A DNA stretch of 64,000 nucleotides from IMG/VR virus record IMGVR_UViG_3300022821_000015, positions 13,973 through 77,972 of that record, one strand, 5' to 3'. Shown one piece after another: positions 1 to 64,000 of this stretch; positions within the stretch are counted from its first letter, which is position 1; each line of letters begins with the position of its first letter. Below the pieces are notes generated by a model. The model ran no database searches. It was not told the origin of the DNA and was given only the letters and a program-made list of their open reading frames with translations. The stretch comes from a virus. The translations under genes were made by a program, and so were the position numbers.

Positions 1-1293
1 AACATTTCCCTGCAAATGATTATCGTTTAAAAAGACCTTTGACTCACGCGAAGATACTTGTTTAATATTGCATTTTCTCGCATATATAACACTCTGTCTC
101 CCCATAATAGAATTTAATCTAGATTTAACTATATGTTTATTGTCATTCCATTCATTGTCTAAAATATGAATAAGACGGATTCCTTTTTTGGAACATTCTT
201 CAGTTTTGCTTAAATGATATTTTCTATTTTTGCCATTATTTTCAGAATGCCAGTATATACCATTGCATTCGATTGCTATATTATGTTCTGGGATAAAAAT
301 ATCTATTTCCAATGGTGGTATTAAATATCTATTGTTCAAACTACCATCCACAAATTCTCTTACTTCGGATTCCCACATAGATGATGTAATAGGAAAACAT
401 TGTGTACATCTTGGCATTTTACCAGAAATTAAATTATCAACGAATATATTACTACATTCAATACATTCCCATTCATACTGATGATGCACCCCTTCAAATT
501 CAGTAAACCGTGGGCGTAATTTACCTTTCACCCTATCACCAATAGTTGTCATGAAGTCAGATTTCTGTTTAGTTAAATATACATCTGATGAAAAATAGTT
601 ATCGGCATTATAACGATTATTGATTGTTTCTTTAATTTTATCTTGTATGGCGGGTGACTGACTTGGCCACATCGTTCCGAATCTTTCTTGATTAGTGTTC
701 ATACTCTTTTCTTGAACACTAATCAATGATTGTGGATTTGGTATTCCGTATCTTTCAATGGATGTTTGTCGTTTTTTATTTTTAATAGTTTCGAGTTGCG
801 ATGGATTATTCACTCCGTGCGTGTCAATAAATGATTTTTTAATTTTCTCTTTTATTTTTTCCGACTGAAAAGGGTTATCAACTCCATATTTAGATTGAAC
901 GGTCGCTGTTCGTTTTTGCTGAACGTCGATAGATTTAGATGGATTATCAACCCCGTATTTTTCACGACATGACTTTAATCGTTTGTTTCGGGTTGGGGTC
1001 GCTGCCGCTCCGCATTTCACCGAACAATAATCGTTAAATTTTTTTGATTTGAATTTAACGGGGGCGGCACATACCCCACATACCGGGCGGGTCGTTATAT
1101 TATGTTCCACACAATATACCCGAACGGCAAGAGAATCATTGGATTCAAGAAATGAGGTTGCTGAATATATAGATTTATATAAATCGGTTTCCAGAAACGA
1201 ACCTTTTGAAATATTCCCATTAATTTTACCAGCGGCATTTATTAAACCGGGATATTCTTTTATTTTCTCTATCAAACTGGTTGATGGTGTCAT
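1..1293 (-). CDS. Free-standing homing endonuclease (Hef/Vsr-like PD-(D/E)XK type), 3' end off-window; missed by ORF track
   Basis: Manual translation from ATG 1293 (MTPSTSLIEK...) is open to base 1. It contains CxxC zinc motifs, several KYGVDNP-like repeats, then LEIDIFIPEHNIAIECNGIYWHSE and IYARKC...FLNDNHLQG. Confidence 0.8.
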   Translation of the reverse strand, partial: MTPSTSLIEKIKEYPGLINAAGKINGNISKGSFLETDLYKSIYSATSFLESNDSLAVRVYCVEHNITTRPVCGVCAAPVKFKSKKFNDYCSVKCGAAATPTRNKRLKSCREKYGVDNPSKSIDVQQKRTATVQSKYGVDNPFQSEKIKEKIKKSFIDTHGVNNPSQLETIKNKKRQTSIERYGIPNPQSLISVQEKSMNTNQERFGTMWPSQSPAIQDKIKETINNRYNADNYFSSDVYLTKQKSDFMTTIGDRVKGKLRPRFTEFEGVHHQYEWECIECSNIFVDNLISGKMPRCTQCFPITSSMWESEVREFVDGSLNNRYLIPPLEIDIFIPEHNIAIECNGIYWHSENNGKNRKYHLSKTEECSKKGIRLIHILDNEWNDNKHIVKSRLNSIMGRQSVIYARKCNIKQVSSRESKVFLNDNHLQGNV

Positions 1294-1324
1294 ATATTTT
1301 ATCTGCTTCTTTGAAATGAACAAA

Positions 1325-1349
1325 CAAAAATCCCATTATGGGATTTTTG
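1325..1349. terminator. Palindromic hairpin, probable intrinsic terminator
   Basis: caaaaatccca-tta-tgggatttttg, a perfect 11-bp inverted repeat just downstream of 1366..1773(-). Confidence 0.55.
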
Positions 1350-1365
1350 CATGTTATAGTTAGAG

Positions 1366-1773
1366 TTAAGCTAGGTCAAAGCCCGGTGCTGTTACAAGCG
1401 CACCAGAAACGTCAAGCGAGTTCGGCGTTGTAGCACGAATTGCCGTCTGAAGTGCTGCTGCTGTCCAAGCACCTGTTGGGTAAACAGCTACTGAAATCTG
1501 ACCAGTTGCGTCACCTTCAACTTGGTACATAGCAAGAGTACCTTTTGTTTGAACCGTGCGAAGAATATCTTCAACTGCTTCAGTTGCGCCCATTTCTCCA
1601 GTAATGTCGGTTACTGTATCAGAACCGTTTGCTACGATAACTTTGAAGAAGTCAAGTGCTGGACCTTCAAAGATTACTGTTTCGTCAGCTGTGATTGGAT
1701 CAGCGCCTTTAGCGGACGTGTCCTTGTATACTACTGCATATGCATCACCATTTGTACGTGTGATTGTTGCCAT
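1366..1773 (-). CDS. Small Ala/Thr-rich probable virion protein
   Basis: 135 aa with structural-like composition; upstream AGGA RBS and late-promoter-like CATAAATA near 1831-1838. Confidence 0.5.
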   Translation of the reverse strand: MATITRTNGDAYAVVYKDTSAKGADPITADETVIFEGPALDFFKVIVANGSDTVTDITGEMGATEAVEDILRTVQTKGTLAMYQVEGDATGQISVAVYPTGAWTAAALQTAIRATTPNSLDVSGALVTAPGFDLA

Positions 1774-1862
1774 TTTATTAATTCCTATCTAAAATATATA
1801 TATTGTGAAACACTTCGTTTCACTTACTTTTATTTATGCAAATAAGCAAAAAACTTATTTTT

Positions 1863-2657
1863 TTACATCATAATACTGCCAAGCTTATGCCCTACATAAT
1901 AAGCACCAGCCATGGCGGCGGCGGTTTTAACCCATCCGGGGATTTTGTGACCTTGTTTTTCTGCTGATTTTACGGTTTCAGAACTTGGCACCATATTTTT
2001 AGTGGTTTCTTTCCAAGGCTTGAAAATATCACTCATAAATCGTCTATCTTGACGAAAATGCAGTGTCAGTCGTGTCGCAATCATATTACGCTCAGAAGGG
2101 GTTGCCATCGTATAATCTTGTGCAATACGACGCATACGTTTCAGAATACCGTTCTTAATACCAAGTGACTTTTCCATCTTCAAGAAGAACTGACGGTCTA
2201 AACCGGGATTGGCATTTCCTGCCTTAACGTCACGCAAGTAACGCTTAAACGCTAGTTCAGGAATATTGATATTTTCGCCAGTACCCACGGTATCTGCAAA
2301 TTTGGATGGATTCATAATAATAGATGCAATATTATGAAGGTCGGTTGCGCCACTACGTACGTTACTAAAGTCAAAGAACTTCAGGGTTTCTTGTGCGTAC
2401 TTTGCGGCAGCTTCTGGATTTTCGTACCGTAATTGTTGAAGCATGATCATATGTTCGAAGAATGTTTCGCCCATATCAGCCATAGTATGCCCAGCAGCGT
2501 TTCTAGGAATACGAATATAACGTGCTTCCTGTAACTCACCACCGATAAACTTTAGTTTACGGTCGTCTGTGATTTCAAGACTAGTGAAGGTGCGGTGTTC
2601 CAACCATTTGTCTTCTAGTCCTTCAAAAATATCATTCTTCGGAAATACATAATCCAT
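1863..2657 (-). CDS. Hypothetical protein
   Basis: 264-aa ORF in a co-directional gene run. Confidence 0.65.
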   Translation of the reverse strand: MDYVFPKNDIFEGLEDKWLEHRTFTSLEITDDRKLKFIGGELQEARYIRIPRNAAGHTMADMGETFFEHMIMLQQLRYENPEAAAKYAQETLKFFDFSNVRSGATDLHNIASIIMNPSKFADTVGTGENINIPELAFKRYLRDVKAGNANPGLDRQFFLKMEKSLGIKNGILKRMRRIAQDYTMATPSERNMIATRLTLHFRQDRRFMSDIFKPWKETTKNMVPSSETVKSAEKQGHKIPGWVKTAAAMAGAYYVGHKLGSIMM

Positions 2658-2661
2658 AATA

Positions 2662-2898
2662 TTATCTACTTAGCTTATTCGAAATCGAACTTTTAATACT
2701 ATCCAATGTATAAATTTCGTCGTTGATATCAGATTGTAAATTGATATTATGCTTGTTCTTGATATAAAAATCAATGAAATCACTTAGCTTCACGGATAAA
2801 TCTGCCCACTGCTCGCTCATCATATCGTTTTTGTCATACTGTGGATTTTCATTAATAATATCATCCATTTTGCCGATTAGGTCTGTCATTTCGCTCAT
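2662..2898 (-). CDS. Hypothetical protein
   Basis: 78 aa; ATGA overlap with the upstream ORF. Confidence 0.5.
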   Translation of the reverse strand: MSEMTDLIGKMDDIINENPQYDKNDMMSEQWADLSVKLSDFIDFYIKNKHNINLQSDINDEIYTLDSIKSSISNKLSR

Positions 2899-3134
2899 TT
2901 CATTTTCCTTATACCACGTGTAAACTTTTTTGGATCGTGTGTGCGTATAGCATTTACAAGACGTTTCTCCAAATCTACTGCTGTTTCTTGATCGTAACTC
3001 TCGTGAATCATATTGATAAGGTTCATAGCCGAATCGATAATGTTAGTGGCACGATTCTCCAATACGTGAACTCTATCACGTGATGTAGCTAGTTGATCTA
3101 GTTCTTCTAAGATGCTTCTTGTTTTTTTACGCAT
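2895..3134 (-). CDS. Hypothetical protein (start revised to MRKKTRS)
   Basis: CATAAATA late-promoter motif just upstream of ATG 3134. Confidence 0.6.
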   Translation of the reverse strand: MRKKTRSILEELDQLATSRDRVHVLENRATNIIDSAMNLINMIHESYDQETAVDLEKRLVNAIRTHDPKKFTRGIRKMK

Positions 3135-3172
3135 ACAGTATTTATGGCTTTCAAACATTTATATAAACAAAA

Positions 3173-4015
3173 TCAAATAACATATACGGACTGAACATGA
3201 TTGTATTTTGATAATGTGTCGAGGATGTCTTCTTGTGACTGTGTGGAATCTAGTTGTGCTATCTTTATGTTGCCCGTGGTTAGCCTAGGGTCGCCAATAT
3301 CGTAACCTTTGTCTATAAAATACTCTGAGTTATCTATCTTATACTGTTCATACAAGGCTGAGTTATCCTTAGTATCTGAAAAGCTGATTATGAAATCGGA
3401 GCTATAGTGTAGGTTAGGAACAAAGTCATGGTGATGATCGTCGTTGTCCTTTGCTAAACTCTCAACGTTCTTACCCACGTCTGCATACATAACGTATACA
3501 CCGCCGAACTCTTTGGTGTTTTGGAACAGCTTATAATCTTCGATGTCATAGGTCTTTGTTTTTGGTAAATCAAACCACACAACCCTGATTCTTTTGTCGG
3601 CACCAAAGTTCTCTGCACGATGTACGAGTTGGTTTACCTTGCTCAGTCTTTGCTGTTCCTCTAATGTCAATCCACTTCCTTGCCATGCGTCTAAGCTACC
3701 ATGGTAAATCTCAAATACGCTATGGATGTGATTTAGGGTGTCTTGATCGTCGGTGCTGCCTAGTTCGACGCCACCAAACATATTAGGCATCTGCCTAATC
3801 AACTCATTTATATTATCCAATATACGATTTTCAGACCAATCCATATTGAGGTTGTAGAATGCATCCGGCTCGCTTATCGGATACCCACGCTGTTGTGCTT
3901 CTTTGTATCTTGATAACCACTTTTTCACGAAGTGGTTACTCTCTAGCCTAAAGTTGAAATCACAGGTAGTCTCGTAATCATTGCGAGTGCTAAGTCTTAC
4001 TTTTATTGTGTCCAT
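3173..4015 (-). CDS. Hypothetical protein
   Basis: 280-aa ORF with His-rich motifs (LNHIHSVFE, NQLVHRAE). Confidence 0.65.
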   Translation of the reverse strand: MDTIKVRLSTRNDYETTCDFNFRLESNHFVKKWLSRYKEAQQRGYPISEPDAFYNLNMDWSENRILDNINELIRQMPNMFGGVELGSTDDQDTLNHIHSVFEIYHGSLDAWQGSGLTLEEQQRLSKVNQLVHRAENFGADKRIRVVWFDLPKTKTYDIEDYKLFQNTKEFGGVYVMYADVGKNVESLAKDNDDHHHDFVPNLHYSSDFIISFSDTKDNSALYEQYKIDNSEYFIDKGYDIGDPRLTTGNIKIAQLDSTQSQEDILDTLSKYNHVQSVYVI

Positions 4016-4017
4016 CG

Positions 4018-4243
4018 TTATCGGTTCAACTTCGATATCATATCTTTGAGTTCTTGACGCTTTGTATCGTCGTTTATCTTCATCGGTTCCATCGGTTCTG
4101 CTTCTTGTACACCGTCACCATTCTGTCGGCTCTTGATCTTCTTCAATCTTACAACGGATACATCCACTATGCCATGGTGAAATTTCACCAGACGGGGATA
4201 TATCAATATTAGTCCATGGAGCAAAACATTTAGGGGCTATCAT
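4018..4243 (-). pseudogene. Chimeric remnant: twitch/SPASM-like radical SAM N-terminus plus a second copy of the helicase C-terminal tail
   Basis: ATG 4243 frame reads MIAPKCFAPWTNIDISPSGEISP-WHSGCIRCKIEE. Another frame reads IKSRQNG...EPMKI...LKDMISKL, resembling the helicase tail IKTRQEG...EPMHV...LTDMLQAL. Confidence 0.45.
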
Positions 4244-5643
4244 TAACTTTTTCCACTCAGCGCTTGCAGCATATCTGTAAGTTTGGATGACTGAACATCC
4301 GCTTTGACATGCATTGGTTCTATTAACGTAGGTTCATCATTGTCCTCGTTGCCTTCTTGACGGGTTTTAATACGTTGCATGATGTCACTGGACGGCTCGG
4401 TTCCGAGGACTTGAGCTTCCTCGCCTATGTCAGTAATGCGAAGTGTTTCGGTATCAAACCCAAGGTCAATCGTTTGCCCAACACCACCCGATGATCTTGT
4501 CTTCATAAGCTGGATTTGATAGCGTCCTAGTTCTCGCATTTTGCGTGTGGTACGAATACCAAACAGGTTGTCCGCCGTATTAATCTTTGAAATACCGCCC
4601 GAAATCATCGAATGATCGAATTCAACTTCATCGACCGCCGTGCGGTTTAGCTGGGATGCCGTAACAAATAATATATCAAGTTCCTTGGCAAAGTTGCGCA
4701 ATTCTTCCGACACATACTTGTCCTTAACAAACAAGTCACTAGGAGATACCTTTGCAGAAACCGGCATCAACAAATCAAGATAGTCAACCATAAGGAAGTC
4801 AATCTTTCGTCCCGTTCTTACTTGCAACTCTTTAAGATACGAACGCATATTGTTGACAGTGCTTTGCGATGGCATATATTTGATCTGAAGACTACCTGAT
4901 TTCGTACCCGCACTCTTAACTTTCCACTCAACGTCATCGAGGTTCCTGAAGATTTCACGCGAATGTGTGCCAGTGACCATACTATCAATACGCATCGCAC
5001 ATAGCTCTTCAGCCAATTCCAGCGATATATACACGCCATTCAAACCATTAAATACCCAGTTCACGGCAATATTCTGCATAAACAGTGACTTCCCCGATCC
5101 TGATCCACCAGCGAAAATGTTTAGTTCACCTTTGTTAAATCCGCCATATAGGCGACGGTCAAGCGTCGGCCAGCCCGTAGAATTTTGTCCATTGCTATCT
5201 CTCAACTTCAGTAGGCGGGCGCGGGGATTATCAAAATAATCCGTCCCAATATCCTTAGTCAATGATATTTGCACTGCGTCTTTAATTAGCTTTTCGATTG
5301 GCTCGTATTCTTGCTTTTCAATCATATCTGCTGCTGTCAAGATAGCACGATTCAACTCGCTAAATTTAGTGAATCCTTCAAATTCCTTCAAAAACCAATC
5401 GTAATGTTCCTCTGTTAGTTCTGGAACGGGTTCTAATTGTGTTCCGGTCTTAGCTTTGATTTGTTCTCTGGTAGGCAGTGTGCTATGCGCCTCTGCGTGT
5501 TCAGCCATAAACTCAGCAGCCTTGCGCAATGATCTATCAAAGTTGCTTACATTGTAAATATCTTGTACTCGCACATAACTTTGTGCATCTTCTAGCATCA
5601 TTTCTAAAAATAGTCGTTGTAAATCTGGTGTATATTCGCTCAA
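4243..5643 (-). CDS. gp41: Replicative DNA helicase, DnaB/T4 gp41-like
   Basis: Walker A GGSGSGKS, Walker B LMVDYLDL, TASQLNR and KTRSS motifs of SF4 helicases. Confidence 0.93.
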   Translation of the reverse strand: MSEYTPDLQRLFLEMMLEDAQSYVRVQDIYNVSNFDRSLRKAAEFMAEHAEAHSTLPTREQIKAKTGTQLEPVPELTEEHYDWFLKEFEGFTKFSELNRAILTAADMIEKQEYEPIEKLIKDAVQISLTKDIGTDYFDNPRARLLKLRDSNGQNSTGWPTLDRRLYGGFNKGELNIFAGGSGSGKSLFMQNIAVNWVFNGLNGVYISLELAEELCAMRIDSMVTGTHSREIFRNLDDVEWKVKSAGTKSGSLQIKYMPSQSTVNNMRSYLKELQVRTGRKIDFLMVDYLDLLMPVSAKVSPSDLFVKDKYVSEELRNFAKELDILFVTASQLNRTAVDEVEFDHSMISGGISKINTADNLFGIRTTRKMRELGRYQIQLMKTRSSGGVGQTIDLGFDTETLRITDIGEEAQVLGTEPSSDIMQRIKTRQEGNEDNDEPTLIEPMHVKADVQSSKLTDMLQALSGKS

Positions 5644-6677
5644 TACTTCTTCCTCGTCAATTCAATCTTCAATCTCGTATCATACTTATGTGCCATAATA
5701 TGCTGGAATGTATATAGTTTTCCATACTTACATACAGCGGCATTGACATCATCGATATCGGGGTCTTCCCAATCTGGAAAGCTTACATTCCAGCCACATT
5801 CCAATGCCACGTCTACAAGCTTTTGTCCCGGTGCGCCCCGATCTGGCACCACTATAACTTCTCGGTTTAGCATATCGATGATTTCCGCTTTTGTTTCACT
5901 AACTTCATTACCAAGCATCGCCACCCCGTTAATAGCCAAAGCATCAAATGGACCCTCGGTAACAAGCACAACTTTTGCATCGGGCATCTGTGCGTCAGTA
6001 TTGAATACATAGTTGGAATCCGATTTGTTGTAATATTTCATTTGCTTGTTGTCATCAATACAACGAGCAGTATATCCGATGATTTCATTATTCCACTTAT
6101 ACGGGATAATAAGTCGGCGATTCATTTTTTGTGCTATGGAAACTTTTTCAGGTGTCCAATACATATCAGAAACTTGTTCGTGTGTGAGTCCACGTTTTTC
6201 AACTGCGTATGCAACAACATCCATTAAATCGTCGGGTATTGTTTCAAAGTCGGCGATAGCATAAAATGTCAATAGTTCTTCAATGCGTTTCGCCTTTTCT
6301 GGCAACGGTTCCGGTTCAAAGTGAATATTGATTTCTTCCTTATCGGTTTCAACAACACCCTCTTCGTCACGAATGCGCATTGATTCAAAAACTAATCGCT
6401 TAATTACGCCTTCGTCGATACCAATCCAAGACATAAACTTCCGCATCTTGTAACTAAGATGCCATCCGGGTTGCCAACCAGTCTTAAAGTTGCAGTTAAA
6501 GCAATGATATGATACCATATCGCCATTAAGGATTAGTCCACCCCGACCTCGTTTGTCAGGAGTTTCCCCGTTATGGACACAACACACGCCATTTGACGTG
6601 ATCCAACCTTTACTGGATTTACGTGTTTTGCGCCCCATTGTCCAAGCAGACGATACGGCATCTTGAATTTTATTCAT
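5640..6677 (-). CDS. DNA primase-like (gp61/DnaG type; zinc domain plus TOPRIM)
   Basis: CVH...YHCFNC zinc motif, IPY...GYTAR, TEGPFDA TOPRIM glutamate; adjacent to the helicase. Confidence 0.85.
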   Translation of the reverse strand: MNKIQDAVSSAWTMGRKTRKSSKGWITSNGVCCVHNGETPDKRGRGGLILNGDMVSYHCFNCNFKTGWQPGWHLSYKMRKFMSWIGIDEGVIKRLVFESMRIRDEEGVVETDKEEINIHFEPEPLPEKAKRIEELLTFYAIADFETIPDDLMDVVAYAVEKRGLTHEQVSDMYWTPEKVSIAQKMNRRLIIPYKWNNEIIGYTARCIDDNKQMKYYNKSDSNYVFNTDAQMPDAKVVLVTEGPFDALAINGVAMLGNEVSETKAEIIDMLNREVIVVPDRGAPGQKLVDVALECGWNVSFPDWEDPDIDDVNAAVCKYGKLYTFQHIMAHKYDTRLKIELTRKKY

Positions 6678-6683
6678 AGTATA

Positions 6684-7322
6684 TTATATCAAATTGGGGT
6701 AAGCCGTGTCTATAAATTCTTTTACTCTTTCGGCTATCCATATATGACCTTCTTCATTCGGATGCCCGCCACTTGCGAAATGATTGGGCAATAGATGGTC
6801 TTTCATACAAGTGCCTGACCAAAACATATTTTTATCATTGATTGAATAAGCGGGCAACGAATTGAAGCCAATATATTTGAAACCTTTTGCTTTCGCCGTG
6901 TTCATCATAGCTGATGCCATTGTTACATATTGCATACGTTCATATTCTTCTGACCACGTATGTGTAACATAATCTTTATACGAGTTATCGAAACGATTTA
7001 CATTATTTGCATTTGTTCCGTTTGTTATCCAAGATGAATGTTTCCATTCACGGTCAGTGCTATCGTACCAGCTTTCACGGGATGGGTCGGTGAATGCGAA
7101 CACATAGAATGTATCAGGGGATGCTGTCTCGGCATGGTTCATAAACGCATAAAACATTGACTTCATTGTTCCGCCGGGGTGTGCTAAGTTTTCGTTTGGT
7201 CCAAGTAATCCAAGGAAACATTTATCGTGTTGATATTTTATTGTGTCGTGCCACGTGGTTGCATTAGGCGGTACAAGCTCTGAACCATACATCCAAGAGC
7301 AACCAAATCCTACATACTTCAT
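6684..7322 (-). CDS. SGNH/GDSL-hydrolase-like protein
   Basis: N-terminal FGCSWMYG (block I) and C-terminal GHPNEEGH (block V). Confidence 0.6.
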   Translation of the reverse strand: MKYVGFGCSWMYGSELVPPNATTWHDTIKYQHDKCFLGLLGPNENLAHPGGTMKSMFYAFMNHAETASPDTFYVFAFTDPSRESWYDSTDREWKHSSWITNGTNANNVNRFDNSYKDYVTHTWSEEYERMQYVTMASAMMNTAKAKGFKYIGFNSLPAYSINDKNMFWSGTCMKDHLLPNHFASGGHPNEEGHIWIAERVKEFIDTAYPNLI

Positions 7323-7328
7323 ACTCTA

Positions 7329-7682
7329 TTAATCTACCTCATCAACTTGTTCAACGTTTATCGCAGAAGAAGGAATATCCCCGTAATAAACACACTGGTC
7401 TGTCTCGGACAAGCTTTCAACCCAATCATTAGCAGAGTTTGTATGGTCGTCGTCTGGTTGCATCAAACTCATATCAAGTTGGGTAATATCAATACTCAAT
7501 AGATATATAACATCACTGCCAGTTCTTTCAGCATCAGTCATCGCGTATTCAAAAGCAAGGTCGGGGTTATCTGTAAGATAAACGCCATTTAGCCTACCAC
7601 CCATACGAAGACCTTTAGATTTCACATCTGAAGAAGTTCCGTGCCATAATATAGTGTGATTCTCAAACTCATACAATCGCAT
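7329..7682 (-). CDS. Putative ADP-ribosyltransferase-fold protein with capsid-targeting-like N-terminus
   Basis: MRLYEFEN leader, then LWHGTS...GVYLTDNPDLAFEYA, the H-G-T / Y-x-T / A-x-x-Y-A pattern of H-Y-type ART domains. Confidence 0.5.
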   Translation of the reverse strand: MRLYEFENHTILWHGTSSDVKSKGLRMGGRLNGVYLTDNPDLAFEYAMTDAERTGSDVIYLLSIDITQLDMSLMQPDDDHTNSANDWVESLSETDQCVYYGDIPSSAINVEQVDEVD

Positions 7683-7687
7683 ATTAT

Positions 7688-8449
7688 TTAATGCCTATAA
7701 AGAACGCTGGATACCGTATTGGTTGTATCTGCCTTAACGAATCTAATAGCACTAAAAACACCAGTCCAGTTAACATAAGCATTACCCGTCTGTGCAGTAT
7801 AACTCACCGTATTAATATCAACCCAGTTGAATGTGGTTTGGTTAGCAACATCGTCCATTGTTCCTTGAATAGTCACGCTTCCCGTATATGGCTCAGTGAA
7901 ATAGAACTGTGCGGTATGAAGTGCGTTATTATTATTGTTCAAACGTGGATATGCTTGTGCTGCTGATGTTACTGTGCCGCCAGTGAATGCTAATGACACA
8001 CTTTCACGAAACTCTGGAAATACACCGTGCTTAACTTGTAACTGACCTGCTGCACTATAGTTGTCGTCGGTATACGCTACGTGCTGAACGTTTTCGCCGT
8101 CCACCACTTTAACACTCCACGTGTAATACTGCTCATTAATATCAAGTAAGTCGGATTCACTGATAACCAACTTGGCTATACCATTCGGACCATCTTCAAG
8201 TGTCATCGGTCGGGTAAGGTGTGTAATATGGCTTTCGTTATCGATAATATTAAAAGTGATTACCTTATCTAACATATTCACCTTCTTTTGGTCGTTGTTT
8301 CTAAAGTTGAAGGAAACGGTGTTATCGATTCCTCTATACAATGTCATATTTCTACTATACACGTTTTCCTGTCTCCCTGCTGTCAATACACTGGTAGTTA
8401 GATTGATATCCATAGTTTGTTTGTAAAGGTAAATGTATTGTTTATTCAT
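7688..8449 (-). CDS. Probable virion structural protein (beta-rich)
   Basis: 253 aa, Thr/Asn-rich; TATAAATA late promoter immediately upstream. Confidence 0.55.
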   Translation of the reverse strand: MNKQYIYLYKQTMDINLTTSVLTAGRQENVYSRNMTLYRGIDNTVSFNFRNNDQKKVNMLDKVITFNIIDNESHITHLTRPMTLEDGPNGIAKLVISESDLLDINEQYYTWSVKVVDGENVQHVAYTDDNYSAAGQLQVKHGVFPEFRESVSLAFTGGTVTSAAQAYPRLNNNNNALHTAQFYFTEPYTGSVTIQGTMDDVANQTTFNWVDINTVSYTAQTGNAYVNWTGVFSAIRFVKADTTNTVSSVLYRH

Positions 8450-8453
8450 ATGG

Positions 8454-8468
8454 TATTTATACTAAATA
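8454..8468. promoter_or_regulatory. Back-to-back T4-like late promoters
   Basis: TATAAATA on minus (8454-8461) and CTAAATA on plus (8462-8468) between divergent genes. Confidence 0.6.
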
Positions 8469-8473
8469 CTCGT

Positions 8474-8998
8474 ATGAAAGCATTTGAGATTATCGCCGCA
8501 ATAGCCCAACAGAAATCCGAAAAGGATAGCCCAATGATGCAAGCTGATTGGAATAAGATTGATGATACGCTCATCAATGCCGATAATGGCTTCGTCAACC
8601 CTAAAAAAAGAATAAAAGAAAACGTACTGACCGAACTTCACGATAAGGTTTTACGATGGGAATGGGGCGATACAAATAATGACGGCGAGGTTAGTGCCTA
8701 CTTCCACACCCCGAAAGGTCAGGAAATAATAGTAGTGTTCTCCGAAACGAATGAAGGAGATTGGGATGCTACGTTTACTACCGGTGAAAGTTACGAGGTA
8801 ACCGGCGATGGTGAGAACTTCATTATTTTCTCCACGGTACTTAGAATATTGAAAGACTTTGCTTATGGCTATCAGCCAACATATATAAGGTTTGAGGCTG
8901 ACGAACCAAATAGACAGAGACTATATGCAAAGATGCTGGACAGACAGCACATACGATATGATAACGACAATGGTACATTTAAATTGCATCTGATGTGA
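8474..8998 (+). CDS. Hypothetical protein (start revised to MKAFEII)
   Basis: ATG 8474 follows the late promoter; the longer ORF-track start overlaps the opposite gene. Confidence 0.55.
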   Translation: MKAFEIIAAIAQQKSEKDSPMMQADWNKIDDTLINADNGFVNPKKRIKENVLTELHDKVLRWEWGDTNNDGEVSAYFHTPKGQEIIVVFSETNEGDWDATFTTGESYEVTGDGENFIIFSTVLRILKDFAYGYQPTYIRFEADEPNRQRLYAKMLDRQHIRYDNDNGTFKLHLM

Positions 8999-9014
8999 TA
9001 CACTAAATAAACCT

Positions 9015-9398
9015 ATGGAAGATGCAAATCTATTCGCTAAAATCGCAAAAAAGTATCCATTTATCAGTCATATAACCTATGGCGGGAATGAGTTCATCGG
9101 TATTATTCAAAATAAGGATAAGATGATAACATCATTATATGATTATTCCAAGATTAAATCTATGGAAGAAAAGACATCGTTTATCGAACTGGGCGATACT
9201 TGGTGGTGGGAATCGAATCGTCAAATCCCAATAAATATCTTTCTCAAGAATCTATGGGATTTTAAAGACGTTCTAGTAACTATGAATAGCAAGGACTGTG
9301 ACATTATCAACGGTCCATACGTAAGTCTATCCGAAATATCATCAAAGCGTATTAAACGCACCAACATTCAGCTGGTGCGCCGTGTCAAGCCGAAATAG
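9015..9398 (+). CDS. Hypothetical phage protein
   Basis: 127 aa with a WWWESNRQIPINIFL motif; CTAAATA upstream. Confidence 0.65.
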   Translation: MEDANLFAKIAKKYPFISHITYGGNEFIGIIQNKDKMITSLYDYSKIKSMEEKTSFIELGDTWWWESNRQIPINIFLKNLWDFKDVLVTMNSKDCDIINGPYVSLSEISSKRIKRTNIQLVRRVKPK

Positions 9399-9969
9399 TT
9401 TCATCAAGCAAGTTCATGTGCACTTTAACCAGTTCTGCGTAACTGATTGCGTGACTATGTTTAAATGCATAGCCATCGTCTGTCTTATCCCATACCGTTT
9501 GTGATATTTCTTTCCAAGGTTTATCTTGAAGATGTTTCTTTCCGGGACGAATAACTGATATAAACATAGCCATTCGGGCTACGCTATCTGGTTTCATTTT
9601 GATAAGTAAATCAAAGTAGTTACCAATATGTATTATTTTACCACAAAAGTCTTTGTCAGTCCATATTCTTTTCCAGTTAGGTTCACGTGCCATCAACTCG
9701 TTCAAGTGTTCTTCATCTCGCACAAGTTCATATACATGCACGTTCAGAATATCAAGCTTGATATAGCCAAGGGTTTCTGCTTCTTTATAATCAATCGCCG
9801 CCATTTTCGTGCGGGGGTCGAAGCCAATATCGGTGACGTATATACCAGTATTGTGCTTGACCATTTTCCCTTCACGATTGATAGAAGCGTTGACATAGGA
9901 AATATGCTCTAGAACTTTTGTTCTGTCGGCTGTATCTATGTCAACGTCTGGTAAATCAAAGTGTGCCAT
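9385..9969 (-). CDS. Miniature DNA polymerase III alpha (DnaE, family C) catalytic-core protein
   Basis: PDVDID, KHNTGIY, KLDILNV, IRPG and GYAFKHSHAISY occur in DnaE order in only ~194 aa; start revised to MAHFDLPD. Confidence 0.8.
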   Translation of the reverse strand: MAHFDLPDVDIDTADRTKVLEHISYVNASINREGKMVKHNTGIYVTDIGFDPRTKMAAIDYKEAETLGYIKLDILNVHVYELVRDEEHLNELMAREPNWKRIWTDKDFCGKIIHIGNYFDLLIKMKPDSVARMAMFISVIRPGKKHLQDKPWKEISQTVWDKTDDGYAFKHSHAISYAELVKVHMNLLDETISA

Positions 9970-10327
9970 CTTTACGCATTTGTTCCCTGATTTTGGTTGC
10001 ACTGATTTCTTGGGTTGCTTCATCTAATACTTCTTCGGTAATAGCATACCCTACCCCACGACCATAAACGATTTCTGTAATATTCGGCACTAACATAATA
10101 TCATATTGCTTACCGATATGAAAACTGTGACTATTCAAACCTTCAATAATATTTGCCTTAACGGTATTGAAATCAAATGGGTTGTCTTCGACACCGTTCA
10201 CATCACGTATTTGAATCATTACCTGACCCGTCTTGGCATAGGCTCGCTTGAATAGTTCAAGGTGACCATCATGCCATGGCTGAAATCTCCCCAATAGTTG
10301 CACTGTCGGCTTTTTCCAATCAAACAT
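9956..10327 (-). CDS. HIGH-family nucleotidyltransferase (cytidylyltransferase-like)
   Basis: GRFQPWHDGH (HxGH) and ISATKIR motifs. Confidence 0.85.
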   Translation of the reverse strand: MFDWKKPTVQLLGRFQPWHDGHLELFKRAYAKTGQVMIQIRDVNGVEDNPFDFNTVKANIIEGLNSHSFHIGKQYDIMLVPNITEIVYGRGVGYAITEEVLDEATQEISATKIREQMRKDGTL

Positions 10328-10493
10328 TTTTTGTTTCCTCGTACATCCGTATTACTACCTCGTGTGTTTCACGTACACGATAGTCAACGCCTTGCGTGCG
10401 TACAAGCGTGTTTGCCCCTAAGTGTTCAATCGATTGGATATGCTCGGGTATCACATAAACTTCTACATTTGTTTCTGATAAGTGTAATCTCAT
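10320..10493 (-). CDS. FlbD/SwrD-like small protein (57 aa, not in ORF track)
   Basis: MRLHLSETNVEVYVIPEHIQSIEHLGANTLVRTQGVDYRVRETHEVVIRM...; fills the gap with overlaps to both neighbours; matches the FlbD pattern by eye. Confidence 0.5.
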   Translation of the reverse strand: MRLHLSETNVEVYVIPEHIQSIEHLGANTLVRTQGVDYRVRETHEVVIRMYEETKNV

Positions 10494-11182
10494 AATCTTG
10501 CTTCCTTTAACATTGTCTTCATATATTCTACATCTGATATGTAGTTATCAAATCGTTTCATCCAATAATCTGGATCAATATAACGAAACACCATTCCAAC
10601 GTGGTCTGCATTAAAACTTCCCAAACATTCCTGTCCACTATCACAGTTATATAATACCCACGGCGATATATCACCACGTAATATATCATTACAAATAACC
10701 GATGGTGCCGCATATTTAAAATAGTGATACCATTCACCTTCGTGCGTATCTGCCCATCTAATCATAGTCTCAAATGCCCGATGTAAGGTATCGCTTGGAT
10801 TTTCTTTACGAAGCATATCAATAAGATAGTCTTCATATAATGCATCACTACACCATTTGTCTAATTTTTTTCCACTGTTGATTACGAAATCAATATACTT
10901 CTCTGGCTTTTTAGCACTAATCATTTTGATATGGCGTCCAAATTTTACGAACGCTATGTAGAATTGTGACTCCATAAATTCCTGATAGGTTGGCGGGGTT
11001 TGCTTGTTTTGCTTTATCTTATAAAATCGCAGATAGGTTCGATAACCAAGCTGGACACCTCGCTCGTTTTCTTGTTCTTTGCGACGTTTCTTTTCACAGG
11101 AATGCGCAAATAATGTTGTTTCCCTGCGGTATGATTTACCACAAAAGTTGCACTTAAATTGCGGACTTAATTCGCTTTGCAT
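10490..11182 (-). CDS. Hypothetical protein with N-terminal C2H2-like zinc finger
   Basis: FKCNFCGKSY...FAHSC. Confidence 0.65.
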   Translation of the reverse strand: MQSELSPQFKCNFCGKSYRRETTLFAHSCEKKRRKEQENERGVQLGYRTYLRFYKIKQNKQTPPTYQEFMESQFYIAFVKFGRHIKMISAKKPEKYIDFVINSGKKLDKWCSDALYEDYLIDMLRKENPSDTLHRAFETMIRWADTHEGEWYHYFKYAAPSVICNDILRGDISPWVLYNCDSGQECLGSFNADHVGMVFRYIDPDYWMKRFDNYISDVEYMKTMLKEARL

Positions 11183-11615
11183 CCCATCCCCTATCTAGTA
11201 GCATCTGTTTAACATCTTCCTTAGTATATATCACATCTAGCGTTTCCAATTCCATGTCACCCAGATTGGGAAATATTTCTTCAAGGACTGCAATTTTCTT
11301 GTTCTTAGTCTTCTTCGCCATAGGCACCCATTCGTGAAATTGTTTACCCATATTCGGACTAATATCACATAGCATATTCCACATTAACTTCTTGTGTTTG
11401 CTATTCAAATCCCAAAATCCTGTATTCACAAACTCATTGGTAGCACGGAAATACCATTCTTTAAGGTCTTTGCCGCCACCTTTACAAAATGCCATATACC
11501 GTATTAGCACATACGGCTGGATTTCCTTTTGTTCTTCTTCGTTCAGATTATCAAAGAACGCTCGGTCTTTACGATCCAGTGCGGATAATACTGATGATAA
11601 TGCTAGTTTAGCCAT
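11154..11615 (-). CDS. Putative clamp-loader small subunit (gp62-like)
   Basis: L..LDRK...PYVLIRYMA...NEFVN...HKKL...QFHEW pattern; start revised to MAKLAL. Confidence 0.45.
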   Translation of the reverse strand: MAKLALSSVLSALDRKDRAFFDNLNEEEQKEIQPYVLIRYMAFCKGGGKDLKEWYFRATNEFVNTGFWDLNSKHKKLMWNMLCDISPNMGKQFHEWVPMAKKTKNKKIAVLEEIFPNLGDMELETLDVIYTKEDVKQMLLDRGWDAKRIKSAI

Positions 11616-11907
11616 AGTTGTCGTATACCTGTTTAATTTCATTTGCGAACATAAGATCGAAAAAGAACGTATCTTTTAGTTCCTTAAAGTGTAACACATA
11701 AATGGTAGTAGAATTAATTTTCATAACTACTATTTCAGTTCTGAATTCAATCCGTTCAATCATTCCCGACCGTTTAATGAATTCACTTATCTCGTCAACT
11801 ATTTGGGTGTTGCGTAGATTATAGTGATAAACTCTCGGCTCCACTTTTAAAATCGTTGCTGTATTACTGCTCATACTTTTGTTCGGTTGCGTAAACCTTG
11901 TCGTCAT
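11608..11907 (-). CDS. Hypothetical protein
   Basis: Overlapping co-directional ORF; true start is probably an internal Met. Confidence 0.5.
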   Translation of the reverse strand: MTTRFTQPNKSMSSNTATILKVEPRVYHYNLRNTQIVDEISEFIKRSGMIERIEFRTEIVVMKINSTTIYVLHFKELKDTFFFDLMFANEIKQVYDNYG

Positions 11908-12262
11908 CTGGACCTACATAGGCGTGATTGATTAGGGCACGATTAGTAGACTTGGATAACCCATCAATCATTGCTTGTTTGTCAAACTCAACGAACTCTT
12001 TTTTATCTACTTTAATACCTTTTGATTGTAACTTGCCAATCACGTCATTATATTCTTCTACTAAAAGCTTATAGATTTCCGAAGCGATAATATATTCAAC
12101 TCGATTAATAGAATCGTGAATAGCCTTGCGACATTTTAATCTACCTGATACTTTTACAGACGCACATCTAAATTCATTAAAATTAAGATTATCAAGTGAT
12201 TTCATAATCGCAAGTCGTTCGTCTAATAAGTCGTCAATCTCTTTTATGTCGCACAATTCCAT
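11864..12262 (-). CDS. Hypothetical protein
   Basis: 132 aa, abuts the upstream stop. Confidence 0.55.
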   Translation of the reverse strand: MELCDIKEIDDLLDERLAIMKSLDNLNFNEFRCASVKVSGRLKCRKAIHDSINRVEYIIASEIYKLLVEEYNDVIGKLQSKGIKVDKKEFVEFDKQAMIDGLSKSTNRALINHAYVGPDDDKVYATEQKYEQ

Positions 12263-12763
12263 CTACCATACCTTACTGATATCTACGACTTCACATTGTC
12301 TCGTAATATCTTTAACGAAGTATACACAATCTGGACTGTCGCCACCTTCAAGTGGTATAGCTAATAGTTGACCCGGCTTTAACTTCGGAAAGAACCAGCG
12401 GACTTCAGTATATACATCTGCCAACTCAATAAGATGATATTGCGGTGTCTTTTTGCCGATAGGATTAAAGACAAATGCTTTGAATCCACGGTCATTGATG
12501 CTGGTTAATGGCACAACTTCAAGGTCGCCGAAATCTGGTTCACCGATTAATATTTGCCAATCCACTGGCATCTTGATACGCTTGTCGCCAATCTGCATAA
12601 CTAGTGCGGGGGCGTTGAATGATTCAAGAAAGATTAGTGGTGAAAAGTAATAGTCAGGGTCGGACGGATCACTGTTATCAAGGACACAAAAACGCATATC
12701 ATCGATTTCTTCTGGTAGCTCATCAATCTCAAATGTGCTATTTTCGTTTGTTAAAATTCTCAT
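12263..12763 (-). CDS. Hypothetical protein, possible degenerate Hint-fold
   Basis: 166 aa; beta-strand spacing resembles intein blocks but no catalytic Cys1, TxxH or terminal Asn. Confidence 0.6.
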   Translation of the reverse strand: MRILTNENSTFEIDELPEEIDDMRFCVLDNSDPSDPDYYFSPLIFLESFNAPALVMQIGDKRIKMPVDWQILIGEPDFGDLEVVPLTSINDRGFKAFVFNPIGKKTPQYHLIELADVYTEVRWFFPKLKPGQLLAIPLEGGDSPDCVYFVKDITRQCEVVDISKVW

Positions 12764-13224
12764 TTGTTATCCTTTTTATATGGATTATCACTATCAGCAC
12801 ACATTTCCAATGTAAACTGATAGTGTTCCCATGCTTTCTGTGCCACTGGATAGTTTGCTCTTGTCCACGTTTCGAACCGTTCGTTTGCAAGAACTTCTTC
12901 TGCTCGGCGTTTTCTATCGTATTCTTGATATTGATCAAAGTCGCTGCGCTTTTTATCAATTTCTAACATAATATTTTCACGATCTAATTCGGAAATATAT
13001 AATAAAGCATCGAGTGGCATTGTTGCCCTAACATTAGACACTTCTTCAACTTCGTGTTCGATCATAACAGACGCATCCATTGGGTTGACCGCATAAAAAT
13101 TTTCTGGAAGCGTGGCTCGGATATATTTACGAGTATCATCCATGCGAATATTTGTTATGGAATTTCGATGAAAAAATTCTTCGAGTTTGAATTTGTCCCG
13201 TGATCGTAGTTTTTCAAAAATCAT
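12760..13224 (-). CDS. Hypothetical protein with YPxAxKAWEHYQF C-terminal motif
   Basis: TRANYPVAQKAWEHYQF. Confidence 0.6.
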   Translation of the reverse strand: MIFEKLRSRDKFKLEEFFHRNSITNIRMDDTRKYIRATLPENFYAVNPMDASVMIEHEVEEVSNVRATMPLDALLYISELDRENIMLEIDKKRSDFDQYQEYDRKRRAEEVLANERFETWTRANYPVAQKAWEHYQFTLEMCADSDNPYKKDNK

Positions 13225-13520
13225 TTACTTACCATTTGTTTTGTGAATTGATAATGTTCCCACGCTTTTTGTGCTGCTGGAAAATCTTCACGGATTTTAT
13301 TTTCTTCTTCTTTTTCAGCTTTCAATATGCTAATTTCTGTCGCCAATCTTTTAATTTCGTCTTGCATCATTGTTAACTGATATCCGATATGGTTATTGCC
13401 AAGTTCTTTCGGTTGGGAGTTTCCACTTGAAATATAGCAATCCGTAATATAATTACGATTTGAATAATCATCGGGGTCATAATAAATGTTAGATGCTTGT
13501 AGTGTTGTTACTGGTTTCAT
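13221..13520 (-). CDS. Hypothetical protein sharing the same C-terminal motif
   Basis: IREDFPAAQKAWEHYQF. Confidence 0.6.
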   Translation of the reverse strand: MKPVTTLQASNIYYDPDDYSNRNYITDCYISSGNSQPKELGNNHIGYQLTMMQDEIKRLATEISILKAEKEEENKIREDFPAAQKAWEHYQFTKQMVSK

Positions 13521-13737
13521 TACATAATCCTTTTACAAATTCATATTTCTTATGTGCTTCTTCAACAGCTGGATACTCTGTTCGCATTCGTTGATCTTCT
13601 TTAATATCTTCAATCAATGGCATTATATAGTTTATTGCCGCAATCATATGATTGATTTGTTCAATGTCTATTCGGTCGTGGGGGCTGATGTGCGGAATAG
13701 GGACAAACGGTTTACCATAAGTGGATATTGCTGTCAT
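13489..13737 (-). CDS. Hypothetical protein sharing the same C-terminal motif
   Basis: MRTEYPAVEEAHKKYEF. Confidence 0.55.
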   Translation of the reverse strand: MTAISTYGKPFVPIPHISPHDRIDIEQINHMIAAINYIMPLIEDIKEDQRMRTEYPAVEEAHKKYEFVKGLCNETSNNTTSI

Positions 13738-13747
13738 TTACTTAAAC

Positions 13748-14599
13748 CTATTGCCAGTCCACTTTTTCGATTGAATATTCATATTGCGCTTCTTTGTAGA
13801 ATTTCTTCCTTTGGGTAAGATGCCGCTTCGCAAACTTACACGTTGACGTAACGTCCCAAATCTGCACGAAATCCTTGTCTTCCGCTTTACGGATACCCCG
13901 CCCAATACTCTGGATAACACGAATGAAACTCTTGCCCGGTTCCAACAACATAAGATTAAAGATGCGAGGTATGTTGATACCCACAGCAGCAACGCCATAG
14001 GTGGCAACGATAATCTTATTAGTTCCTGTTTTAATCTCGTCATAGGTTTCCTTTCGCTTATCGCCTTTTGTAGCACCACTTACGAACATAGCATCAAAGC
14101 CGTTATCGTTTAGTTTTACTACAATATCTTTACCCGCCTGAACACGGTCTACAAGGACAAGCATATTACCACTTTTACTTACCGTTGCAATAAGACCCGC
14201 CAAATAGTTCTGACGTTCGTTATCTGTTAACAAATATTTCAGTTCGCTTTGGTAGTTCGGGTATTCTTTAATGTCTATTAATTGTACCACATTTACATGG
14301 CAATTTGCAAGCACTCCTTTCTCCTGAAGTGATTTTGCTGATACCTCATTCAATACAGGACCGATAGCACATAGGATACCAGCCTTTGCTAACTCTTCTT
14401 TCGGAACGGTTCCCGTCAATCCCCAACGAACAGGAATATGTGCCATTGGACCCGTTAGAATATTTTTCAGCATATCAGCTTTTGCACCGTGACAGTTCGA
14501 TACGACTACGTTGTTCGCCACATAATTGTGGTTATTCTCCACATGAAGATTGTATGTTATTGCTGGCTTTTTTATTATTATCTTAGATTTCATTTTCAT
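13748..14599 (-). CDS. uvsW: UvsW helicase C-terminal half preceded by a 35-aa split-intein C-part
   Basis: IntC TYNLHVENNHNYVANNVVVSN|C, then HGAK, GLTGT (motif III), ATYGVAAVGINIP and QSIGRGIR (motif VI). Confidence 0.9.
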   Translation of the reverse strand: MKMKSKIIIKKPAITYNLHVENNHNYVANNVVVSNCHGAKADMLKNILTGPMAHIPVRWGLTGTVPKEELAKAGILCAIGPVLNEVSAKSLQEKGVLANCHVNVVQLIDIKEYPNYQSELKYLLTDNERQNYLAGLIATVSKSGNMLVLVDRVQAGKDIVVKLNDNGFDAMFVSGATKGDKRKETYDEIKTGTNKIIVATYGVAAVGINIPRIFNLMLLEPGKSFIRVIQSIGRGIRKAEDKDFVQIWDVTSTCKFAKRHLTQRKKFYKEAQYEYSIEKVDWQ

Positions 14600-15468
14600 C
14601 GTATATTACTCACCTTATCCTTTATGCTGTCTGGTAAATCAGTTAGCATTATCTCATCTATATTATGCTTGAACCACGACTGCGATACAATAGCGTATCC
14701 CCATCCCATCTGATTAGCCCATTCCGTAGCATATTTTTCCTTGGCACGGGATTTATCATTCATACACTCGGTAGGCTTTATCTCTATCAGTATACCAAGT
14801 GCTTCATTGTGAAAGTCAACTATGTAAATGTGCTCTACACCATCATGCATATATGGTATTCTAATTTTCTCGTATTCATAATCACTGTTAATCGAGTGCC
14901 ATGCAGCCTCCCACGATGATCTATATTTCATTCCGTTGTATTCTACTTGCCAGTGTGTCCAACTATTATGAATATTAGGAGTGAATTTCCCAGTCCTAAT
15001 ATTTTCCTTGACGCGAACAGATGATGCGTGTCGCTGTGCGATGGTAGGTGAAATACCGTACATCGGATTACCTTTCCCGATTCTATCGGTGGATAATTTC
15101 ATCAACCTATCATCATTCTCCTTCGTCAATCCTTTATTCCACGGAACAGTCCCGGTATGGCTATCCTTATTCCACGGCGTACCAGTGTTAAGGTTTTTTC
15201 TTATCTTGTCGCCGTGCTGTCTCTGACATTCACTTCCGCCAAGGTTTGCCGCCGAAGACTTGCGTTTAGAAATATATTCGGCACGCAATGTTTGATTTTG
15301 GTGATATGCAATATCAATGTCCCAACCTGCTCGGAATCTATTCCATAGCAGGTAACCCTTCTCTACAATACCGGTGGACGTTTCGAACAACCCATCTGCC
15401 ATCTGTGTCACTGTAATCTCAAATCCTGCGTCTTCCAACCTTTTGTTCCAATCAACTTTTTTTGCCAT
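14596..15468 (-). mobile_element. Free-standing homing endonuclease between the uvsW halves (NUMOD3-like repeats plus TnsA/gp4-like nuclease)
   Basis: PWNKD/PWNKG and GKGNPMYG repeats; YRSSWE...YEKIRIPY...YIVDF...IEIKP. Confidence 0.8.
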
Positions 15469-15477
15469 CTAAATATC

Positions 15478-15523
15478 CCATAAATACACCCGCTTTAGTG
15501 CGGTGTGTTCATAGTATTTATGC
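15478..15523 (-). promoter_or_regulatory. Late promoter (CATAAATA, overlapping the uvsW-N stop) with inverted repeats upstream of the endonuclease
   Basis: Minus strand gcaTAAATActatgaacacaccgcactaaagcgggtgtatttatg: arms cataaatac/gtatttatg and an inner acaccgc/gcgggtgt. Confidence 0.5.
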
Positions 15524-16540
15524 AAAGTACGAAATTATATCATGATTAATAGTCAGATGCTTCGCCTGAACCCATCCTTCAGTAGTTTTTATTTTATGAT
15601 TACCAGTTATCTCCAACACGGTATCATCGTCCATCGTAATCTCGTACATGTCTTCCGCATTAGACGATGCGAGGTTCTCGTGTCGTTTCATAACGCGATT
15701 GTACTCCATGGCACCGGTTTGTTCGTTGAGTGTCAGCACAATATCGCCTACGCTAATATCTTTAATCATCACATTCCCCTTCGATGTGCTCACTAATGTT
15801 TTTTCATCCAAACATTCATCAACAATAACCGCCACTACCCCGTATAAAAACTCTTCGATAGTAATGCCTTCGGTTTTGGCAGCTGTCTTCTTCATAAGTG
15901 CACCAAGGCTTTGCCAAGTGCATATAGTATGCTGAAATCCGATGTCTTTACGATCACCGTAATAGACGCCCACGTTTAGACCCATATTGATATAGTCTTC
16001 TTCCGTTTGCGTGACCAATGACTTATTCGGGACAATAACAATGGTTCGCCCTCGGTCTTCACACTTATGCGATAGAATAGCGGTTATAAGCGTTTTTCCA
16101 GCCCCTGTGGCGATTTCTTGGACACCTTGGGGGTTTTCTAGGAAACCATTGATAATCTCTACCTGATAGTCACGAACCGCCACGGGTGTTCCAGCTACGG
16201 GATGACCCTCTGGCCAGATGAAATCTTTATATGAATCTTCTTTTACTTTTTCAAATGGTTCAACATATGAATCGTATTTGCGGCGGTCATCAAGATCGAC
16301 TGTATATCCTTCTTTCTCAATATCTTCAAGAATATCAGGAAGCAGATTGATATATGTTCCGCCACCCATTTGAAAGAATGCAATCTTCCCATCCCACCGA
16401 CCTAGTTTGACCGAAGGGATATGGAACGCACCCGGTACTTCATATTTGAACTTGTTGTATAACTTTTTTCGTATAGAGGTATCTAAACCAGTAACCTTAC
16501 AATTGCATTCATCGTTTACTATAATTTTCGCTTTTGGCAT
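15518..16540 (-). CDS. uvsW: UvsW helicase N-terminal half ending in a 98-aa split-intein N-part
   Basis: RDYQ, ATGAGKT, VIVDE|CLDEKTLVST...ITGNH (block B), then stop. Confidence 0.9.
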   Translation of the reverse strand: MPKAKIIVNDECNCKVTGLDTSIRKKLYNKFKYEVPGAFHIPSVKLGRWDGKIAFFQMGGGTYINLLPDILEDIEKEGYTVDLDDRRKYDSYVEPFEKVKEDSYKDFIWPEGHPVAGTPVAVRDYQVEIINGFLENPQGVQEIATGAGKTLITAILSHKCEDRGRTIVIVPNKSLVTQTEEDYINMGLNVGVYYGDRKDIGFQHTICTWQSLGALMKKTAAKTEGITIEEFLYGVVAVIVDECLDEKTLVSTSKGNVMIKDISVGDIVLTLNEQTGAMEYNRVMKRHENLASSNAEDMYEITMDDDTVLEITGNHKIKTTEGWVQAKHLTINHDIISYFA

Positions 16541-17201
16541 TTAAATCCTTGTATATCAAATCTGTCCAGACTGTATGCCCTTCGATATCAGGATGCCCGT
16601 AATCATCGGCTTTTGGATATGTCTCTAAGTATTGCTCCATACTTGAACCCCACATTAACCACTTATCATTGTTTATCTTATCGATGCCCATATAAGGTGG
16701 TTGCATTTGTTTAGTAATAGGATGATTATCATCTTCAAACTGATGCAAGTAGTCATTTTCTAAAGCATTAAACATCAGATAATGGATATCTCTGTCTTCT
16801 AACATACGCTGTACAGTCCTTATATAATACACGGTTTGGTATAGTAAAGTCAAGTTATTATAACAGTTTTTATAATAAAACTCACGCATCTCAACTATAT
16901 CGCCAAATGCTTCTCTCTCCGGTAATGCCATTGAATGCATAATGCGTATCATATCCCCATCGTGATACGGTAGCTCATATCTTTCGTGCTGTGTCCATCC
17001 GATAACAACCATATCGGGATCATTATCCAAAAGATATTCAATCGTTGTTCTAAATATTCGGGCGTTTGAACCACCGCCTTTTGCTAGTTGGTCTAAATCG
17101 CAATCATATTTTCGCTGTAACTGATATGGCCATGAATCCGATTTATTAAAGTTATCATAAACCCCTTCGGTAAAACTACAACCGTTTGTCATTAAAAGCA
17201 T
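16509..17201 (-). CDS. SGNH-hydrolase-like protein
   Basis: NGCSFTEG, AKGGGSN and GHPDIEGH. Confidence 0.6.
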   Translation of the reverse strand: MLLMTNGCSFTEGVYDNFNKSDSWPYQLQRKYDCDLDQLAKGGGSNARIFRTTIEYLLDNDPDMVVIGWTQHERYELPYHDGDMIRIMHSMALPEREAFGDIVEMREFYYKNCYNNLTLLYQTVYYIRTVQRMLEDRDIHYLMFNALENDYLHQFEDDNHPITKQMQPPYMGIDKINNDKWLMWGSSMEQYLETYPKADDYGHPDIEGHTVWTDLIYKDLNAKSENYSKR

Positions 17202-18232
17202 TGGATTTCCATCCCTTGCTCAACGCCACCCGTGCCATCCGCACACCGACCGCACTCATGCCCACACCGTGTAAGTGATTTTGAATCCCATGCATTATTA
17301 ATCTTTAAAAACTCATTCATTATTTCTACCATCGATCTTTTATATCCATTGATATTAAGTTTCAAATCCTTTAATTCATATCCAAAGTCGCTGTCGTATG
17401 TATGCGGGAATGATCCACCAAGCCAACAGCAAGGCCACACGTCACCGTTCGCCGCCACATATATCATTTTACTATCGATTGATTTGCATTGGATTGTTTC
17501 ATAGTCAACCGATGTTGACAATATCATTTGATTGTCTATTTCGTAGTTTTGTTGCATTTGTTTTTCTAGTTTAAGATATTCATCTAGTGGAACAAGTGGT
17601 TCGGGATTGTCGCCAATCCAAAAAGGTTCACCCATGGGCGTATATGCCGCACCTTCGTTTCGGTTATCATCAAACACTTTGAATTCACTGAACCCATATT
17701 TCTCTGCTAATATTTTACAATCATTGCGTTGGTGTCGATTATGGGCAAACTCAATAAACTGCCAAGTTGCATATCCGCCAGCATCATTGAACGCACGTGC
17801 ATTTTCAATGATTTTATTCCAGAATGTTTGCTGTCTATAAATCTTATGAGTATCTTCAAGCCCATCGATACCAAATGTCACTTTAAGGTTTTTACTGGCT
17901 AAGTTTTTCCACCAGTCAGGCGAACGTAACGATCCATTGGTATGAACTTCTATTTCAACATGCGGATATTTTTCGTTTACATATTCCACAATCTCCACAA
18001 AATATGGCGATACACATGGATCGCCGTATGTTCCACACATATCCAATACCATATTTTCATTGGAAAGTATCTGATCGAATATTGTTTTAAATTGATCCAA
18101 TGTCATATCCATTATAGGGAAACCATCTCGAACACCGTATCCATTAAAGTTACGGGGGCAAAATGGACAGGCTGCATTGCACCTTGATGTTATCTCAACG
18201 TTGGCGTATTTAATATTTTGTACTGGGAACAT
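17192..18232 (-). CDS. Radical SAM protein with C-terminal SPASM/twitch domain
   Basis: CNAACPFC, GTYGDP, HTNGS, GIDG, YVAANGDVWPCC...CGHECG; start revised to MFPVQ. Confidence 0.85.
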   Translation of the reverse strand: MFPVQNIKYANVEITSRCNAACPFCPRNFNGYGVRDGFPIMDMTLDQFKTIFDQILSNENMVLDMCGTYGDPCVSPYFVEIVEYVNEKYPHVEIEVHTNGSLRSPDWWKNLASKNLKVTFGIDGLEDTHKIYRQQTFWNKIIENARAFNDAGGYATWQFIEFAHNRHQRNDCKILAEKYGFSEFKVFDDNRNEGAAYTPMGEPFWIGDNPEPLVPLDEYLKLEKQMQQNYEIDNQMILSTSVDYETIQCKSIDSKMIYVAANGDVWPCCWLGGSFPHTYDSDFGYELKDLKLNINGYKRSMVEIMNEFLKINNAWDSKSLTRCGHECGRCADGTGGVEQGMEIQCF

Positions 18233-18250
18233 ATAGTATTTACCATACAT

Positions 18251-18279
18251 AAGAAAGGGGCAGCATTTCTGCCACCCCC
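18251..18279 (-). terminator. Intrinsic terminator
   Basis: ggggtggca-GAAA-tgctgcccc followed by tttctt. Confidence 0.7.
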
Positions 18280-18304
18280 TCAAGGCTCAGTGTAAGTTGA
18301 CGCC

Positions 18305-19357
18305 TTAATCCCTCATACAAGTGTTACGAACGAATGTTGTCCAATCCTTGTCACTGGTTTCCGCAAGGATGCGGCAATCTGCGATTTTCAAAGCCATCCG
18401 AAGTGAAACCTCACGTAGTTTATCTTTATTCTCATACATAAACTCTAAGATTTCGTTTTGTTCTTCTTCAGTCAGCGTATACTTGGCTGGATTAAACAAC
18501 TTGCCCGTTGCGGCGATTTGCTTTACCCGCAAGATTTTGTCTCGCATCGTGTTCAGCGTCAGGTCAAGATAATGGCACCGTGACATAAGCGCATCAAGGT
18601 GTGGCTTGATTTTTGGTGCTTTGACTTTCTCGAAGTTGACGTTCGTAATAAACATAACCGAACCTTGAAACTTGAACTTCGATGGTGCTTCTGCTTTATC
18701 CTTGCGCCCCATACGGTCACTATTCCAAGACAACCAACGTGCATCACTTGAGTCCAGTGCGGCTTTCAAGAGGTTCAACGCTTGTACATCTTCGAGAACG
18801 GTATCACAATCATCAAATACCAGAACCGAACCTTTGTCTGAGAACTCATAAAGTTTCTCGTAAAGACCTCGTGGCGACATTGCACCCTTTACCATTTCGG
18901 CTTTATGGGTTGCACCAAGATCAGTGAACATTTGCATCTTGGATAACTCACGCTCAACACCGTATGACTTACCAACGCCCGGTGGTCCCGACACAACCAC
19001 GCCGCGGATTTTACGTGCCATCATTGCTTTGGTCATTGAATCCAGCATTTCAAAGCGGGTGCTGATTTCTTCGATGCGTTCTTCATCAGTTTTATCTAGA
19101 ACGATTTTCTTGTTTGGTGTGGATGCACCAGAAAAGGCAACAGTTGAATGATACTCGTCTTCATCAACGAACTGCACATTATCGGGGGCAGTATACAAGC
19201 GGACCTTACCGAAGCTTGCGCCCAATACTTGTGTTGCATCAACGGTTAGGAATGTTCCTTGTGTACCGTTATTAAAATTCTTTATGACAGGGAAAACCTT
19301 GTCGCTGATAATGGTCTGGCGAACCCGACCTGTAGATACTCTTGCGTATGCAGTCAT
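18305..19357 (-). CDS. AAA+/P-loop ATPase
   Basis: GPPGVGKS, VLVFDDCD, FITN and ALMSRC. Confidence 0.85.
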   Translation of the reverse strand: MTAYARVSTGRVRQTIISDKVFPVIKNFNNGTQGTFLTVDATQVLGASFGKVRLYTAPDNVQFVDEDEYHSTVAFSGASTPNKKIVLDKTDEERIEEISTRFEMLDSMTKAMMARKIRGVVVSGPPGVGKSYGVERELSKMQMFTDLGATHKAEMVKGAMSPRGLYEKLYEFSDKGSVLVFDDCDTVLEDVQALNLLKAALDSSDARWLSWNSDRMGRKDKAEAPSKFKFQGSVMFITNVNFEKVKAPKIKPHLDALMSRCHYLDLTLNTMRDKILRVKQIAATGKLFNPAKYTLTEEEQNEILEFMYENKDKLREVSLRMALKIADCRILAETSDKDWTTFVRNTCMRD

Positions 19358-19393
19358 TTGTAAACTCCGTGTATGTATTGACTTACTTTAAGC

Positions 19394-19422
19394 ATATTAA
19401 ACGAAACGATTGGGTTTGTCAA
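19394..19422 (-). promoter_or_regulatory. Sigma70-type early promoter
   Basis: TTGACA-17 bp-TAATAT; leader GTAAGT...GGAGTTTACAAATG resembles the one at 32040. Confidence 0.6.
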
Positions 19423-19598
19423 CTGTTATTTCGAAATTTGTCCAGTTCAATGCTGATTCCTTCACAAAGTGTTGCACACGTTAGCACCACCGCAAGTCCT
19501 AACATTACTCCAGTAGCCGTACCTGATGCACCCGTATCATGCATACCATAAAACATTGTCCAACTAATAATCGTGGTTATCATATATACATATATCAT
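19419..19598 (-). CDS. Small membrane protein (59 aa, not in ORF track)
   Basis: MIYVYMITTIISWTMFYG...GVMLGLAVVLTCATL; ATGA overlap with the upstream ORF. Confidence 0.4.
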   Translation of the reverse strand: MIYVYMITTIISWTMFYGMHDTGASGTATGVMLGLAVVLTCATLCEGISIELDKFRNNS

Positions 19599-19912
19599 GA
19601 TACAAGTATTCCTTTTTCTTTGATTAGTTTTCGACCTTCAGCGGTCATTGCAAATTCTTCAAACTCTTTTTCAGTGAACATATCACGTTCTGTGGTCAAT
19701 GCATATAATCCGTGATTGTCAGGCGAATATCTGCCCCGCATCAACATAGCGTTAACCATATGTTCAATGCTCTTCCATTGTGCAGTGGATCGTAGTTCAT
19801 CACCAGTCAGAGTATCCCAAAAATCGTCCTTCGGGTCTGGAAGGTCAATCTTGACCAGCATATCAATACCGAACGAAATCACTTCAGTATCGTAGTCAAC
19901 TTTCGGTCGCAT
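19595..19912 (-). CDS. Hypothetical protein
   Basis: 105 aa; TTGACA-16-TAGAAT promoter at 20000-20027. Confidence 0.55.
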   Translation of the reverse strand: MRPKVDYDTEVISFGIDMLVKIDLPDPKDDFWDTLTGDELRSTAQWKSIEHMVNAMLMRGRYSPDNHGLYALTTERDMFTEKEFEEFAMTAEGRKLIKEKGILVS

Positions 19913-20039
19913 GCTATCAAGAAATAATCAGTGTTAGGAAGAACAGTAGGTATTTTCATTTTAATACTCGGTCAATGACGCTAGGATTGCTGTTAATGTA
20001 TTCTACCATACCTTCCACATTTGTCAAGATAAATATTAT

Positions 20040-21032
20040 GTGTTCATAGAAAAAATAAGACAAATATTCCCCGACAGTCTAATAGTAGACGCCGCACTGA
20101 AGTATCCAATCACCGAAGATGGATGGGAAGTCGATATGCCCGAAATAGAAGATTGTCGGTTTCATTTAAAAGACTTTCGACTTATATTAATATTACAAGA
20201 TATGCTTACTATAGATGACACAAGTTTATTTCCACGTGAACTAACCCAAATACACAGTCATTATTTTAACAAGGTTGATTTAAATCAACTCATTGTGATT
20301 ACTTGGCCATGTGGGTTAGCTGCCGATTGGAACCAAACAAACAGCTTTACAGTCGTGGAGTTTAGTTCGCACCAATATAACTTATGGGAAGCATATAAGC
20401 AATCTGAAGATGTATTACGTGAAGAATTCAAACACAAAGATTATGAAGATAATTTCCTTTGCATGAATAGGATTGATAAGCCTCATCGACGAGCGATATA
20501 CGGTGCGATTAAAGATTGTCCCGGCAATAGTAGCTATCAGCATATGGGAATCGAGTTAAAGTATCCCGGCTTTTCCTATACCGAATACAACAAGCATTAC
20601 GATAATCTATTGAACTTACTCACGTTAAAGAAGAACTTCAATACCAGTCTATTCAGTATCATTTGTGAATCACAATACTATGAACGCTACGGTATTATTA
20701 CTGAAAAAACTTTTAATGCTATGGTGGCGGGTCATCCATTTATTATGATAGGTCACCAATCCGCATTACAAGATATAAAGAGTTACGGGTTTAAAACGTT
20801 TGACAATATGTTCAATGAAGATTATGATGCTGAAGATAATAGCAAACGTGGGGTCGATGCGCTTCACGCTAACTGGCTGATGATTGGCAAAACGATGGCA
20901 GCGAAGTCTATGTATGAACTACAGCACTATTGCCATGATGATATTGAATATAACCGTGACTATTTCTTTAACGAGTTTGGAAACTATCTTATCAATAGTC
21001 TTCAACAGCAGTTACTCAAATCTTGGTCTTAA
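20040..21032 (+). CDS. Putative glycosyltransferase-like protein
   Basis: FLCMNR..HR and ITEKTF..M..GHPFIMIG...GFKTF motifs reminiscent of GT10-like C-terminal domains. Confidence 0.5.
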   Translation: MFIEKIRQIFPDSLIVDAALKYPITEDGWEVDMPEIEDCRFHLKDFRLILILQDMLTIDDTSLFPRELTQIHSHYFNKVDLNQLIVITWPCGLAADWNQTNSFTVVEFSSHQYNLWEAYKQSEDVLREEFKHKDYEDNFLCMNRIDKPHRRAIYGAIKDCPGNSSYQHMGIELKYPGFSYTEYNKHYDNLLNLLTLKKNFNTSLFSIICESQYYERYGIITEKTFNAMVAGHPFIMIGHQSALQDIKSYGFKTFDNMFNEDYDAEDNSKRGVDALHANWLMIGKTMAAKSMYELQHYCHDDIEYNRDYFFNEFGNYLINSLQQQLLKSWS

Positions 21033-21448
21033 ACGGCATTGTAATCATATGGTGTGGTAAACGTAAACTTAGCTTCGGCGTTGTGGGTAATAACAAACTT
21101 CCACCAGCTCCCAGTAGCTTCATTATCAATATCAGCCGTATGAATAACACCGCCAAAATCAATAGTTCTCCAACGCATAGCATTGCCATCGATTCGGGTT
21201 CCAAGCCATTCCACATTTCTGTCGTTATCGGAATCGGTATACTCATCATTCATAAATGTGACTGCAAGGGTATGTGCGCCATCCGCCAAATCAAGCGTAA
21301 TGGAAATAGTGGTTGGATTTAACGGATCAATCGAGGTGATATCCGTGTTCAGTGAATGCCACACATCGTCAATCATAACACATACCATTGGATTGGTTGC
21401 ATCTATTTTAACGGCGGTGAAGTCAAGTTCAAAAGTGTGTTCGGTCAT
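21029..21448 (-). CDS. Carbohydrate-binding-module-like protein (CBM60-like)
   Basis: HTLAVTFMNDEYTDSDNDRNVEW. Confidence 0.55.
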   Translation of the reverse strand: MTEHTFELDFTAVKIDATNPMVCVMIDDVWHSLNTDITSIDPLNPTTISITLDLADGAHTLAVTFMNDEYTDSDNDRNVEWLGTRIDGNAMRWRTIDFGGVIHTADIDNEATGSWWKFVITHNAEAKFTFTTPYDYNAV

Positions 21449-21463
21449 TATAATATCCTTCTT

Positions 21464-22276
21464 TTACTTATTTATCCAATACTTTTTTATTTTTTCATCA
21501 ATCTCGTGGGGTTTTGGGTCGCCATGACACACGACAACAGCACAATCTTCTGGTAATATGAAAGGAATATCTGGCTGCAAATACGACGAACGTTCAGTTC
21601 CGTTGTTTATCTTGCCGCCTTTTTCAAGTTCCCATTTCCAAGACATTGCCCATTCACGTGGCCACCACGCCTTTTGATCTGGATTATTGTCAAAATATTG
21701 TGTTAGAAAATCTTGGTCGCCTCGGAATCGGGTTATGATTCCTTGAATATTATTGCTCCATTCTTTCCATATACCCGTAACTTGTTCTGGACTAAACTTC
21801 ATAATAGAACTGTTGCTTACCCGATAGTCACTAACATACTGGCGATTGAAGTCTTGGCAAATACTAAACTTATCTTGTTGATGATCGAAGAACTTATCGA
21901 TGCTATTAATGATTACTAAATCTAGATCAAAATATAAAGTATTATCACCAAAGCCATTGGTGGGATCGAACATACACATTTTGAACCACCACGCCTTACG
22001 ATGATCAAACATCTTGATACCGATATTAGACCAGTCGGGAATAGGAATAACACGACAAGGTATTTTACTTGCAATGCTGCTGTTATCAGTTATTACATTA
22101 AATCTTATTTCGTGTGTTGTATTACGAACGACAGCGTTGTAAAGATTGATTACATAATCTTCACTGTATTTGTCGCCAACCCATACACAAACAACGTCAA
22201 GGGTCTTAATCGGGTGTTCCGCCAACATCTTTTCTTTGAATATCTGCTGATAAAGGTTCTGGGTAATATACTTCAA
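21464..22276 (-). CDS. GT-A glycosyltransferase (GT8-like)
   Basis: CVWVGDKYS, WWFKM, YFDLD (DxD), NSS, GDQ and HGDPKPH. Confidence 0.8.
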   Translation of the reverse strand: MKYITQNLYQQIFKEKMLAEHPIKTLDVVCVWVGDKYSEDYVINLYNAVVRNTTHEIRFNVITDNSSIASKIPCRVIPIPDWSNIGIKMFDHRKAWWFKMCMFDPTNGFGDNTLYFDLDLVIINSIDKFFDHQQDKFSICQDFNRQYVSDYRVSNSSIMKFSPEQVTGIWKEWSNNIQGIITRFRGDQDFLTQYFDNNPDQKAWWPREWAMSWKWELEKGGKINNGTERSSYLQPDIPFILPEDCAVVVCHGDPKPHEIDEKIKKYWINK

Positions 22277-22556
22277 AACATACTACATCGGTTAGTGCCC
22301 TGAACCGATGATACTCGTTCGGCTTGCATATAGTGATGTCGCCAGCTTTTAATAAGGTAGTATCAACTAAGTCATAATCATTCTTATGAACTTCAATCTC
22401 AAGCTCGCCTTCTACTACATAAAAAGCATTATGTTTATACGAGTGTTTATGCAGTGAACAGAATCCACCAGCCTTAATATCAATGCGGTGAAACTCCACA
22501 AATGGCGTTTCTAACAGGAGTTCAGTCTGACCCCATACTTTTCCTTGCTTGCTCAT
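22206..22556 (-). CDS. Cupin (mannose-6-phosphate isomerase-like)
   Basis: KVWG, SLHKHSYKHNAFYV and PNEYHRF. Confidence 0.8.
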   Translation of the reverse strand: MSKQGKVWGQTELLLETPFVEFHRIDIKAGGFCSLHKHSYKHNAFYVVEGELEIEVHKNDYDLVDTTLLKAGDITICKPNEYHRFRALTDVVCFEVYYPEPLSADIQRKDVGGTPD

Positions 22557-22690
22557 TTTTTATTCTTTTTCATTTGCTTCTTTACAAAGGATACCGATTT
22601 CTCCGGTGGCATATTACCAACATCAATATAATAAACCTTACGTGTCGGGGCACTCTGAATACGCTTTACAATAATATCATCTTCGCTCAT
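22553..22690 (-). CDS. 45-aa microprotein resembling the clip segment of the T4-type portal gp20 (not in ORF track)
   Basis: MSEDDIIVKRIQSAPTRKVYYIDVGNMPPEKSVSFVKKQMKKNKK; AGGA RBS; stop overlaps the next ATG (ATGA). Confidence 0.7.
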   Translation of the reverse strand: MSEDDIIVKRIQSAPTRKVYYIDVGNMPPEKSVSFVKKQMKKNKK

Positions 22691-22699
22691 TTTTATTTC

Positions 22700-23020
22700 C
22701 TATCTATATGGTTGATAATATTCATACCCGTATCCCCAACGCCAAGGAAATGGTAATCGTGGATGCCCGCCTATACGAACACCGTAATACATTAATGCGG
22801 CGATTATTGGATAACCTTGACGGGTAACAGATGATGCCAATATTAAATCAGCACGTTTTCTTTCTTCTGCTGTGCCGCCAGCCCAATAGGATTTATCATG
22901 TTCAACACAATGTCCTTCCCATGGTGGCGGGCGTCTAAGAAACGTTTTCCAAAACCAAGACATTCCGCCAGAACATCCATCGGTCGTAAAGGGTTTAGAT
23001 GGTAAGTTGCTATTATTCAT
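22700..23020 (-). CDS. Small phospholipase A2-like protein
   Basis: DGCS...CVEHDKSY...RKRAD...MYYGVRIGG, the CxxHD/D/Y pattern of prokaryotic PLA2-like folds. Confidence 0.5.
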   Translation of the reverse strand: MNNSNLPSKPFTTDGCSGGMSWFWKTFLRRPPPWEGHCVEHDKSYWAGGTAEERKRADLILASSVTRQGYPIIAALMYYGVRIGGHPRLPFPWRWGYGYEYYQPYR

Positions 23021-23025
23021 AGTTA

Positions 23026-23071
23026 TATTTATATGTGTATATTACTAGGATATTATTTTCCTGTATAAATA
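23026..23071. promoter_or_regulatory. Divergent perfect T4 late promoters
   Basis: TATAAATA on minus (23026-23033) and plus (23064-23071). Confidence 0.7.
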
Positions 23072-23075
23072 CATT

Positions 23076-23828
23076 ATGTCCACATATTATTTTGATAGAT
23101 TAGAAGAAGCAAAAGACGCAGAATACGTGGTTTTCATCGGGTATGACCCACTCGAAGACCAATGCGCCAAAATGTTAGCACATAGCATTCGTTCCAAAAC
23201 CACAATGGATTTAAAAATCATTCCGATTGTGCGTGACGAACTGTTAGCGTATGGTATATTTGAACGTCCCGTTGATCCGAATGGTTCTACACAGTTTTCA
23301 ATCACACGGTTCATGGTGCCAACATTAATGGGATTTACAGGTATCGGGATTTTCTTTGATTGTGATATGCTGATTACACGTGATATTCATGAAATGTTTA
23401 ACTTATATGATTCAAACTATGCAGTGCAATGCGTCCGACACGATTACATACCGAAAGCTGATCCGAAGATGGGTGGCAAACCGCAGTCAACATATCCACG
23501 TAAAAACTGGTCAAGTGCGGTTATATATAACTGCGCACATCCGTCCAATAGTGTGTTAACGAAAGGCAGCGTAGAACAATCAACGCCGCAGTTCCTTCAT
23601 CGTTTTGAATGGTTAGAGGATTCCGAGATTGGTGCATTGCCGATTGAGTTTAACTTTTTAGTTGAAGAATACGAGTTGGCTAAATCAATGCCATTCAATC
23701 TTCATCATACGTTGGGTCCGATGATATACCGTGAAAAACTTTATGCGGATTACTCAGAGTATTGGAAGGCTCAATACCATCACACGTTCGGGAAGCCGTT
23801 TGATCCAGACATTGACTGCGTTGGGTAA
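23076..23828 (+). CDS. GT-A glycosyltransferase (GT8-related)
   Basis: FIGYD, STQFSITRF, FDCD, YPRKNWSS and LHRFEWL. Confidence 0.8.
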   Translation: MSTYYFDRLEEAKDAEYVVFIGYDPLEDQCAKMLAHSIRSKTTMDLKIIPIVRDELLAYGIFERPVDPNGSTQFSITRFMVPTLMGFTGIGIFFDCDMLITRDIHEMFNLYDSNYAVQCVRHDYIPKADPKMGGKPQSTYPRKNWSSAVIYNCAHPSNSVLTKGSVEQSTPQFLHRFEWLEDSEIGALPIEFNFLVEEYELAKSMPFNLHHTLGPMIYREKLYADYSEYWKAQYHHTFGKPFDPDIDCVG

Positions 23829-23954
23829 TAATATCATTGCCACGATTGTTTGTTCCAAGCTTTACGGGCGTTTTCAATATATCGTCCATAGTCTGTCGCC
23901 ATGATCGGGGTGGCGGGGCTTTTAACGCATCCCAAAACTTTTCTTTATCTTTAT

Positions 23955-24767
23955 TCATCGGATTCCGCACATTTCATATGCAAATCCACTATACATTTCC
24001 TTTGACGTAAACTGTGAATATGCCAACGTATTACATATATTTTTAGCTTCATCGGGATACCAGTCAACAGCTTCAATGCATGATATCCCTAAACTAGTAA
24101 CTGGATTATGATTAGACGTAGTTACCACCGGCACACCATTAATGATGGCTTCAACGCTTGCCATGCTTGCTGATGCTACTACACAATATGCGTTTTTTAT
24201 ATCCTCTGCAAATGGAATATCAGCGACGTGCGGACCACTAGTTCCGTTCTTACGTGGCTTATGCCGCACACGGATTGGTCTATCTGTAATCTTTTGTATA
24301 GTTTCGATAGTTGATAATATCCAATCCCGTTGGGTCATATTACCGACCAGTATATGCATATTATTAGAACTTGGGCAAAGTATTATTTCATCGCCTTTTA
24401 CTCTTTTCTTAGCAATACTAATACCAAACTTGTCAAATCGATCAGGTGGATCATTTCGGAAAATATCTCGTTGATGAACTGAGTTTTTGCAAATGCGCCA
24501 ATAACATTCATCATCAGGTCTATGTGGATTCCAGCGTCCGAAATATGGCATATCACTGAACAGCCAAGAACCATGTTTTGCATCATAAGTCTTAATCATC
24601 TGATGATTTTGACCGACCAATCCCCAAAACATACCCATTCCGCCCTGATATTCGTAATCGTGTTCGATATGCGTGTCACCACCTTTCCAGCCCTGCATAA
24701 AGGGTGAAAAAACGTGCCAACACTTACTATCTTCTTTGTTTCGGGGAACGTATATATTTAAATTCAT
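23955..24767 (-). CDS. KpsS/KpsC-like GT-B protein, paralogue 1
   Basis: DMPYF, RHKP, SMASVEAIINGVP and AYSQF; sigma70-like promoter at 24773-24801. Confidence 0.65.
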   Translation of the reverse strand: MNLNIYVPRNKEDSKCWHVFSPFMQGWKGGDTHIEHDYEYQGGMGMFWGLVGQNHQMIKTYDAKHGSWLFSDMPYFGRWNPHRPDDECYWRICKNSVHQRDIFRNDPPDRFDKFGISIAKKRVKGDEIILCPSSNNMHILVGNMTQRDWILSTIETIQKITDRPIRVRHKPRKNGTSGPHVADIPFAEDIKNAYCVVASASMASVEAIINGVPVVTTSNHNPVTSLGISCIEAVDWYPDEAKNICNTLAYSQFTSKEMYSGFAYEMCGIR

Positions 24768-24801
24768 ACGTAATATTAAATCATCTTAATCATTTTGTCA
24801 A

Positions 24802-25590
24802 CTATAAAATGTTATGCAGAATGCCTTCGTCCATTTCACGAACACTGTATTGGTCGTATGCCACCGATTGAAGCCACGCTTGATATAGATTATCGTCGGG
24901 ATATTTCAATGGTTGTGTGAAGTCTGTTTGAAATACAGGGGCGGCGGCATTTTCTGGGTCTACATAACAAGCAACGCCTTCTAATGCTGCTTCGACTGCC
25001 ACACCACCAGCAAACGATGCGATGGCAAATACATCATTATCAGCGATAGATTTTTGCAATGTATCGCCCGCAAATCTTTCATCCTTTGGTGGTTTTGGTC
25101 GCAACACGATATTCTTTGTTGGATGGGTTTCCTTTAGCTGTTGCATCGTGCGGTCGGTCCATTCAGGGGATGTGATATCATACGAAAGCATTGTTTTATC
25201 GGTAGGCGGGCATACCATAATGGTTGAGCCATCCTTTTTCCAAGGCTTTGCTTCGATGCCATTCTGTTGAAACATTTTCCATCTGTCGTCTGGTCGGTCA
25301 ATGATTTTATTGTTTTGATAATGGTTTAATGTTACCCGATGATAAAACTTACTTGCAGGACGATTAAAGTATCCCGTATCAATAAAGATAAAGTCTGTGC
25401 TTTTATTCCAACACGATCTTACGTGGTGACAAATCTTACGTGAACGTGACCTAAAAACATAATAATCATTTATACCGATTGTTGGCATAGGGTCTTCAAA
25501 TGTCAAATCTATTTTTGTGCTTCTTCGAAACATAGCTTCGTAAATAGCTGTCGTATTTTTGTTATCATTATTCAGGCAATAAAATGTCAT
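24802..25590 (-). CDS. KpsS/KpsC-like GT-B protein, paralogue 2
   Basis: DTGYF, PWK, RPKP and VAVEAALEG. Confidence 0.65.
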   Translation of the reverse strand: MTFYCLNNDNKNTTAIYEAMFRRSTKIDLTFEDPMPTIGINDYYVFRSRSRKICHHVRSCWNKSTDFIFIDTGYFNRPASKFYHRVTLNHYQNNKIIDRPDDRWKMFQQNGIEAKPWKKDGSTIMVCPPTDKTMLSYDITSPEWTDRTMQQLKETHPTKNIVLRPKPPKDERFAGDTLQKSIADNDVFAIASFAGGVAVEAALEGVACYVDPENAAAPVFQTDFTQPLKYPDDNLYQAWLQSVAYDQYSVREMDEGILHNIL

Positions 25591-26537
25591 GCGTTATATT
25601 CCTTAAATCTATTCCATAGTTCACCAGTTGCCAGTTCGTTGGCTGACCACATCGTATGCGACAAGTCGTGTATCCACTGATTACGGTCAAAGATTTCATA
25701 GTTTGATACTGCGTTGTTTACATTATTATGGCACACGGGATAAGCGTGTGACAAGCTATCCATTGCTATCGTCGGGATTCCATATAACGCACTTTCTACT
25801 GCTACGGTAGAGTTGAATGTTACCGTAAGACATACATCATCAAACGTTTCATATAACGGCGTTTCTTTTGGGATTAACGTTATTTTTTTAGTATCACAAA
25901 ACTTACTAATCTCATCATATTCAGCACGTTTGGTATTGGGGTGCGGTTTTATTTGAACTTGTTTGCCTAGTTTTTGAAACAACGTTACGGGTCTTTCAAA
26001 AATGTCGGTCATTTTTACCATATTCATCGAGAAGCCTTCGAACGGTTGTGCCAAAATAAGAACACGATTGCCACTACGACGATCCATATTATATGGAATA
26101 TTGAACTCTTTCTGTAGCATATTCCAGCGGTCAGGTGTGCTATTTTCATTTAAGAACACGCCGTTACGCAGCGGACTATTCATTCCAAATCTAAAATACT
26201 TGAAGTTGCGTAGGCTTTTAAAAAATCCACCATCCCAACAAAAAACCTTACCGCCGCGTGCTTCTACTTTAGTGATGATACTGTGCTTCCAGTTTTGTAA
26301 CCAATGCTTGGGATTATTATCTTCTCGTCTACCGTATCCAAATATAACTACATTATTTTCTTGTGGAATAATAAACTTATCGTCGTATATAACGGGGGTA
26401 TCGCCCGCTGCTTTAATCCCATCTTCAATACCTTGAAATACTTCTTCGATAATATTTCCTGCGTGAACTTTCCATATTCCTTGATGTTTGGAATCTTTCG
26501 GTTTACCCGTTCGTCGCATTATGGCTACCTTTGCCAT
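25587..26537 (-). CDS. KpsS/KpsC-like GT-B protein, paralogue 3
   Basis: DGGFF, KPHP and TFNSTVAVESALYGIP. Confidence 0.7.
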   Translation of the reverse strand: MAKVAIMRRTGKPKDSKHQGIWKVHAGNIIEEVFQGIEDGIKAAGDTPVIYDDKFIIPQENNVVIFGYGRREDNNPKHWLQNWKHSIITKVEARGGKVFCWDGGFFKSLRNFKYFRFGMNSPLRNGVFLNENSTPDRWNMLQKEFNIPYNMDRRSGNRVLILAQPFEGFSMNMVKMTDIFERPVTLFQKLGKQVQIKPHPNTKRAEYDEISKFCDTKKITLIPKETPLYETFDDVCLTVTFNSTVAVESALYGIPTIAMDSLSHAYPVCHNNVNNAVSNYEIFDRNQWIHDLSHTMWSANELATGELWNRFKEYNA

Positions 26538-27193
26538 TAACCTCTCCGATATAAATGATCGCTGCCTTTTTTAATAGCGTGTTCGTATCCCCAAGATTTT
26601 AACAGTTGAAGCGGGTCATCGCCGCCGAAACGGTTAATAAGTTTTACCTTATATTCGATCATAATATATGGATTGCTTTTTGCGGTTTCTTTTAATCCCA
26701 CAAGTGTTCTATATTCATAACCCTCAACATCAAGTTTAATAAATGATGCGTCTTTGATTTCCATTGAATCAACAGGAACAACATCAAGGTCACCTTCGCA
26801 ACCTACATTGACGTGATATGATCCAGTGCATTCATTCCATATATCATCTTTTGTGATTGATACTTGCTCGTTAACGTCGCCGACGCCTTTGTTTAATAAC
26901 GTCACATTGGTTAATCCCCAATCTGTAATATTACGTTCAAGACATTCAAATGTATCGGGGTTCAACTCGAATGCGTATACATGGTCAAAGTTCTCTGCCA
27001 ACACTTTTGTCCAAGAACCAACGTGTGCGCCGCAATCGATGGCTACTTTAAATGGGGCATTGTTAGCTTTCATAGTGTCTATAAATAGATGTAGTTTATT
27101 CAACTGCCATCCACCTTTATTCTCAAACTCGGTTAAAAAATGTGGGGTATTTTCCTCATCGGGCATCCAATAGTTACCAACTCTTTTCATCAT
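26537..27193 (-). CDS. FkbM-family SAM-dependent methyltransferase
   Basis: IDCGAHVG, AFE and IKLDVEGYE. Confidence 0.9.
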   Translation of the reverse strand: MMKRVGNYWMPDEENTPHFLTEFENKGGWQLNKLHLFIDTMKANNAPFKVAIDCGAHVGSWTKVLAENFDHVYAFELNPDTFECLERNITDWGLTNVTLLNKGVGDVNEQVSITKDDIWNECTGSYHVNVGCEGDLDVVPVDSMEIKDASFIKLDVEGYEYRTLVGLKETAKSNPYIMIEYKVKLINRFGGDDPLQLLKSWGYEHAIKKGSDHLYRRG

Positions 27194-27198
27194 ATCTC

Positions 27199-27835
27199 CT
27201 AAAACTTAAAATCAAATCGTTCTATATCTTTGGCGTAATACTTTTCGATAAAACGCTTACTATTGTCGTTATATTCATCTCGGTATGGCTTCAGCTTACG
27301 GGATCGGTTAGCCGTTGTCATATTAGTAAGATTATATTCATTATTCGTAATCATATTTAGGTAATCAATAATTCCATCCATTTTATCCATTTGGAATATT
27401 TGCTTAATATGGATATTACCATCTCGGCTACGTAGATTATCACACTGACTTATACGTGTTTCTGAAACTGTTTCGTGTACATTATTTGGATTAATATAGT
27501 TGGATTGAACTAACCAATCGGAAAAACTTAGGCGTTTGGCTTCTTCGTATTGTTTCGCATAAAATACGTTTAGACTGCCCCGTGCCGTTAATCGTTGCAA
27601 ATCTTGTATGAATATCACAATACAATGAATACATACGTTCCCACGGATTTCTCACTACCGTAAAACTATTCTTAAACTTACTAACATCGTATTCATATTC
27701 AATCATCGAAACCTTCGAATGTTTATACAATCGATATTTCTCTACGCCTGTTCCTGCCAACATTTCACGGATGCTTGTGCCGCCGCATTTCATCATATGA
27801 TAAAAAAAGAAATCGTGATGTCGATTAACAATCAT
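27199..27835 (-). pseudogene. Sulfotransferase (Sulfotransfer_2-like) split by a frameshift
   Basis: The 5' frame has HMMKCGGTS and VRNPWERMYSLY. The +1 frame has FSDW...YYAKDIERFDFKF. The frames switch near 27620-27560. Confidence 0.7.
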
Positions 27836-28656
27836 TTCCAGTAATCCTGTTTTTTAGCGGCAACAATATCATTCTTATGTGATTTACCATTTTGCTTACG
27901 CTTACCTTTTAGATGGTCAACATAGTCACCGATAATACTATTCACAAATGGATGTCCTTTTACATTGTCTGGATTCAAATCGAAGTTGACAATCTTTTCT
28001 TCTGCTTCCATTTCATTACGGACAAGATCAAATGCATGACAATCCGTCCACTGACGAACATCAAAAATAGCATCGGACGTATACAATAACTCAAACCTAT
28101 TCATAAACTCACGAAAGTATGGATGGTTCATATCGTATCCAAGGAATCCACATTCCGAATATGTAATACGTCCAAGATATGAACAGAAGTAATCCGTTGG
28201 TAATAGTTTTTTCATTGCGGATTCATTAACAGGCGCAAATGTAACGGTATCGGCATCGAACCAAAACATAACATCGCCATCGACCACTGTGGCTGCGTGT
28301 GTCTGTGCAAATACCTTATGACAAAATCTTACAGCATTCCATAAGTAACTTTCGCTTTGTTCCCATTTCGGCTTGATAATACCTTTGCGTTCAACGCCGC
28401 CTTCAATCTTATGCGTGTTAGGCATACCATTAGCAACTGGATCGTTTTGGTGACGGTGCTTGAAATCAATTATTTTATCATACGCCATTAAGTCGTGATA
28501 CACAACGTTATCATAATCGATGGTTGGTCGTGTGCCTTCGTAATATGCGTGAATAGTTACATCACCTTTCCAGTTTGCGGCAAATGTTTCAATCATTCGT
28601 TTGCCATATACATTATATCCATCGTCGTTAAATGTTGTTACAATATTATATTTCAT
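27832..28656 (-). CDS. GT-A glycosyltransferase / nucleotide-diphospho-sugar transferase
   Basis: VTTFN...YG, RFCHKVFA, WFDAD, SECGF and HLKG. Confidence 0.8.
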   Translation of the reverse strand: MKYNIVTTFNDDGYNVYGKRMIETFAANWKGDVTIHAYYEGTRPTIDYDNVVYHDLMAYDKIIDFKHRHQNDPVANGMPNTHKIEGGVERKGIIKPKWEQSESYLWNAVRFCHKVFAQTHAATVVDGDVMFWFDADTVTFAPVNESAMKKLLPTDYFCSYLGRITYSECGFLGYDMNHPYFREFMNRFELLYTSDAIFDVRQWTDCHAFDLVRNEMEAEEKIVNFDLNPDNVKGHPFVNSIIGDYVDHLKGKRKQNGKSHKNDIVAAKKQDYWK

Positions 28657-29509
28657 TTTTCATTCTTTCCCAAGGTAATCCCTGTTTCATTTCTTCCATT
28701 GTCCACTGCATATACGATACCTTTTGAAATAATGCTAATCTATCGGTATCCGACATACTCGGATTTTCTATATTATTCAAATCGGTGTTTCCTAACTCCC
28801 AACTGAATGATCGTTCATTCGTTACAAATACAGGATATCCCAACTGTATTATTTTTAAGTCAACCGTCGATATTATAGCCACACCAGCCCAACAGTTTTG
28901 AAGGTCTTCTTCTAATGTATTCTTCCTTGATATGGTCACACCAGTTAATGTGTCTAAAAATACATTCATTTCAAGGTCGTCTGGTTTTGGTCTGACTACT
29001 ATATCACGGTCAGTAACTGATTTTATTTTTGATATTGTTTTGTTTATCCATTGATATTTATCAAAATCCAAAGCCGAAAAAGCATTTGCTCGTTGTAGAC
29101 ATAATAGTATATGATTGCCATTTTTACGCCAAGGTTTCATATTCAAATGAAGTCGGCTACCATCAATATTGCCCAACGCAAAGTTTCCTAGATTGGGTAA
29201 ATGACTGGATAACGATACTCGATAATGGTCTTCACCTATTAATGGCGATTCGATAATGATTACGTTTTTATGCTTTTCTTGAACTCGCAATCTTTCGGAT
29301 TTCAATGTATTGGCAATAAATCCATCACGATTACCCGTAGGCATTGCCCCTAGAATAATCGCACATGCATTGGGGTCGCCGTCGCCTACGTCATCACATA
29401 CAGTGAAATCATCACCGCATTTAATGATACCTTGTTTAAAAGATTCTACGATTTCTTGCTTTCGTTTTTTTATTCCAATAGTTTTGCGATAAAACACGGC
29501 TTTATTCAT
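28646..29509 (-). CDS. KpsS/KpsC-like GT-B protein, paralogue 4
   Basis: KPWR, RPKP, LEEDL and SYMQWTMEE. Confidence 0.65.
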   Translation of the reverse strand: MNKAVFYRKTIGIKKRKQEIVESFKQGIIKCGDDFTVCDDVGDGDPNACAIILGAMPTGNRDGFIANTLKSERLRVQEKHKNVIIIESPLIGEDHYRVSLSSHLPNLGNFALGNIDGSRLHLNMKPWRKNGNHILLCLQRANAFSALDFDKYQWINKTISKIKSVTDRDIVVRPKPDDLEMNVFLDTLTGVTISRKNTLEEDLQNCWAGVAIISTVDLKIIQLGYPVFVTNERSFSWELGNTDLNNIENPSMSDTDRLALFQKVSYMQWTMEEMKQGLPWERMKNEI

Positions 29510-29513
29510 ATGA

Positions 29514-29532
29514 TATTTATTTGAAATAAATA
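29514..29532. promoter_or_regulatory. Divergent late promoters
   Basis: ATAAATA on both strands between divergent genes. Confidence 0.55.
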
Positions 29533-29537
29533 CCTTT

Positions 29538-30386
29538 ATGAAAATAGCAGTATTCCCTGAACACTCAAGTATGGCTGGGCGACCAGTATTTGACGCATTT
29601 ATTAAGTCGCTAAAAGGCGAAGATGTCGTTCATAACAATATGGATGCGGACGTTGCTGTTATATGGTCGCAACTATGGAACGGCAGAATGAAACCAAATG
29701 AACAGATTTGGAAACATTATCGTTCACAGAAAAAGCCGGTTATTGTATTGGAAGTCGGGTGCTTGAAACGTAATGAAACGTGGAAGGTCGGGATTAATGG
29801 CATTAATGCCGATGCTATTTGGGCTACGGCTAATGGACCAACACGCCTTGGACTTGAAGCCAAACCTTGGTCAACTGGCGACAATATTATTATTTGTGGT
29901 CAGCACGGGTTTAGTGAACAATGGAAAGGTATGCCGCCTATGGACGAATGGATGATTAGTATATGTCGCAAGGTTCGTGCACATACTGACCGCAAGATTA
30001 TACTACGACCCCATCCACGTTTTCACGTATCACCACATTATATAAAAGAGTTTAACGATGTTATTATTGATAAACCGAAACATTTAAAAGGATCGTATGA
30101 TGACTTTGATTTTGAAGATACTTTGGGCAATGCTCACTGTGTCATTTGCCATAGTAGTGGTCCTGCTGTGGTTAGTGTTCTTAATGGTGTTCCCGCTTTT
30201 GTCTCACATCATAATATGGCTTATCCTGTCGCTATGGATATTACTGAGTTGGAACACATAGAGACACCGTTATTGTTTCCACGTGATAAGTGGATAAATA
30301 AGATTAGTTACACTGAGTGGACAATAGACGAGATTGCTGCTGGTGAACCTTGGAATCGATTAAAGGAAAAACTATGCACGGATTAG
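29538..30386 (+). CDS. KpsS/KpsC-like GT-B protein, paralogue 5
   Basis: EVG, KPW, RPHP, HSSGPAVVSVLNGVP and SYTEWTIDE. Confidence 0.7.
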   Translation: MKIAVFPEHSSMAGRPVFDAFIKSLKGEDVVHNNMDADVAVIWSQLWNGRMKPNEQIWKHYRSQKKPVIVLEVGCLKRNETWKVGINGINADAIWATANGPTRLGLEAKPWSTGDNIIICGQHGFSEQWKGMPPMDEWMISICRKVRAHTDRKIILRPHPRFHVSPHYIKEFNDVIIDKPKHLKGSYDDFDFEDTLGNAHCVICHSSGPAVVSVLNGVPAFVSHHNMAYPVAMDITELEHIETPLLFPRDKWINKISYTEWTIDEIAAGEPWNRLKEKLCTD

Positions 30387-30499
30387 ACCCTGTTATGATA
30401 TTATCAATGCTTGCTGGCGTAGCTGCTATCGGATTGGCTGCACTTGGCGCATTGGCTTGGTTTGGATATTATATTTGGAAAAAGAATATCAAACGTTAA
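30374..30499 (+). CDS. 41-aa single-pass membrane peptide (not in ORF track)
   Basis: MHGLDPVMILSMLAGVAAIGLAALGALAWFGYYIWKKNIKR; AAGGA RBS. Confidence 0.45.
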   Translation: MHGLDPVMILSMLAGVAAIGLAALGALAWFGYYIWKKNIKR

Positions 30500-30723
30500 T
30501 CGCTAACTTCGTTCCATTCCCATAGACATTCTGCGTCATTGCTAACGTTCACGTTAATATTACACACGTCTATCGGCGGGAAGTGTACCCTGCACACGGT
30601 ATGTATATACTCTGGATTATCATGGTGGTGTGAATAGCTGAACGCCTGATATCCCATACTATGCTTGCAGTTATCACACGATTTTTCTTGTGAAAGTAGA
30701 AACCAAAATTCGTCTTTATCCAT
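30496..30723 (-). CDS. FW-CxxC-WxW family microprotein
   Basis: MDKDEFW...CDNC...WEWN. Confidence 0.65.
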   Translation of the reverse strand: MDKDEFWFLLSQEKSCDNCKHSMGYQAFSYSHHHDNPEYIHTVCRVHFPPIDVCNINVNVSNDAECLWEWNEVSD

Positions 30724-30949
30724 CGATATGTCGCCAATATTTATAGTTATTCATAACACATCGAAACTCACTGGCATCGGAAGGCAGTTCGCCTTCCGCA
30801 GAAAATGGTATTAAGCATTTTGTTTTATTACGTAGTTCAAGTGTGTCACTATTCGGTTCGTGATACTTACAGGTTTTGCAACTTTTTTTTGAGATATCAT
30901 ATTTGATACTTATCCAGAACTCTTCTTTGGCTTTTTCTTCATCAGTCAT
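30716..30949 (-). CDS. FW-CxxC-WxW family microprotein (start revised)
   Basis: MTDEEKAKEEFW...CKTC...YWRHIDG. Confidence 0.6.
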   Translation of the reverse strand: MTDEEKAKEEFWISIKYDISKKSCKTCKYHEPNSDTLELRNKTKCLIPFSAEGELPSDASEFRCVMNNYKYWRHIDG

Positions 30950-31035
30950 TCTTCCCATTCCCAATAATCTGCTTGCAGTTGCCGCAATGTCTTTTGACTG
31001 GTTCACGCAAACTATTCCAAAAGTCATCTTTATCC

Positions 31036-31425
31036 TTATGTAAGGATTTTCTTACCTGTTCCAAAATCTTTGCCTTCGTTAATAATAGCGTGGGAGAACG
31101 CTTCCTTGGAATCGCCTAGCACCTTATATGCACTTACCTTCGTGCCGTTAAGTCGATACATCGGTTTTCCATTTTTGTCAAAAGATGCAGGACCATCTTC
31201 ACGATGTAGCATACCGTTACGATAATACTTTTCAACACCATTTTTGATAGTGGCTGGACCGTCTTCTCGGTGCGTTTTCCACGATGCCCAACTCCAGTTG
31301 CCGCCGACTAGAGCAGTATATCGAACATCGTTACCACCCTCTTTTACGGTAACCTTTTTGTTACCATCTTCTGATGTATATGTTGCTTCGGTTAACGTGT
31401 AACCTTTTTCAATCTTGTAATCCAT
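31036..31425 (-). CDS. Hypothetical protein with HREDGPA repeats
   Basis: Two HREDGPA units. Confidence 0.65.
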   Translation of the reverse strand: MDYKIEKGYTLTEATYTSEDGNKKVTVKEGGNDVRYTALVGGNWSWASWKTHREDGPATIKNGVEKYYRNGMLHREDGPASFDKNGKPMYRLNGTKVSAYKVLGDSKEAFSHAIINEGKDFGTGKKILT

Positions 31426-31702
31426 TTTTATCCCTTACTATAATATAAACGTTCCCCAGTTCTGTGGGCTGATATCGGTATACACCAGATGGTGAAAGAC
31501 GTTTAATGATGTGAATAATATCTACTACCACAACTTCCCATATTCTACAAAAATTCGGTTTATCTTTTTCCACAGCCTGTATTTCATCGGGCTTATCGAT
31601 CCATAAAGTTTCACCGATGCGTGGAATAACCGAATGGAAATATTGACCAAGATCAATATCTTCGTTATCTTCGTATTCTAACTGTATTCTTACTTCGTTC
31701 AT
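31409..31702 (-). CDS. Hypothetical protein
   Basis: 97 aa, IPRIGE motif, overlapping neighbours. Confidence 0.55.
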   Translation of the reverse strand: MNEVRIQLEYEDNEDIDLGQYFHSVIPRIGETLWIDKPDEIQAVEKDKPNFCRIWEVVVVDIIHIIKRLSPSGVYRYQPTELGNVYIIVRDKNGLQD

Positions 31703-32040
31703 AATCCCATTAATCCCGCCATCATGATATGTTTACCCAGCGTTTCTTTTGCTTCTTCAAATCGTTTATATAAATGCGGCTGACGTTTCTTAAACCGCAA
31801 TGACGCCGATGAATATTCAATCCACGTCCGTTGAACATTTTCAAAAAGTATCTTCAAGTCTTTACGGGTATTGATATCGTGAACGTGTTCAATCGTTTCC
31901 CGTACTTCATAGAAGTATCGCTGCCACTCCCCATAATCAACTATTCCGGGACCAGCGGCGACTGTTGACGACGATTTTGGAAATGCTGCTTTTAACTCGG
32001 TGCGAACTGCTTTTGCGTCGTCTTTGGTGAAATATGCCAT
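31699..32040 (-). CDS. Hypothetical early protein (possibly a deletion chimera)
   Basis: Strong AGGAG RBS behind a sigma70 promoter. Confidence 0.55.
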   Translation of the reverse strand: MAYFTKDDAKAVRTELKAAFPKSSSTVAAGPGIVDYGEWQRYFYEVRETIEHVHDINTRKDLKILFENVQRTWIEYSSASLRFKKRQPHLYKRFEEAKETLGKHIMMAGLMGL

Positions 32041-32076
32041 TTGTATAAACTCCTGTTTGAATCAACTTACAAATAC

Positions 32077-32105
32077 AATATACCCCATCAGTCAGGATAT
32101 GTCAA
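32077..32105 (-). promoter_or_regulatory. Sigma70-type early promoter
   Basis: TTGACA-17 bp-TATATT. Confidence 0.7.
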
Positions 32106-32314
32106 CTGTTATTCCATTCCCAATGCCGTGGTTGAATATCATTACCATAATCATCCGAACAATCACTGTATATGCTATCGGCATAATATTTACTATCGTT
32201 TCCGTTGGATTCACAACCTTCATTGGAATGAAGACAGTTGTTACATACACGGGTTTTCAATGCGGGTAGCGATAGACTGTCCCAAAACTGTTGTTTATCA
32301 ATCATCTTCGGCAT
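32102..32314 (-). CDS. FW-CxxC-WxW family microprotein
   Basis: MIDKQQFWDSL...CNNC...HWEWN. Confidence 0.65.
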   Translation of the reverse strand: MPKMIDKQQFWDSLSLPALKTRVCNNCLHSNEGCESNGNDSKYYADSIYSDCSDDYGNDIQPRHWEWNNS

Positions 32315-32587
32315 CGGCGGTTACGGCAAATCCTTCACGATCAGTATCGGCTTCGGTGCGTGTGCCAAATGTCGTGTCTACTGACGCAATAAAAATACCA
32401 TCTTCTAATGATACGTCATACAGTGTATAGTGACATTCCGCTTCGTTTATCAGGACTATCCGTGCTATCAGTTCCGGTAAATGGACCGAACACCGTATCA
32501 ACGACCACGACCAAACACACAATACCCACAATCATCATCATTCGATTAAGCGTCTGGGCTAACTTCTCTACTTCACTCATCATTTTT

Positions 32588-32663
32588 CTCCTTTTGTTAT
32601 GATGCATAGTAGCACATCCAAAGGACTCCTTTTGTTATGATGCATAGTAGCACATCCAAAGGA
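32588..32663. repeat. 38-bp perfect tandem duplication of a promoter -10/RBS segment
   Basis: ctccttttgttatgatgcatagtagcacatccaaagga x2; TTGACA(32666-32671)-16-TACTAT on minus. Confidence 0.85.
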
Positions 32664-32667
32664 TATG

Positions 32668-33132
32668 TCAATAGGTTTTTTGAATCTCTACATCTTCCAT
32701 CCCTGCGCTGCGCAGTCGGGTAATATGACCAAGCATAAAGTTCTTTGATTCCAATGCTTTCATAATACTAAGGAACTTATTTCTGATAAGGGCAACCTCG
32801 TTGATTACCATATCCATTTCAGTTACATCATCCTCGCCATCAACATATTTTTCAATCTCTCGGGATGATAATGCTTTTTGGTATCGTTCATATTTGATGT
32901 ATTCACCCTTGCGGATTTTTCTCATTTCGATATTAAGAAGGTTTAGCACAGCCTCAACTTCTTGAAGCTGGCTAAATCTTACTTCGGTAATAGCTGGAAG
33001 TTGGGCTAGATTCTTTTCCAAGTTACCAGATGTGTCAATGTCTTCCCTTGCTTCAAGGAGTTCTTTTTCACAATATCTGATAAAACCGGGGATTTCCCCG
33101 AGGTCTTTTGTAATACGTCCATACCAACTCAT
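32668..33132 (-). CDS. uvsY: UvsY-like recombination mediator
   Basis: Helical 154-aa protein with EIEKYVDGE...IMKALESKNFML; downstream of uvsX. Confidence 0.7.
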   Translation of the reverse strand: MSWYGRITKDLGEIPGFIRYCEKELLEAREDIDTSGNLEKNLAQLPAITEVRFSQLQEVEAVLNLLNIEMRKIRKGEYIKYERYQKALSSREIEKYVDGEDDVTEMDMVINEVALIRNKFLSIMKALESKNFMLGHITRLRSAGMEDVEIQKTY

Positions 33133-33135
33133 ATT

Positions 33136-33360
33136 CTATTCCCAATCTTCGTCTTCGGTTTCGTCTTCATCTTCGGGGAAATGGTCTAACACAGCGTCCT
33201 TCATATGTGAATCCAATGCTTTTAATACCATTGCAGTTTCTTCATCCAATCCGGAATCAATCAAGTTTGTAACAACGTGGTCCGCTGCGACTTGACGATC
33301 CTTGGCTGGAACATATTCTTTAACTGTTTCCCAAAAGATTTCTAGTAGTTCTGTATCCAT
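33136..33360 (-). CDS. Acidic hypothetical protein
   Basis: 74 aa with GAGG RBS. Confidence 0.6.
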   Translation of the reverse strand: MDTELLEIFWETVKEYVPAKDRQVAADHVVTNLIDSGLDEETAMVLKALDSHMKDAVLDHFPEDEDETEDEDWE

Positions 33361-33382
33361 TTGTTATCCTCGTTTCGTGTAT

Positions 33383-34636
33383 TTATTCAACTTCTTCTAC
33401 GACGACTTCTTCTGGTTCGATTTCTTCAACCACCGGCTCTGGATTATCAAGTGTATCCATATACTCGTTCATAACGATTTGAAGTTTATCGTTAGACCAG
33501 TTTTTACGGAACTCAATGATTTCTTCACCAGCTTTGGTTTCATATTTAAGGCGATTTCCTTGCTTAACAAGAATACCCTTTTCCTCAAACATATCCAACA
33601 TACCCGAATACGGGTCCATGCCTGTTTCGTATGGGATTTGAAGTTCTGCATCCTCAAAAGGTTTGTTGTATCGTGTTTTCATAATCTTACACTTAGCACG
33701 AATACCGTGAACCTTTGAAGTCTTTACGCCATCAGCATCAGTTTTCAACTTCAGCTTTTTCATAGCGATAACAATAGATGCCGCATAGATTGGACCTGAA
33801 CCGCCACTGATTTTATCATCTGGATCAAACATATCCTGTGATGCATATGTGTGGTTTGTAGCCACTAGACCGACATTGTAGTTACCGAACATATTAACAC
33901 AGTTCATAACCAATGACTTTAATGCACGTGGTTTGTGTCCAAAGTCACCTTTCATATTACCAGCAGTAAACTGGTCAATCTGAATGTCAGTAAGCAATGC
34001 ACCTAAAGAATCAATAACAAATAGAATCTTCGGACGTTCTGCTTCATCCATTTCTTTATAATCTTTCATAAACGATGCGATAGTTTTTGCTACATCGTCT
34101 ACTTTACTCATTGACAAACGTAGTAGTTTATCTTCACTTGTATCTACGTTTAGTGCGTGTAGCCAAGATTCATCAAGTGCGTTTTCGCTGTCAATAAGGA
34201 CAACATAGATGCCTTGATCTTGTGCATTTTTTACTACGTTACCCGATGCGATAAATGATTTACCAGAATTATGACTGGAAATGCCATCTCCCCAATATCG
34301 ATGATTAGCATGATTGACCTCAAAATCAAAACATTCAGCATCATCAATTGTGGATACTAAGATAATTTTCTCGGGGCCTGAAGTAGTCAAAATCACATCA
34401 CCATAGCTTAATTCAGACGCAAGTAACCATTTACCGCTTTCAAGCTGAACTAAATGGTTTTCAGCACACTCAGTCTGATGATTTTCAGTTCCAATTTTAA
34501 CCATCCCCATAACGCCCTTATCAAACCAGCTGACTATTGATTGATAACCGTCCGGTGTATCAATCTCAATATCATAACTATTTGACTTATACAGCTGTTC
34601 TAATTCTTCAACTGATACTGTTTTTTCAGTAAACAT
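33383..34636 (-). CDS. uvsX: UvsX/RecA C-terminal half preceded by a 123-aa split-intein C-part
   Basis: ECAENH (block B), CFDFEV...YWGDGISSHN|SGKS, then IDSENALD, VIDSLG, NHTY and SGG. Confidence 0.92.
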   Translation of the reverse strand: MFTEKTVSVEELEQLYKSNSYDIEIDTPDGYQSIVSWFDKGVMGMVKIGTENHQTECAENHLVQLESGKWLLASELSYGDVILTTSGPEKIILVSTIDDAECFDFEVNHANHRYWGDGISSHNSGKSFIASGNVVKNAQDQGIYVVLIDSENALDESWLHALNVDTSEDKLLRLSMSKVDDVAKTIASFMKDYKEMDEAERPKILFVIDSLGALLTDIQIDQFTAGNMKGDFGHKPRALKSLVMNCVNMFGNYNVGLVATNHTYASQDMFDPDDKISGGSGPIYAASIVIAMKKLKLKTDADGVKTSKVHGIRAKCKIMKTRYNKPFEDAELQIPYETGMDPYSGMLDMFEEKGILVKQGNRLKYETKAGEEIIEFRKNWSNDKLQIVMNEYMDTLDNPEPVVEEIEPEEVVVEEVE

Positions 34637-34637
34637 A

Positions 34638-35765
34638 TTATTCTCCTATTTCAGTTACGCATTTTTTAATAATTATATCAGGGGTTGATCGGTATTCTGA
34701 TTCCCAAATAATAACTAATTTTTTTACTAGTTCGCAATCTCGTATTCTATTTTCCCGGATAAAATCCGAGTCCCATTTCTCTTTGGACGTATACCCGAAT
34801 GACTTCATATCTGCTTCATACATTAATGGATTACGATGAAAGTAATCACCATGAAATTCAATAACCGTCCCTGAATCTTTATGAAAGAAATCAACACGCA
34901 AGCCATCAATTAAATATTCATAATTTCTCGTTTCATAATACATATTTCCCTGAACATACTTCGTTATAGCATCAAATAAATGCTGGGAAATCTTTGAAAA
35001 CCGTTGCGTTGGTTTACTTTTCATTTTTTCACAATAATCATTGTATTTATTTAAAGCTTCCTCATATGATAAACCACGGGCCATGCCCCCTTTTATACTA
35101 TGTGATTTTTTTAAATTAAAGAGAGCGTTATCTTCTTTTGATTTATTTGAAAGAGTTTGTTGCCATTGTTTAATTCTAGCTTCGTATTTTACACGCCCTA
35201 TATCTTCGCCATATTTCTTTGTATAATATATCAATCCGTTGGTTGTTTGAATATTTGAAACCTCTGCTTTAGCTTCAAGCTCAGTATAACCTTGTTTTAG
35301 CCAAAAAGCTACTGACCTACATGTATATTCACTAGTTCCTTTTGTTTTCTCAACTGACAACATATTTCGGGCTTTCTGTATTTTAATTACTTCCTGCTTG
35401 GCGGCTTCTTCAGTATATCCAAGATTAATCCAGTATTCTGAGCAATTTTTAAACCCTGCTTTCTTCCGGGTTGTTTGCGTTTTATATATTTCTTTAAAAT
35501 TAGCTTTGCCATAACGCAAGACTTGCGTATATATTGAAGTGCCTGAAATCCCTTTGAGCCGCCTATATCTCCCTTTATAATTATTCAAATCATATAACAC
35601 AAAACATGCAATAGTGGCTAACATATTTTCTACTTTTTTCGGGGTTCCATAATGATCAAAGAAATCATTCAGTCGTTCATAATGACATGAAGTTAAAACC
35701 TTACTTAATAAAATATCCCTTACGTGCTTTCTTTTTAAAAATCGCTCTGTTTGTTTGGTTATCAT
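34638..35765 (-). mobile_element. Free-standing Vsr-like homing endonuclease between the uvsX halves
   Basis: YW...GYTEEAA repeats; SKIS...LRVDFF...VIEFHGDYFHRNP...D..R...IWESE. Confidence 0.85.
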
Positions 35766-35767
35766 TA

Positions 35768-35808
35768 TACCAGTCTCCTTTTATAGTATTTAGCATAGAA
35801 GACTGGTA
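35768..35808 (-). promoter_or_regulatory. RBS-sequestering hairpin with a late promoter in its loop
   Basis: 12-bp stem UACCAGUCUUCU / AGGAGACUGGUA; the loop contains CTAAATA. Confidence 0.75.
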
Positions 35809-35816
35809 AGATACAT

Positions 35817-36056
35817 TTATTTCGGCTTATATCTGATTTTTATTGATGCGGTTTTAGGCAAGCACCCAGATTCACCGGCAAGAATGGTTACTTTACCAAG
35901 CGGGATACCTTTATTGAAATCACCACTAATACGATAGTTTAGTAGATAGTTTCCTGTTGAAATCCAATCGGTAGGATCGTGGAAACCAAAGCTGATTCCC
36001 TCAATAGATTTAGTTAAGTCTTTTCGAAATTTGCTCACATCGAAGGGACGGGGCAT
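35817..36056 (-). CDS. uvsX: UvsX/RecA N-terminal fragment ending in a 15-aa split-intein N-part
   Basis: ISTGNYLLN...GIPLGKVTILAGESG|CLPKTASIKIRYKPK stop; AGGAG RBS. Confidence 0.9.
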   Translation of the reverse strand: MPRPFDVSKFRKDLTKSIEGISFGFHDPTDWISTGNYLLNYRISGDFNKGIPLGKVTILAGESGCLPKTASIKIRYKPK

Positions 36057-36194
36057 TATTATTCTCCTAAAAAAGATGTGATGCTATCCCTGCATTCGCA
36101 TCACTATTGGACTCTGTAACGCTATATCTAATAGCGAAAAGATATATCGGCGGGGTCCAAAAAGATTACTTAAACGTCACAGCCACGTGGGGGT

Positions 36195-37223
36195 TTAAGC
36201 TTCCTGTTGTTTACGTGAACGAATTTTTGATAGAATGTCCGCCGCACGATCAGATGAGTCGCCTTTAGATTCAGCTACTGGAGCTTCTTTCTTTGGTTCT
36301 TCAACGTCGAACGGTGGCTTTTCGTCATCATTCGTAGTTTTTGTTGGAGTTGATGTTGTCGTTGATGATGTTGTATCATCACGTGTCGCACCTTCTGGTT
36401 TGTCTACTCCCCAAGGACGGTAATATGCCGCCCACTTTTCTGGGTCATATTTTTCACCGTCAACTGACGCTTCAAACATTTCCATAATAACCTTCAAATC
36501 AACATCAGAAGGTTTGCGTGGTAGGAAGTCACTTAGTGTACTCAAACCGTATTCTTCAATAGCCGCAAGTTGCTCTGCTGTTAATGCAGATTCCTTACGT
36601 GCCCACGAAGATTGATCGTAAGAAGCCCATTTACCATCCTGTGTTTTGCGGATGTTAAAATCAAGACCTGCTTCATAATCATCTGGCCACGCATCCAAGT
36701 CGTCTAAAAGAATAGAACGTGCTTTTTTGTGTAAGCCGGGGTTCATTACAAACCTACGGATTGGGTTTTCTGGGGTATTATCTTCCATCGCATTGTTGTT
36801 GCGATCAACAAATCCCGGATGCTCAAGTACAAATCCCTGATAGATATAAGAACGCTTCTTCCAGTATTTATTAGCTTGCGCTTCCATTGCTGGGTCTTTA
36901 TACCAAGGCTTGATTTCAGCCTGAACCGGGCAGCTAGACCCATCGTTATACATCTCCACGCAAGGAACTTGTAGTTTTACAAACTCTTTGGTTGGATCGC
37001 CCACAACGCCTGAAAACTCAAGATTGATCATAAGACGCTCAACGTGAAAACCTTCAACGTTAGCTTCGTCGCCGTCTGGGCAAAATCTTACTTTTGCTGT
37101 GGTATCTACTGGGATTTGCCAAAATGGATAACTTGCGTTATCGTTCACAAAGGTTGATTTACCTTCGTTTGCTGCTTCTTTTTTTAGTTGGTCGCGGATG
37201 TCCGCTAATGATTTACGTGCCAT
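36195..37223 (-). CDS. gp32: Single-stranded DNA-binding protein, gp32-like
   Basis: VRFCP, CPV, YWKKRSY, GLDFNIRK...ASYDQS and an acidic C-terminal region. Confidence 0.85.
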   Translation of the reverse strand: MARKSLADIRDQLKKEAANEGKSTFVNDNASYPFWQIPVDTTAKVRFCPDGDEANVEGFHVERLMINLEFSGVVGDPTKEFVKLQVPCVEMYNDGSSCPVQAEIKPWYKDPAMEAQANKYWKKRSYIYQGFVLEHPGFVDRNNNAMEDNTPENPIRRFVMNPGLHKKARSILLDDLDAWPDDYEAGLDFNIRKTQDGKWASYDQSSWARKESALTAEQLAAIEEYGLSTLSDFLPRKPSDVDLKVIMEMFEASVDGEKYDPEKWAAYYRPWGVDKPEGATRDDTTSSTTTSTPTKTTNDDEKPPFDVEEPKKEAPVAESKGDSSDRAADILSKIRSRKQQEA

Positions 37224-37226
37224 GTT

Positions 37227-37292
37227 TATGCTCCTATGCCTTTATGCCGTATATGCCTTGGCTACTATGTGTAGCCTATTGTAGTCTATGCC
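37227..37292 (-). promoter_or_regulatory. Putative gp32 translational operator
   Basis: Five (G)GCATA repeats (four at 8-9 nt spacing around the RBS) and a ggctac/gtagcc hairpin. Confidence 0.5.
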
Positions 37293-37398
37293 TTGATCAC
37301 TTTGTGCGATCTATCGTTGCAATGCTTATTCAATATAACCATTATAACGCATTGTATTTATCAAATACTATATAAAAATAAAAAAAGTTTGGGTATTA

Positions 37399-37632
37399 TT
37401 ACTTACTGGTTACTGGTTTTTTCAACCATCCGTAACCATCGATCTTCGGTGGGGGTAGTTCCGTTACAGTATGCTGTTCGACTTCCGACATTTTTTGACG
37501 CATTTCTTCAGCTGCTACTTTACGTGCATTCAATGAACGGGGGGTTGTATCCGTGAATGATGCTGGTAGTTGTCCATTAACCGTTGGTTCACCGATCCCA
37601 GCCAGTTTTCTCATATAATCCAAATCATTCAT
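37399..37632 (-). CDS. Hypothetical protein
   Basis: MNDLDYMRKLAGI N-terminus. Confidence 0.55.
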   Translation of the reverse strand: MNDLDYMRKLAGIGEPTVNGQLPASFTDTTPRSLNARKVAAEEMRQKMSEVEQHTVTELPPPKIDGYGWLKKPVTSK

Positions 37633-39564
37633 TTATTTTAATCCTGCAATCTTTTTCATATATTCCATGTCGTCGTCCGCTTCGTCACTTTCGTTAAAGC
37701 GTTCAGGTTTATCGTGGGCGAAATAGTCTTCGTCACTCATAAAGAAATCACTATCTGGGTCATAGTATTTTCCTGCTTGCTTGTCATAATAAACAAACTT
37801 GCCTGACTTCAATCGGAATGGACCTTCAAGACCTTCTGCGTCACGATTTTTATAGCGTTCTTTCTCGTGGTCAGTAAGTTCTGGGAATACAGTATAGCCT
37901 TCTTCGACATCCATATCTTCATCACCTGTTTCTACGTCAGCTTCTGGATCATTTTCCCAAGCCTGAACCATATCAGAAAGATTTGTTCCAGCGTCCATCA
38001 TGACATCGATAGCTTTGTCTCGTGCTTCTTCATCTGCACTCATTACATAATCTTCTAGTGCATCAAACTCATTGTCACGTAGTAGCTCACCCGTGTGCAT
38101 GATAAAATCATAATGTGCGTGTGTGTTACCAATATCGTAACCGAACTGCATTAGTTCGTCGGCAGCATTTTCGGTTTCTGATGAAATATCATCGTCGTTG
38201 CCGCCCAGTTCGTCAACCCAGTTTTCAAATACACCAAGTTCACTTTCCGTTACAGTAGGTTGATTGTATCCAACCGAACCATTATTCCATAGCATAAACA
38301 TATGCTTCGCCATGCCTTCGTCAACACGGTTTTCAAGGTCCAATGCTTCATTGAACTCATCCGTGCGTGATAATACGTTTTCATTAAAGAACTCAAGGAC
38401 GGTCTTTTGTGTTTCTTTTACTGCTGTTTTTTTAGCATCCTCTGATTCAAACTGCATCATTTGCATTTCTTCAATCATTTCGGATACCTGTGCACGTAGG
38501 CTTTCGTCAATATCTGGATTACCGTCTAGTGTTAGGCTTTCCATACGCAATACGTTTTGCGCTCTTTCTTCGATTTTCTTTTCGTTTTCAGCAACATCCA
38601 TTTCTTGTTTTTCTGCGATTGCACGATTAAGATATGGAAGAACATCATCAAACTCTTCATTGTATATTTTCTTTGTAAGTGTGTCACGAAGACTTTCGAA
38701 TGTGTCTTCTTCGTCTAGCTGTGAACTTACTGCAAAACTTTCGGCGAATGTTGAATACCCTTTTTGCTTCTGGAGAGATTCTAGTGTATTCTTTACTTTT
38801 TTGTAACGGCATTTAGATGCTTCAAGAACTTCGGCTGCGCCTTCCATCATATTTGATGTGTCACGAGCTTTGCGATTAAACTTACTAAGCGCCTTCATTT
38901 CGTCGTGCATTTCAACGATTGCTTCCGCAATATCATCATTGATTGCTCCTTCATTTGCTACATGTCGTGCCATTGCACGGGCGGTAGGCATATGATTACG
39001 AGGCACCAAGAAACGTTCACCAGCAGCATTCTCAATATAAATGCTTTTGATATTTCTTGAACGTGAACCTTGAACTTCTTCATCAATCGGTCTATTATGA
39101 CGAACGATTAATCGTGTATTTGCTTGTTCTGTATAAGAACTGCGTCTTGAACCGTACATTTTACTCTCCATTCTTGCATCTTTATGATCATAGGTGCTGT
39201 TGTTACGTTTTAAATCAAAATCGTTCTTATCAAATCGAGCCTTGGTGTATGGCTCAACAGTCCAGTTCATCATTCTTGTATTAGCAAAGTCGCGCATTTC
39301 GTCTACAAAGCTATAGAATTTTTTACGTTCATCGCCTCGCATACCATCAGTAATATTATCACTATATAGCATTTCAAGAACTTCTGGATCAAACATATTA
39401 AATGTGATGATTTTGGTATTAGTGGTTGTTCCGTAGTTTACTTCAAAGATTACAGCTTCATCGATAGTATCAGTAACATTACCTTCACTATCCATCATAT
39501 GTAGGTCTGCAAACTTACTCAGCTTATAATAAAGTTCGTCGGCGATTGTTTCTCTGTTTTTCAT
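37633..39564 (-). CDS. Large acidic probable head/virion protein
   Basis: 643 aa; late promoter near 39588-39595; ends MEYMKKIAGLK. Confidence 0.65.
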   Translation of the reverse strand: MKNRETIADELYYKLSKFADLHMMDSEGNVTDTIDEAVIFEVNYGTTTNTKIITFNMFDPEVLEMLYSDNITDGMRGDERKKFYSFVDEMRDFANTRMMNWTVEPYTKARFDKNDFDLKRNNSTYDHKDARMESKMYGSRRSSYTEQANTRLIVRHNRPIDEEVQGSRSRNIKSIYIENAAGERFLVPRNHMPTARAMARHVANEGAINDDIAEAIVEMHDEMKALSKFNRKARDTSNMMEGAAEVLEASKCRYKKVKNTLESLQKQKGYSTFAESFAVSSQLDEEDTFESLRDTLTKKIYNEEFDDVLPYLNRAIAEKQEMDVAENEKKIEERAQNVLRMESLTLDGNPDIDESLRAQVSEMIEEMQMMQFESEDAKKTAVKETQKTVLEFFNENVLSRTDEFNEALDLENRVDEGMAKHMFMLWNNGSVGYNQPTVTESELGVFENWVDELGGNDDDISSETENAADELMQFGYDIGNTHAHYDFIMHTGELLRDNEFDALEDYVMSADEEARDKAIDVMMDAGTNLSDMVQAWENDPEADVETGDEDMDVEEGYTVFPELTDHEKERYKNRDAEGLEGPFRLKSGKFVYYDKQAGKYYDPDSDFFMSDEDYFAHDKPERFNESDEADDDMEYMKKIAGLK

Positions 39565-39616
39565 AGCGCACCTTTTCTATTAATGGTATTTATCACTGAC
39601 AGATTATTAAGTCAGC

Positions 39617-40717
39617 TTATCTCCAGCCACTCATTCCAGATATAGATGAGAAAAACGGCAATGGTGCCACCATTTGCTCATTATGGTCCCGCATATGCTT
39701 TTCTAACGTGGGATTATAGTCTTTTAATACCGTTGCCATACGCACTACAAGCAATGAAGCCATTACCAAGTCGTCGTTTTCACCTTCCTTTGATGAATAT
39801 GACCGTCCCTTTGCAACAAACGTTTTCATTTCAGATATAAGTGGTTTGCTATAAACAATCATTCGTTCTGATTCAATCATTACTTTAAACTTAGCGCAAG
39901 CCGCAATCTTAGAGTTCTCAGTCGTGTTAAATCCTTTGCGGAACTTCCTAACATTACCAAGTTTCTTCGGTTCTGACAGGAATATACCATCGATATTTTC
40001 CTCACCAAGTTCGGCAATATTGATTAATGCAGCTTCTCCGATTGAGTTATTTTCAACAGAATAATATACATCATTTTTTGTCCCTGTAACATCGGTTAGG
40101 TGGGCACAAATAGATTTCATTACTCTCACTTGTGTTGGAATATCGGACTTATTATGCATCCATTCACCGCATTGAATCATTTCAGGTAGTTCATATATTT
40201 GGATGGCTGCGTTGTCGCCGCCTGTTCCCATAGCGGGGTCCAATCCAACAAGATATACATGACCTTTTGATGGTTCTTTATACCATCGCACCTGACCATC
40301 CACTCTTACTGGCGTAACACCTTCCATATCAACTAGCTTCAACCCGCTAATCAAAGTTTCTTCGTGAATAATAAACTCACAGTTTGATGCCAATACTGTA
40401 TTAGCATAATATCGGTGGCCATCTTCGACTTCTACCAAATCAAACACAGCCCGAACACCAATATATTCTCGTGCAATAAGTGCAAGATGTCCCTCTGAAC
40501 TTAATACCACATCTCCTATATCAAAATCCTTTGCCTCTTTATAGTCAATCAAGTTTTGATATAATTTATGATCTTCTGTGCATTCCAATATTACACCTTG
40601 TTCAAAAGTCAGCTTCCATACTGCCTTATCTCCCATAAAAGATACTCCGGAAAAATCCTTATAGCCATCCGGCGTCAATACTTTATAGTTTTTTATGTTT
40701 GGAGCTAAATCACCCAT
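39617..40717 (-). CDS. terL: Terminase large subunit C-terminal (nuclease) half preceded by a 112-aa split-intein C-part
   Basis: CTEDH, VFDLVEVEDGHRYYANTVLASN|CEF, then GLDPAMG, VENNSIG and NDDLVMA. Confidence 0.92.
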   Translation of the reverse strand: MGDLAPNIKNYKVLTPDGYKDFSGVSFMGDKAVWKLTFEQGVILECTEDHKLYQNLIDYKEAKDFDIGDVVLSSEGHLALIAREYIGVRAVFDLVEVEDGHRYYANTVLASNCEFIIHEETLISGLKLVDMEGVTPVRVDGQVRWYKEPSKGHVYLVGLDPAMGTGGDNAAIQIYELPEMIQCGEWMHNKSDIPTQVRVMKSICAHLTDVTGTKNDVYYSVENNSIGEAALINIAELGEENIDGIFLSEPKKLGNVRKFRKGFNTTENSKIAACAKFKVMIESERMIVYSKPLISEMKTFVAKGRSYSSKEGENDDLVMASLLVVRMATVLKDYNPTLEKHMRDHNEQMVAPLPFFSSISGMSGWR

Positions 40718-41730
40718 TTTTCAAAATCATCCTTCGTTTTTAGTATTTGATAATTGGTTTTAGTCGTGAAGAGCCATACCTCATACGAATATCCTTGTTT
40801 TATAACTGCTTCCCTTTTACGAAGATTATTTACTATTCTACCATCATAACCATCACGGCCATTGGCATTCCACCACCACATTGATTTAACTTCAATGATA
40901 CGATTTTCATCTGGAATAAAAATATCTGGATAATATTTCTTTACTCGGTTTTTTTCATATGAATTATATTGAAAGACTTCTATTACATATTCTTCATAAT
41001 CGTTATGTACACTAATAGAATCTTCTGTATATGTTTCTAGTAAAGCATCGATCACCATATTTTCATAGCCTCGAATACCAATAATTTTACCGCTCGGGAG
41101 TTCATAATCTTTTACCGAAGAGTTACCTTTTCCAGACTTTTTTGAAATGTTTGGAAGTAAAAAGGTATTACCCACACCGAACTTTTCAATGTTTGTCTTG
41201 CGACGTTTTTCATTTATTTCATTCTGTTCGTCAGAAGATTTGGCCCCATTGGTCGCCGCCGATGCTTTCCAGTTAGAATAGTATTCATTGCCATATCTAT
41301 CCAGTTTGGTCTTCTTGGCCTTATCCTTAAATTCGTCGCTTTGTGTCGCCCATTCTGTGCCATATTTTGCACGGAAGGTTTCTCTGGATTTTTCCACTTG
41401 TTCTTGGATTTGCTCGGGTGTTCTCTTTGATGCAGCATTGGATTTGTTCTCAGAATCCGAGTGTCGTTGCTCATCTGTCCAGTTTTGTTTGGTTTCCGAC
41501 ACACTTTTTCCAACACATTTTGGTGCGCCACAACTATTAGCATATGTATGTGTATGTTGATAAAATGTTAAAGATAATCCACATCTACATTTTGGAGAAA
41601 TACCCGTGATGTATTCTTCATAATAGGACTGATATGTATAACTATGTTGTTTAAGATGTTTCGTGAATTGCCCATTTGATTTACAATATTTTTCATTGTC
41701 AATTTTTGATGTTTCGTATGTAGCACTCAT
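40705..41730 (-). mobile_element. Free-standing homing endonuclease between the terL halves
   Basis: Zinc motif, KYG/RYG/KFG repeats, RGYE...KYYPDIFIPDENRIIEVKS (PD-(D/E)XK). Confidence 0.85.
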
Positions 41731-41736
41731 TTATAT

Positions 41737-41774
41737 TCTCCTTGAAATCGTTTCATACTTATTTATCAAGGAAA
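41737..41774 (-). promoter_or_regulatory. RBS-sequestering hairpin with a late promoter
   Basis: 9-bp stem UUUCCUUGA / UCAAGGAGA; GATAAATA at the 5' arm/loop boundary, overlapping the terL-N stop. Confidence 0.65.
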
Positions 41775-42685
41775 TCATCATCTCTAAATTTTTTATACAG
41801 TGTTCCTATATCAACAATACTAGTGGCACCATTTTCATCTTGAATAGTTATCAAAGAAGAGTGTACCACGCAACAGTGTTCCCGCCTGAATTTTTCAGTA
41901 CCAATAGCCTGTTCTTCGTCGTCTGCCCATTTTTGGTCACGGTCTGGATGTTCGTGCCAGAATGATCTGAATGCTTTAAATCCATTCGTTCCAATACCCG
42001 TATCATTTCCAAAATCATCTACAGTTTTGTTTGCCATTTTCCATTCTAGGGCAAACTGATCTTCATCGGAGTTTGGCGTTGATGTGATAATACATTTACC
42101 ACCTGTTGCTAACGTAGGACGCATTGAAGTCCAGAATTCACTGGCGATTGTATTACGAACGAATGCAAATTCGTCTAGATATAATAACGTGATTGACATA
42201 CCACGACCCGTGTTTTCTGTCGTAGCTTGTGCCACCAATCTTGAACCGTTATCAAACTCCAATGAGTTTTTGTTATATGTAGTTGCGCCGCATCTAATGA
42301 AATCGGGACATAGTTCGTAAGCGTATCGCACACGTTGCATAATCTCAGCTGCACCTGATTGTTTATGTGCTGCTACAAGAATAATACTATCAGGCTTGAA
42401 CATAGCAAACCATAATAGGTATCCCGCTGCTGTTGTCGATTTTCCCGTCTGTCGTGGCATAAGCGCAATGGCAAAACGATTGTGGTGATATGTATCCACC
42501 AGTCTTTCTTGAAACTCGAACGGTGAATATTTAAGTTGACCCTTGGTAGGGTGCTGAATATAGAAATAATTTTCCAGAAAATATTTATGACCAGTTATCG
42601 GATCAGCACATTTTGCAAACTCTATCATTTGCTCACGTGTATATACCATTTTCATATTTGGTTTTTTAACTAGTTCTTCTGACAT
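41759..42685 (-). CDS. terL: Terminase large subunit N-terminal (ATPase) half ending in a 37-aa split-intein N-part
   Basis: PRQTGKST, LYLDEFAF, TSTPN and FRREHC|CVVHSSLITIQD... stop. Confidence 0.92.
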   Translation of the reverse strand: MSEELVKKPNMKMVYTREQMIEFAKCADPITGHKYFLENYFYIQHPTKGQLKYSPFEFQERLVDTYHHNRFAIALMPRQTGKSTTAAGYLLWFAMFKPDSIILVAAHKQSGAAEIMQRVRYAYELCPDFIRCGATTYNKNSLEFDNGSRLVAQATTENTGRGMSITLLYLDEFAFVRNTIASEFWTSMRPTLATGGKCIITSTPNSDEDQFALEWKMANKTVDDFGNDTGIGTNGFKAFRSFWHEHPDRDQKWADDEEQAIGTEKFRREHCCVVHSSLITIQDENGATSIVDIGTLYKKFRDDDFLDK

Positions 42686-42694
42686 TTTATCTCC

Positions 42695-42946
42695 CTATCT
42701 AGGCTGAAACCAATCAACCCGTTGTATTTTTTCTGCACCATATTTAGTAGTGTGGGCGAGTAAAATTTCAGAAATAACGGCGTCGATGTTGATGTGCCAA
42801 TAATTGAGAAATTGGTGTGTTCGTGGGTATTGTGGCTGACAGTCTTCATATTGCCAGACAAACTCTTGGATTAACGAAGTGTAATCCGGCACATAATAAT
42901 ATATTTGCAAGGTGGTTAATCGGTTATTGGTGTATTCAACCGTCAT
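42695..42946 (-). CDS. Usg-like protein
   Basis: LTT.IYY.PD...LIQEFVWQ..D..P.YP..H.FL.YW matches the Usg family pattern. Confidence 0.7.
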   Translation of the reverse strand: MTVEYTNNRLTTLQIYYYVPDYTSLIQEFVWQYEDCQPQYPRTHQFLNYWHINIDAVISEILLAHTTKYGAEKIQRVDWFQPR

Positions 42947-43032
42947 ATGATATTTATCTTTTATATTGACTTTAAGTTATATTATGATATAATAGCAGAC
43001 GGGGCATAAATACCCTTAATAGGAGAAAGAAA

Positions 43033-43578
43033 ATGACCGATTGTTTGGTCCTTAACGCATCATATGAGCCAATGTCAGTAATACCACTGAGCGCAATTTC
43101 GTGGCAACGTGTAATGAAACTGCTCGTCCTAGATCGTGTCAAAACAATAGCACACTATGACGATTGGGTTGTGCACAGTCAAAAGCTTGCATTCCCTGTA
43201 CCAGCGTTGGTTATCACTACTGAATACTTTGATTTCAAGAAGGCTGTTAGATACAGCAAGGATAATATTTTCTTGCGTGATCTATATCAGTGTCAGTATT
43301 GCAGTGATACTTTTGAAAAAGGCGAACTAACGATTGACCACGTGCGTCCTCGTGCGTTGGGTGGGAAAACATCGTGGGAAAACTGTGCCACTGCATGTAA
43401 GATGTGTAATGAACAGAAGGCTGACCGTATGGAAATGCATCCTATTCGTGAACCTTATAAACCTGATCCACATCAGATGATGTTCGCTATGCGTGATAAG
43501 CCACTGATGATTAAGCATCCTAGTTGGGCTAAGTATCTTGAACCATACCGAAAGGTGGTTTATAAAAAAGCTGTTTAA
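43033..43578 (+). CDS. HNH endonuclease (McrA-like)
   Basis: LVLNASYEP, RDLYQCQYC, TIDHVRP..GG..WEN...C..CN..K; TTGACT-16-TATAAT at 42966-42993. Confidence 0.9.
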   Translation: MTDCLVLNASYEPMSVIPLSAISWQRVMKLLVLDRVKTIAHYDDWVVHSQKLAFPVPALVITTEYFDFKKAVRYSKDNIFLRDLYQCQYCSDTFEKGELTIDHVRPRALGGKTSWENCATACKMCNEQKADRMEMHPIREPYKPDPHQMMFAMRDKPLMIKHPSWAKYLEPYRKVVYKKAV

Positions 43579-43580
43579 AG

Positions 43581-43614
43581 AAAAAACCCCAGACTTCAAA
43601 ATCTGGGGTTTTTT
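43581..43614. terminator. Bidirectional intrinsic terminator
   Basis: aaaaaaccccaga...tctggggtttttt between convergent genes. Confidence 0.8.
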
Positions 43615-43638
43615 ATTGATTATATTTTTTTAGTAACG

Positions 43639-45600
43639 TTATTTATGATTAACAGTTGCTTTCATTTGATTTAGAATAGCATGGTAATGTGATTCTTCAA
43701 TTTTAGCACCTTGTGCGAAAAAATCGGCCATTGCCTGTGCATCAGAAAAGAACTCTTGTCCTTGCTGACCATCAATATTCATAAACCAGCCATCGGCTCC
43801 TCGATCAAAATCACCAGTAGAAATTACGTTATCTCTAAATGTAACAGTTGTAATACGGCTTCCGTCAGATGAAGGTCCAGAACTAACTACATACTGGCCA
43901 TTAGTGGCAAGAATCTTTTGTTCATGAGATTCGTTAGTTTCTTCTTTAGATTTTTGATCTCTTAACTTTTTAGAATGATCGCGTGCATACTGGCGTTTTT
44001 GCGCATCCATTCCGTCAGGGTCTTCTTCGAATGCCTCGTCTACTTCTTCTTTATCATCATCGGAATCGTCTTTTTTGTCAGATTTCTTACCGAAGAACTC
44101 TTTTTGCTTATCGGTCATTTCTGCTTCTTCAAGCTTATCTTCCTCTTCCTCTTCTGAATTTTTGGTTCTATAGGAATCGGAATCATCTTTCTTGGTCCAT
44201 TGTTTGCGGGACCATGCTTCTTTTGCCTTATCGGTCATTTCTGCTTCGTCAAGTTCAACTTCTTCAATCGTTGTTTCTTGTTCTTCAATAGCTTCCGCTT
44301 CAAGAGTATCGATAGCTTCCATTAATTTTTTAATATCGCTCATAGTGTATGTATCCTTATAGTTTTTTAGTTTATTGCGCAAAGAGTTTGCACGTTCTAC
44401 AACTTTAACTGCGTGTGGTGCACCAGCTCGCTTAGACTTCTTCATATTTGGTCCGCCGCTAGGCATATTACTATATTCGCTTGATGTTTCTTCGTCTGGC
44501 TCATTATCCCAAACTTTTTCATCTTCGGGTAGTCTTTCCATTCCAGCAAGTTGAAGAAGATCGTTCATATTGAAATCATCTTCTAGTTCTTCTGGACTAT
44601 CCATTTCTCCATCCATTTCAGCTGAATCATTATCCCATGTGTTGGCAACAGCCATATCATCGTCTGCTGACATTGGACCCAAATCATCTAATGGTTCAAT
44701 CTCCATACCAGCATCATCAGCACCCATTTCGGCATCAAATCCACCTTCATAATCACCGCCAATTTCTGGTTCCATGCCCATTTCTGGTTCCATGCCCATT
44801 TCTGGTTCCATGCCCATTTCTGGTTCCATGTCCATTTCTGGTTCTTGATCAAGTGCAGCCATATCATCAACACCGATAGTATCTCCGCCCATTGGTGGAA
44901 GATCGCCGGGAACTCCACCTATAGGTTCCATTCCCATATCATCGCCACCCATTGGATCACCCATTGGATCGCCCATCATATCATCTACTGGCTGGTCAAA
45001 ACTAACGCTTTTTGTCTGTGCAATACCAGCAAGGTGCAGTAGTTGCGACAATGATTCTGCATCAGTTGACGACAAATCCGTAATAGATAGATTAATCTGA
45101 GCTTCTTCATAAAGTTTGCTGTTTTTTCTTTTCATCTTTGCTGACTCTGGAATCTGTTCTGCCCATTTACGTGATTGTTCTGGGTATTGCTTATAATATT
45201 TGCTCAATAGTTGGTTGATAGCAGTCTTGATTTTCGTGCTTGGTAGCTGCTGAACGATTTCAGCATCGCTATACTTGCCAGTTTTTTCTAGCTCACGATA
45301 TGACTGTCTACGAGTTTCCTGTGCTTTCTTATACTTCTGAATCAACTCCACAAGTTCTGGTGGCATCTTACTACTGTTTTCGGAAACTTTTTCGCCCGAT
45401 TTGCCCGAACCCTTACGTTCGTCTGCAAAATAGGATTCGTTAGTTTTATTACCAGTGTTATCACCGCATTCACAAGGGCAGTTACCGTCGCCGCATTTGC
45501 CGCCACATTTACCGCCGCACTTACATTCAGGTCCACATTCACAGCCTTCGCCTTCAGTTTCTAGAAGTGCAATCTTCTTATATACGTCATTAAAGTTCAT
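43639..45600 (-). CDS. Large acidic low-complexity protein (probable internal head/scaffold-type) with Cys-rich N-terminus
   Basis: 653 aa; nine Cys in residues 20-45; EPEMGM repeats; repeated (L/V/T)xE-(A/S) sites. Confidence 0.65.
   Translation of the reverse strand: MNFNDVYKKIALLETEGEGCECGPECKCGGKCGGKCGDGNCPCECGDNTGNKTNESYFADERKGSGKSGEKVSENSSKMPPELVELIQKYKKAQETRRQSYRELEKTGKYSDAEIVQQLPSTKIKTAINQLLSKYYKQYPEQSRKWAEQIPESAKMKRKNSKLYEEAQINLSITDLSSTDAESLSQLLHLAGIAQTKSVSFDQPVDDMMGDPMGDPMGGDDMGMEPIGGVPGDLPPMGGDTIGVDDMAALDQEPEMDMEPEMGMEPEMGMEPEMGMEPEIGGDYEGGFDAEMGADDAGMEIEPLDDLGPMSADDDMAVANTWDNDSAEMDGEMDSPEELEDDFNMNDLLQLAGMERLPEDEKVWDNEPDEETSSEYSNMPSGGPNMKKSKRAGAPHAVKVVERANSLRNKLKNYKDTYTMSDIKKLMEAIDTLEAEAIEEQETTIEEVELDEAEMTDKAKEAWSRKQWTKKDDSDSYRTKNSEEEEEDKLEEAEMTDKQKEFFGKKSDKKDDSDDDKEEVDEAFEEDPDGMDAQKRQYARDHSKKLRDQKSKEETNESHEQKILATNGQYVVSSGPSSDGSRITTVTFRDNVISTGDFDRGADGWFMNIDGQQGQEFFSDAQAMADFFAQGAKIEESHYHAILNQMKATVNHK
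44762..44844. repeat. 18-bp coding tandem repeat (~4.6 copies)
   Basis: atttctggttccatgccc units encoding MEPEMG. Confidence 0.9.
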
Positions 45601-46178
45601 TATTTTTTCCCCGAGTTGTATTCGCCACGATCACTCATAACTGCTTTTGTATTTATAGGATCATCGTTAGTTGTTTTTGCTGCTGGTGTTTTACCTGCAT
45701 CGAATTCATACTGACGGGTTTCAAGCTCTTTCAACATATTACCATTATATGCATCACCATATTCAATCTCATATGCATCTTGTTCATATTCTGAATCCAA
45801 TAATGGCACATAAGGCTCTTCACCTTTGGAAATTTTTTCTTCACGTGAAATTTCTTCTGGATGAGATGAATTAATCACAACAACCTGCTTACCCGTAAGC
45901 CCTGATTGTTCTTGAATGTAATGGTAAAGTTCATTTGAAGTTACTGGGTAATCAAAAGATACTTCTGAAATATATACATCACTATTTGTGATATTATAAA
46001 AGTCCATCGGGTGTTCCTGAATTGGGGTTTGTTTGAAATTTGACATGCTTTTCAAGCCATACTTCTCAAACATTGTCTCAAAATGGTCCATATCCGGCGC
46101 TTCATCAAGCCCAGCTAATTTTACACAGAAGTTATATTCTTTAACACTTTCTGTTAAATAGTTCTTAAAGGTTTTCAT
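45600..46178 (-). CDS. Probable head-associated protein
   Basis: Starts MKTFKNYLTES, like T4 capsid-targeting leaders; late promoter near 46201. Confidence 0.6.
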   Translation of the reverse strand: MKTFKNYLTESVKEYNFCVKLAGLDEAPDMDHFETMFEKYGLKSMSNFKQTPIQEHPMDFYNITNSDVYISEVSFDYPVTSNELYHYIQEQSGLTGKQVVVINSSHPEEISREEKISKGEEPYVPLLDSEYEQDAYEIEYGDAYNGNMLKELETRQYEFDAGKTPAAKTTNDDPINTKAVMSDRGEYNSGKK

Positions 46179-46206
46179 TTAACGATATCCTCACTTATTG
46201 TATTTA

Positions 46207-46740
46207 TCATTGTTCGTCTTTTTTATTAGCTAACAACTCACGCAGAAACTCATTACGATCTACTACTTCACCGCTTGACTTAATAGTATCATCATCGATA
46301 CCAGCATCACGGTCTTGTTTTTGCTTTTTAAGCTGTAAATCAAGCATTTTTAGCTTCTTATCAATCTTACTATTCTTTGCAGAAATAGAATGACCTAGCA
46401 TAGATGCCGCAATCTCAAAAATACGCCCCGATGAACGTGTATCTACATTCATTCCAAGGTTTATTAGATCGTCATATGCCTCTTCTGCTTTTTTTGCCAA
46501 ACTATCCATTTCTCTGGCGTGTTCATCAAGACCATCTACTGGCGGTAATGCTGCATCAATATGGTCGGCATTGCCCGATGCTTTTTGGTATTCTTCAATG
46601 TCGTGTTTTGCTTTTTCCGTATCAACTTCTACGTATTCTTCGATATCATCATCGGCTTCGGCAGGGGCAAGGTTCAAAATATCTTCTAACTGTTTCATAT
46701 TATATTTATTTACGTTTTTTTCCGTTAAGAAATAAATCAT
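46207..46740 (-). CDS. Possible terminase small subunit-like protein
   Basis: Helical DLINLGMNV...RIFEIAASML segment; neighbourhood of gp4 and terL; true start probably MKQLED. Confidence 0.4.
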   Translation of the reverse strand: MIYFLTEKNVNKYNMKQLEDILNLAPAEADDDIEEYVEVDTEKAKHDIEEYQKASGNADHIDAALPPVDGLDEHAREMDSLAKKAEEAYDDLINLGMNVDTRSSGRIFEIAASMLGHSISAKNSKIDKKLKMLDLQLKKQKQDRDAGIDDDTIKSSGEVVDRNEFLRELLANKKDEQ

Positions 46741-47146
46741 CCTCTGTTAAAATGCGGAATATAATACCCATTCTATCACAAAATGCGACTGCACTTTTCC
46801 ATTTGGCTTCGTTAAGTATAACGGCTTCCTGTGCTTTCTTAGAACGACCAGCTTCTTTCAAGGTTGTTTGTTTCTTTGGTTTTATTTCAATCAGTTCAGT
46901 ATGCGCTTTACCGTTTTTATCGTGATATTGTATTAAGAAATCTGGAATGTATTTTCTGCGGCGACCATCGATTGGATCAAGGTATGGTATTTTTATAGAC
47001 TCACTAGCCCACTGAACAATATGCGGATTTTGGTCGCAGAAACCCATAAAACTCATTTCCCATGATGATCTATACGTAGGGACTTTATTACCTACATATT
47101 TTTGTGGATTTTTGGGATAAAACTTACCTCTTGCAAAGTTAGGCAT
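46706..47146 (-). CDS. gp4: Head completion nuclease, T4 gp4-like
   Basis: PKNPQKYVG, YRSSWE, WASE..IPY, YIPDF, EIKP, NEAKW and ILTE. Confidence 0.88.
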   Translation of the reverse strand: MPNFARGKFYPKNPQKYVGNKVPTYRSSWEMSFMGFCDQNPHIVQWASESIKIPYLDPIDGRRRKYIPDFLIQYHDKNGKAHTELIEIKPKKQTTLKEAGRSKKAQEAVILNEAKWKSAVAFCDRMGIIFRILTEDDLFLNGKKRK

Positions 47147-47525
47147 CTATATTTCGTGATACATATTTATTGGGAACGATAGGGTTGGAATAACCTAATA
47201 AACTTGTGCCCCTGCGTGTTTCATTGAAATACAATGCCAGCACTTGATCCAAATGTAAACTATCGTATTTTTTTAACTCATTGATTACATCGGTTGTATT
47301 AACTTCCTGTGCATCAGCACTAGCAATGATAGCTTCCGATAACGATGTTGCTTGATCTTCATTTCCTGTTTTATTAAGAGAAAATGCATATACCACATCC
47401 CATTCTGCACCAGTAATAGTTACCGACTGTTCAAAATATCCGTCAAAGAATGTTCTGGTTTTATCTTCCTGTGATTGTTCAACAGATAAGTCTGTATTTG
47501 GTAAGTTTGTATATCGGACTGCCAT
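47139..47525 (-). CDS. Hypothetical structural-module protein
   Basis: 128 aa within the tail operon. Confidence 0.6.
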   Translation of the reverse strand: MAVRYTNLPNTDLSVEQSQEDKTRTFFDGYFEQSVTITGAEWDVVYAFSLNKTGNEDQATSLSEAIIASADAQEVNTTDVINELKKYDSLHLDQVLALYFNETRRGTSLLGYSNPIVPNKYVSRNIDA

Positions 47526-48733
47526 TAAAAACTCCCTTCAGTATCGCTCAAGTTTCTATTAGGAGTATTTATAAGTGTAACTTTAGACCGCCCTCTATTT
47601 ATAGGTGGCATAGTAGATACAGGAGTTGAACGTTTCTGGATTACTTGCTTTTGAGATATCACTGTATTACTATTTACCGTTCTATTGGGCGGCGGTGAGT
47701 TTCCTTGGGCACTATTAGATTTTACTATATTCGACATTCTTGGAAATACAGAGTTTGAAAGTGGATTTTTACCACGTAAAAAATCTTTTCCAGCTTGTTT
47801 CAGTTCATCAGTGATAATGCTTTTAAAATCCGAGTTACGATTATTAAATACTGTTCTACCAAGACCAAATATTCCACCGAGTATATTGCCCGATGAAAAT
47901 GATTCAACAACACCAAGACCGGCATCGAGTAATCCACCTTGCCCGAATACAGAATTAGTTCCGCCGCCCAATGGAGTTATTGGACTAGGTGTTCTATCAT
48001 AATGATCAATGGCGAAGTTTTTAGGAGAATCATCATTGACAAGACCCGTGGCATACACCACTGTTTCATACTGGACTTGCATATTATGTTCCATAAATGT
48101 TCCATCTGCATAATCGTGTCTGTCGTGACCGAAAGATGTAATAACAGGATTAACCAATGTATGTTCAACAAATTTCTTCTGCCACATAGAATATACACGA
48201 ATATCAGTAAAAAACTGTTTTGCGGATGATGCATTACGTGGTCCACGATCCATACCCCATGAAATATGTTCACGATTTGAATAAACATCATTCACCGTAT
48301 ACGCACGGTCCAATGTTGATGAATTTGTTGAATATTCAGGGTCTTGATAAAAGAAGCTATAATATGCATACCAAAGTTTACGAATAATGTCACTCTGATC
48401 ATCATGAAATGTTATTCCAACTGGCTGATAGTTTATTCTATGCTGTGTTGTTCTATGTCGGTTGTACTGATTGCGGTCTTCGATATCAATGTTGAACTGC
48501 GGTAAGTCGCATCCTTTTACAAATAAATGCAAGTCGCCTTTTTCGTTGGTGGTGATTTTACCATCAAGGTATGGTTTAGCTTCAGGAGAAAAGTTAAACA
48601 CAACATGAAACAGATGCTTATATCTGGGTTGATAAGCATATGTATCAGCAACGAAAGCTTGGGAGCCGTGAGCATAATCCCTCACGGTATCTCCCTGCAC
48701 AATCTGCTTTAGGAATTTGTTTACACTACTCAT
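47525..48733 (-). CDS. Tail-tube-like baseplate protein (gp48/gp54-like)
   Basis: Tube-fold motifs (LPQF...YQPVGITFHDD...LVNPVITSF...QYE); follows the tube gene. Confidence 0.6.
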   Translation of the reverse strand: MSSVNKFLKQIVQGDTVRDYAHGSQAFVADTYAYQPRYKHLFHVVFNFSPEAKPYLDGKITTNEKGDLHLFVKGCDLPQFNIDIEDRNQYNRHRTTQHRINYQPVGITFHDDQSDIIRKLWYAYYSFFYQDPEYSTNSSTLDRAYTVNDVYSNREHISWGMDRGPRNASSAKQFFTDIRVYSMWQKKFVEHTLVNPVITSFGHDRHDYADGTFMEHNMQVQYETVVYATGLVNDDSPKNFAIDHYDRTPSPITPLGGGTNSVFGQGGLLDAGLGVVESFSSGNILGGIFGLGRTVFNNRNSDFKSIITDELKQAGKDFLRGKNPLSNSVFPRMSNIVKSNSAQGNSPPPNRTVNSNTVISQKQVIQKRSTPVSTMPPINRGRSKVTLINTPNRNLSDTEGSF

Positions 48734-48745
48734 ACGAGTATCCTA

Positions 48746-49363
48746 TTAGCCTGTAAAGACTGTTCCGAGTGTTCTACCGATATCCACACCAACTCCAGTG
48801 CCAAGTGGTGTTTGAACTGCGTTATCAAAACGAAGTGTAACATCAACTGTCATTGGTTCAGATGAAGCATAATCACCGTCACTATAAGCAACGTTTGTGA
48901 TAAAGCAACCATACATTTCCCAAGTTTCAAGAACGTTGGCATCGAACTGTCCGTTACCACCATCAAGAACTTCGAAGCGGGAAATAAACTTATAGTCAAT
49001 ACCAGAAGAAGCACGGCTTTGTTCCATCATATCAAACTGCTTTTGAACCTGTTCACCAACCAAGCGTGTTACTGCACCAGATACATCATCACGGAATGAT
49101 ACTGTGATATCTTCCCAAGTGTGCTTACCAGCAAAGTGTACCTTTGAGTTGTATACATCAACTGTTAGTGGTTCAAATGCTAGCTTCGGACGAGCAAATG
49201 TTTTGATTTGTTTTGTTAGTTCGGTTCTTGGAGAACTGATACCAAAGTTTTCAAATGTAGCACGAAAACCGTATGCTAATTTTGGGAATAGTAATCCCTG
49301 TTGATTTGCGCTTTGGTCATTATCCAAAGGAACTGTGAATTTGTTCAATGAAGAAACTGACAT
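48746..49363 (-). CDS. gp19: Tail tube protein (gp19-like)
   Basis: RP...AGKHTWEDITVSFRDD...WEMYGCF...LRFD; directly after the sheath. Confidence 0.85.
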   Translation of the reverse strand: MSVSSLNKFTVPLDNDQSANQQGLLFPKLAYGFRATFENFGISSPRTELTKQIKTFARPKLAFEPLTVDVYNSKVHFAGKHTWEDITVSFRDDVSGAVTRLVGEQVQKQFDMMEQSRASSGIDYKFISRFEVLDGGNGQFDANVLETWEMYGCFITNVAYSDGDYASSEPMTVDVTLRFDNAVQTPLGTGVGVDIGRTLGTVFTG

Positions 49364-49408
49364 ATTATATAACTCCTGTTTGTTATTAGTATTTATTAAA
49401 TTTTAGAC

Positions 49409-49440
49409 AAAAAAACGGGGGTATAAAACCCCCATTTCTT
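49409..49440 (-). terminator. Intrinsic terminator after the sheath gene
   Basis: ggggg-loop-ccccc stem followed by T7 on minus. Confidence 0.7.
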
Positions 49441-49457
49441 CATTTATAATGGCTATA

Positions 49458-52400
49458 TTAGCCGTTTGCCGCTGCTACATTTCCAGAAGATATTTCACCA
49501 GTGTTTTTCAAGCGAACTGGAACAAATATAAATTCAGCTGCTTTAACTGGCTCAATCGCCACATCAACGTAAAGTTCATTACGATCAATGCGTGTTGGTG
49601 TGTTATTAGTCGTATCACATACAACCAAGTAGTCATAGATACCACGTTTTGCAACCAAATCATTCATTAACTGTTCAACTGCTTGCTTTAGTTCATCACG
49701 TGTGATCTTATCATTTGGTTCAAATACGAACGGCTTTGATATTGCATCAAGTTCTCTACGAACATATGCCATCAAACGTGCCACGTTAATGCGATCAAGG
49801 GCGGATGATGTACTATGGCGTGTTTTGTTACCATAGTTAACAAGACCTGTTCCATTAATGAATGTCAATGCGTTGATGTCATTTTCATACAATGTGTCAC
49901 GGGTTCCTTTACCAACGTTAGTTCCTACGAACTCGCCATTGATATCCACATAACCTAGACCAGATGCATTGTCGATCTGTCCACGCTGAACACCAGCTGG
50001 TGCCATCCAAGGATATGAACGATCATCTGAACGAATAAGTGTGCGAAGCATCATATGTGATGGTGGAACAACAACCGTATTACCACTTAGATCATTTGTC
50101 TGTCCCGAAGGATAGAATATTCCAAGATACGTGTCGTTTGTTAGAAGTCCATCTTCGCCTGTTCCAGCAGCACCACTTGCATTGGTTGCCCAATTCTGTA
50201 ATGCAGAACCTACTGTGGATAAACGCATCGGCGTATCACCCACTACGAATCCAGTAGAATCACGATCATTGTTTAGTGTTACTAGGTTAGCAATTAATTC
50301 TGGATAACCCGGTGCCGCTAACAATGTGAATGCACGCTGTTCTTCACGTAAATCAGTGCTACTATCTACTATTGATTTCATAGCTTTTGATACAATCTGA
50401 CGTTGTGCTTTACGCATCATATATGGTGAACCATCAGATTTATTACCTGAAGCCGTTACCCACGCATCCTTTTCAGTAGGAAGTGTTGGATATACGGATA
50501 CATCACTGAAGTTTGTTCTTGAGAAGTAATCTGTGCGGAACTGCTTAACTGTTCCACCTGAACGGCGAGTATTAAACAATAGTGTACCACGTGGGTAAAG
50601 TGCTGGCGAAGGTGCATCAAGGTCAACCGTATCAATGACTAACAAATCAGCCACCGTAGTTACCGTTCCGGTAACTACGTCCGTAGTTGTGTCGCCCATA
50701 TAACGAGCATCAGCAAATACGATACCATTTTCAGTTGTTTGATCGGTATTATCAATCTGAACAAACTTGTTTTCACCAGAAACTGTTTCATAACGATACA
50801 TTGCTGGGTAATTTTCAAGATCGCCCGAATCCAACCAAAGGTCACCGACAACAAGAGTTGTTTCGTCACTTTGTGTTGTTGGCTCCGTTGCCGATACAAT
50901 AACACCCGCTGGATCAGTATCCGATAGATCAAAGCCACGTGTGTCGTTTGCTAGGTTTTGATATCCGACCCAGTTTGTGCCATCGTGAACCATAACATCA
51001 ACATCAGTCGATGCATCATACCAGTAAGTAAGGTCTGATGGATTTTGTGAAGGTGCGGTCAAAGATGCAGTATATGTTGGTGCAACCCAGTTTGATAAAA
51101 TCAAATCGACATTGTTACCAGCACGAACTTGCCCCGATGTGATACTTGTTGAAATACCCGCATCTGCAAGTGGTGTTCCGCTTGTGTCTTTAGCAACAAT
51201 CACGCCGCCAGCACTATGCTTAATCTTTAGTGCACCAGTTGAAGTGATTTCAGCAGATACATATGTAAGTCCAGCACCGTTAATGTCACTTGCCAATGAA
51301 GTAAGGTCTGTTCCAGATGTTGTCACTACAATAGCTGCCGAAAGCGTAGTTGATGATACTGCGGATTCTTGTAATGTGAATGTGTCTGAAGCTGTAATAA
51401 CAGCAGATGTTTCTGTTCCTGTTACTTCAAGATCGCCAGCCGAATAACGACGGAAAATCTTATATGTAGCTGTATCATCTTCATCTACATCAAACTGTGT
51501 ATAAAGCGTTCCTACTGCGATGCTTTCGCCGCCGCCAGAAACGTCTAATCCATTGTTTGCTGCACGATCATTTTCGTATAACGGTGCATCAACCGCACTG
51601 AAAGATTCAGTTGTTGTGCTGTAAACGTACATAGAAAGGTCAGCACCTGTATTTGGTGTTGTTGTCTTAATCCAAACCGAACCAGTAGGACGTGGTGTTG
51701 TATCAGTTGATTTCCACGCTGGAACACTGGTGTGTCCTGCTTGTGTTAATGTCGGTGCATAATATGTTCCCACCGTAATACCAGCATCTGCAAGCGGGGT
51801 GCCGCTTCCTTCTGCAAGTAGAATACCTTGGTCAAGAACTGATGAATCACCATCTGTATCTGCATCCAAATCTGCATAGAGTTCAAGGCGGTTATTAACT
51901 GCTGCTGCCGTTACACCCGGAACTCCCGCTGTGTTAATATCAGAAACAACACTAGAAAGCGTTGTGCTAGAAAGTGTAACCGTTGTTCCGTTTACAACTA
52001 TTGTTTCAGCTGCTGTGAATGTAGGAGAAGTTTCCGTACCTTGAACTGTTGGTACTGAAATCTGCCAAGCATTTGAACCTACAAGAACCCATGTGTTGCT
52101 ACTGTTTTTGTAATAAAGAGGATTTTCGACGTTTGTTGCCACAATCGCATAATCTCCGATTGCGCCGATTGAAGTTTTTGGAACACCAACACTAAGATCA
52201 GTAGCCGAAGTGATAACCGTTGGAATCTTATTTGTAAACGTTCCAGTTGATTTATTCCACTGGAATATTCCCCAAAGAGAAGCACTTGAAGTATCAAACC
52301 AATATGTTCCGTTTGATGGATTTCCTGTCGGACGAGATGTTGTTCCAACTAGTGCACCCAAATCAACGTCTGCACGAACAACATAGCAACGGTTAGAAAC

Positions 52401-52706
52401 ACCGAGAACACTGTATGCAGCCATAAGACCATATTCGTTTAGTTCATAACCATTCAAGGCTGAACCATTTGAGCTTTGGTAAAATAATGGGTTACCAAAT
52501 GTATTTGTTAGTTCACGTTGCGATGAAATAAGATATACATCGCCCGCTGCTGCGGCGAGTGTTCCTGCCGCTGTTCCTGTTCCTGCACCGCTTAGTTTAT
52601 CTTGAGCTGTTGCTACAACTACAAGTGGAACGGTTGCTGTTAAACCGGGAACATAAAAACTTTCATCAATGATTGTTACTTCTGCGCCGGGGCTTACTAA
52701 TACCAT
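49458..52706 (-). CDS. gp18: Contractile tail sheath protein (gp18-like, 1082 aa)
   Basis: LVSPG N-terminus; VPPS, WMAPAG..RG, RDTLY, ALDRINVARL, FEPND and IEPVKAAEFI. Confidence 0.95.
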   Translation of the reverse strand: MVLVSPGAEVTIIDESFYVPGLTATVPLVVVATAQDKLSGAGTGTAAGTLAAAAGDVYLISSQRELTNTFGNPLFYQSSNGSALNGYELNEYGLMAAYSVLGVSNRCYVVRADVDLGALVGTTSRPTGNPSNGTYWFDTSSASLWGIFQWNKSTGTFTNKIPTVITSATDLSVGVPKTSIGAIGDYAIVATNVENPLYYKNSSNTWVLVGSNAWQISVPTVQGTETSPTFTAAETIVVNGTTVTLSSTTLSSVVSDINTAGVPGVTAAAVNNRLELYADLDADTDGDSSVLDQGILLAEGSGTPLADAGITVGTYYAPTLTQAGHTSVPAWKSTDTTPRPTGSVWIKTTTPNTGADLSMYVYSTTTESFSAVDAPLYENDRAANNGLDVSGGGESIAVGTLYTQFDVDEDDTATYKIFRRYSAGDLEVTGTETSAVITASDTFTLQESAVSSTTLSAAIVVTTSGTDLTSLASDINGAGLTYVSAEITSTGALKIKHSAGGVIVAKDTSGTPLADAGISTSITSGQVRAGNNVDLILSNWVAPTYTASLTAPSQNPSDLTYWYDASTDVDVMVHDGTNWVGYQNLANDTRGFDLSDTDPAGVIVSATEPTTQSDETTLVVGDLWLDSGDLENYPAMYRYETVSGENKFVQIDNTDQTTENGIVFADARYMGDTTTDVVTGTVTTVADLLVIDTVDLDAPSPALYPRGTLLFNTRRSGGTVKQFRTDYFSRTNFSDVSVYPTLPTEKDAWVTASGNKSDGSPYMMRKAQRQIVSKAMKSIVDSSTDLREEQRAFTLLAAPGYPELIANLVTLNNDRDSTGFVVGDTPMRLSTVGSALQNWATNASGAAGTGEDGLLTNDTYLGIFYPSGQTNDLSGNTVVVPPSHMMLRTLIRSDDRSYPWMAPAGVQRGQIDNASGLGYVDINGEFVGTNVGKGTRDTLYENDINALTFINGTGLVNYGNKTRHSTSSALDRINVARLMAYVRRELDAISKPFVFEPNDKITRDELKQAVEQLMNDLVAKRGIYDYLVVCDTTNNTPTRIDRNELYVDVAIEPVKAAEFIFVPVRLKNTGEISSGNVAAANG

Positions 52707-52823
52707 ATTATTATTTCCTCTCTCTAAATATATGCGAAATCGTTACAGATTTACTTATATATATTTAGGCAATAGCCCAAAATAGCGGGTAAAAACCTTT
52801 CCCTTATAAGGGCTAAATAAAAT

Positions 52824-53171
52824 ATGGGTAGACCACTATGCAATAAATGCGGCAAGGAGCCAAAAGCAGTTAACTGCTACCGTAATGGGCGTATATATTA
52901 TCGAACATTATGTGAAACTTGTTTAGGTATGAAGAAAAATCTGATGAAAATAAAACCCCGCTGGATTAGAGCGGGGTATATTAAGAAATCAGTATGTGAA
53001 AAATGTGGGTTCAAGCCACGGTTCCAAGATCAGCTATTTGTGTTCTTTATTGATAATGACCGAAATAATATACATATATCAAATATTAAAACGGTGTGTT
53101 CTAACTGTCAGATTGAGTTAAGTCTTGATCCGCAAGGGTGGCGTCAAGGTGATCTTCGGATTGACTTGTAA
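52824..53171 (+). CDS. Zinc-finger / degenerate HNH-like protein
   Basis: Four CxxC motifs; IDNDRNN...NIKTVCSNC lacking the catalytic His. Confidence 0.6.
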   Translation: MGRPLCNKCGKEPKAVNCYRNGRIYYRTLCETCLGMKKNLMKIKPRWIRAGYIKKSVCEKCGFKPRFQDQLFVFFIDNDRNNIHISNIKTVCSNCQIELSLDPQGWRQGDLRIDL

Positions 53172-53835
53172 GGTCTTCTGGAACTCCAGCGACTTCGACC
53201 AACCCAAGGATAACTTCGGTTACTTCACATAGTCGTTCAATAGTGGAATCATTTTCAAGATGAATATCCATTTTTTCACCAATCCATTCTCGTTCACTTG
53301 GATGAATATTACTAATGACACTGGGCGGAATAGCGTTTGGCATCGACCCATCTTTTTCAACTTTATTCCAAGCCTTTACGTCATTAAACCAATCAGGTTC
53401 AGGACCACGCTTTACTCGCATAATCTTACCACGCATATTGTGAATCATTTTGACTTCATTTCGGAATCGAACGTCAGGAATAACATAGTTATCGGGATTT
53501 TCTAATATAAACTTTTCCATTGCTGCACACCAAATATTCTGTCCGAATACATTGCGTCCTGCTTCAGTACCCATCCACTGTAGCGCAAGTCTAGGTGAAA
53601 AGTTTTCTACTTCAAGCCGATTTGCCCACCATTCATCAACCTCTTCTCGCCATTCACGACTTTCGGCAGTTGAACCTTCAAGCATATCACGATCCCACTC
53701 AAAAATAGTGGCACACGCATCTTTAAGTTTATCAGCAAAACTGATTTTGGTAAATCCGTGATGTTCTACTAAATGGTCAGCGACTGTATCTTTGCCACTG
53801 CCTTTAAATCCGCAAATCCCTAAAATCACTGTCAT
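53101..53835 (-). CDS. Deoxynucleoside monophosphate kinase (T4 gp1-like)
   Basis: GFKGSGKDT, FADKLK, PRLALQWMGTE, DVRFRNE and HPSE. Confidence 0.92.
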   Translation of the reverse strand: MTVILGICGFKGSGKDTVADHLVEHHGFTKISFADKLKDACATIFEWDRDMLEGSTAESREWREEVDEWWANRLEVENFSPRLALQWMGTEAGRNVFGQNIWCAAMEKFILENPDNYVIPDVRFRNEVKMIHNMRGKIMRVKRGPEPDWFNDVKAWNKVEKDGSMPNAIPPSVISNIHPSEREWIGEKMDIHLENDSTIERLCEVTEVILGLVEVAGVPEDLTSQSEDHLDATLADQDLTQSDS

Positions 53836-53989
53836 CGTTTCCTTTCCACAAGTAAATATTTACTTGTTTTTAATGTATAGTAATATTATACCTTATTGTT
53901 TGTGCAACTTTCAATATAAAAACTATATCAAACCTCGGAAGATGGCACAATACCAACTGTAAGCATAAATAGTATAAAGGACGTGAACT

Positions 53990-54748
53990 ATGCCAACTGA
54001 TTTATCAACACTAAGAAATAATGTAGCTGATTACATAATGCTGTCGTTAGGTTCAGGAATGGTCACGGTTGAACTTGACGCCGCCCACATCGATATGGCG
54101 TTGGATCGTGCCTTACGTGTATTTCGTCAACGCACAGATAACGCCATGGAAGAAAGTTATGGATTTCTCGACTTGGTTCGAGGTCAGCAGGAATACATTC
54201 TTGATGATAACATTATGGAAGTTCGTCAAGTATTTCGTCGTGGTATCGGTTCTGGTGCAGCTGGTCAAGCAACGCAGTTTGAACCATTTGAAGCCGCTTT
54301 CGTTAATACATATCTTTTACAAGCGGGTCGCCTTGGCGGTCTTGCTACATACGAACTATTTAATCAATATCAAGAACTAGCCGCAAGAATGTTTGGTGGG
54401 TATATCAACTTTACGTGGGAACCCGTATCAAAGAAACTTACACTTGTGCGTAATATCAAAGGGTCTGGTGAATCTATTTTGCTATGGCTTTATAACCGTA
54501 AACCCGATGATACTTTATTACAAGATAAAGAATGCTTGCCTTGGCTTGAACAGTATTCATTAGGTGTATGTAAAATGATGCTTGGCGAAGCACGGTCTAA
54601 GTTTTCAACAGTTGTTGGACCCGGTGGCGGAACAACCCTCAACGGTGATGCGTTGAAGGCTGAAGGTCAGGCACTTATTGACGAATGCATGGAATCTATT
54701 AAACAGTTTGAAGTAGGAAATACTCCATTAGCGTGGATTCAAGGTTAA
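53990..54748 (+). CDS. gp13: Neck protein gp13-like
   Basis: LG..MV.VEL...LGEARSKF...GPGGGTTLNG; CATAAATA upstream. Confidence 0.85.
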   Translation: MPTDLSTLRNNVADYIMLSLGSGMVTVELDAAHIDMALDRALRVFRQRTDNAMEESYGFLDLVRGQQEYILDDNIMEVRQVFRRGIGSGAAGQATQFEPFEAAFVNTYLLQAGRLGGLATYELFNQYQELAARMFGGYINFTWEPVSKKLTLVRNIKGSGESILLWLYNRKPDDTLLQDKECLPWLEQYSLGVCKMMLGEARSKFSTVVGPGGGTTLNGDALKAEGQALIDECMESIKQFEVGNTPLAWIQG

Positions 54749-54961
54749 TCATAGAGGTTCATTGGTTTCCGTATACATCACTAAACAATCACCAATAATG
54801 TCCCATTGCCATTGTGGAAGTTTATCAACTTCAGCATACACGGCAGGATATAAATCAGTAACCCCCTATTCAATAAGGGTTTTCATAATATCCATTATTA
54901 CTTCTGTGGGTTCAAAGTTAGGATCGTATTGAAGATCATCCCAAAACTCTTCCTTAGTCAT
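54749..54961 (-). pseudogene. FW...WxW family member with in-frame TAG (54866-54868)
   Basis: MTKEEFWDDL...IE*GVTD...QWQWD...; the frame continues past the stop. Confidence 0.5.
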
Positions 54962-55166
54962 TTTCACCATCCCATTCCCATCTATTATAGCAATCTTCCT
55001 GATTAATCATCACTATAAATCTAGTGCATCTATCGCACACGTCAAGATCATTGTAGTCCGCATCCCTCCCGATAATATGCAAAGTTTCATCCCATTTACA
55101 GTTACCGCATATGCGATCCGATGGAAGTGGGTCTTTAAGGTTTTGCCAAAACTCTTCCTTAGTCAT
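54954..55166 (-). CDS. FW-CxxC-WxW family microprotein
   Basis: MTKEEFWQNL...CGNC...CDRC...RWEWDGEND. Confidence 0.65.
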   Translation of the reverse strand: MTKEEFWQNLKDPLPSDRICGNCKWDETLHIIGRDADYNDLDVCDRCTRFIVMINQEDCYNRWEWDGEND

Positions 55167-55287
55167 TTTCACCATCCCATTGCCAATGGGGGTTTCTTTC
55201 TGAACCATCTATGTCAGAACGGCGGACACCATGGCATCCACGTATGGATGGTGCTGCTAATGCTTCCCAAAACTTTTGCTTATTCAT
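55159..55287 (-). CDS. FW-WxW family microprotein, internally deleted duplicate (42 aa)
   Basis: MNKQKFWEALAAPSI...GSERNPHWQWDGEND; its ends are near-identical to those of 55280..55492. Confidence 0.55.
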   Translation of the reverse strand: MNKQKFWEALAAPSIRGCHGVRRSDIDGSERNPHWQWDGEND

Positions 55288-55492
55288 GTTTTCCATCCCA
55301 TTGCCAATGGTGGTTTCTTTCCGAACCATGGATTTCCCCTCGGGGTTTGGCATGACATTCGCATACTGAATCCAGTATCGTACCAAAGAAATCGGATTTG
55401 CACCATTCGCCGTGAGGTTTACCATGAACGCAGTTATTACAATGTTGTATGGATGGTGCTGCTAATGCTTCCCAAAACTTTTGCTTATCCAT
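55280..55492 (-). CDS. FW-CxxC-WxW family microprotein
   Basis: MDKQKFWEAL...CNNC...HWQWDG; AGGA RBS. Confidence 0.7.
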   Translation of the reverse strand: MDKQKFWEALAAPSIQHCNNCVHGKPHGEWCKSDFFGTILDSVCECHAKPRGEIHGSERNHHWQWDGKHE

Positions 55493-55501
55493 GTGTTTAT
55501 C

Positions 55502-56665
55502 CTAATATGTTGATAATAAGATAGTGTCGGCGTTAATGCGTCCTGTCAACTTTATTTCAACAGCCTTAATATCACTAAGGAATGTGCGAAGTTTAACTTT
55601 ACCAGCCTTGCTGAACTCCTTTAACTGGTCTGCTGGCTTACGTAGTGTCTTTGCAACACTTACATTTTCATCAAATCCAATAATAGTTGAACCTTTTACG
55701 CTAAGTTGTCCAGCATTTGGGTCAGCTTTATAAATACCAAGCTTACGTGTCTTTGTATTGAAAACCCACAGAACAGTAGAACCCACGATATCGGATGGCT
55801 TGATACTGACAAGTTTATTGTCTTTATCTTCCTTCTTATATTTTAGTTTTGCCACAAGTTTGGCTGCGGTAGGCGCTTTCTTTGTGCGAACCTTTCGATT
55901 AACTTGTTTGAACTTATGATAAACACCAAGCCCATCAATAATATTTTCATAAAACTTGATGATGCGGGTTATGTCTGATTTGGTTAGATGTGAATATCCT
56001 TCTTTTAAATCATCGGCAACATTCTTACTATTCAATGATTTGATTTCTTCGAGTTTTGGTGTGTAATATTCAACAATCTTGGCAATATGCACTTGTGCAA
56101 TCTCATTAGATTTCAGCCAGCCAATGACATCGGGTGCGGCGAACTTGAGGTCGTTACTTACGCCATCTTCCCATTCGTCCATTTCACCAATGATATTGGA
56201 TAACTGTTCACGCATACGTTCTTGAATCGTTGGCTGATATCCTTTTTTCTTTTCAACCTTTTTCTTTACTTCCTTTACGGTTTTGCCATGTTCGATAAGC
56301 GTGGCAATACGGTCACGCAACCAGTCGCTTTCAGTATCGGGCATTCCACGCATAAGCATCGTGGCTAATGCGACCGTGGCTGTGCTAAGTTTAGTATCAG
56401 GACAAGACTTAACCAGTTTAATATCAGTAACTGAATACTTTTCCCGTTGCATCCAGTCGTGAAGATTCTTTTTAAGGTCGGATATATCGTGGAAATAGTT
56501 ATACCAGTTGTATCCATAAACCTTCTGCCTATCGATTTTAATAGCATCCCATTCATCAGCACCTTCCCATTCCGGTTCAAATCCGAGATACTTTGTATCA
56601 ACGAACTTTGGCGAACGGATAGCCTTGTTCTTTCTTTTTGTTTTTAATAACGCTGATTTAGCCAT
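55502..56665 (-). CDS. Basic hypothetical T4-like phage protein
   Basis: 387 aa with YNWYNYF, IQERMRE, FNTKTRKL and KTLRKP; TTGACA-16-TATACT upstream. Confidence 0.7.
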   Translation of the reverse strand: MAKSALLKTKRKNKAIRSPKFVDTKYLGFEPEWEGADEWDAIKIDRQKVYGYNWYNYFHDISDLKKNLHDWMQREKYSVTDIKLVKSCPDTKLSTATVALATMLMRGMPDTESDWLRDRIATLIEHGKTVKEVKKKVEKKKGYQPTIQERMREQLSNIIGEMDEWEDGVSNDLKFAAPDVIGWLKSNEIAQVHIAKIVEYYTPKLEEIKSLNSKNVADDLKEGYSHLTKSDITRIIKFYENIIDGLGVYHKFKQVNRKVRTKKAPTAAKLVAKLKYKKEDKDNKLVSIKPSDIVGSTVLWVFNTKTRKLGIYKADPNAGQLSVKGSTIIGFDENVSVAKTLRKPADQLKEFSKAGKVKLRTFLSDIKAVEIKLTGRINADTILLSTY

Positions 56666-56734
56666 AATAATATATCCTTTTGTGTAGTATATAGTATACT
56701 ATAATAAAAAGCATTGTCAATACCTATTTTTTAA

Positions 56735-57133
56735 TCAAAACTGTCTATCTATATAGTATTTGGACCATTCACGGGTATGCATAGTCCATGGACATTCCCA
56801 ATCGTTTCCAGCATCTTGCCATCCTTCGATGCCGCCCATATCAATCCATCGTTGAACTGTATCTGGATCGCCATAACAATATCGGGGTATGTATGCTCGT
56901 ATACGGTCGGTAGCCAAGCCAAGCTCACCTTTTAGATTTGGATGGCAACTATCCCAAGCACCAAAAACATCATTGGATAATAGTTTAGTAAGCATTCCGC
57001 CCGGCGATAATCCAAGTTCATAATAGTTCCGCATCGAAGAATCCAAACTGGTTTCGCCAAGCCCAAGACAGACGGGCGGTATATTGCCTTTTAACGCCAT
57101 CGCAAACTTGCATTTTTCATATGTTTCATACAT
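56735..57133 (-). CDS. Hypothetical protein
   Basis: PGGMLTKLLSND motif. Confidence 0.6.
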   Translation of the reverse strand: MYETYEKCKFAMALKGNIPPVCLGLGETSLDSSMRNYYELGLSPGGMLTKLLSNDVFGAWDSCHPNLKGELGLATDRIRAYIPRYCYGDPDTVQRWIDMGGIEGWQDAGNDWECPWTMHTREWSKYYIDRQF

Positions 57134-57136
57134 TAT

Positions 57137-57733
57137 CTACATCCATTTTTCTACTACCTTTTCGACTTCTGCATCAGTCATATCACCAAGGTCTTTTCCA
57201 TCAGGCAATATCACCGATTCATTGCCAAGCTTGGCTAACTTACGACCAGCCTTATCACCATCACAAATCATTATTGTATGGCGTCCACAAGCCTTTAACC
57301 AAGGTAGAAGCTTCTTAGGATCGTTGCTGAGAGCCGCTACGCAGGGCAAGGAGAGGTGATGTAGCCTTGTGGCGTCAAATACCCCCTCAACTACAAATAA
57401 AACGTCTTTACGGTAGTTATAAGTCTCTAAACCCCAAACTGCTAACGGCTGCATTTTTTCACGGCGTTTCACCCACGGATATGTTGTACAATCATCAGGC
57501 GTGGATACTTCTAAACGTGAAGCTTTCGGAACATGTTTGTAATATCGGGACATTCTCGGGTCATTGTCTTGCTGTTTGTCAGCATCCCACCGATAGTTTT
57601 GATATCCAATGATTTGTCCCGATAGATTGAACAATAGAAAAGTCGCAACTTCATCATCCCACGACACATGATAGCGGTCAGGTTGAAGATGTCGGTCGCG
57701 AAGTTTTTGTTCTACTATATCCATAGTTTGCAT
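57137..57733 (-). CDS. Stand-alone TOPRIM (primase-like) protein
   Basis: GYQNYR, VEGVFDA, ICDGDKAG and KDLGD; perfect TTGACA-16-TATAAT at 57732-57759, so the start is probably MDIVEQ. Confidence 0.75.
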   Translation of the reverse strand: MQTMDIVEQKLRDRHLQPDRYHVSWDDEVATFLLFNLSGQIIGYQNYRWDADKQQDNDPRMSRYYKHVPKASRLEVSTPDDCTTYPWVKRREKMQPLAVWGLETYNYRKDVLFVVEGVFDATRLHHLSLPCVAALSNDPKKLLPWLKACGRHTIMICDGDKAGRKLAKLGNESVILPDGKDLGDMTDAEVEKVVEKWM

Positions 57734-57742
57734 TATAGCAGA

Positions 57743-57964
57743 TTATTTTATCGTGTCAATGATATTATCATATTCATCGACAAATGTTTCTCCATCCCAT
57801 TCCCAATCGGGTAGGGTATACCGATGTGATGGTTTCTCTTATGCGCAAGCTATACTGGTCCATTTAATACAATCATTTTCATCGTTTTTATTAAACTTAC
57901 AGTTACAACACCCTTTCACCGCGGGTTGTCTCAGTGCATTCCAAAAGGCTTCTTTTTCATTCAT
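57743..57964 (-). pseudogene. FW-CxxC-WxW family member with in-frame TAA (57839-57841)
   Basis: MNEKEAFWNALRQP..KGCCNC...ACA*EK...DWEWDGETF; paralogue of 58714..58920. Confidence 0.6.
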
Positions 57965-58154
57965 CGACTTTGAACTTTCCGTTCCATTCCCAATGGTCTT
58001 CGATACCATTCATACACGATGCGCAGTATGTTCTGTAAAAAATGCAATCATACGCATCCGAAAACATTTTTTCCCTAACACAATATCTACAGTCGTCCCT
58101 TGCATCTGGTGGAATAGTTAGGTTATCCCAAAACTTTTGCCTATCGTTATCCAT
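57957..58154 (-). CDS. FW-CxxC-WxW family microprotein
   Basis: MDNDRQKFWDNL...CRYC...CASC...HWEWNG. Confidence 0.7.
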   Translation of the reverse strand: MDNDRQKFWDNLTIPPDARDDCRYCVREKMFSDAYDCIFYRTYCASCMNGIEDHWEWNGKFKVDE

Positions 58155-58206
58155 CAGTTACCCTCTTCACTTTTTTCACGAAGGTTTGATACGCATAATA
58201 TTTCCT

Positions 58207-58323
58207 TTATCCACGACGATTAATCTCCATTTCTAACTCGACCTGACGTTGCTTGCTATTATATGGTGATTTCACAGCAGCAGCTAAATCTCGGTCGGTA
58301 TAATCTTTGATTCTGTGTTTCAT
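58207..58323 (-). CDS. 38-aa peptide (not in ORF track), with a frameshifted second copy at ~58564-58695
   Basis: MKHRIKDYTDRDLAAAVKSPYNSKQRQVELEMEINRRG; TTGACA-16-TATAAT at 58330-58357. Confidence 0.45.
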   Translation of the reverse strand: MKHRIKDYTDRDLAAAVKSPYNSKQRQVELEMEINRRG

Positions 58324-58340
58324 AAAAGTATTATACATTA

Positions 58341-58571
58341 TTATGCGTTTCTGTCAACCTCTTTTTTAAGCAAAACCCATTTATCGCCGAAGCTATAGTT
58401 GTTATATACACTCCGTTTACAAAATCTCAATGCAGTAACAGCACACCCGCCCATTACTAGGAAGCCATTTAAATCGGTTTCACGCATTCCGTGCGCACAG
58501 TTCCAACAACTACGCTCATACGGGGGTGGCGCTTTTAAATCATCCCAAAACTTTTGCTTATCGTTATCCAC
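58341..58571 (-). CDS. FW-CxxC family microprotein
   Basis: DNDKQKFWDDLKAPPP...CWNC. Confidence 0.6.
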   Translation of the reverse strand: MDNDKQKFWDDLKAPPPYERSCWNCAHGMRETDLNGFLVMGGCAVTALRFCKRSVYNNYSFGDKWVLLKKEVDRNA

Positions 58572-58713
58572 GACGATTAATCTCCATTTCTAACTCGACC
58601 TGACGTTGCTTGCTATTATACGCAATGAGTAAACTCCTGTTGACTCGGGTGATTTCACAGCAGCACCTAAATCTCGGCGGTATAATCTTTGATGTCGCAA
58701 TCCTGAACATGTT

Positions 58714-58920
58714 TTATGTTCGAGGACGCTGCCATTCATATCCATCGTCATATGTTTCACCATCCCATTTCCAATCCTCAAGGTTTTGTTCACAAGCCGT
58801 GTTACCCCAGTTGTTGCAATCATCCTCGTCATCTTTATTAAACACACAGTTGTAACAACCTTTTTTATTAGGTTGCGTTAACGTTTCCCAAAACTGTTGC
58901 TTATCTTTATTCATATCCAT
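58714..58920 (-). CDS. FW-CxxC-WxW family microprotein
   Basis: MNKDKQQFWETL...CYNC...WKWDG. Confidence 0.65.
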   Translation of the reverse strand: MDMNKDKQQFWETLTQPNKKGCYNCVFNKDDEDDCNNWGNTACEQNLEDWKWDGETYDDGYEWQRPRT

Positions 58921-59000
58921 CCATCCAGTTGTAACAACCTTTTTTATTAGGTTGCGTTAACGTTTCCCAAAACTGTTGCTTATCTTTATTCATATCCATC
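58847..59000. repeat. 75-bp perfect direct repeat (period 79)
   Basis: 58847-58921 is identical to 58926-59000 and duplicates the 5' half of a family gene. Confidence 0.85.
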
Positions 59001-59189
59001 TTCGTATGTTTTACCATCCCATTCCCACAAATTGTTAGGGTTGTCTCTGGGATGTTCCAAACCCATACATCCCGTCCCATCAATATCTTCACAATCAGGA
59101 CGATTACTCCACATGCAGGTATGACAGTCATAATGTACAAAAATGGGTTCACGTAGATTATCCCAGAACTTTTGCTTATCTTTATCCAT
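58986..59189 (-). CDS. FW-CxxC-WxW family microprotein (first of the array)
   Basis: MDKDKQKFWDNL...CHTC...WEWDG; TTGACA-17-TATATT at 59195-59223 ends 5 nt before the ATG (leaderless-like). Confidence 0.7.
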   Translation of the reverse strand: MDKDKQKFWDNLREPIFVHYDCHTCMWSNRPDCEDIDGTGCMGLEHPRDNPNNLWEWDGKTYEDGYE

Positions 59190-59224
59190 GCACCAATATA
59201 CCATTCATATACCAAAATGTCAAC

Positions 59225-59251
59225 AAAAAAAGACGGAGCCGAAGCCCCGCC
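59225..59251 (-). terminator. Intrinsic terminator with C(UUCG)G tetraloop
   Basis: ggcggggc-TTCG-gctccgtc followed by T7. Confidence 0.85.
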
Positions 59252-59276
59252 TTTCTCATTATTGTATTTAACTTAC

Positions 59277-59915
59277 TTAGGTAACTTGAAAGACTTTGTT
59301 GTTAATATGCCTACTAACGTTGTCAACTATTATTTTAAAGTATTTCATTTCCATCCTCGTAACATTAGGTGTTATCCACGATGCCGGGAAACATATCCAG
59401 TCAGAAGGATATACATATATAAATTCAATATCTTTATAAAGTTCGTGCAGTTTGTTTAATTGATATATCCAATAACTAGGGTCTACAGGCGTATCTTCTG
59501 AACTAGCATAGTGGTCAGTTCCCTTATATATATTGTTATTTCCATTCGGTGAGTAAATATCAAACCCAAGCATATATATTTGTGTTGGATGTGTTTGACA
59601 CGCTGCATATGTAGCATACCCGCCCGAACCCCAGTGCATTGGCTGATCCCGTCGATTGTCGCCGCTATGTGGTAAATCGGGGAAATATTTAACAAACGGA
59701 TATTTATTGAATTTCGAATACCATTCGGGTCTTGTATGAACTGACTTTCCCAACTCAACTATCTCTTCGACTACTTTTTTATCACACGCATAAAGGTGTT
59801 TTGGTGTCCAATCCCTTGCGATAACGTTACATCCGTAGGTATTATGCCCATTGAGTAACTCAAGGTTATATTTTTCACGAGTTTCGCCATTGCCTATACA
59901 AACAGTTAAAGTCAT
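59277..59915 (-). CDS. MptE/Maf/sialyltransferase-like Rossmann-fold protein
   Basis: IGNGETR, YGCN, WGSG and IYMLGFD. Confidence 0.55.
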   Translation of the reverse strand: MTLTVCIGNGETREKYNLELLNGHNTYGCNVIARDWTPKHLYACDKKVVEEIVELGKSVHTRPEWYSKFNKYPFVKYFPDLPHSGDNRRDQPMHWGSGGYATYAACQTHPTQIYMLGFDIYSPNGNNNIYKGTDHYASSEDTPVDPSYWIYQLNKLHELYKDIEFIYVYPSDWICFPASWITPNVTRMEMKYFKIIVDNVSRHINNKVFQVT

Positions 59916-59954
59916 ATGTGTATTTACGATAAATAACTAAAAGGAGTATTATAT

Positions 59955-61109
59955 ATGCCTCGTTTAAGTTTATGGCAAAATGGTAAGCACGACCACGATT
60001 ATCGCTTCATTGACCGTCAGGTTTCTGAACAATTTACCATTGGCGGAACATCTATGCTCGTGCATAAGTTATTGGGTACTGCCGATAATCAAGGCTCATC
60101 CAGTGATCCATCACAACCAGTTTCCGATGGCATTCTCGGTATTCAGGATTTATTATTCTTGGAAAATCGTGACCGCAAATACGAGACTGATGTGTATGAA
60201 CTACGTGGACATTATAATACTCAAGATAATGATTTAAGCAATGAACAATTTGGTGCATTTCTCACAAACGATAACCTTTATTTGACTTTCCATATTAATG
60301 ATATGGTTGAACGAATCGGACGTAAAATATTGCCCGGTGACGTTTTGGAATTACCGCATCTAATCGATTATTGGGATTTGAATGATGGTGTGCCTGTTGC
60401 CCTAAAAAAGTTTTATGTTGTAGATGATGCAAGCCGTGCAGGGGAAGGGTATTCGCCTACGTGGTGGCCGCATCTATGGCGTATTAAAGTAAAACCAATG
60501 ACTGATTCTCAGGAATATTCGGCTATTCTTAATCAAATTCAGGAAGGAACCGATGTAGACGGAAACGGCGATCAAACATTACGTGACCTTCTTAGTGTTT
60601 ATAATACCGAGTTGGTAAATAACGCAGCGGTTATTGCTGCTGCCGAAGCAGAAGTTCCACAATCTGGATACGACACATCACAGTTCTATGTTATGGATAG
60701 TGATAGCGAAGGCAATCCCGGTGAACCAGAAGATTATACTGATCCCAATGGCGTTCCACAATCCGCAACAACGCCGCAAGGAAATGGATGGACTGACGGT
60801 TATCTAACTGGCGACGGACTTGCGCCCAATGGTTACGCAATAACTAGTGGAACTGAGTTTTCAAGTAACCCCGTCGAAGGCGAATATTTCCTTCGCTTGG
60901 ATTACTTACCAAATCGATTATTTAGATACAGCGGATCACGATGGGTTAAGATTGAGGATACGGAAAGAACGTCAATGACACCGGGCGACGGTCTGACATT
61001 ACGTGATACTTTCGTAAATAATGATAATACAACCACAGCCGATGATAATATTGTGTTGGACGAACGAGTGGCGTTAAGCAAAGCATTAACTCCGAGCGAG
61101 GATAACTAA
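59955..61109 (+). CDS. gp14: Neck protein gp14-like
   Basis: IQDLLFLENRDRKY, FG.FL.ND, PGDVLELPH; precedes the gp15-like gene; late promoter at 59929-59935. Confidence 0.7.
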   Translation: MPRLSLWQNGKHDHDYRFIDRQVSEQFTIGGTSMLVHKLLGTADNQGSSSDPSQPVSDGILGIQDLLFLENRDRKYETDVYELRGHYNTQDNDLSNEQFGAFLTNDNLYLTFHINDMVERIGRKILPGDVLELPHLIDYWDLNDGVPVALKKFYVVDDASRAGEGYSPTWWPHLWRIKVKPMTDSQEYSAILNQIQEGTDVDGNGDQTLRDLLSVYNTELVNNAAVIAAAEAEVPQSGYDTSQFYVMDSDSEGNPGEPEDYTDPNGVPQSATTPQGNGWTDGYLTGDGLAPNGYAITSGTEFSSNPVEGEYFLRLDYLPNRLFRYSGSRWVKIEDTERTSMTPGDGLTLRDTFVNNDNTTTADDNIVLDERVALSKALTPSEDN

Positions 61110-62486
61110 GTGCAGCGATTTTTTTACGATGAACAAATAAGACGATTTTTATTACAGATAAGCCGAGTATTCAGCAACTTTCAGGTTGAATATGGCAAGG
61201 ATGATGCTGGTAATGTTCAATACAAAACTGTGCCTGTTCGTTACGGCAATGCGTCGGAAGTAGTTAACGCAATCATTCGTCGTAATAGCGAAAACACAAT
61301 GATTCCAACACCAATGATGGCATTTTATATCACTGCACTTGATTATCGTCGTGACTGGTTACAGAACCCAACACACGTTGATAAAATGCATATCCGCCAA
61401 CGTGACTTTGATGAAAATTCAGGCGAGTTCACTACAACACAGGGTAATGCATTCACTATCGAGCGTTTAATGCCAGCGCCACATACTATGACTATTAACG
61501 TAGATATATGGACAAGTAATCTGTCACAAAAACATATGCTTATTGAACAAATATCATGGATTTTTAATCCAGCATTGGAAATCCAGTCTACTGATAACTA
61601 TATTGATTGGACTTCACTAACCAGAATGGAAAGAACTGGGCTAGTGTATTCTAACAGGAATGTTCCATCAGGCACCGATGACAGCATTGATATTGCAACA
61701 TTCACATTCGAACTTCCGATTTGGATTACTCCGCCCGCAAAGCAAAAAAAGCTAGGCGTTATCAAAACCATTATTGCTTCCGTATTTGATGAATCTGGAA
61801 GCTTCAATGATGGCATCATTGACAATGATTTACTTCTTGGTAATCGTGTTAAAACAACGTGGAATAACTATAGTGTATTATTACTAAATGGCGAAGTTCA
61901 GTTGTTAGAAGACACCAACACAGTCGTAGATCAAAATGATCCATTAAGCGGCGTAACACGGGTTGGTGAAGATACAGTCACTTGGAAGGCATTTTTGGAT
62001 GCTTTTGGTGATTTCCAAAATGGCATTTCACAGTTACGCATCACTCTCGATGACGATACAGATGTGGTAGGAACAGTTAGTTTACATCCCGCCGACGACT
62101 ATAAACTTCTTTATAATGTGGATACAGACACTATCCCAACCAATAGTTTAGATGCTGTAAATAAGATTATTGATCCGCTACGAAGTGGTCCGGGTGCTGG
62201 ATTAGCTGCTGCTACAAACGGTCAACGATATTTAATCACACAGGACGTAGGTGATGCTAATAATACGGATGGTCCCGATGCTTGGGGCAGTCTTGTAGCA
62301 AGTGCAAATGATATTGTCGAATATACAGGCGGTGCATGGGCAGTATCTTTTGATGCAAGTGCTACCACCTCTACCCAGTATGTATCTAATCTCACTACAT
62401 CTATTCAATACAAATGGGATGGCACACAATGGATTTTAAGTTATCAAGGCATTCATCGTTCAGGAAACTGGTCCATCGTCATCTAA
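61110..62486 (+). CDS. gp15: Tail sheath stabiliser/terminator gp15-like with C-terminal extension
   Basis: FFYDEQIRRF, VPVRYG, PMMAF, LIEQI...FNP and WITPP. Confidence 0.75.
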   Translation: MQRFFYDEQIRRFLLQISRVFSNFQVEYGKDDAGNVQYKTVPVRYGNASEVVNAIIRRNSENTMIPTPMMAFYITALDYRRDWLQNPTHVDKMHIRQRDFDENSGEFTTTQGNAFTIERLMPAPHTMTINVDIWTSNLSQKHMLIEQISWIFNPALEIQSTDNYIDWTSLTRMERTGLVYSNRNVPSGTDDSIDIATFTFELPIWITPPAKQKKLGVIKTIIASVFDESGSFNDGIIDNDLLLGNRVKTTWNNYSVLLLNGEVQLLEDTNTVVDQNDPLSGVTRVGEDTVTWKAFLDAFGDFQNGISQLRITLDDDTDVVGTVSLHPADDYKLLYNVDTDTIPTNSLDAVNKIIDPLRSGPGAGLAAATNGQRYLITQDVGDANNTDGPDAWGSLVASANDIVEYTGGAWAVSFDASATTSTQYVSNLTTSIQYKWDGTQWILSYQGIHRSGNWSIVI

Positions 62487-62501
62487 GTAGTTAAATACAG
62501 T

Positions 62502-62921
62502 ATGAAAATAAAAAGTGCTGGTGCATTATTCTTTTGTACAAATACCCGTCGATATCTATTTTTATTACGTGACAATCATCGTCACGCCAATACTTGGTGC
62601 TTTCCCGGCGGCAAAGTTCATAAGAATGAAACCGAATTCGAAGGTGTTATGCGTGAGATTGAAGAAGAACTTGGAATGACAGTGCCTTATAAAAAGGTAT
62701 TACCTATCGAAAAGTTCACAAGCGCCGATAAGAAGTTCGAATATCAAACGTTTGTATTCATTATAATGAATGAGTTTATTCCTATTTTAAATAATGAACA
62801 TAGTGGTTATTGCTGGACAAAACTAAATGGTTGGCCAAAACCATTGCATCCCGCCTTATTTTCATCATTAAATGAACAGACTATAAAGGATAAACTTATA
62901 ACTATCGAAGATACGTTTTAA
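62502..62921 (+). CDS. NUDIX hydrolase
   Basis: Nudix box GGKVHKNETEFEGVMREIEEELG. Confidence 0.9.
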   Translation: MKIKSAGALFFCTNTRRYLFLLRDNHRHANTWCFPGGKVHKNETEFEGVMREIEEELGMTVPYKKVLPIEKFTSADKKFEYQTFVFIIMNEFIPILNNEHSGYCWTKLNGWPKPLHPALFSSLNEQTIKDKLITIEDTF

Positions 62922-62923
62922 CG

Positions 62924-64000
62924 TTATCTAACGCCCACAACTACTTCAATGATACCTTCGACGCCACCATCGAAATCTTCAAGTGCTTTGCCAATAACTG
63001 AACCCATCATCGGCTCTGCTTCAGCACGTGCTCGACCATTGCCAGCCGATACCATCATATCGCCTTTACGTATCGATCCTTGAACTTTTACGGGCACACG
63101 TCCTTGTAGTGCGACCGCCGTTACATGGTTACCTTCTAATGCACTATTCATAAGACTTGCTGGATATAACGATACAACACCAGCAATCCTACGTGAATGG
63201 TCTAGTTTTGATTGTGTTATTTCATGAGCGCCGCCAAAGTCAAGCACTGTACCTTCTTCATAGTCAGCGTCTGCTAGATAGTTTTCCGCCAAATCGGCAT
63301 ATTGTGCCGATGTTGCTGTTCCAAAGAACTGTGCTGCGTGCATATTGGTCCAAGGGTCTGCCACTGTTCCTACGTTTTGAATGGTCGAATCGGCTGCTGG
63401 TAGGATATCACCGGTTGTTACTCGAATATCACCAGCAAACGTAGCCGAACCATCAGTACCACTAAGCAATAGAACTGTGTCTGTACCTAATACTGGCGCA
63501 TTTGCATCCGCTGCGTAATCAACGACAAAGTGAAGGTTAGAACGCCCCCAACTGCCAACACTCTCAGCTACAATCTGGCTCTTAGCAGCAACAGTGTTAT
63601 TGTTATCGAACCCAATAGTCATAATGCCGCTATCGTTTGTTGTGGCATTTAATGTTAATGTGGGGTTTGTGCTGGATAGATTAACATCACCAGCACTTAG
63701 GGTTCCAGTGGTTGTGATGGCGTTGTTTTGAAGATTTAGTTCAGTTGGTGAAAGTGTCATTTCAAGGGATGCTGCGGACCCACCCTGACCACAAAGCCAA
63801 CTGAATGTTCCATCAGTTGCGGCAGCACCCCACGATAAGAACCTAGTTGTGTTAAGATTATAATCCATAACACCAGCCGATGTTTGGTTACCGGCAACGT
63901 TGCTATCTGTTCTGTAATAAGTAGCATCAATGGACCCAGTAAACGTAACATCTGAAGTTCCAGTAGCAATCGAGATAACCGTAACTGATGCGTCGTTTAG
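62924..64000 (-). CDS. Tail fibre-like protein with C-terminal autoproteolytic chaperone (peptidase G2-like); 5' end off-window
   Basis: The frame is open from 64000 to the ORF-track Met; YADLAENY...IAGVVS...VALQGRVPVKV...KGD...IGKAL. Confidence 0.75.
   Translation of the reverse strand, partial: LNDASVTVISIATGTSDVTFTGSIDATYYRTDSNVAGNQTSAGVMDYNLNTTRFLSWGAAATDGTFSWLCGQGGSAASLEMTLSPTELNLQNNAITTTGTLSAGDVNLSSTNPTLTLNATTNDSGIMTIGFDNNNTVAAKSQIVAESVGSWGRSNLHFVVDYAADANAPVLGTDTVLLLSGTDGSATFAGDIRVTTGDILPAADSTIQNVGTVADPWTNMHAAQFFGTATSAQYADLAENYLADADYEEGTVLDFGGAHEITQSKLDHSRRIAGVVSLYPASLMNSALEGNHVTAVALQGRVPVKVQGSIRKGDMMVSAGNGRARAEAEPMMGSVIGKALEDFDGGVEGIIEVVVGVR

Follow-up and report, generated by a model that had tools for sequence, protein, structure and literature searches.

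Organization of the broken uvsW, uvsX and terL genes

The window analyzed here is a stretch of 64,000 nucleotides (positions 13,973 to 77,972) of the virus record IMGVR_UViG_3300022821_000015, a 78-kb IMG/VR contig that represents about 22% of a jumbo phage genome. Translation of the minus strand showed that uvsW, uvsX and terL are each laid out as an N-terminal half, a free-standing endonuclease gene, and a C-terminal half (Table 1). The insertion points, marked here by a slash, are DE/CH in uvsW, GESG/SGKS in the Walker A motif of uvsX, and REHC/CEF in terL, and the IntN and IntC lengths are 98 and 35, 15 and 123, and 37 and 112 amino acids (aa), respectively. The exteins were identified with Pfam and PHROGs as ResIII/UvsW_N plus Helicase_C, RecA/UvsX (phrog_97), and Terminase_6N plus Terminase_6C. 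The two ORFs of each broken gene jointly span a full-length homologue, and in homologues without an interruption the residues on either side of the insertion point are directly adjacent. All three inteins have Cys1, the His of block B, the terminal Asn, and Cys or Ser at position +1. Every intein length, split motif and gene order given in the initial annotation of this DNA was reproduced by this translation, and the three split architectures that it had described were borne out as three different split positions.

Table 1. Positions of the genes, exteins, intein halves and endonucleases in the window
Feature	Position	Strand	Description
uvsW N ORF	15518-16540	-	340 aa; ...VIVDE, then 98-aa IntN (CLDEK...SYFA), stop
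uvsW N-extein	15815-16540	-	residues 1-242, through helicase motif II ...VIVDE; ResIII, UvsW_N, phrog_16259
uvsW IntN	15521-15814	-	98 aa; Cys1, block B TGNH; canonical split site; PT-HINT/Hint matches
uvsW endonuclease	14596-15468	-	290 aa; TnsA-N-like PD-(D/E)xK core, NUMOD3-like repeats; PF08722 E 4e-6; phrog_15427 'endonuclease'
uvsW C ORF	13748-14599	-	35-aa IntC at start, then CHGAK
uvsW IntC	14495-14599	-	35 aa; ends VVVSN; +1 Cys; Intein_splicing HMM match at contig 28467-28640
uvsW C-extein	13751-14494	-	CHGAK..., Helicase_C
uvsX N ORF	35817-36056	-	79 aa; ...AGESG, then 15-aa IntN CLPKTASIKIRYKPK
uvsX N-extein	35865-36056	-	64 aa; last residues AGESG, first half of Walker A; phrog_97
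uvsX IntN	35820-35864	-	15 aa; net charge +5
uvsX endonuclease	34638-35765	-	375 aa; helical N-terminal region, C-terminal Vsr-like nuclease domain (253-375)
uvsX C ORF	33383-34636	-	opens with 123-aa IntC ending SSHN, then SGKSF
uvsX IntC	34268-34636	-	123 aa; net charge -15; ends SSHN; +1 Ser
uvsX C-extein	33386-34267	-	SGKSF..., RecA core
terL N ORF	41759-42685	-	308 aa; ...FRREHC, then 37-aa IntN
terL N-extein	41873-42685	-	ATPase domain, ends FRREHC; aligns to PA5oct TerL residues 16-281
terL IntN	41762-41872	-	37 aa; Cys1
terL endonuclease	40705-41730	-	341 aa; DUF7487; PF24308 E 3e-35
terL C ORF	39617-40717	-	opens with 112-aa IntC ending LASN, then CEF
terL IntC	40382-40717	-	112 aa; block B TEDH; ends LASN; +1 Cys
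terL C-extein	39620-40381	-	CEFIIHEE..., nuclease domain; aligns to PA5oct TerL from residue 283

The three loci have the same N-half/endonuclease/C-half anatomy as the fractured genes of phage origin described by Dassa, London, Stoddard, Schueler-Furman & Pietrokovski in 2009 (PMC2677866), so that the initial annotation had named the right class, that of fractured genes with split inteins and free-standing endonucleases. Half of those earlier loci carry Vsr-like nucleases, and one terminase locus has an unusually long IntC of 122 aa (PMC2677866). Their eight host enzymes include neither UvsW nor UvsX, UvsX being merely a neighbouring gene, and the loci are short metagenomic pieces (PMC2677866), whereas here three loci and a three-piece nrdA share one contig. 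The cassettes are all of already described kinds, and those of uvsX and terL belong to intein families characterized in the laboratory.

The nrdA gene, which lies just upstream on the contig, carries three further inteins and is itself in three pieces, giving six inteins on the 78-kb contig, at least four of them split. Scans of the contig with three intein HMMs (PF07591, PF14890 and PF01079) found none outside uvsW, uvsX and nrdA; they also missed the terL intein, so the lack of a match to them counts for little.

Because the window comes from a single metagenomic contig, the stops might be assembly or sequencing errors in what are really contiguous inteins with nested endonuclease domains. 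We regard this as extremely unlikely. The stop-bounded layout was found in independent IMG/VR contigs (14 for uvsW, 14 for uvsX, and one for terL), and 5-7 contigs, drawn from several sources, encode exactly these truncated proteins. The exceptions are the 283-aa uvsW C-half, of which no exact sequence is on record, and the 308-aa terL N-half, which is known from one contig; six contigs carry a 296-aa member of its cluster. The repeated recording of truncated products, together with the layout in independent contigs, makes chance or an assembly artefact not credible. In addition, every nuclease ORF begins with a start codon of its own, closely preceded by what looks, by eye, like a Shine-Dalgarno sequence. 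The nucleases themselves belong to free-standing types (TnsA-like, Vsr-like and DUF7487) rather than to the LAGLIDADG or HNH types, which are nested.

We also considered that the nuclease genes had inactivated their hosts by insertion, so that the halves are dead remnants and function comes from the host cell or from intact copies in the unseen 78% or so of the genome. With only about 22% of the genome in hand, there is room for intact uvsX and terL copies elsewhere. Nonetheless, this explanation is very improbable, since the exteins have kept their full length and reading frame, and strong purifying selection acts on them (dN/dS of 0.06 for the terL N-extein, and also 0.06 for its IntC). Moreover, a phage requires its own terL, and the cultured phage Atu_ph07 has a split terL. 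No second copy of uvsW, uvsX or terL was found on the 78-kb contig, and a complete 360-kb relative has the fractured uvsW only, with no other uvsW copy. From these two observations, the dependence of recombination and packaging on trans-splicing, which the initial annotation had put forward, is supported but not proven.

The three inteins and their relatives

Like the canonical metagenomic split inteins gp41-1, NrdJ-1 and IMPDH-1, the uvsW intein has its split where endonucleases canonically insert; its IntN is acidic (-7) and its IntC basic (+4). It differs from these in its host site, which is DE/CH in motif II of the UvsW helicase, and in its TnsA-N-like nuclease. Similarity to gp41-1 (6QAZ) was weak (E 0.1), and the IntN matched the Spl DnaX mini-intein (7CFV) with an E of 1.6e-4. 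Examination of 80 uvsW loci in IMG/VR at this one site revealed 58 empty alleles, three with a contiguous mini-intein, 14 with a split intein and a nuclease, and five with a split intein and no nuclease. The 58 intein-less homologues align to residues 1-242 of the window's UvsW and then run straight on, and homologues of the nuclease (35-45% identity) lie at the identical position in 14 loci. This range of alleles, empty, contiguous-intein, split-with-nuclease and split-without-nuclease, is new. The window's uvsW intein has Cys1, TGNH and the terminal Asn, and its penultimate residue is Ser in place of His, as it is in all 22 intein-bearing relatives. Natural inteins that lack a penultimate His exist. 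Literature searches combining UvsW with intein or split intein found no published description of the DE/CH intein, and the canonical uvsW split pair appears to be uncharacterized.

The uvsX intein is, as judged by its sequence, an allele of the characterized VidaL intein. Its IntC matched VidaL (6VGV_A) with an E of 2.9e-43 over query residues 1-126, the SGK extein included. VidaL (PDB 6VGV/6VGW) is atypically split with a 16-aa IntN and is described as fast-splicing (PMC13014065). Both inteins are split at the same site after the first strands and inserted at the same point of the Walker A motif (..ESG/SGK..). The host gene of VidaL was assigned from the PDB chain, which ends ...SHA-SGK, and from an IMG/VR locus, L167, in which the order is uvsX, Vsr-like nuclease, uvsX. 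This locus reads AGESG/C...16 aa and ...SHN/SGKSY, the first 20 residues of its IntC are those of VidaL, and its nuclease is homologous to that of the window. The window's IntN is one residue shorter than that of VidaL, and the sequence has diverged. At 15 aa it ties with the shortest characterized IntN, that of PolB16 OarG (PMC10189870), a length common within the uvsX/VidaL family, in which we found IntN lengths of 15, 16 and 19. The 15-aa IntN with its flank gave no match to PDB sequences. Uninterrupted uvsX homologues occur in more than 60 IMG/VR loci at up to 88% identity; no close relative with the same fractured uvsX was found, the nearest homologues (81-88% identity) all being uninterrupted. 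A literature search found no published account of an atypically split UvsX intein.

The terL intein resembles the GOS, AceL and Cat-TerL inteins, whose IntNs measure 25-37 aa, in its terL host, short IntN, long IntC and +1 Cys. The C-exteins of GOS-TerL and AceL-TerL presumably begin with CEF. The window's IntC matched the Cat-TerL consensus intein (6DSL_B) with an E of 3.4e-8, placing it by sequence in this family as a distant relation. GOS-TerL has a 37-aa IntN, the same length as here, a 115-aa IntC, and Ser1 (PMC11766414), whereas the window's intein has Cys1, a penultimate Ser that is kept in its relatives, and a DUF7487 nuclease between its halves.

In the uvsW and terL inteins Ser replaces the penultimate His, which might indicate that splicing has been lost and that the intein halves now serve as high-affinity docking domains that hold the enzyme halves together non-covalently. 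A precedent is a fragmented phage ribonucleotide reductase that assembles through interaction domains of mobile-element origin (PMC3045599). However, the window and its relatives retain Cys1, the terminal Asn, the +1 Cys or Ser and the block B His. In addition, uvsX is interrupted within the P-loop, which would hardly accommodate an insert of 138 residues, and the uvsX intein is homologous to VidaL, which is described as fast-splicing. We therefore consider mere docking very unlikely. By sequence comparison, the inteins are homologous to characterized splicing-active families and their catalytic residues are intact, which argues for trans-splicing.

The endonucleases and homing

The initial annotation stated that the three endonucleases differ from each other, and pairwise BLASTP agreed (E 0.07-0.5, none significant). 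The uvsW nuclease is TnsA-N-like, the uvsX nuclease has a Vsr-like fold, and the terL nuclease is a DUF7487 PD-(D/E)xK protein. The uvsX nuclease belongs to no Pfam or NCBIfam family and has no significant sequence match to solved structures, and a profile-to-Vsr match over its Vsr-like region was weak (E 0.5), so it was placed by predicted fold alone. Its AF2 model (pLDDT 83) matched Vsr (1CW0, Z 11.2, 129 residues aligned; 1VSR, Z 9.9), 3HRL (Z 10.6), and I-Bth0305I (3R3P), a homing endonuclease of the Vsr-like (EDxHD) type (PMC3239194). The model of the C-terminal domain superposes on the I-Bth0305I catalytic domain with a Z of 10.1 over 94 of 97 residues, with no detectable match to the 3R3P sequence. 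Fourteen homologues retain D292, E303, D307 and H310, and the conserved acidic and His residues lie in a D...E-x-x-G-D-x-x-H core. Unlike I-Bth0305I, the uvsX nuclease has a helical N-terminal region of about 250 residues and resides inside a split intein, not a group I intron. The terL nuclease model (AF2, pLDDT 92) has a canonical PD-(D/E)xK core of D269, E280 and K282 and matched TnsA (Z 8.1), Vsr (Z 7.7) and Hjc (Z 6.3).

The stop codon of the uvsW nuclease gene overlaps the start of the uvsW C-half (ATGA), and the terL nuclease gene overlaps the start of the terL C-half by 13 nt. The leader of the uvsX nuclease forms a predicted hairpin (z -4.7) that buries the Shine-Dalgarno sequence, and the uvsW nuclease leader also has a significant hairpin; none of significance was detected in the terL nuclease leader (z -0.2).

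Comparison of terL with its counterpart in another locus, L156, showed 99% identity between the nucleases but about 68-86% between the exteins, a pattern indicative of recent homing. The dS was 0.02 for the nuclease and 1.5 for the N-extein, and the near-identical tract runs from about 41770 to 40450 of the window. The IntC is 96% identical to that of L156 but the IntN only 46%, suggesting that the window's terL IntN/IntC pair may be a recent hybrid. To judge from these identities, terL provides a clear example of nuclease homing that took place very recently, in which the IntC would have been co-converted and most of the IntN not.

Trans-splicing and the mobility of the cassettes

Taken together, the data make it highly probable that these are three fractured jumbo-phage genes whose intein halves trans-splice and whose nucleases home. 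We propose that inteins entered the essential genes uvsW, uvsX and terL at conserved catalytic motifs and that the intein coding sequence itself was then split by a free-standing homing-endonuclease gene. Each gene would thus give two polypeptides, N-extein-IntN and IntC-C-extein, which would associate and trans-splice to full-length UvsW (...DE-CH...), UvsX (...GESG-SGKS...) and TerL (...REHC-CEF...). The joined junctions are the motifs of the homologues in the 58 intein-less uvsW loci, in the uninterrupted uvsX loci, and in the TerL proteins of PA5oct and Atu_ph07. The nuclease between the halves would cut intein-less alleles of co-infecting relatives, and repair would copy the nuclease and the flanking intein sequence into the cut allele. 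Splicing and cleavage at the three loci are what we infer from sequence and predicted structure.

The three inteins are mutually 22-33% identical, and this low identity, together with the three different split positions, makes mutual orthogonality of the pairs plausible, as the initial annotation had proposed; the three pairs would then not cross-react. Large sets of orthogonal split inteins already exist (PMC7090010), and the yield for protein engineering is modest: a VidaL relative with a 15-aa IntN, a GOS-TerL relative with Cys1, and the canonical uvsW pair.

Distant relatives of the uvsX nuclease in IMG/VR (25-31% identity) adjoin long IntC-like ORFs at Walker A sites of uvsW, terL and uvsX, and some genes at such sites are fractured twice. 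A speculative reading, which we consider rather improbable, is that short-IntN inteins and Vsr-like nucleases form one family of mobile modules specialized for P-loop (Walker A) coding sequence that has moved between unrelated jumbo-phage ATPase genes. If this were true, the insertion sites of the nuclease family would have given rise to the atypical split position incidentally, and the phage with six inteins would lend itself to testing how many independent trans-splicing pairs can be sustained per infection.

The DE/CH alleles of uvsW form an unusually complete set that includes the split intein after nuclease loss. The three loci would show, in a natural setting, that a single cytoplasm can accommodate split inteins with three different split architectures, and one phage would rely on several independent trans-splicing reactions at once, for recombination, repair, packaging and, through the upstream nrdA, nucleotide synthesis.

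Three fractured genes and their inteins

The initial annotation had described uvsW (helicase), uvsX (recombinase) and terL (large terminase) as each fractured into an N-half, a free-standing nuclease gene and a C-half, with a split intein at the break. This reading was essentially right, fractured genes being a well-described kind, and minus-strand translation reproduced every half length and junction that had been given. Pfam and PHROGs identified the exteins (the flanking host-protein pieces) as a UvsW-type helicase, UvsX/RecA and a T4-type terminase. Cys1, the block B histidine (TGNH, AENH, TEDH), the terminal Asn and a +1 Cys or Ser were kept in all three inteins; the penultimate residue was Ser, not His, in the uvsW and terL inteins, and likewise in the relatives examined. 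Each nuclease ORF had its own start codon, with a ribosome-binding-like sequence just upstream (by eye), and its stop met the C-half start in an ATGA overlap (uvsW), a 13-nt overlap (terL) or a 1-nt gap (uvsX).

Coordinates of the fractured genes (window positions unless marked; IntN and IntC, N- and C-terminal intein halves)
Feature	Position	Strand	Length or intein half	Junction or location
uvsW N ORF	15518-16540	-	IntN 98 aa	ends VIVDE before intein
uvsW nuclease ORF	14596-15468	-	290 aa	
uvsW C ORF	13748-14599	-	IntC 35 aa	extein from CHGAK
uvsX N ORF	35817-36056	-	IntN 15 aa	ends AGESG before intein
uvsX nuclease ORF	34638-35765	-	375 aa	
uvsX C ORF	33383-34636	-	IntC 123 aa	extein from SGKSF
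terL N ORF	41759-42685	-	IntN 37 aa	ends FRREHC before intein
terL nuclease ORF	40705-41730	-	341 aa	
terL C ORF	39617-40717	-	IntC 112 aa	extein from CEF
nrdA, three ORFs	G000:C1:1-3533 (whole contig)	-		outside window, 10.4 kb before its start

Next to uvsW, one ORF (17192-18283, -) carries a CxxxCxxC motif of the radical SAM type (by eye only), and an unannotated 230-aa ORF (16509-17201, -) follows it.

Database records place the exact truncated proteins on 5-7 contigs from several sources (longest contig, 81,406 bp), except that the exact 283-aa uvsW C-half was not on record and the 308-aa terL N-half occurred on one contig, a 296-aa form of its cluster being found on six. The same stop-bounded layout was present in independent IMG/VR contigs (uvsW, 14; uvsX, 14; terL, 1). 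Because the truncated products recur on several contigs and the layout recurs independently, the stops are genuine rather than artefactual.

The uvsX IntC matched the solved split intein VidaL (PDB 6VGV/6VGW) over its whole length (E 2.9e-43), and the extein at the end of the PDB chain, SGK, is also shared. At one IMG/VR locus, L167, the first 20 IntC residues were those of the PDB chain, a 16-aa IntN followed AGESG, and a homologous nuclease lay between the halves. This match and layout show that VidaL is a fractured-gene intein of uvsX and that the window carries an allele of it. Since IntN lengths in this family were 15, 16 and 19 aa, the 15-aa IntN is unexceptional within it; this length ties with that of PolB16 OarG, the shortest characterised IntN (PMC10189870, PMC13014065). 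The terL IntC matched an engineered consensus of atypically split TerL inteins (6DSL_B, E 3.4e-8), and its 37/112 split resembles the 37/115 split of GOS-TerL (PMC11766414); Dassa et al. had already described a terminase fractured in this way, its IntC being 122 aa long (PMC2677866). The uvsW intein was split at the canonical position and matched solved inteins weakly. A literature search found no description of a UvsW intein, and the DE/CH split intein with its TnsA-like nuclease is apparently unpublished.

The three pairs had also been proposed as an orthogonal toolkit. Pairwise identity among the inteins was 24-31%, and all 15 pairs fell within 22-33% when three nrdA inteins were added. The split positions differed (three sites), as did the net charges of IntN and IntC: -7 and +4 in uvsW, +5 and -15 in uvsX, and -3 and -8 in terL. 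Low identity, distinct split positions and different charge patterns make cross-reaction look unlikely. As a toolkit the set adds little: both VidaL and the TerL inteins have been characterised before, and orthogonal split inteins are available in sets of 15 (PMC7090010).

Three nuclease families

As annotated, the endonucleases differed from one another, falling into three families with no significant pairwise sequence similarity. The uvsW nuclease matched the family of TnsA-like N-terminal nucleases and also phrog_15427, which PHROGs labels 'endonuclease'. The uvsX nuclease matched no Pfam or NCBIfam family and had just 16 word-sharing homologues in a large protein collection. In its AlphaFold model (14 homologues as input; pLDDT 83), the C-terminal domain (residues 253-375) superposed on Vsr with Z 11.2, on a DUF559-like protein with Z 10.6 and on the catalytic domain of I-Bth0305I with Z 10.1, and D292, E303, D307 and H310 were conserved. 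The model thus places it in the Vsr-like homing-endonuclease family, which Dassa et al. had predicted and for which I-Bth0305I has been characterised (PMC3239194). The terL nuclease was a DUF7487 protein, from a large family (6,386 representatives at E <= 1e-3), with invariant D269, E280 and K282 and a predicted C-terminal domain whose fold is like that of restriction endonucleases (TnsA, Z 8.1; Vsr, Z 7.7; Hjc, Z 6.3). Fold (uvsX, terL) and the Pfam TnsA-N match (uvsW) are consistent with all three belonging to the PD-(D/E)xK superfamily.

The uvsX nuclease leader (35757-35820, -) could form a 12-bp hairpin burying AAGGAG (z -4.7) and having a TATAAA-like loop sequence, and the uvsW nuclease leader (15460-15520, -) also folded (z -4.9). 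The leader hairpin is not common to all three nucleases: the terL leader (41722-41765, -) showed no fold (z -0.2). The folding at uvsX and uvsW resembles the translational control of T4 homing endonucleases.

A free-standing ORF at about 1-1000 (-) (contig 13520-14960) has a Vsr-like core, IAIECNGIYWHSE, and weakly resembles the repeat region of the terL nuclease; it probably encodes a fourth homing-type nuclease, with no associated intein.

Allele variation and mobility

Comparison with relatives points to live mobile elements. Among the best 80 IMG/VR relatives, uvsW alleles were of four classes at the one DE/CH site: no intein (58 loci), a contiguous in-frame mini-intein (3 loci, L005-L007), a split intein with a homologous nuclease of 35-45% identity (14 loci), and a split intein with adjacent halves and no nuclease (5 loci: L010, L011, L014, L020, L021). 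These classes are the steps that Dassa et al. set out in their gene-breaking model, found here at one and the same site.

More than 60 relatives had an uninterrupted uvsX, the closest (87-88% identity) among them, and the same cassette occurred in 14 more distant loci. In one of these a 78-aa nuclease remnant stands alone between the uvsX halves (L182:3501-3734), a case of nuclease decay inside a fractured gene. In L164-L166, L169 and L150, uvsX is interrupted again near residue 276-280, and in several of these another Vsr-like nuclease ORF fills the gap.

We compared terL with that of a relative, L156 (IMGVR_UViG_3300035034_000053), that has the same split. Amino acid identity was 99% for the nuclease (dS 0.02), 86% for the N-extein (dS 1.5), 68% for the C-extein (dS saturated), 46% for IntN (dS 0.80) and 96% for IntC (dS 0.42). 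The near-identical tract ran from about 41770 to 40450 and covered the nuclease gene, most of IntC and about 40 nt at the end of IntN, a share estimated from 12 identical C-terminal IntN residues. Such a tract is the mark of recent homing with co-conversion. By implication, one nearly invariant IntC would work with either of two IntNs that differ through their first 25 residues, which fits the reported interchangeability of the GOS-TerL and AceL-TerL IntN fragments (PMC11766414). The terL Walker A of L156 (664-2595) holds a contiguous, endonuclease-containing intein of ~320 aa (GK/A...THN/S), LAGLIDADG-like by eye. The uvsX of L156 is uninterrupted, so close relatives differ in intein content from one gene to the next.

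On many IMG/VR contigs, nucleases distantly related (25-31%) to the Vsr-like one of uvsX adjoined long IntC-like ORFs, at the Walker A sites of uvsW (L174-L178, L180, L183, L229) and terL (L184, L199, L201-L205, L220, L222, L230); in L180 and L183 uvsW was fractured twice, at Walker A and DE/CH. This recurrence suggests a nuclease-plus-short-IntN intein module at P-loop sites.

Source phage and probable reliance on trans-splicing

The contig is a single linear IMG/VR viral sequence of 77,972 bp (window, bases 13973-77972) with an estimated completeness of ~22%, and nearly all genes in the window lie on the minus strand. The terL N-half shared 58.6% identity with its counterpart in the jumbo Pseudomonas phage PA5oct, with more distant matches to Atu_ph07 and Rak2/PBECO4-like jumbo phages. 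The contig is therefore part of the genome of an uncultured jumbo phage whose replication and recombination genes are T4-like.

The nrdA gene carried three more inteins. The first was atypically split (IntN 22, IntC 148 aa) after AVKSC; an 8-residue extein, SQGGVRGG, then led to a contiguous 191-aa mini-intein; the third was canonically split (IntN 156, IntC 33 aa) at SNL/CQEI. The +1 Cys of the latter aligns with the SNLC active-site cysteine of E. coli NrdA. No endonuclease gene lay between the nrdA pieces (contig 1-3533). In total, four genes on the contig carry inteins, six of them altogether, and four of the six are split. When five near-complete relatives were scanned with an intein HMM, one gave matches from two inteins, a second gave a single match and the other three gave none, a rough comparison because the model misses atypical inteins.

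Recombination and packaging had been held to depend on trans-splicing. Predicted splicing would restore the motifs of uninterrupted homologues (DECH, GESGSGKS and REHxCEF), and the terL N-extein and IntC were under strong purifying selection (dN/dS 0.06). No second copy of uvsW, uvsX or terL was found on the contig, nor a second uvsW in the one complete relative with a fractured uvsW (360,683 bp, terminal repeats); strictly, backup copies of uvsX and terL could sit in the other ~78% of the genome. In the cultured Agrobacterium phage Atu_ph07 (NC_042013; L240:2477-4668), terL consists of two adjacent CDSs split at Walker A (GRQLGKS) with no nuclease between them, and the second opens with a long IntC ending SHN/T; the record flags no intein. 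A phage can therefore be viable with a split terminase.

Taken together, the three cassettes are a new member or a new combination within a well-described kind; what stands out as worth keeping is the uvsW intein with its DE/CH allele series, the recent transfer of the terL nuclease, and the number of split inteins packed into a single contig.

Follow-up and report, generated by a model that had tools for sequence, protein, structure and literature searches.

A free-standing homologue of the T4 portal clip encoded as a 45-residue microprotein by a large T4-like phage

A minus-strand open reading frame in the DNA of a large T4-like myovirus encodes a 45-aa protein, MSEDDIIVKRIQSAPTRKVYYIDVGNMPPEKSVSFVKKQMKKNKK, that corresponds to part of the stem and clip of T4-type portal proteins and stands as a gene of its own (Table 1). 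This portal-derived microprotein, hereafter the mini, is real, probably selected and rare. It has clean boundaries, gene-expression signals and a family of stand-alone relatives with the same boundaries, and it bears a signature of selection. Judged from its sequence, it is probably a working molecular mimic. The best explanation that we can offer, held at a little short of even confidence, is that the mini is a selected copy of the clip, the target of which would be the packaging or assembly machinery of the phage itself. The DNA analysed is a stretch of 64,000 nucleotides (the window) from a 78-kb IMG/VR record estimated to be 22% complete.

Table 1. Positions of the mini, of its neighbours and of other features discussed in the text.
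Locus	Feature	Position	Strand	Remark
Window	45-aa mini ORF	22553..22690	(-)	homologue of portal gp20 ~266-310: α5 end, clip donor strand, TerL-contact tip, α6, basic tail
Window	spacer with AGGAAA ribosome-binding site	22691..22702	(-)	includes TAG stop of upstream 106-aa ORF
Window	ATGA overlap	22553..22556	(-)	mini TGA shares bases with cupin ATG
Window	106-aa ORF (phrog_6098) upstream of mini	22700..23020	(-)	function unassigned; co-transcription with mini probable
Window	cupin gene, 116 aa, downstream of mini	22206..22556	(-)	85% identical in mini-less syntenic relative
Window	TATAAATA motif	23026..23033	(-)	5 nt before ATG of 106-aa ORF; candidate late promoter
Window	TATAAATA twin	23064..23071	(+)	4 nt before ATG of divergent gene; candidate late promoter
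Window	glycan-building cluster	20040..30386		several glycosyltransferases and cupin; variable slot upstream of cupin gene
Window	TerL C-terminal nuclease piece, 366 aa	39617..40717	(-)	Terminase_6C from residue 157
Window	341-aa homing-endonuclease-like ORF	40705..41730		DUF7487; between the TerL pieces
Window	TerL N-terminal ATPase piece, 308 aa	41759..42685	(-)	Terminase_6N
Window	HNH endonuclease gene	43033..43578	(+)	just upstream of split TerL, opposite strand
Window	653-aa ORF	43639..45600	(-)	between neck/tail genes and TerL
L087	slot corresponding to that of the mini, 2.4 kb	2559..5004		KdsA (KDO-8-P synthase), 222-aa ORF, two small coupled ORFs
L181 (G012)	two paralogous 71-aa clip ORFs	1471..1686 and 1695..1910		right after gp44 clamp-loader gene
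L346	TnsA-like endonuclease gene	3076..3687	(-)	on the other side of P0030 from the portal gene
L346	59-aa mini P0030	3602..3781		ATGA-coupled to the portal gene
L346	PF07230 portal gene	3781..4479		directly downstream of P0030

Residues 1–44 of the mini match the Pfam family Portal_T4 (PF07230; E = 3.7e-11; score 42.9 bits, gathering cut-off 22.9 bits) and cover positions 190–233 (44 of 433) of the profile. The PHROG portal family phrog_213 is matched at 6.5e-11, and a phmmer search of all PDB chains aligned mini residues 3–40 without gaps to residues 268–305 of T4 gp20 (3JA7, 6UZC; E ~1.5e-5). All three comparisons with gp20 and with portal profiles are therefore significant, and the gapless match to gp20 that the first-pass annotation had given is confirmed, the T4 string being exactly the one stated there. 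In T4 gp20, the stem consists of residues 255–278 and 359–377 and the clip of residues 279–358; N291, M292, R295 and K296 at the clip tip face gp17, mutation of N291/M292 or of R295/K296 abolishes packaging, and the clip strand forms the sole main-chain inter-subunit sheet of the portal ring (Sun et al. 2015, PMC4493910). These residue assignments bear out the earlier identification of the mini with the stem-clip segment where TerL docks.

The mini comprises the end of stem helix α5, the single donor strand, the clip tip (G-N-M-P..K) and helix α6, in the same helix-strand-turn-helix order as its gp20 homologue. At the gp17-contacting tip, three of four residues are kept (N291 is N26, M292 is M27 and K296 is K31; R295 is replaced by E30), as is P293. 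The residues that bury the stem helix are changed, T4 Y274 to K9 and R278 to S13. An AF2 model computed from an alignment of minis has a helix at residues 3–12, an extended segment at 13–28 and a second helix at 29–44 (pLDDT 87.6); the sole Foldseek match of this model is the T4 portal, at an E of 0.64 that is too weak to count alone. Unlike the 524-aa gp20, the 45-aa mini lacks a wing, a crown, a tunnel loop and a second stem helix, and thus cannot form a portal; both clip acceptor strands are likewise absent. It therefore belongs to the PF07230 family by sequence but does not have the architecture of a functional portal (wing, two stem helices, full clip and crown).

The mini was described at the outset as having its own ribosome-binding site and ATGA coupling to the next gene, and both are present: AGGAAA lies 7–12 nt upstream of the ATG, and the TGA stop shares bases with the cupin ATG, an arrangement of translational coupling. 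We infer that the mini is translated. Its GC content is that of the neighbourhood. The upstream 106-aa ORF ends 10 nt before the mini and in the same reading frame, with only a TAG and three codons between them. Because TAA, TGA and TAG are all in use and coding density is 93%, this in-frame TAG is probably a real stop, and stop-codon recoding was rejected. The 106-aa ORF carries a conserved motif (C-S-G-G ... C-x-x-H-D-x-x-Y-W) and weakly matches a tail-assembly-chaperone PHROG. A linkage between this gene and the mini was rejected, since four loci with 106-aa homologues have no mini.

A late promoter had also been proposed at 23026. The motif TATAAATA is indeed found there on the minus strand, but its count in the window, nine copies against 7.7 expected by chance, is not above chance. 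Seven of the nine copies lie within 70 nt upstream of a start on the same strand. At three sites, 8454–8461 (-) and the two given in Table 1, the motif stands only 4–5 nt before an ATG, where a T4-type late promoter would yield a nearly leaderless mRNA. Late timing of the mini transcript is plausible.

Over the whole 78-kb record, the Portal_T4 profile detects a single 48-codon open frame, that of the mini, so that the reported absence of a full portal gene holds for the record as well as for the window. Both neighbours of the mini are intact, unrelated genes, and its flanks contain no degraded portal sequence. The mini is not a decaying pseudogene. A split or intein-type portal was rejected, the flanks being unrelated genes.

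In a syntenic relative (L087), the cupin is conserved (Table 1) and the flanking glycosyltransferases are 51–66% identical, and the mini is absent. Since the slot of this relative holds other genes and the loci with 106-aa homologues lack the mini, the slot of the mini in the glycan-building cluster is variable and accessory. The identical mini protein occurs on nine contigs from several sources, and the same DNA in at least nine independent salt-lake runs. All runs with this DNA are salt-lake metagenomes of 2017–2019, and none of them is listed as an RNA dataset. No differences inside the mini were found across contigs of four further salt-lake runs, and positions 22283–23535 are identical in all contigs compared; the population is thus very uniform, and a population dN/dS of the mini is not computable.

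The record contains further T4-like genes, encoding a 1082-aa sheath, a tube protein, a gp4-like head-closure protein, UvsX, a gp32-like SSB, a DnaB-type helicase and a T4-type TerL. Sheaths 60–81% identical are found on more than 500 viral contigs, and a relative of the same sheath clade (G017/L345) has a normal 580-aa T4-type portal, the clip segment of which is 58% identical to the mini (21/36). A T4-type portal is therefore very probably encoded elsewhere in the ~350-kb genome of the window phage. The 653-aa ORF located between the neck/tail genes and TerL has only a faint match to a 'virion structural protein' PHROG and no Pfam match, and is not detectably a portal. The large terminase gene is split in two, and the homing-endonuclease-like ORF between its pieces is out of frame with them, and hence no intein. 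Co-folding of the mini with both pieces of TerL gave a score of 0.00, with TerL's own fold uncertain in the model, and this score counts neither for nor against binding.

To place the mini among other portal-derived sequences, we compared it with full-length portals and with short proteins. Used as a query, the mini matches full-length portals of ~570–590 aa at no more than 61% identity; all of the at least 80 viral and at least 80 metagenome loci listed lie inside such portals. Short relatives came from scanning 1.84 billion representatives exhaustively with HMMER and from a profile search restricted to short proteins. They comprise ~15–20 other stand-alone relatives of 38–60 aa, as well as two-copy forms, several minis being located on contigs of 33–205 kb. 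A lack of conserved homologues, named earlier as a reason to doubt the mini, is thus not what was found. We defined minis as complete ORFs of ~38–60 aa that start near the α5 'ED' or the strand, end after α6 and do not continue into the portal sequence 'NKLVYD..TGE'. True minis with common boundaries (P0007, P0011, P0027, P0030, P0036, P0037, P0038, P0045 and P0063) stop a few residues past α6. Others are core-only (P0071, P0073, P0074, P0078, P0080 and P0081) or are two-copy or fused clip forms (P0003, P0006, P0015, P0019, P0020, P0032 and P0075). The window mini has the length, the boundaries and the Tyr and Arg losses of the group. The pieces P0055–P0062 and P0064–P0066 keep '..IYR..RAPERR..' and continue with 'NKLVYD..TGE', by which they are recognizable as truncated portal gene calls.

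In all 12 helix-bearing minis, K, D, E, T or Q takes the place of the portal Tyr (T4 Y274), and 11 of the 12 have also lost the Arg before A-P. Of ~55 portals and pieces of portals tabulated alongside, nearly all (two exceptions) keep the Tyr and most keep the Arg. Losses of this kind would be expected once a buried stem helix is exposed to solvent. Three pairs of minis (P0038/P0063, 50 and 50 aa; P0036/P0045, 46 and 48 aa; P0001/P0011, 45 and 47 aa) are 50–60% identical and near-equal in length and have derived characters in common that are absent from portals. Such diverged pairs of near-equal length indicate that mini lineages persist and diverge as minis. The strand is the best-conserved part of the minis, and the tip varies among them, with N, D, A, R or T at the position of N291; across T4-like phages, strand and tip together are the most conserved portal segment.

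Minis are rare. The window mini has no close orthologue in 5.8 billion clusters, which contain only identical copies of it, and three distinct minis were present in 3.07 Mb of fetched T4-like loci. GenBank and cultured phages have almost exactly one match per record. When GenBank phages were searched by tblastn with P0001, P0036, G012 miniA, P0032 and P0015, the matches listed were portals only, with no stand-alone mini among them; two of these searches gave two more match places than records. An alignment of P0001, P0011 and P0007 retrieved no minis from metagenomes, all of the at least 80 loci listed being full portals, and P0038 and P0063 matched only portals among viral sequences. A shared-word search found no homologous proteins of greater length, scans of genome contigs gave no match and the ESM Atlas no usable match. 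A match of P0006 in a 595-kb uncultured phage was rejected as a mini, as it is the intein-bearing portal of that phage. A limited search of the open literature found no papers on free-standing portal-clip genes. Two families of small phage proteins, phrog_12349 and phrog_23805, have a clip-like strand-turn-helix unit in common with the two-copy and core-only minis (E to 2e-7). However, these families have no annotated function and no portal-derived description, and the window mini, which matches phrog_12349 weakly (E = 0.033), scores far better against the portal profile.

The contexts of the minis differ: the glycan cluster in the window, and elsewhere positions after regA, after gp44 or before a portal gene. 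P0036 directly follows regA in the gp45-gp44-gp62-regA cluster of a T4-like phage. A 198-kb viral contig (G012) encodes a 616-aa portal and, ~20 kb away, two tandem 71-aa clip ORFs, each with a clip-like strand-helix and further clip strands. Among ~170 portals, the best match of miniA of this contig is its own genome's portal, and the two have the lineage-specific 'KARAH(L/I)EQVK' in common. This argues that miniA originated from the portal of that lineage, and hence that minis have more than one origin. In L346, the mini P0030 directly precedes a portal gene to which it is coupled (Table 1). A mini and a full portal are therefore seen in one genome in G012 and L346, whereas the 22%-complete window record has no portal, and the best full-length match of its mini is a portal of a different type (L019/P0004). 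There appears to have been more than one origin of minis, with at least one lineage's own portal as a source and with convergent surface changes. Several T4-type portal genes contain intein-like (Hint/LAGLIDADG-like) insertions (e.g., L173:321-4046 and L264:974-3547); those in L173, P0066 and P0067 lie within a few dozen residues after the strand-helix unit, marking this segment as a hot spot for mobile elements.

The strongest alternative to a selected clip mimic, which we consider unlikely, is that the window mini is a non-functional or very young scar of portal duplication or recombination, perhaps only a coupling spacer for the cupin gene. Minis are very rare, this one is a singleton missing from its syntenic relative, and its genome abounds in homing endonucleases, which favour the shuffling of gene fragments, as seen in the split TerL and the HNH gene; the L346 mini, too, has a TnsA-like endonuclease beside it. 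Furthermore, portals have a conserved Met just before 'ED', such that broken portals give look-alike ORFs. These broken pieces are, however, distinguishable by their '..NKLVYD..TGE' continuation, and the boundaries of the window mini are clean, with no decay in its flanks. The signs of selection also argue against a scar. Compared with the same-clade portal segment, the mini has a dN of 0.39 and a dS of ~1.2–1.5 (saturated), for an omega of ~0.3. In a drift test, random substitutions were introduced into the same-clade portal segment down to the observed 58% amino acid identity; only runs in which the frame stayed open (49%) were retained, and their products were scored with an HMM built from 44 distinct portal segments. 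The simulated products scored 35.6 +/- 7.0 bits (maximum 59.0) and the real mini 65.0, a value that 0 of 3000 reached, although the true parent portal is absent from the record and the test may therefore overstate divergence. Thus, the mini is 42% diverged from the portal of the nearest clade and yet remains compatible with the portal profile beyond what drift allows. The change of Y to a polar residue in 12 of 12 minis and the equal length of the diverged pairs point the same way, and the Y274 and R278 changes certainly took place on the mini's own branch. Taken with the family of equal boundaries and the mini-specific substitutions, these results agree with the first-pass annotation in its claim of deliberate retention: the mini looks selected.

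Our preferred explanation is that the mini is a clip mimic directed at the phage's own machinery. A partial duplication of a T4-type portal gene would have given rise to it, and it would have been retained as a soluble protein of its own that reproduces the outward-facing clip unit of the portal. It keeps the β-strand that is donated to the two-stranded hairpin of the neighbouring subunit, together with the tip and helix α6, which are contacted by the large terminase, and it has shed the residues by which the stem helix is buried in a full portal. Through competitive mimicry, the mini would occupy a natural partner of the clip, most likely the docking surface on TerL or, alternatively, the hairpin of an unassembled portal subunit. 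Either way, the predicted outcome would be modulation of when or whether motor and portal engage. Both the partner and the effect of binding are what we infer from the portal regions that the mini retains.

For TerL as the partner, which had been proposed earlier, there is a direct precedent: a synthetic 24-aa peptide of gp20 (residues 288–311) binds gp17 and inhibits T4 packaging in vitro, as cited in PMC4493910. The peptide covers the tip and helix α6, as the mini does, and differs in that the mini is a natural gene and is longer by the donor strand and the end of the stem helix. The conservation of the strand fits a portal subunit as partner at least as well as TerL, and the acceptor hairpin of such a subunit best matches both this conservation and the coupling of mini and portal in L346. 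Several points count against a clip mimic acting on the phage's own machinery: a self-inhibitor of packaging would seem costly, and the tip varies among minis, which are rare and differ in context.

The proposed mode of action has parallels elsewhere. MicroProteins are small single-domain proteins that derive from larger ones and titrate the parent or its partners. As with Id and LITTLE ZIPPER, the mini would be a piece of a multidomain protein retained as a gene in its own right, with a dominant-negative or competitive logic, although those microProteins regulate eukaryotic transcription factors, whereas the parent of the mini is a viral structural ring protein. The SaPI protein Ppi, which binds the TerS of the helper phage, is likewise a small protein that interferes by binding with the terminase-portal pathway, as proposed for the mini, but it is unrelated in sequence, encoded by a satellite and targeted at TerS.

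That the mini is instead an immune decoy, as the first-pass annotation also suggested, seems to us improbable. In such a role, it would bind a portal sensor (such as Avs4, Avs11 or RAZR) or mask TerL from Avs1–3. The sensor would be kept from oligomerizing, so that abortive infection would be blunted. Several defence systems are triggered by direct binding of portal or TerL (bioRxiv 10.64898/2026.01.04.697583; PMC13017515). The source of the minis appears to be the portal of the respective lineage, as expected of a matched decoy, and minis occupy variable accessory slots typical of counter-defence genes. Recognition by Avs proteins, however, involves extended, fold-level interfaces (bioRxiv 10.64898/2026.01.04.697583), and RAZR senses assembled rings (PMC13017515). 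Moreover, no defence-related neighbours were seen, and expression from a late operon, should that be its position, would come late for a decoy.

The least probable alternative is that the mini serves as a weapon between phages, one that would poison the assembly of the portal ring or the docking of TerL in T4-like competitors infecting the same cell, its own phage's machinery having diverged enough to be insensitive: mutual exclusion is common among T4-like phages, their portals are conserved enough in strand and tip for broad action to be possible, and the window mini has its best full-length match in a portal of another type, but the resemblance of the G012 mini to its own portal and the coupling of the L346 mini to its own portal gene point to self-directed action.

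Packaging motor, neck and adjacent portal subunits all bind at the portal clip, which belongs to a protein that is detected by several bacterial immune sensors. A natural, encoded soluble copy of the clip would offer a ready-made probe and inhibitor of terminase docking or of portal assembly. In the broadest reading, which is a long shot at present, clip mimics would be recurrently evolved viral microproteins, each made from the virus's own portal and serving as a decoy for immune sensors or as a switch for motor docking. Should minis act on host sensors, they would represent a new principle of counter-defence, a decoy that copies a conserved structural pattern from the phage itself; should they act on TerL or on the portal, they would be the first regulators of motor docking known to be encoded by a phage.
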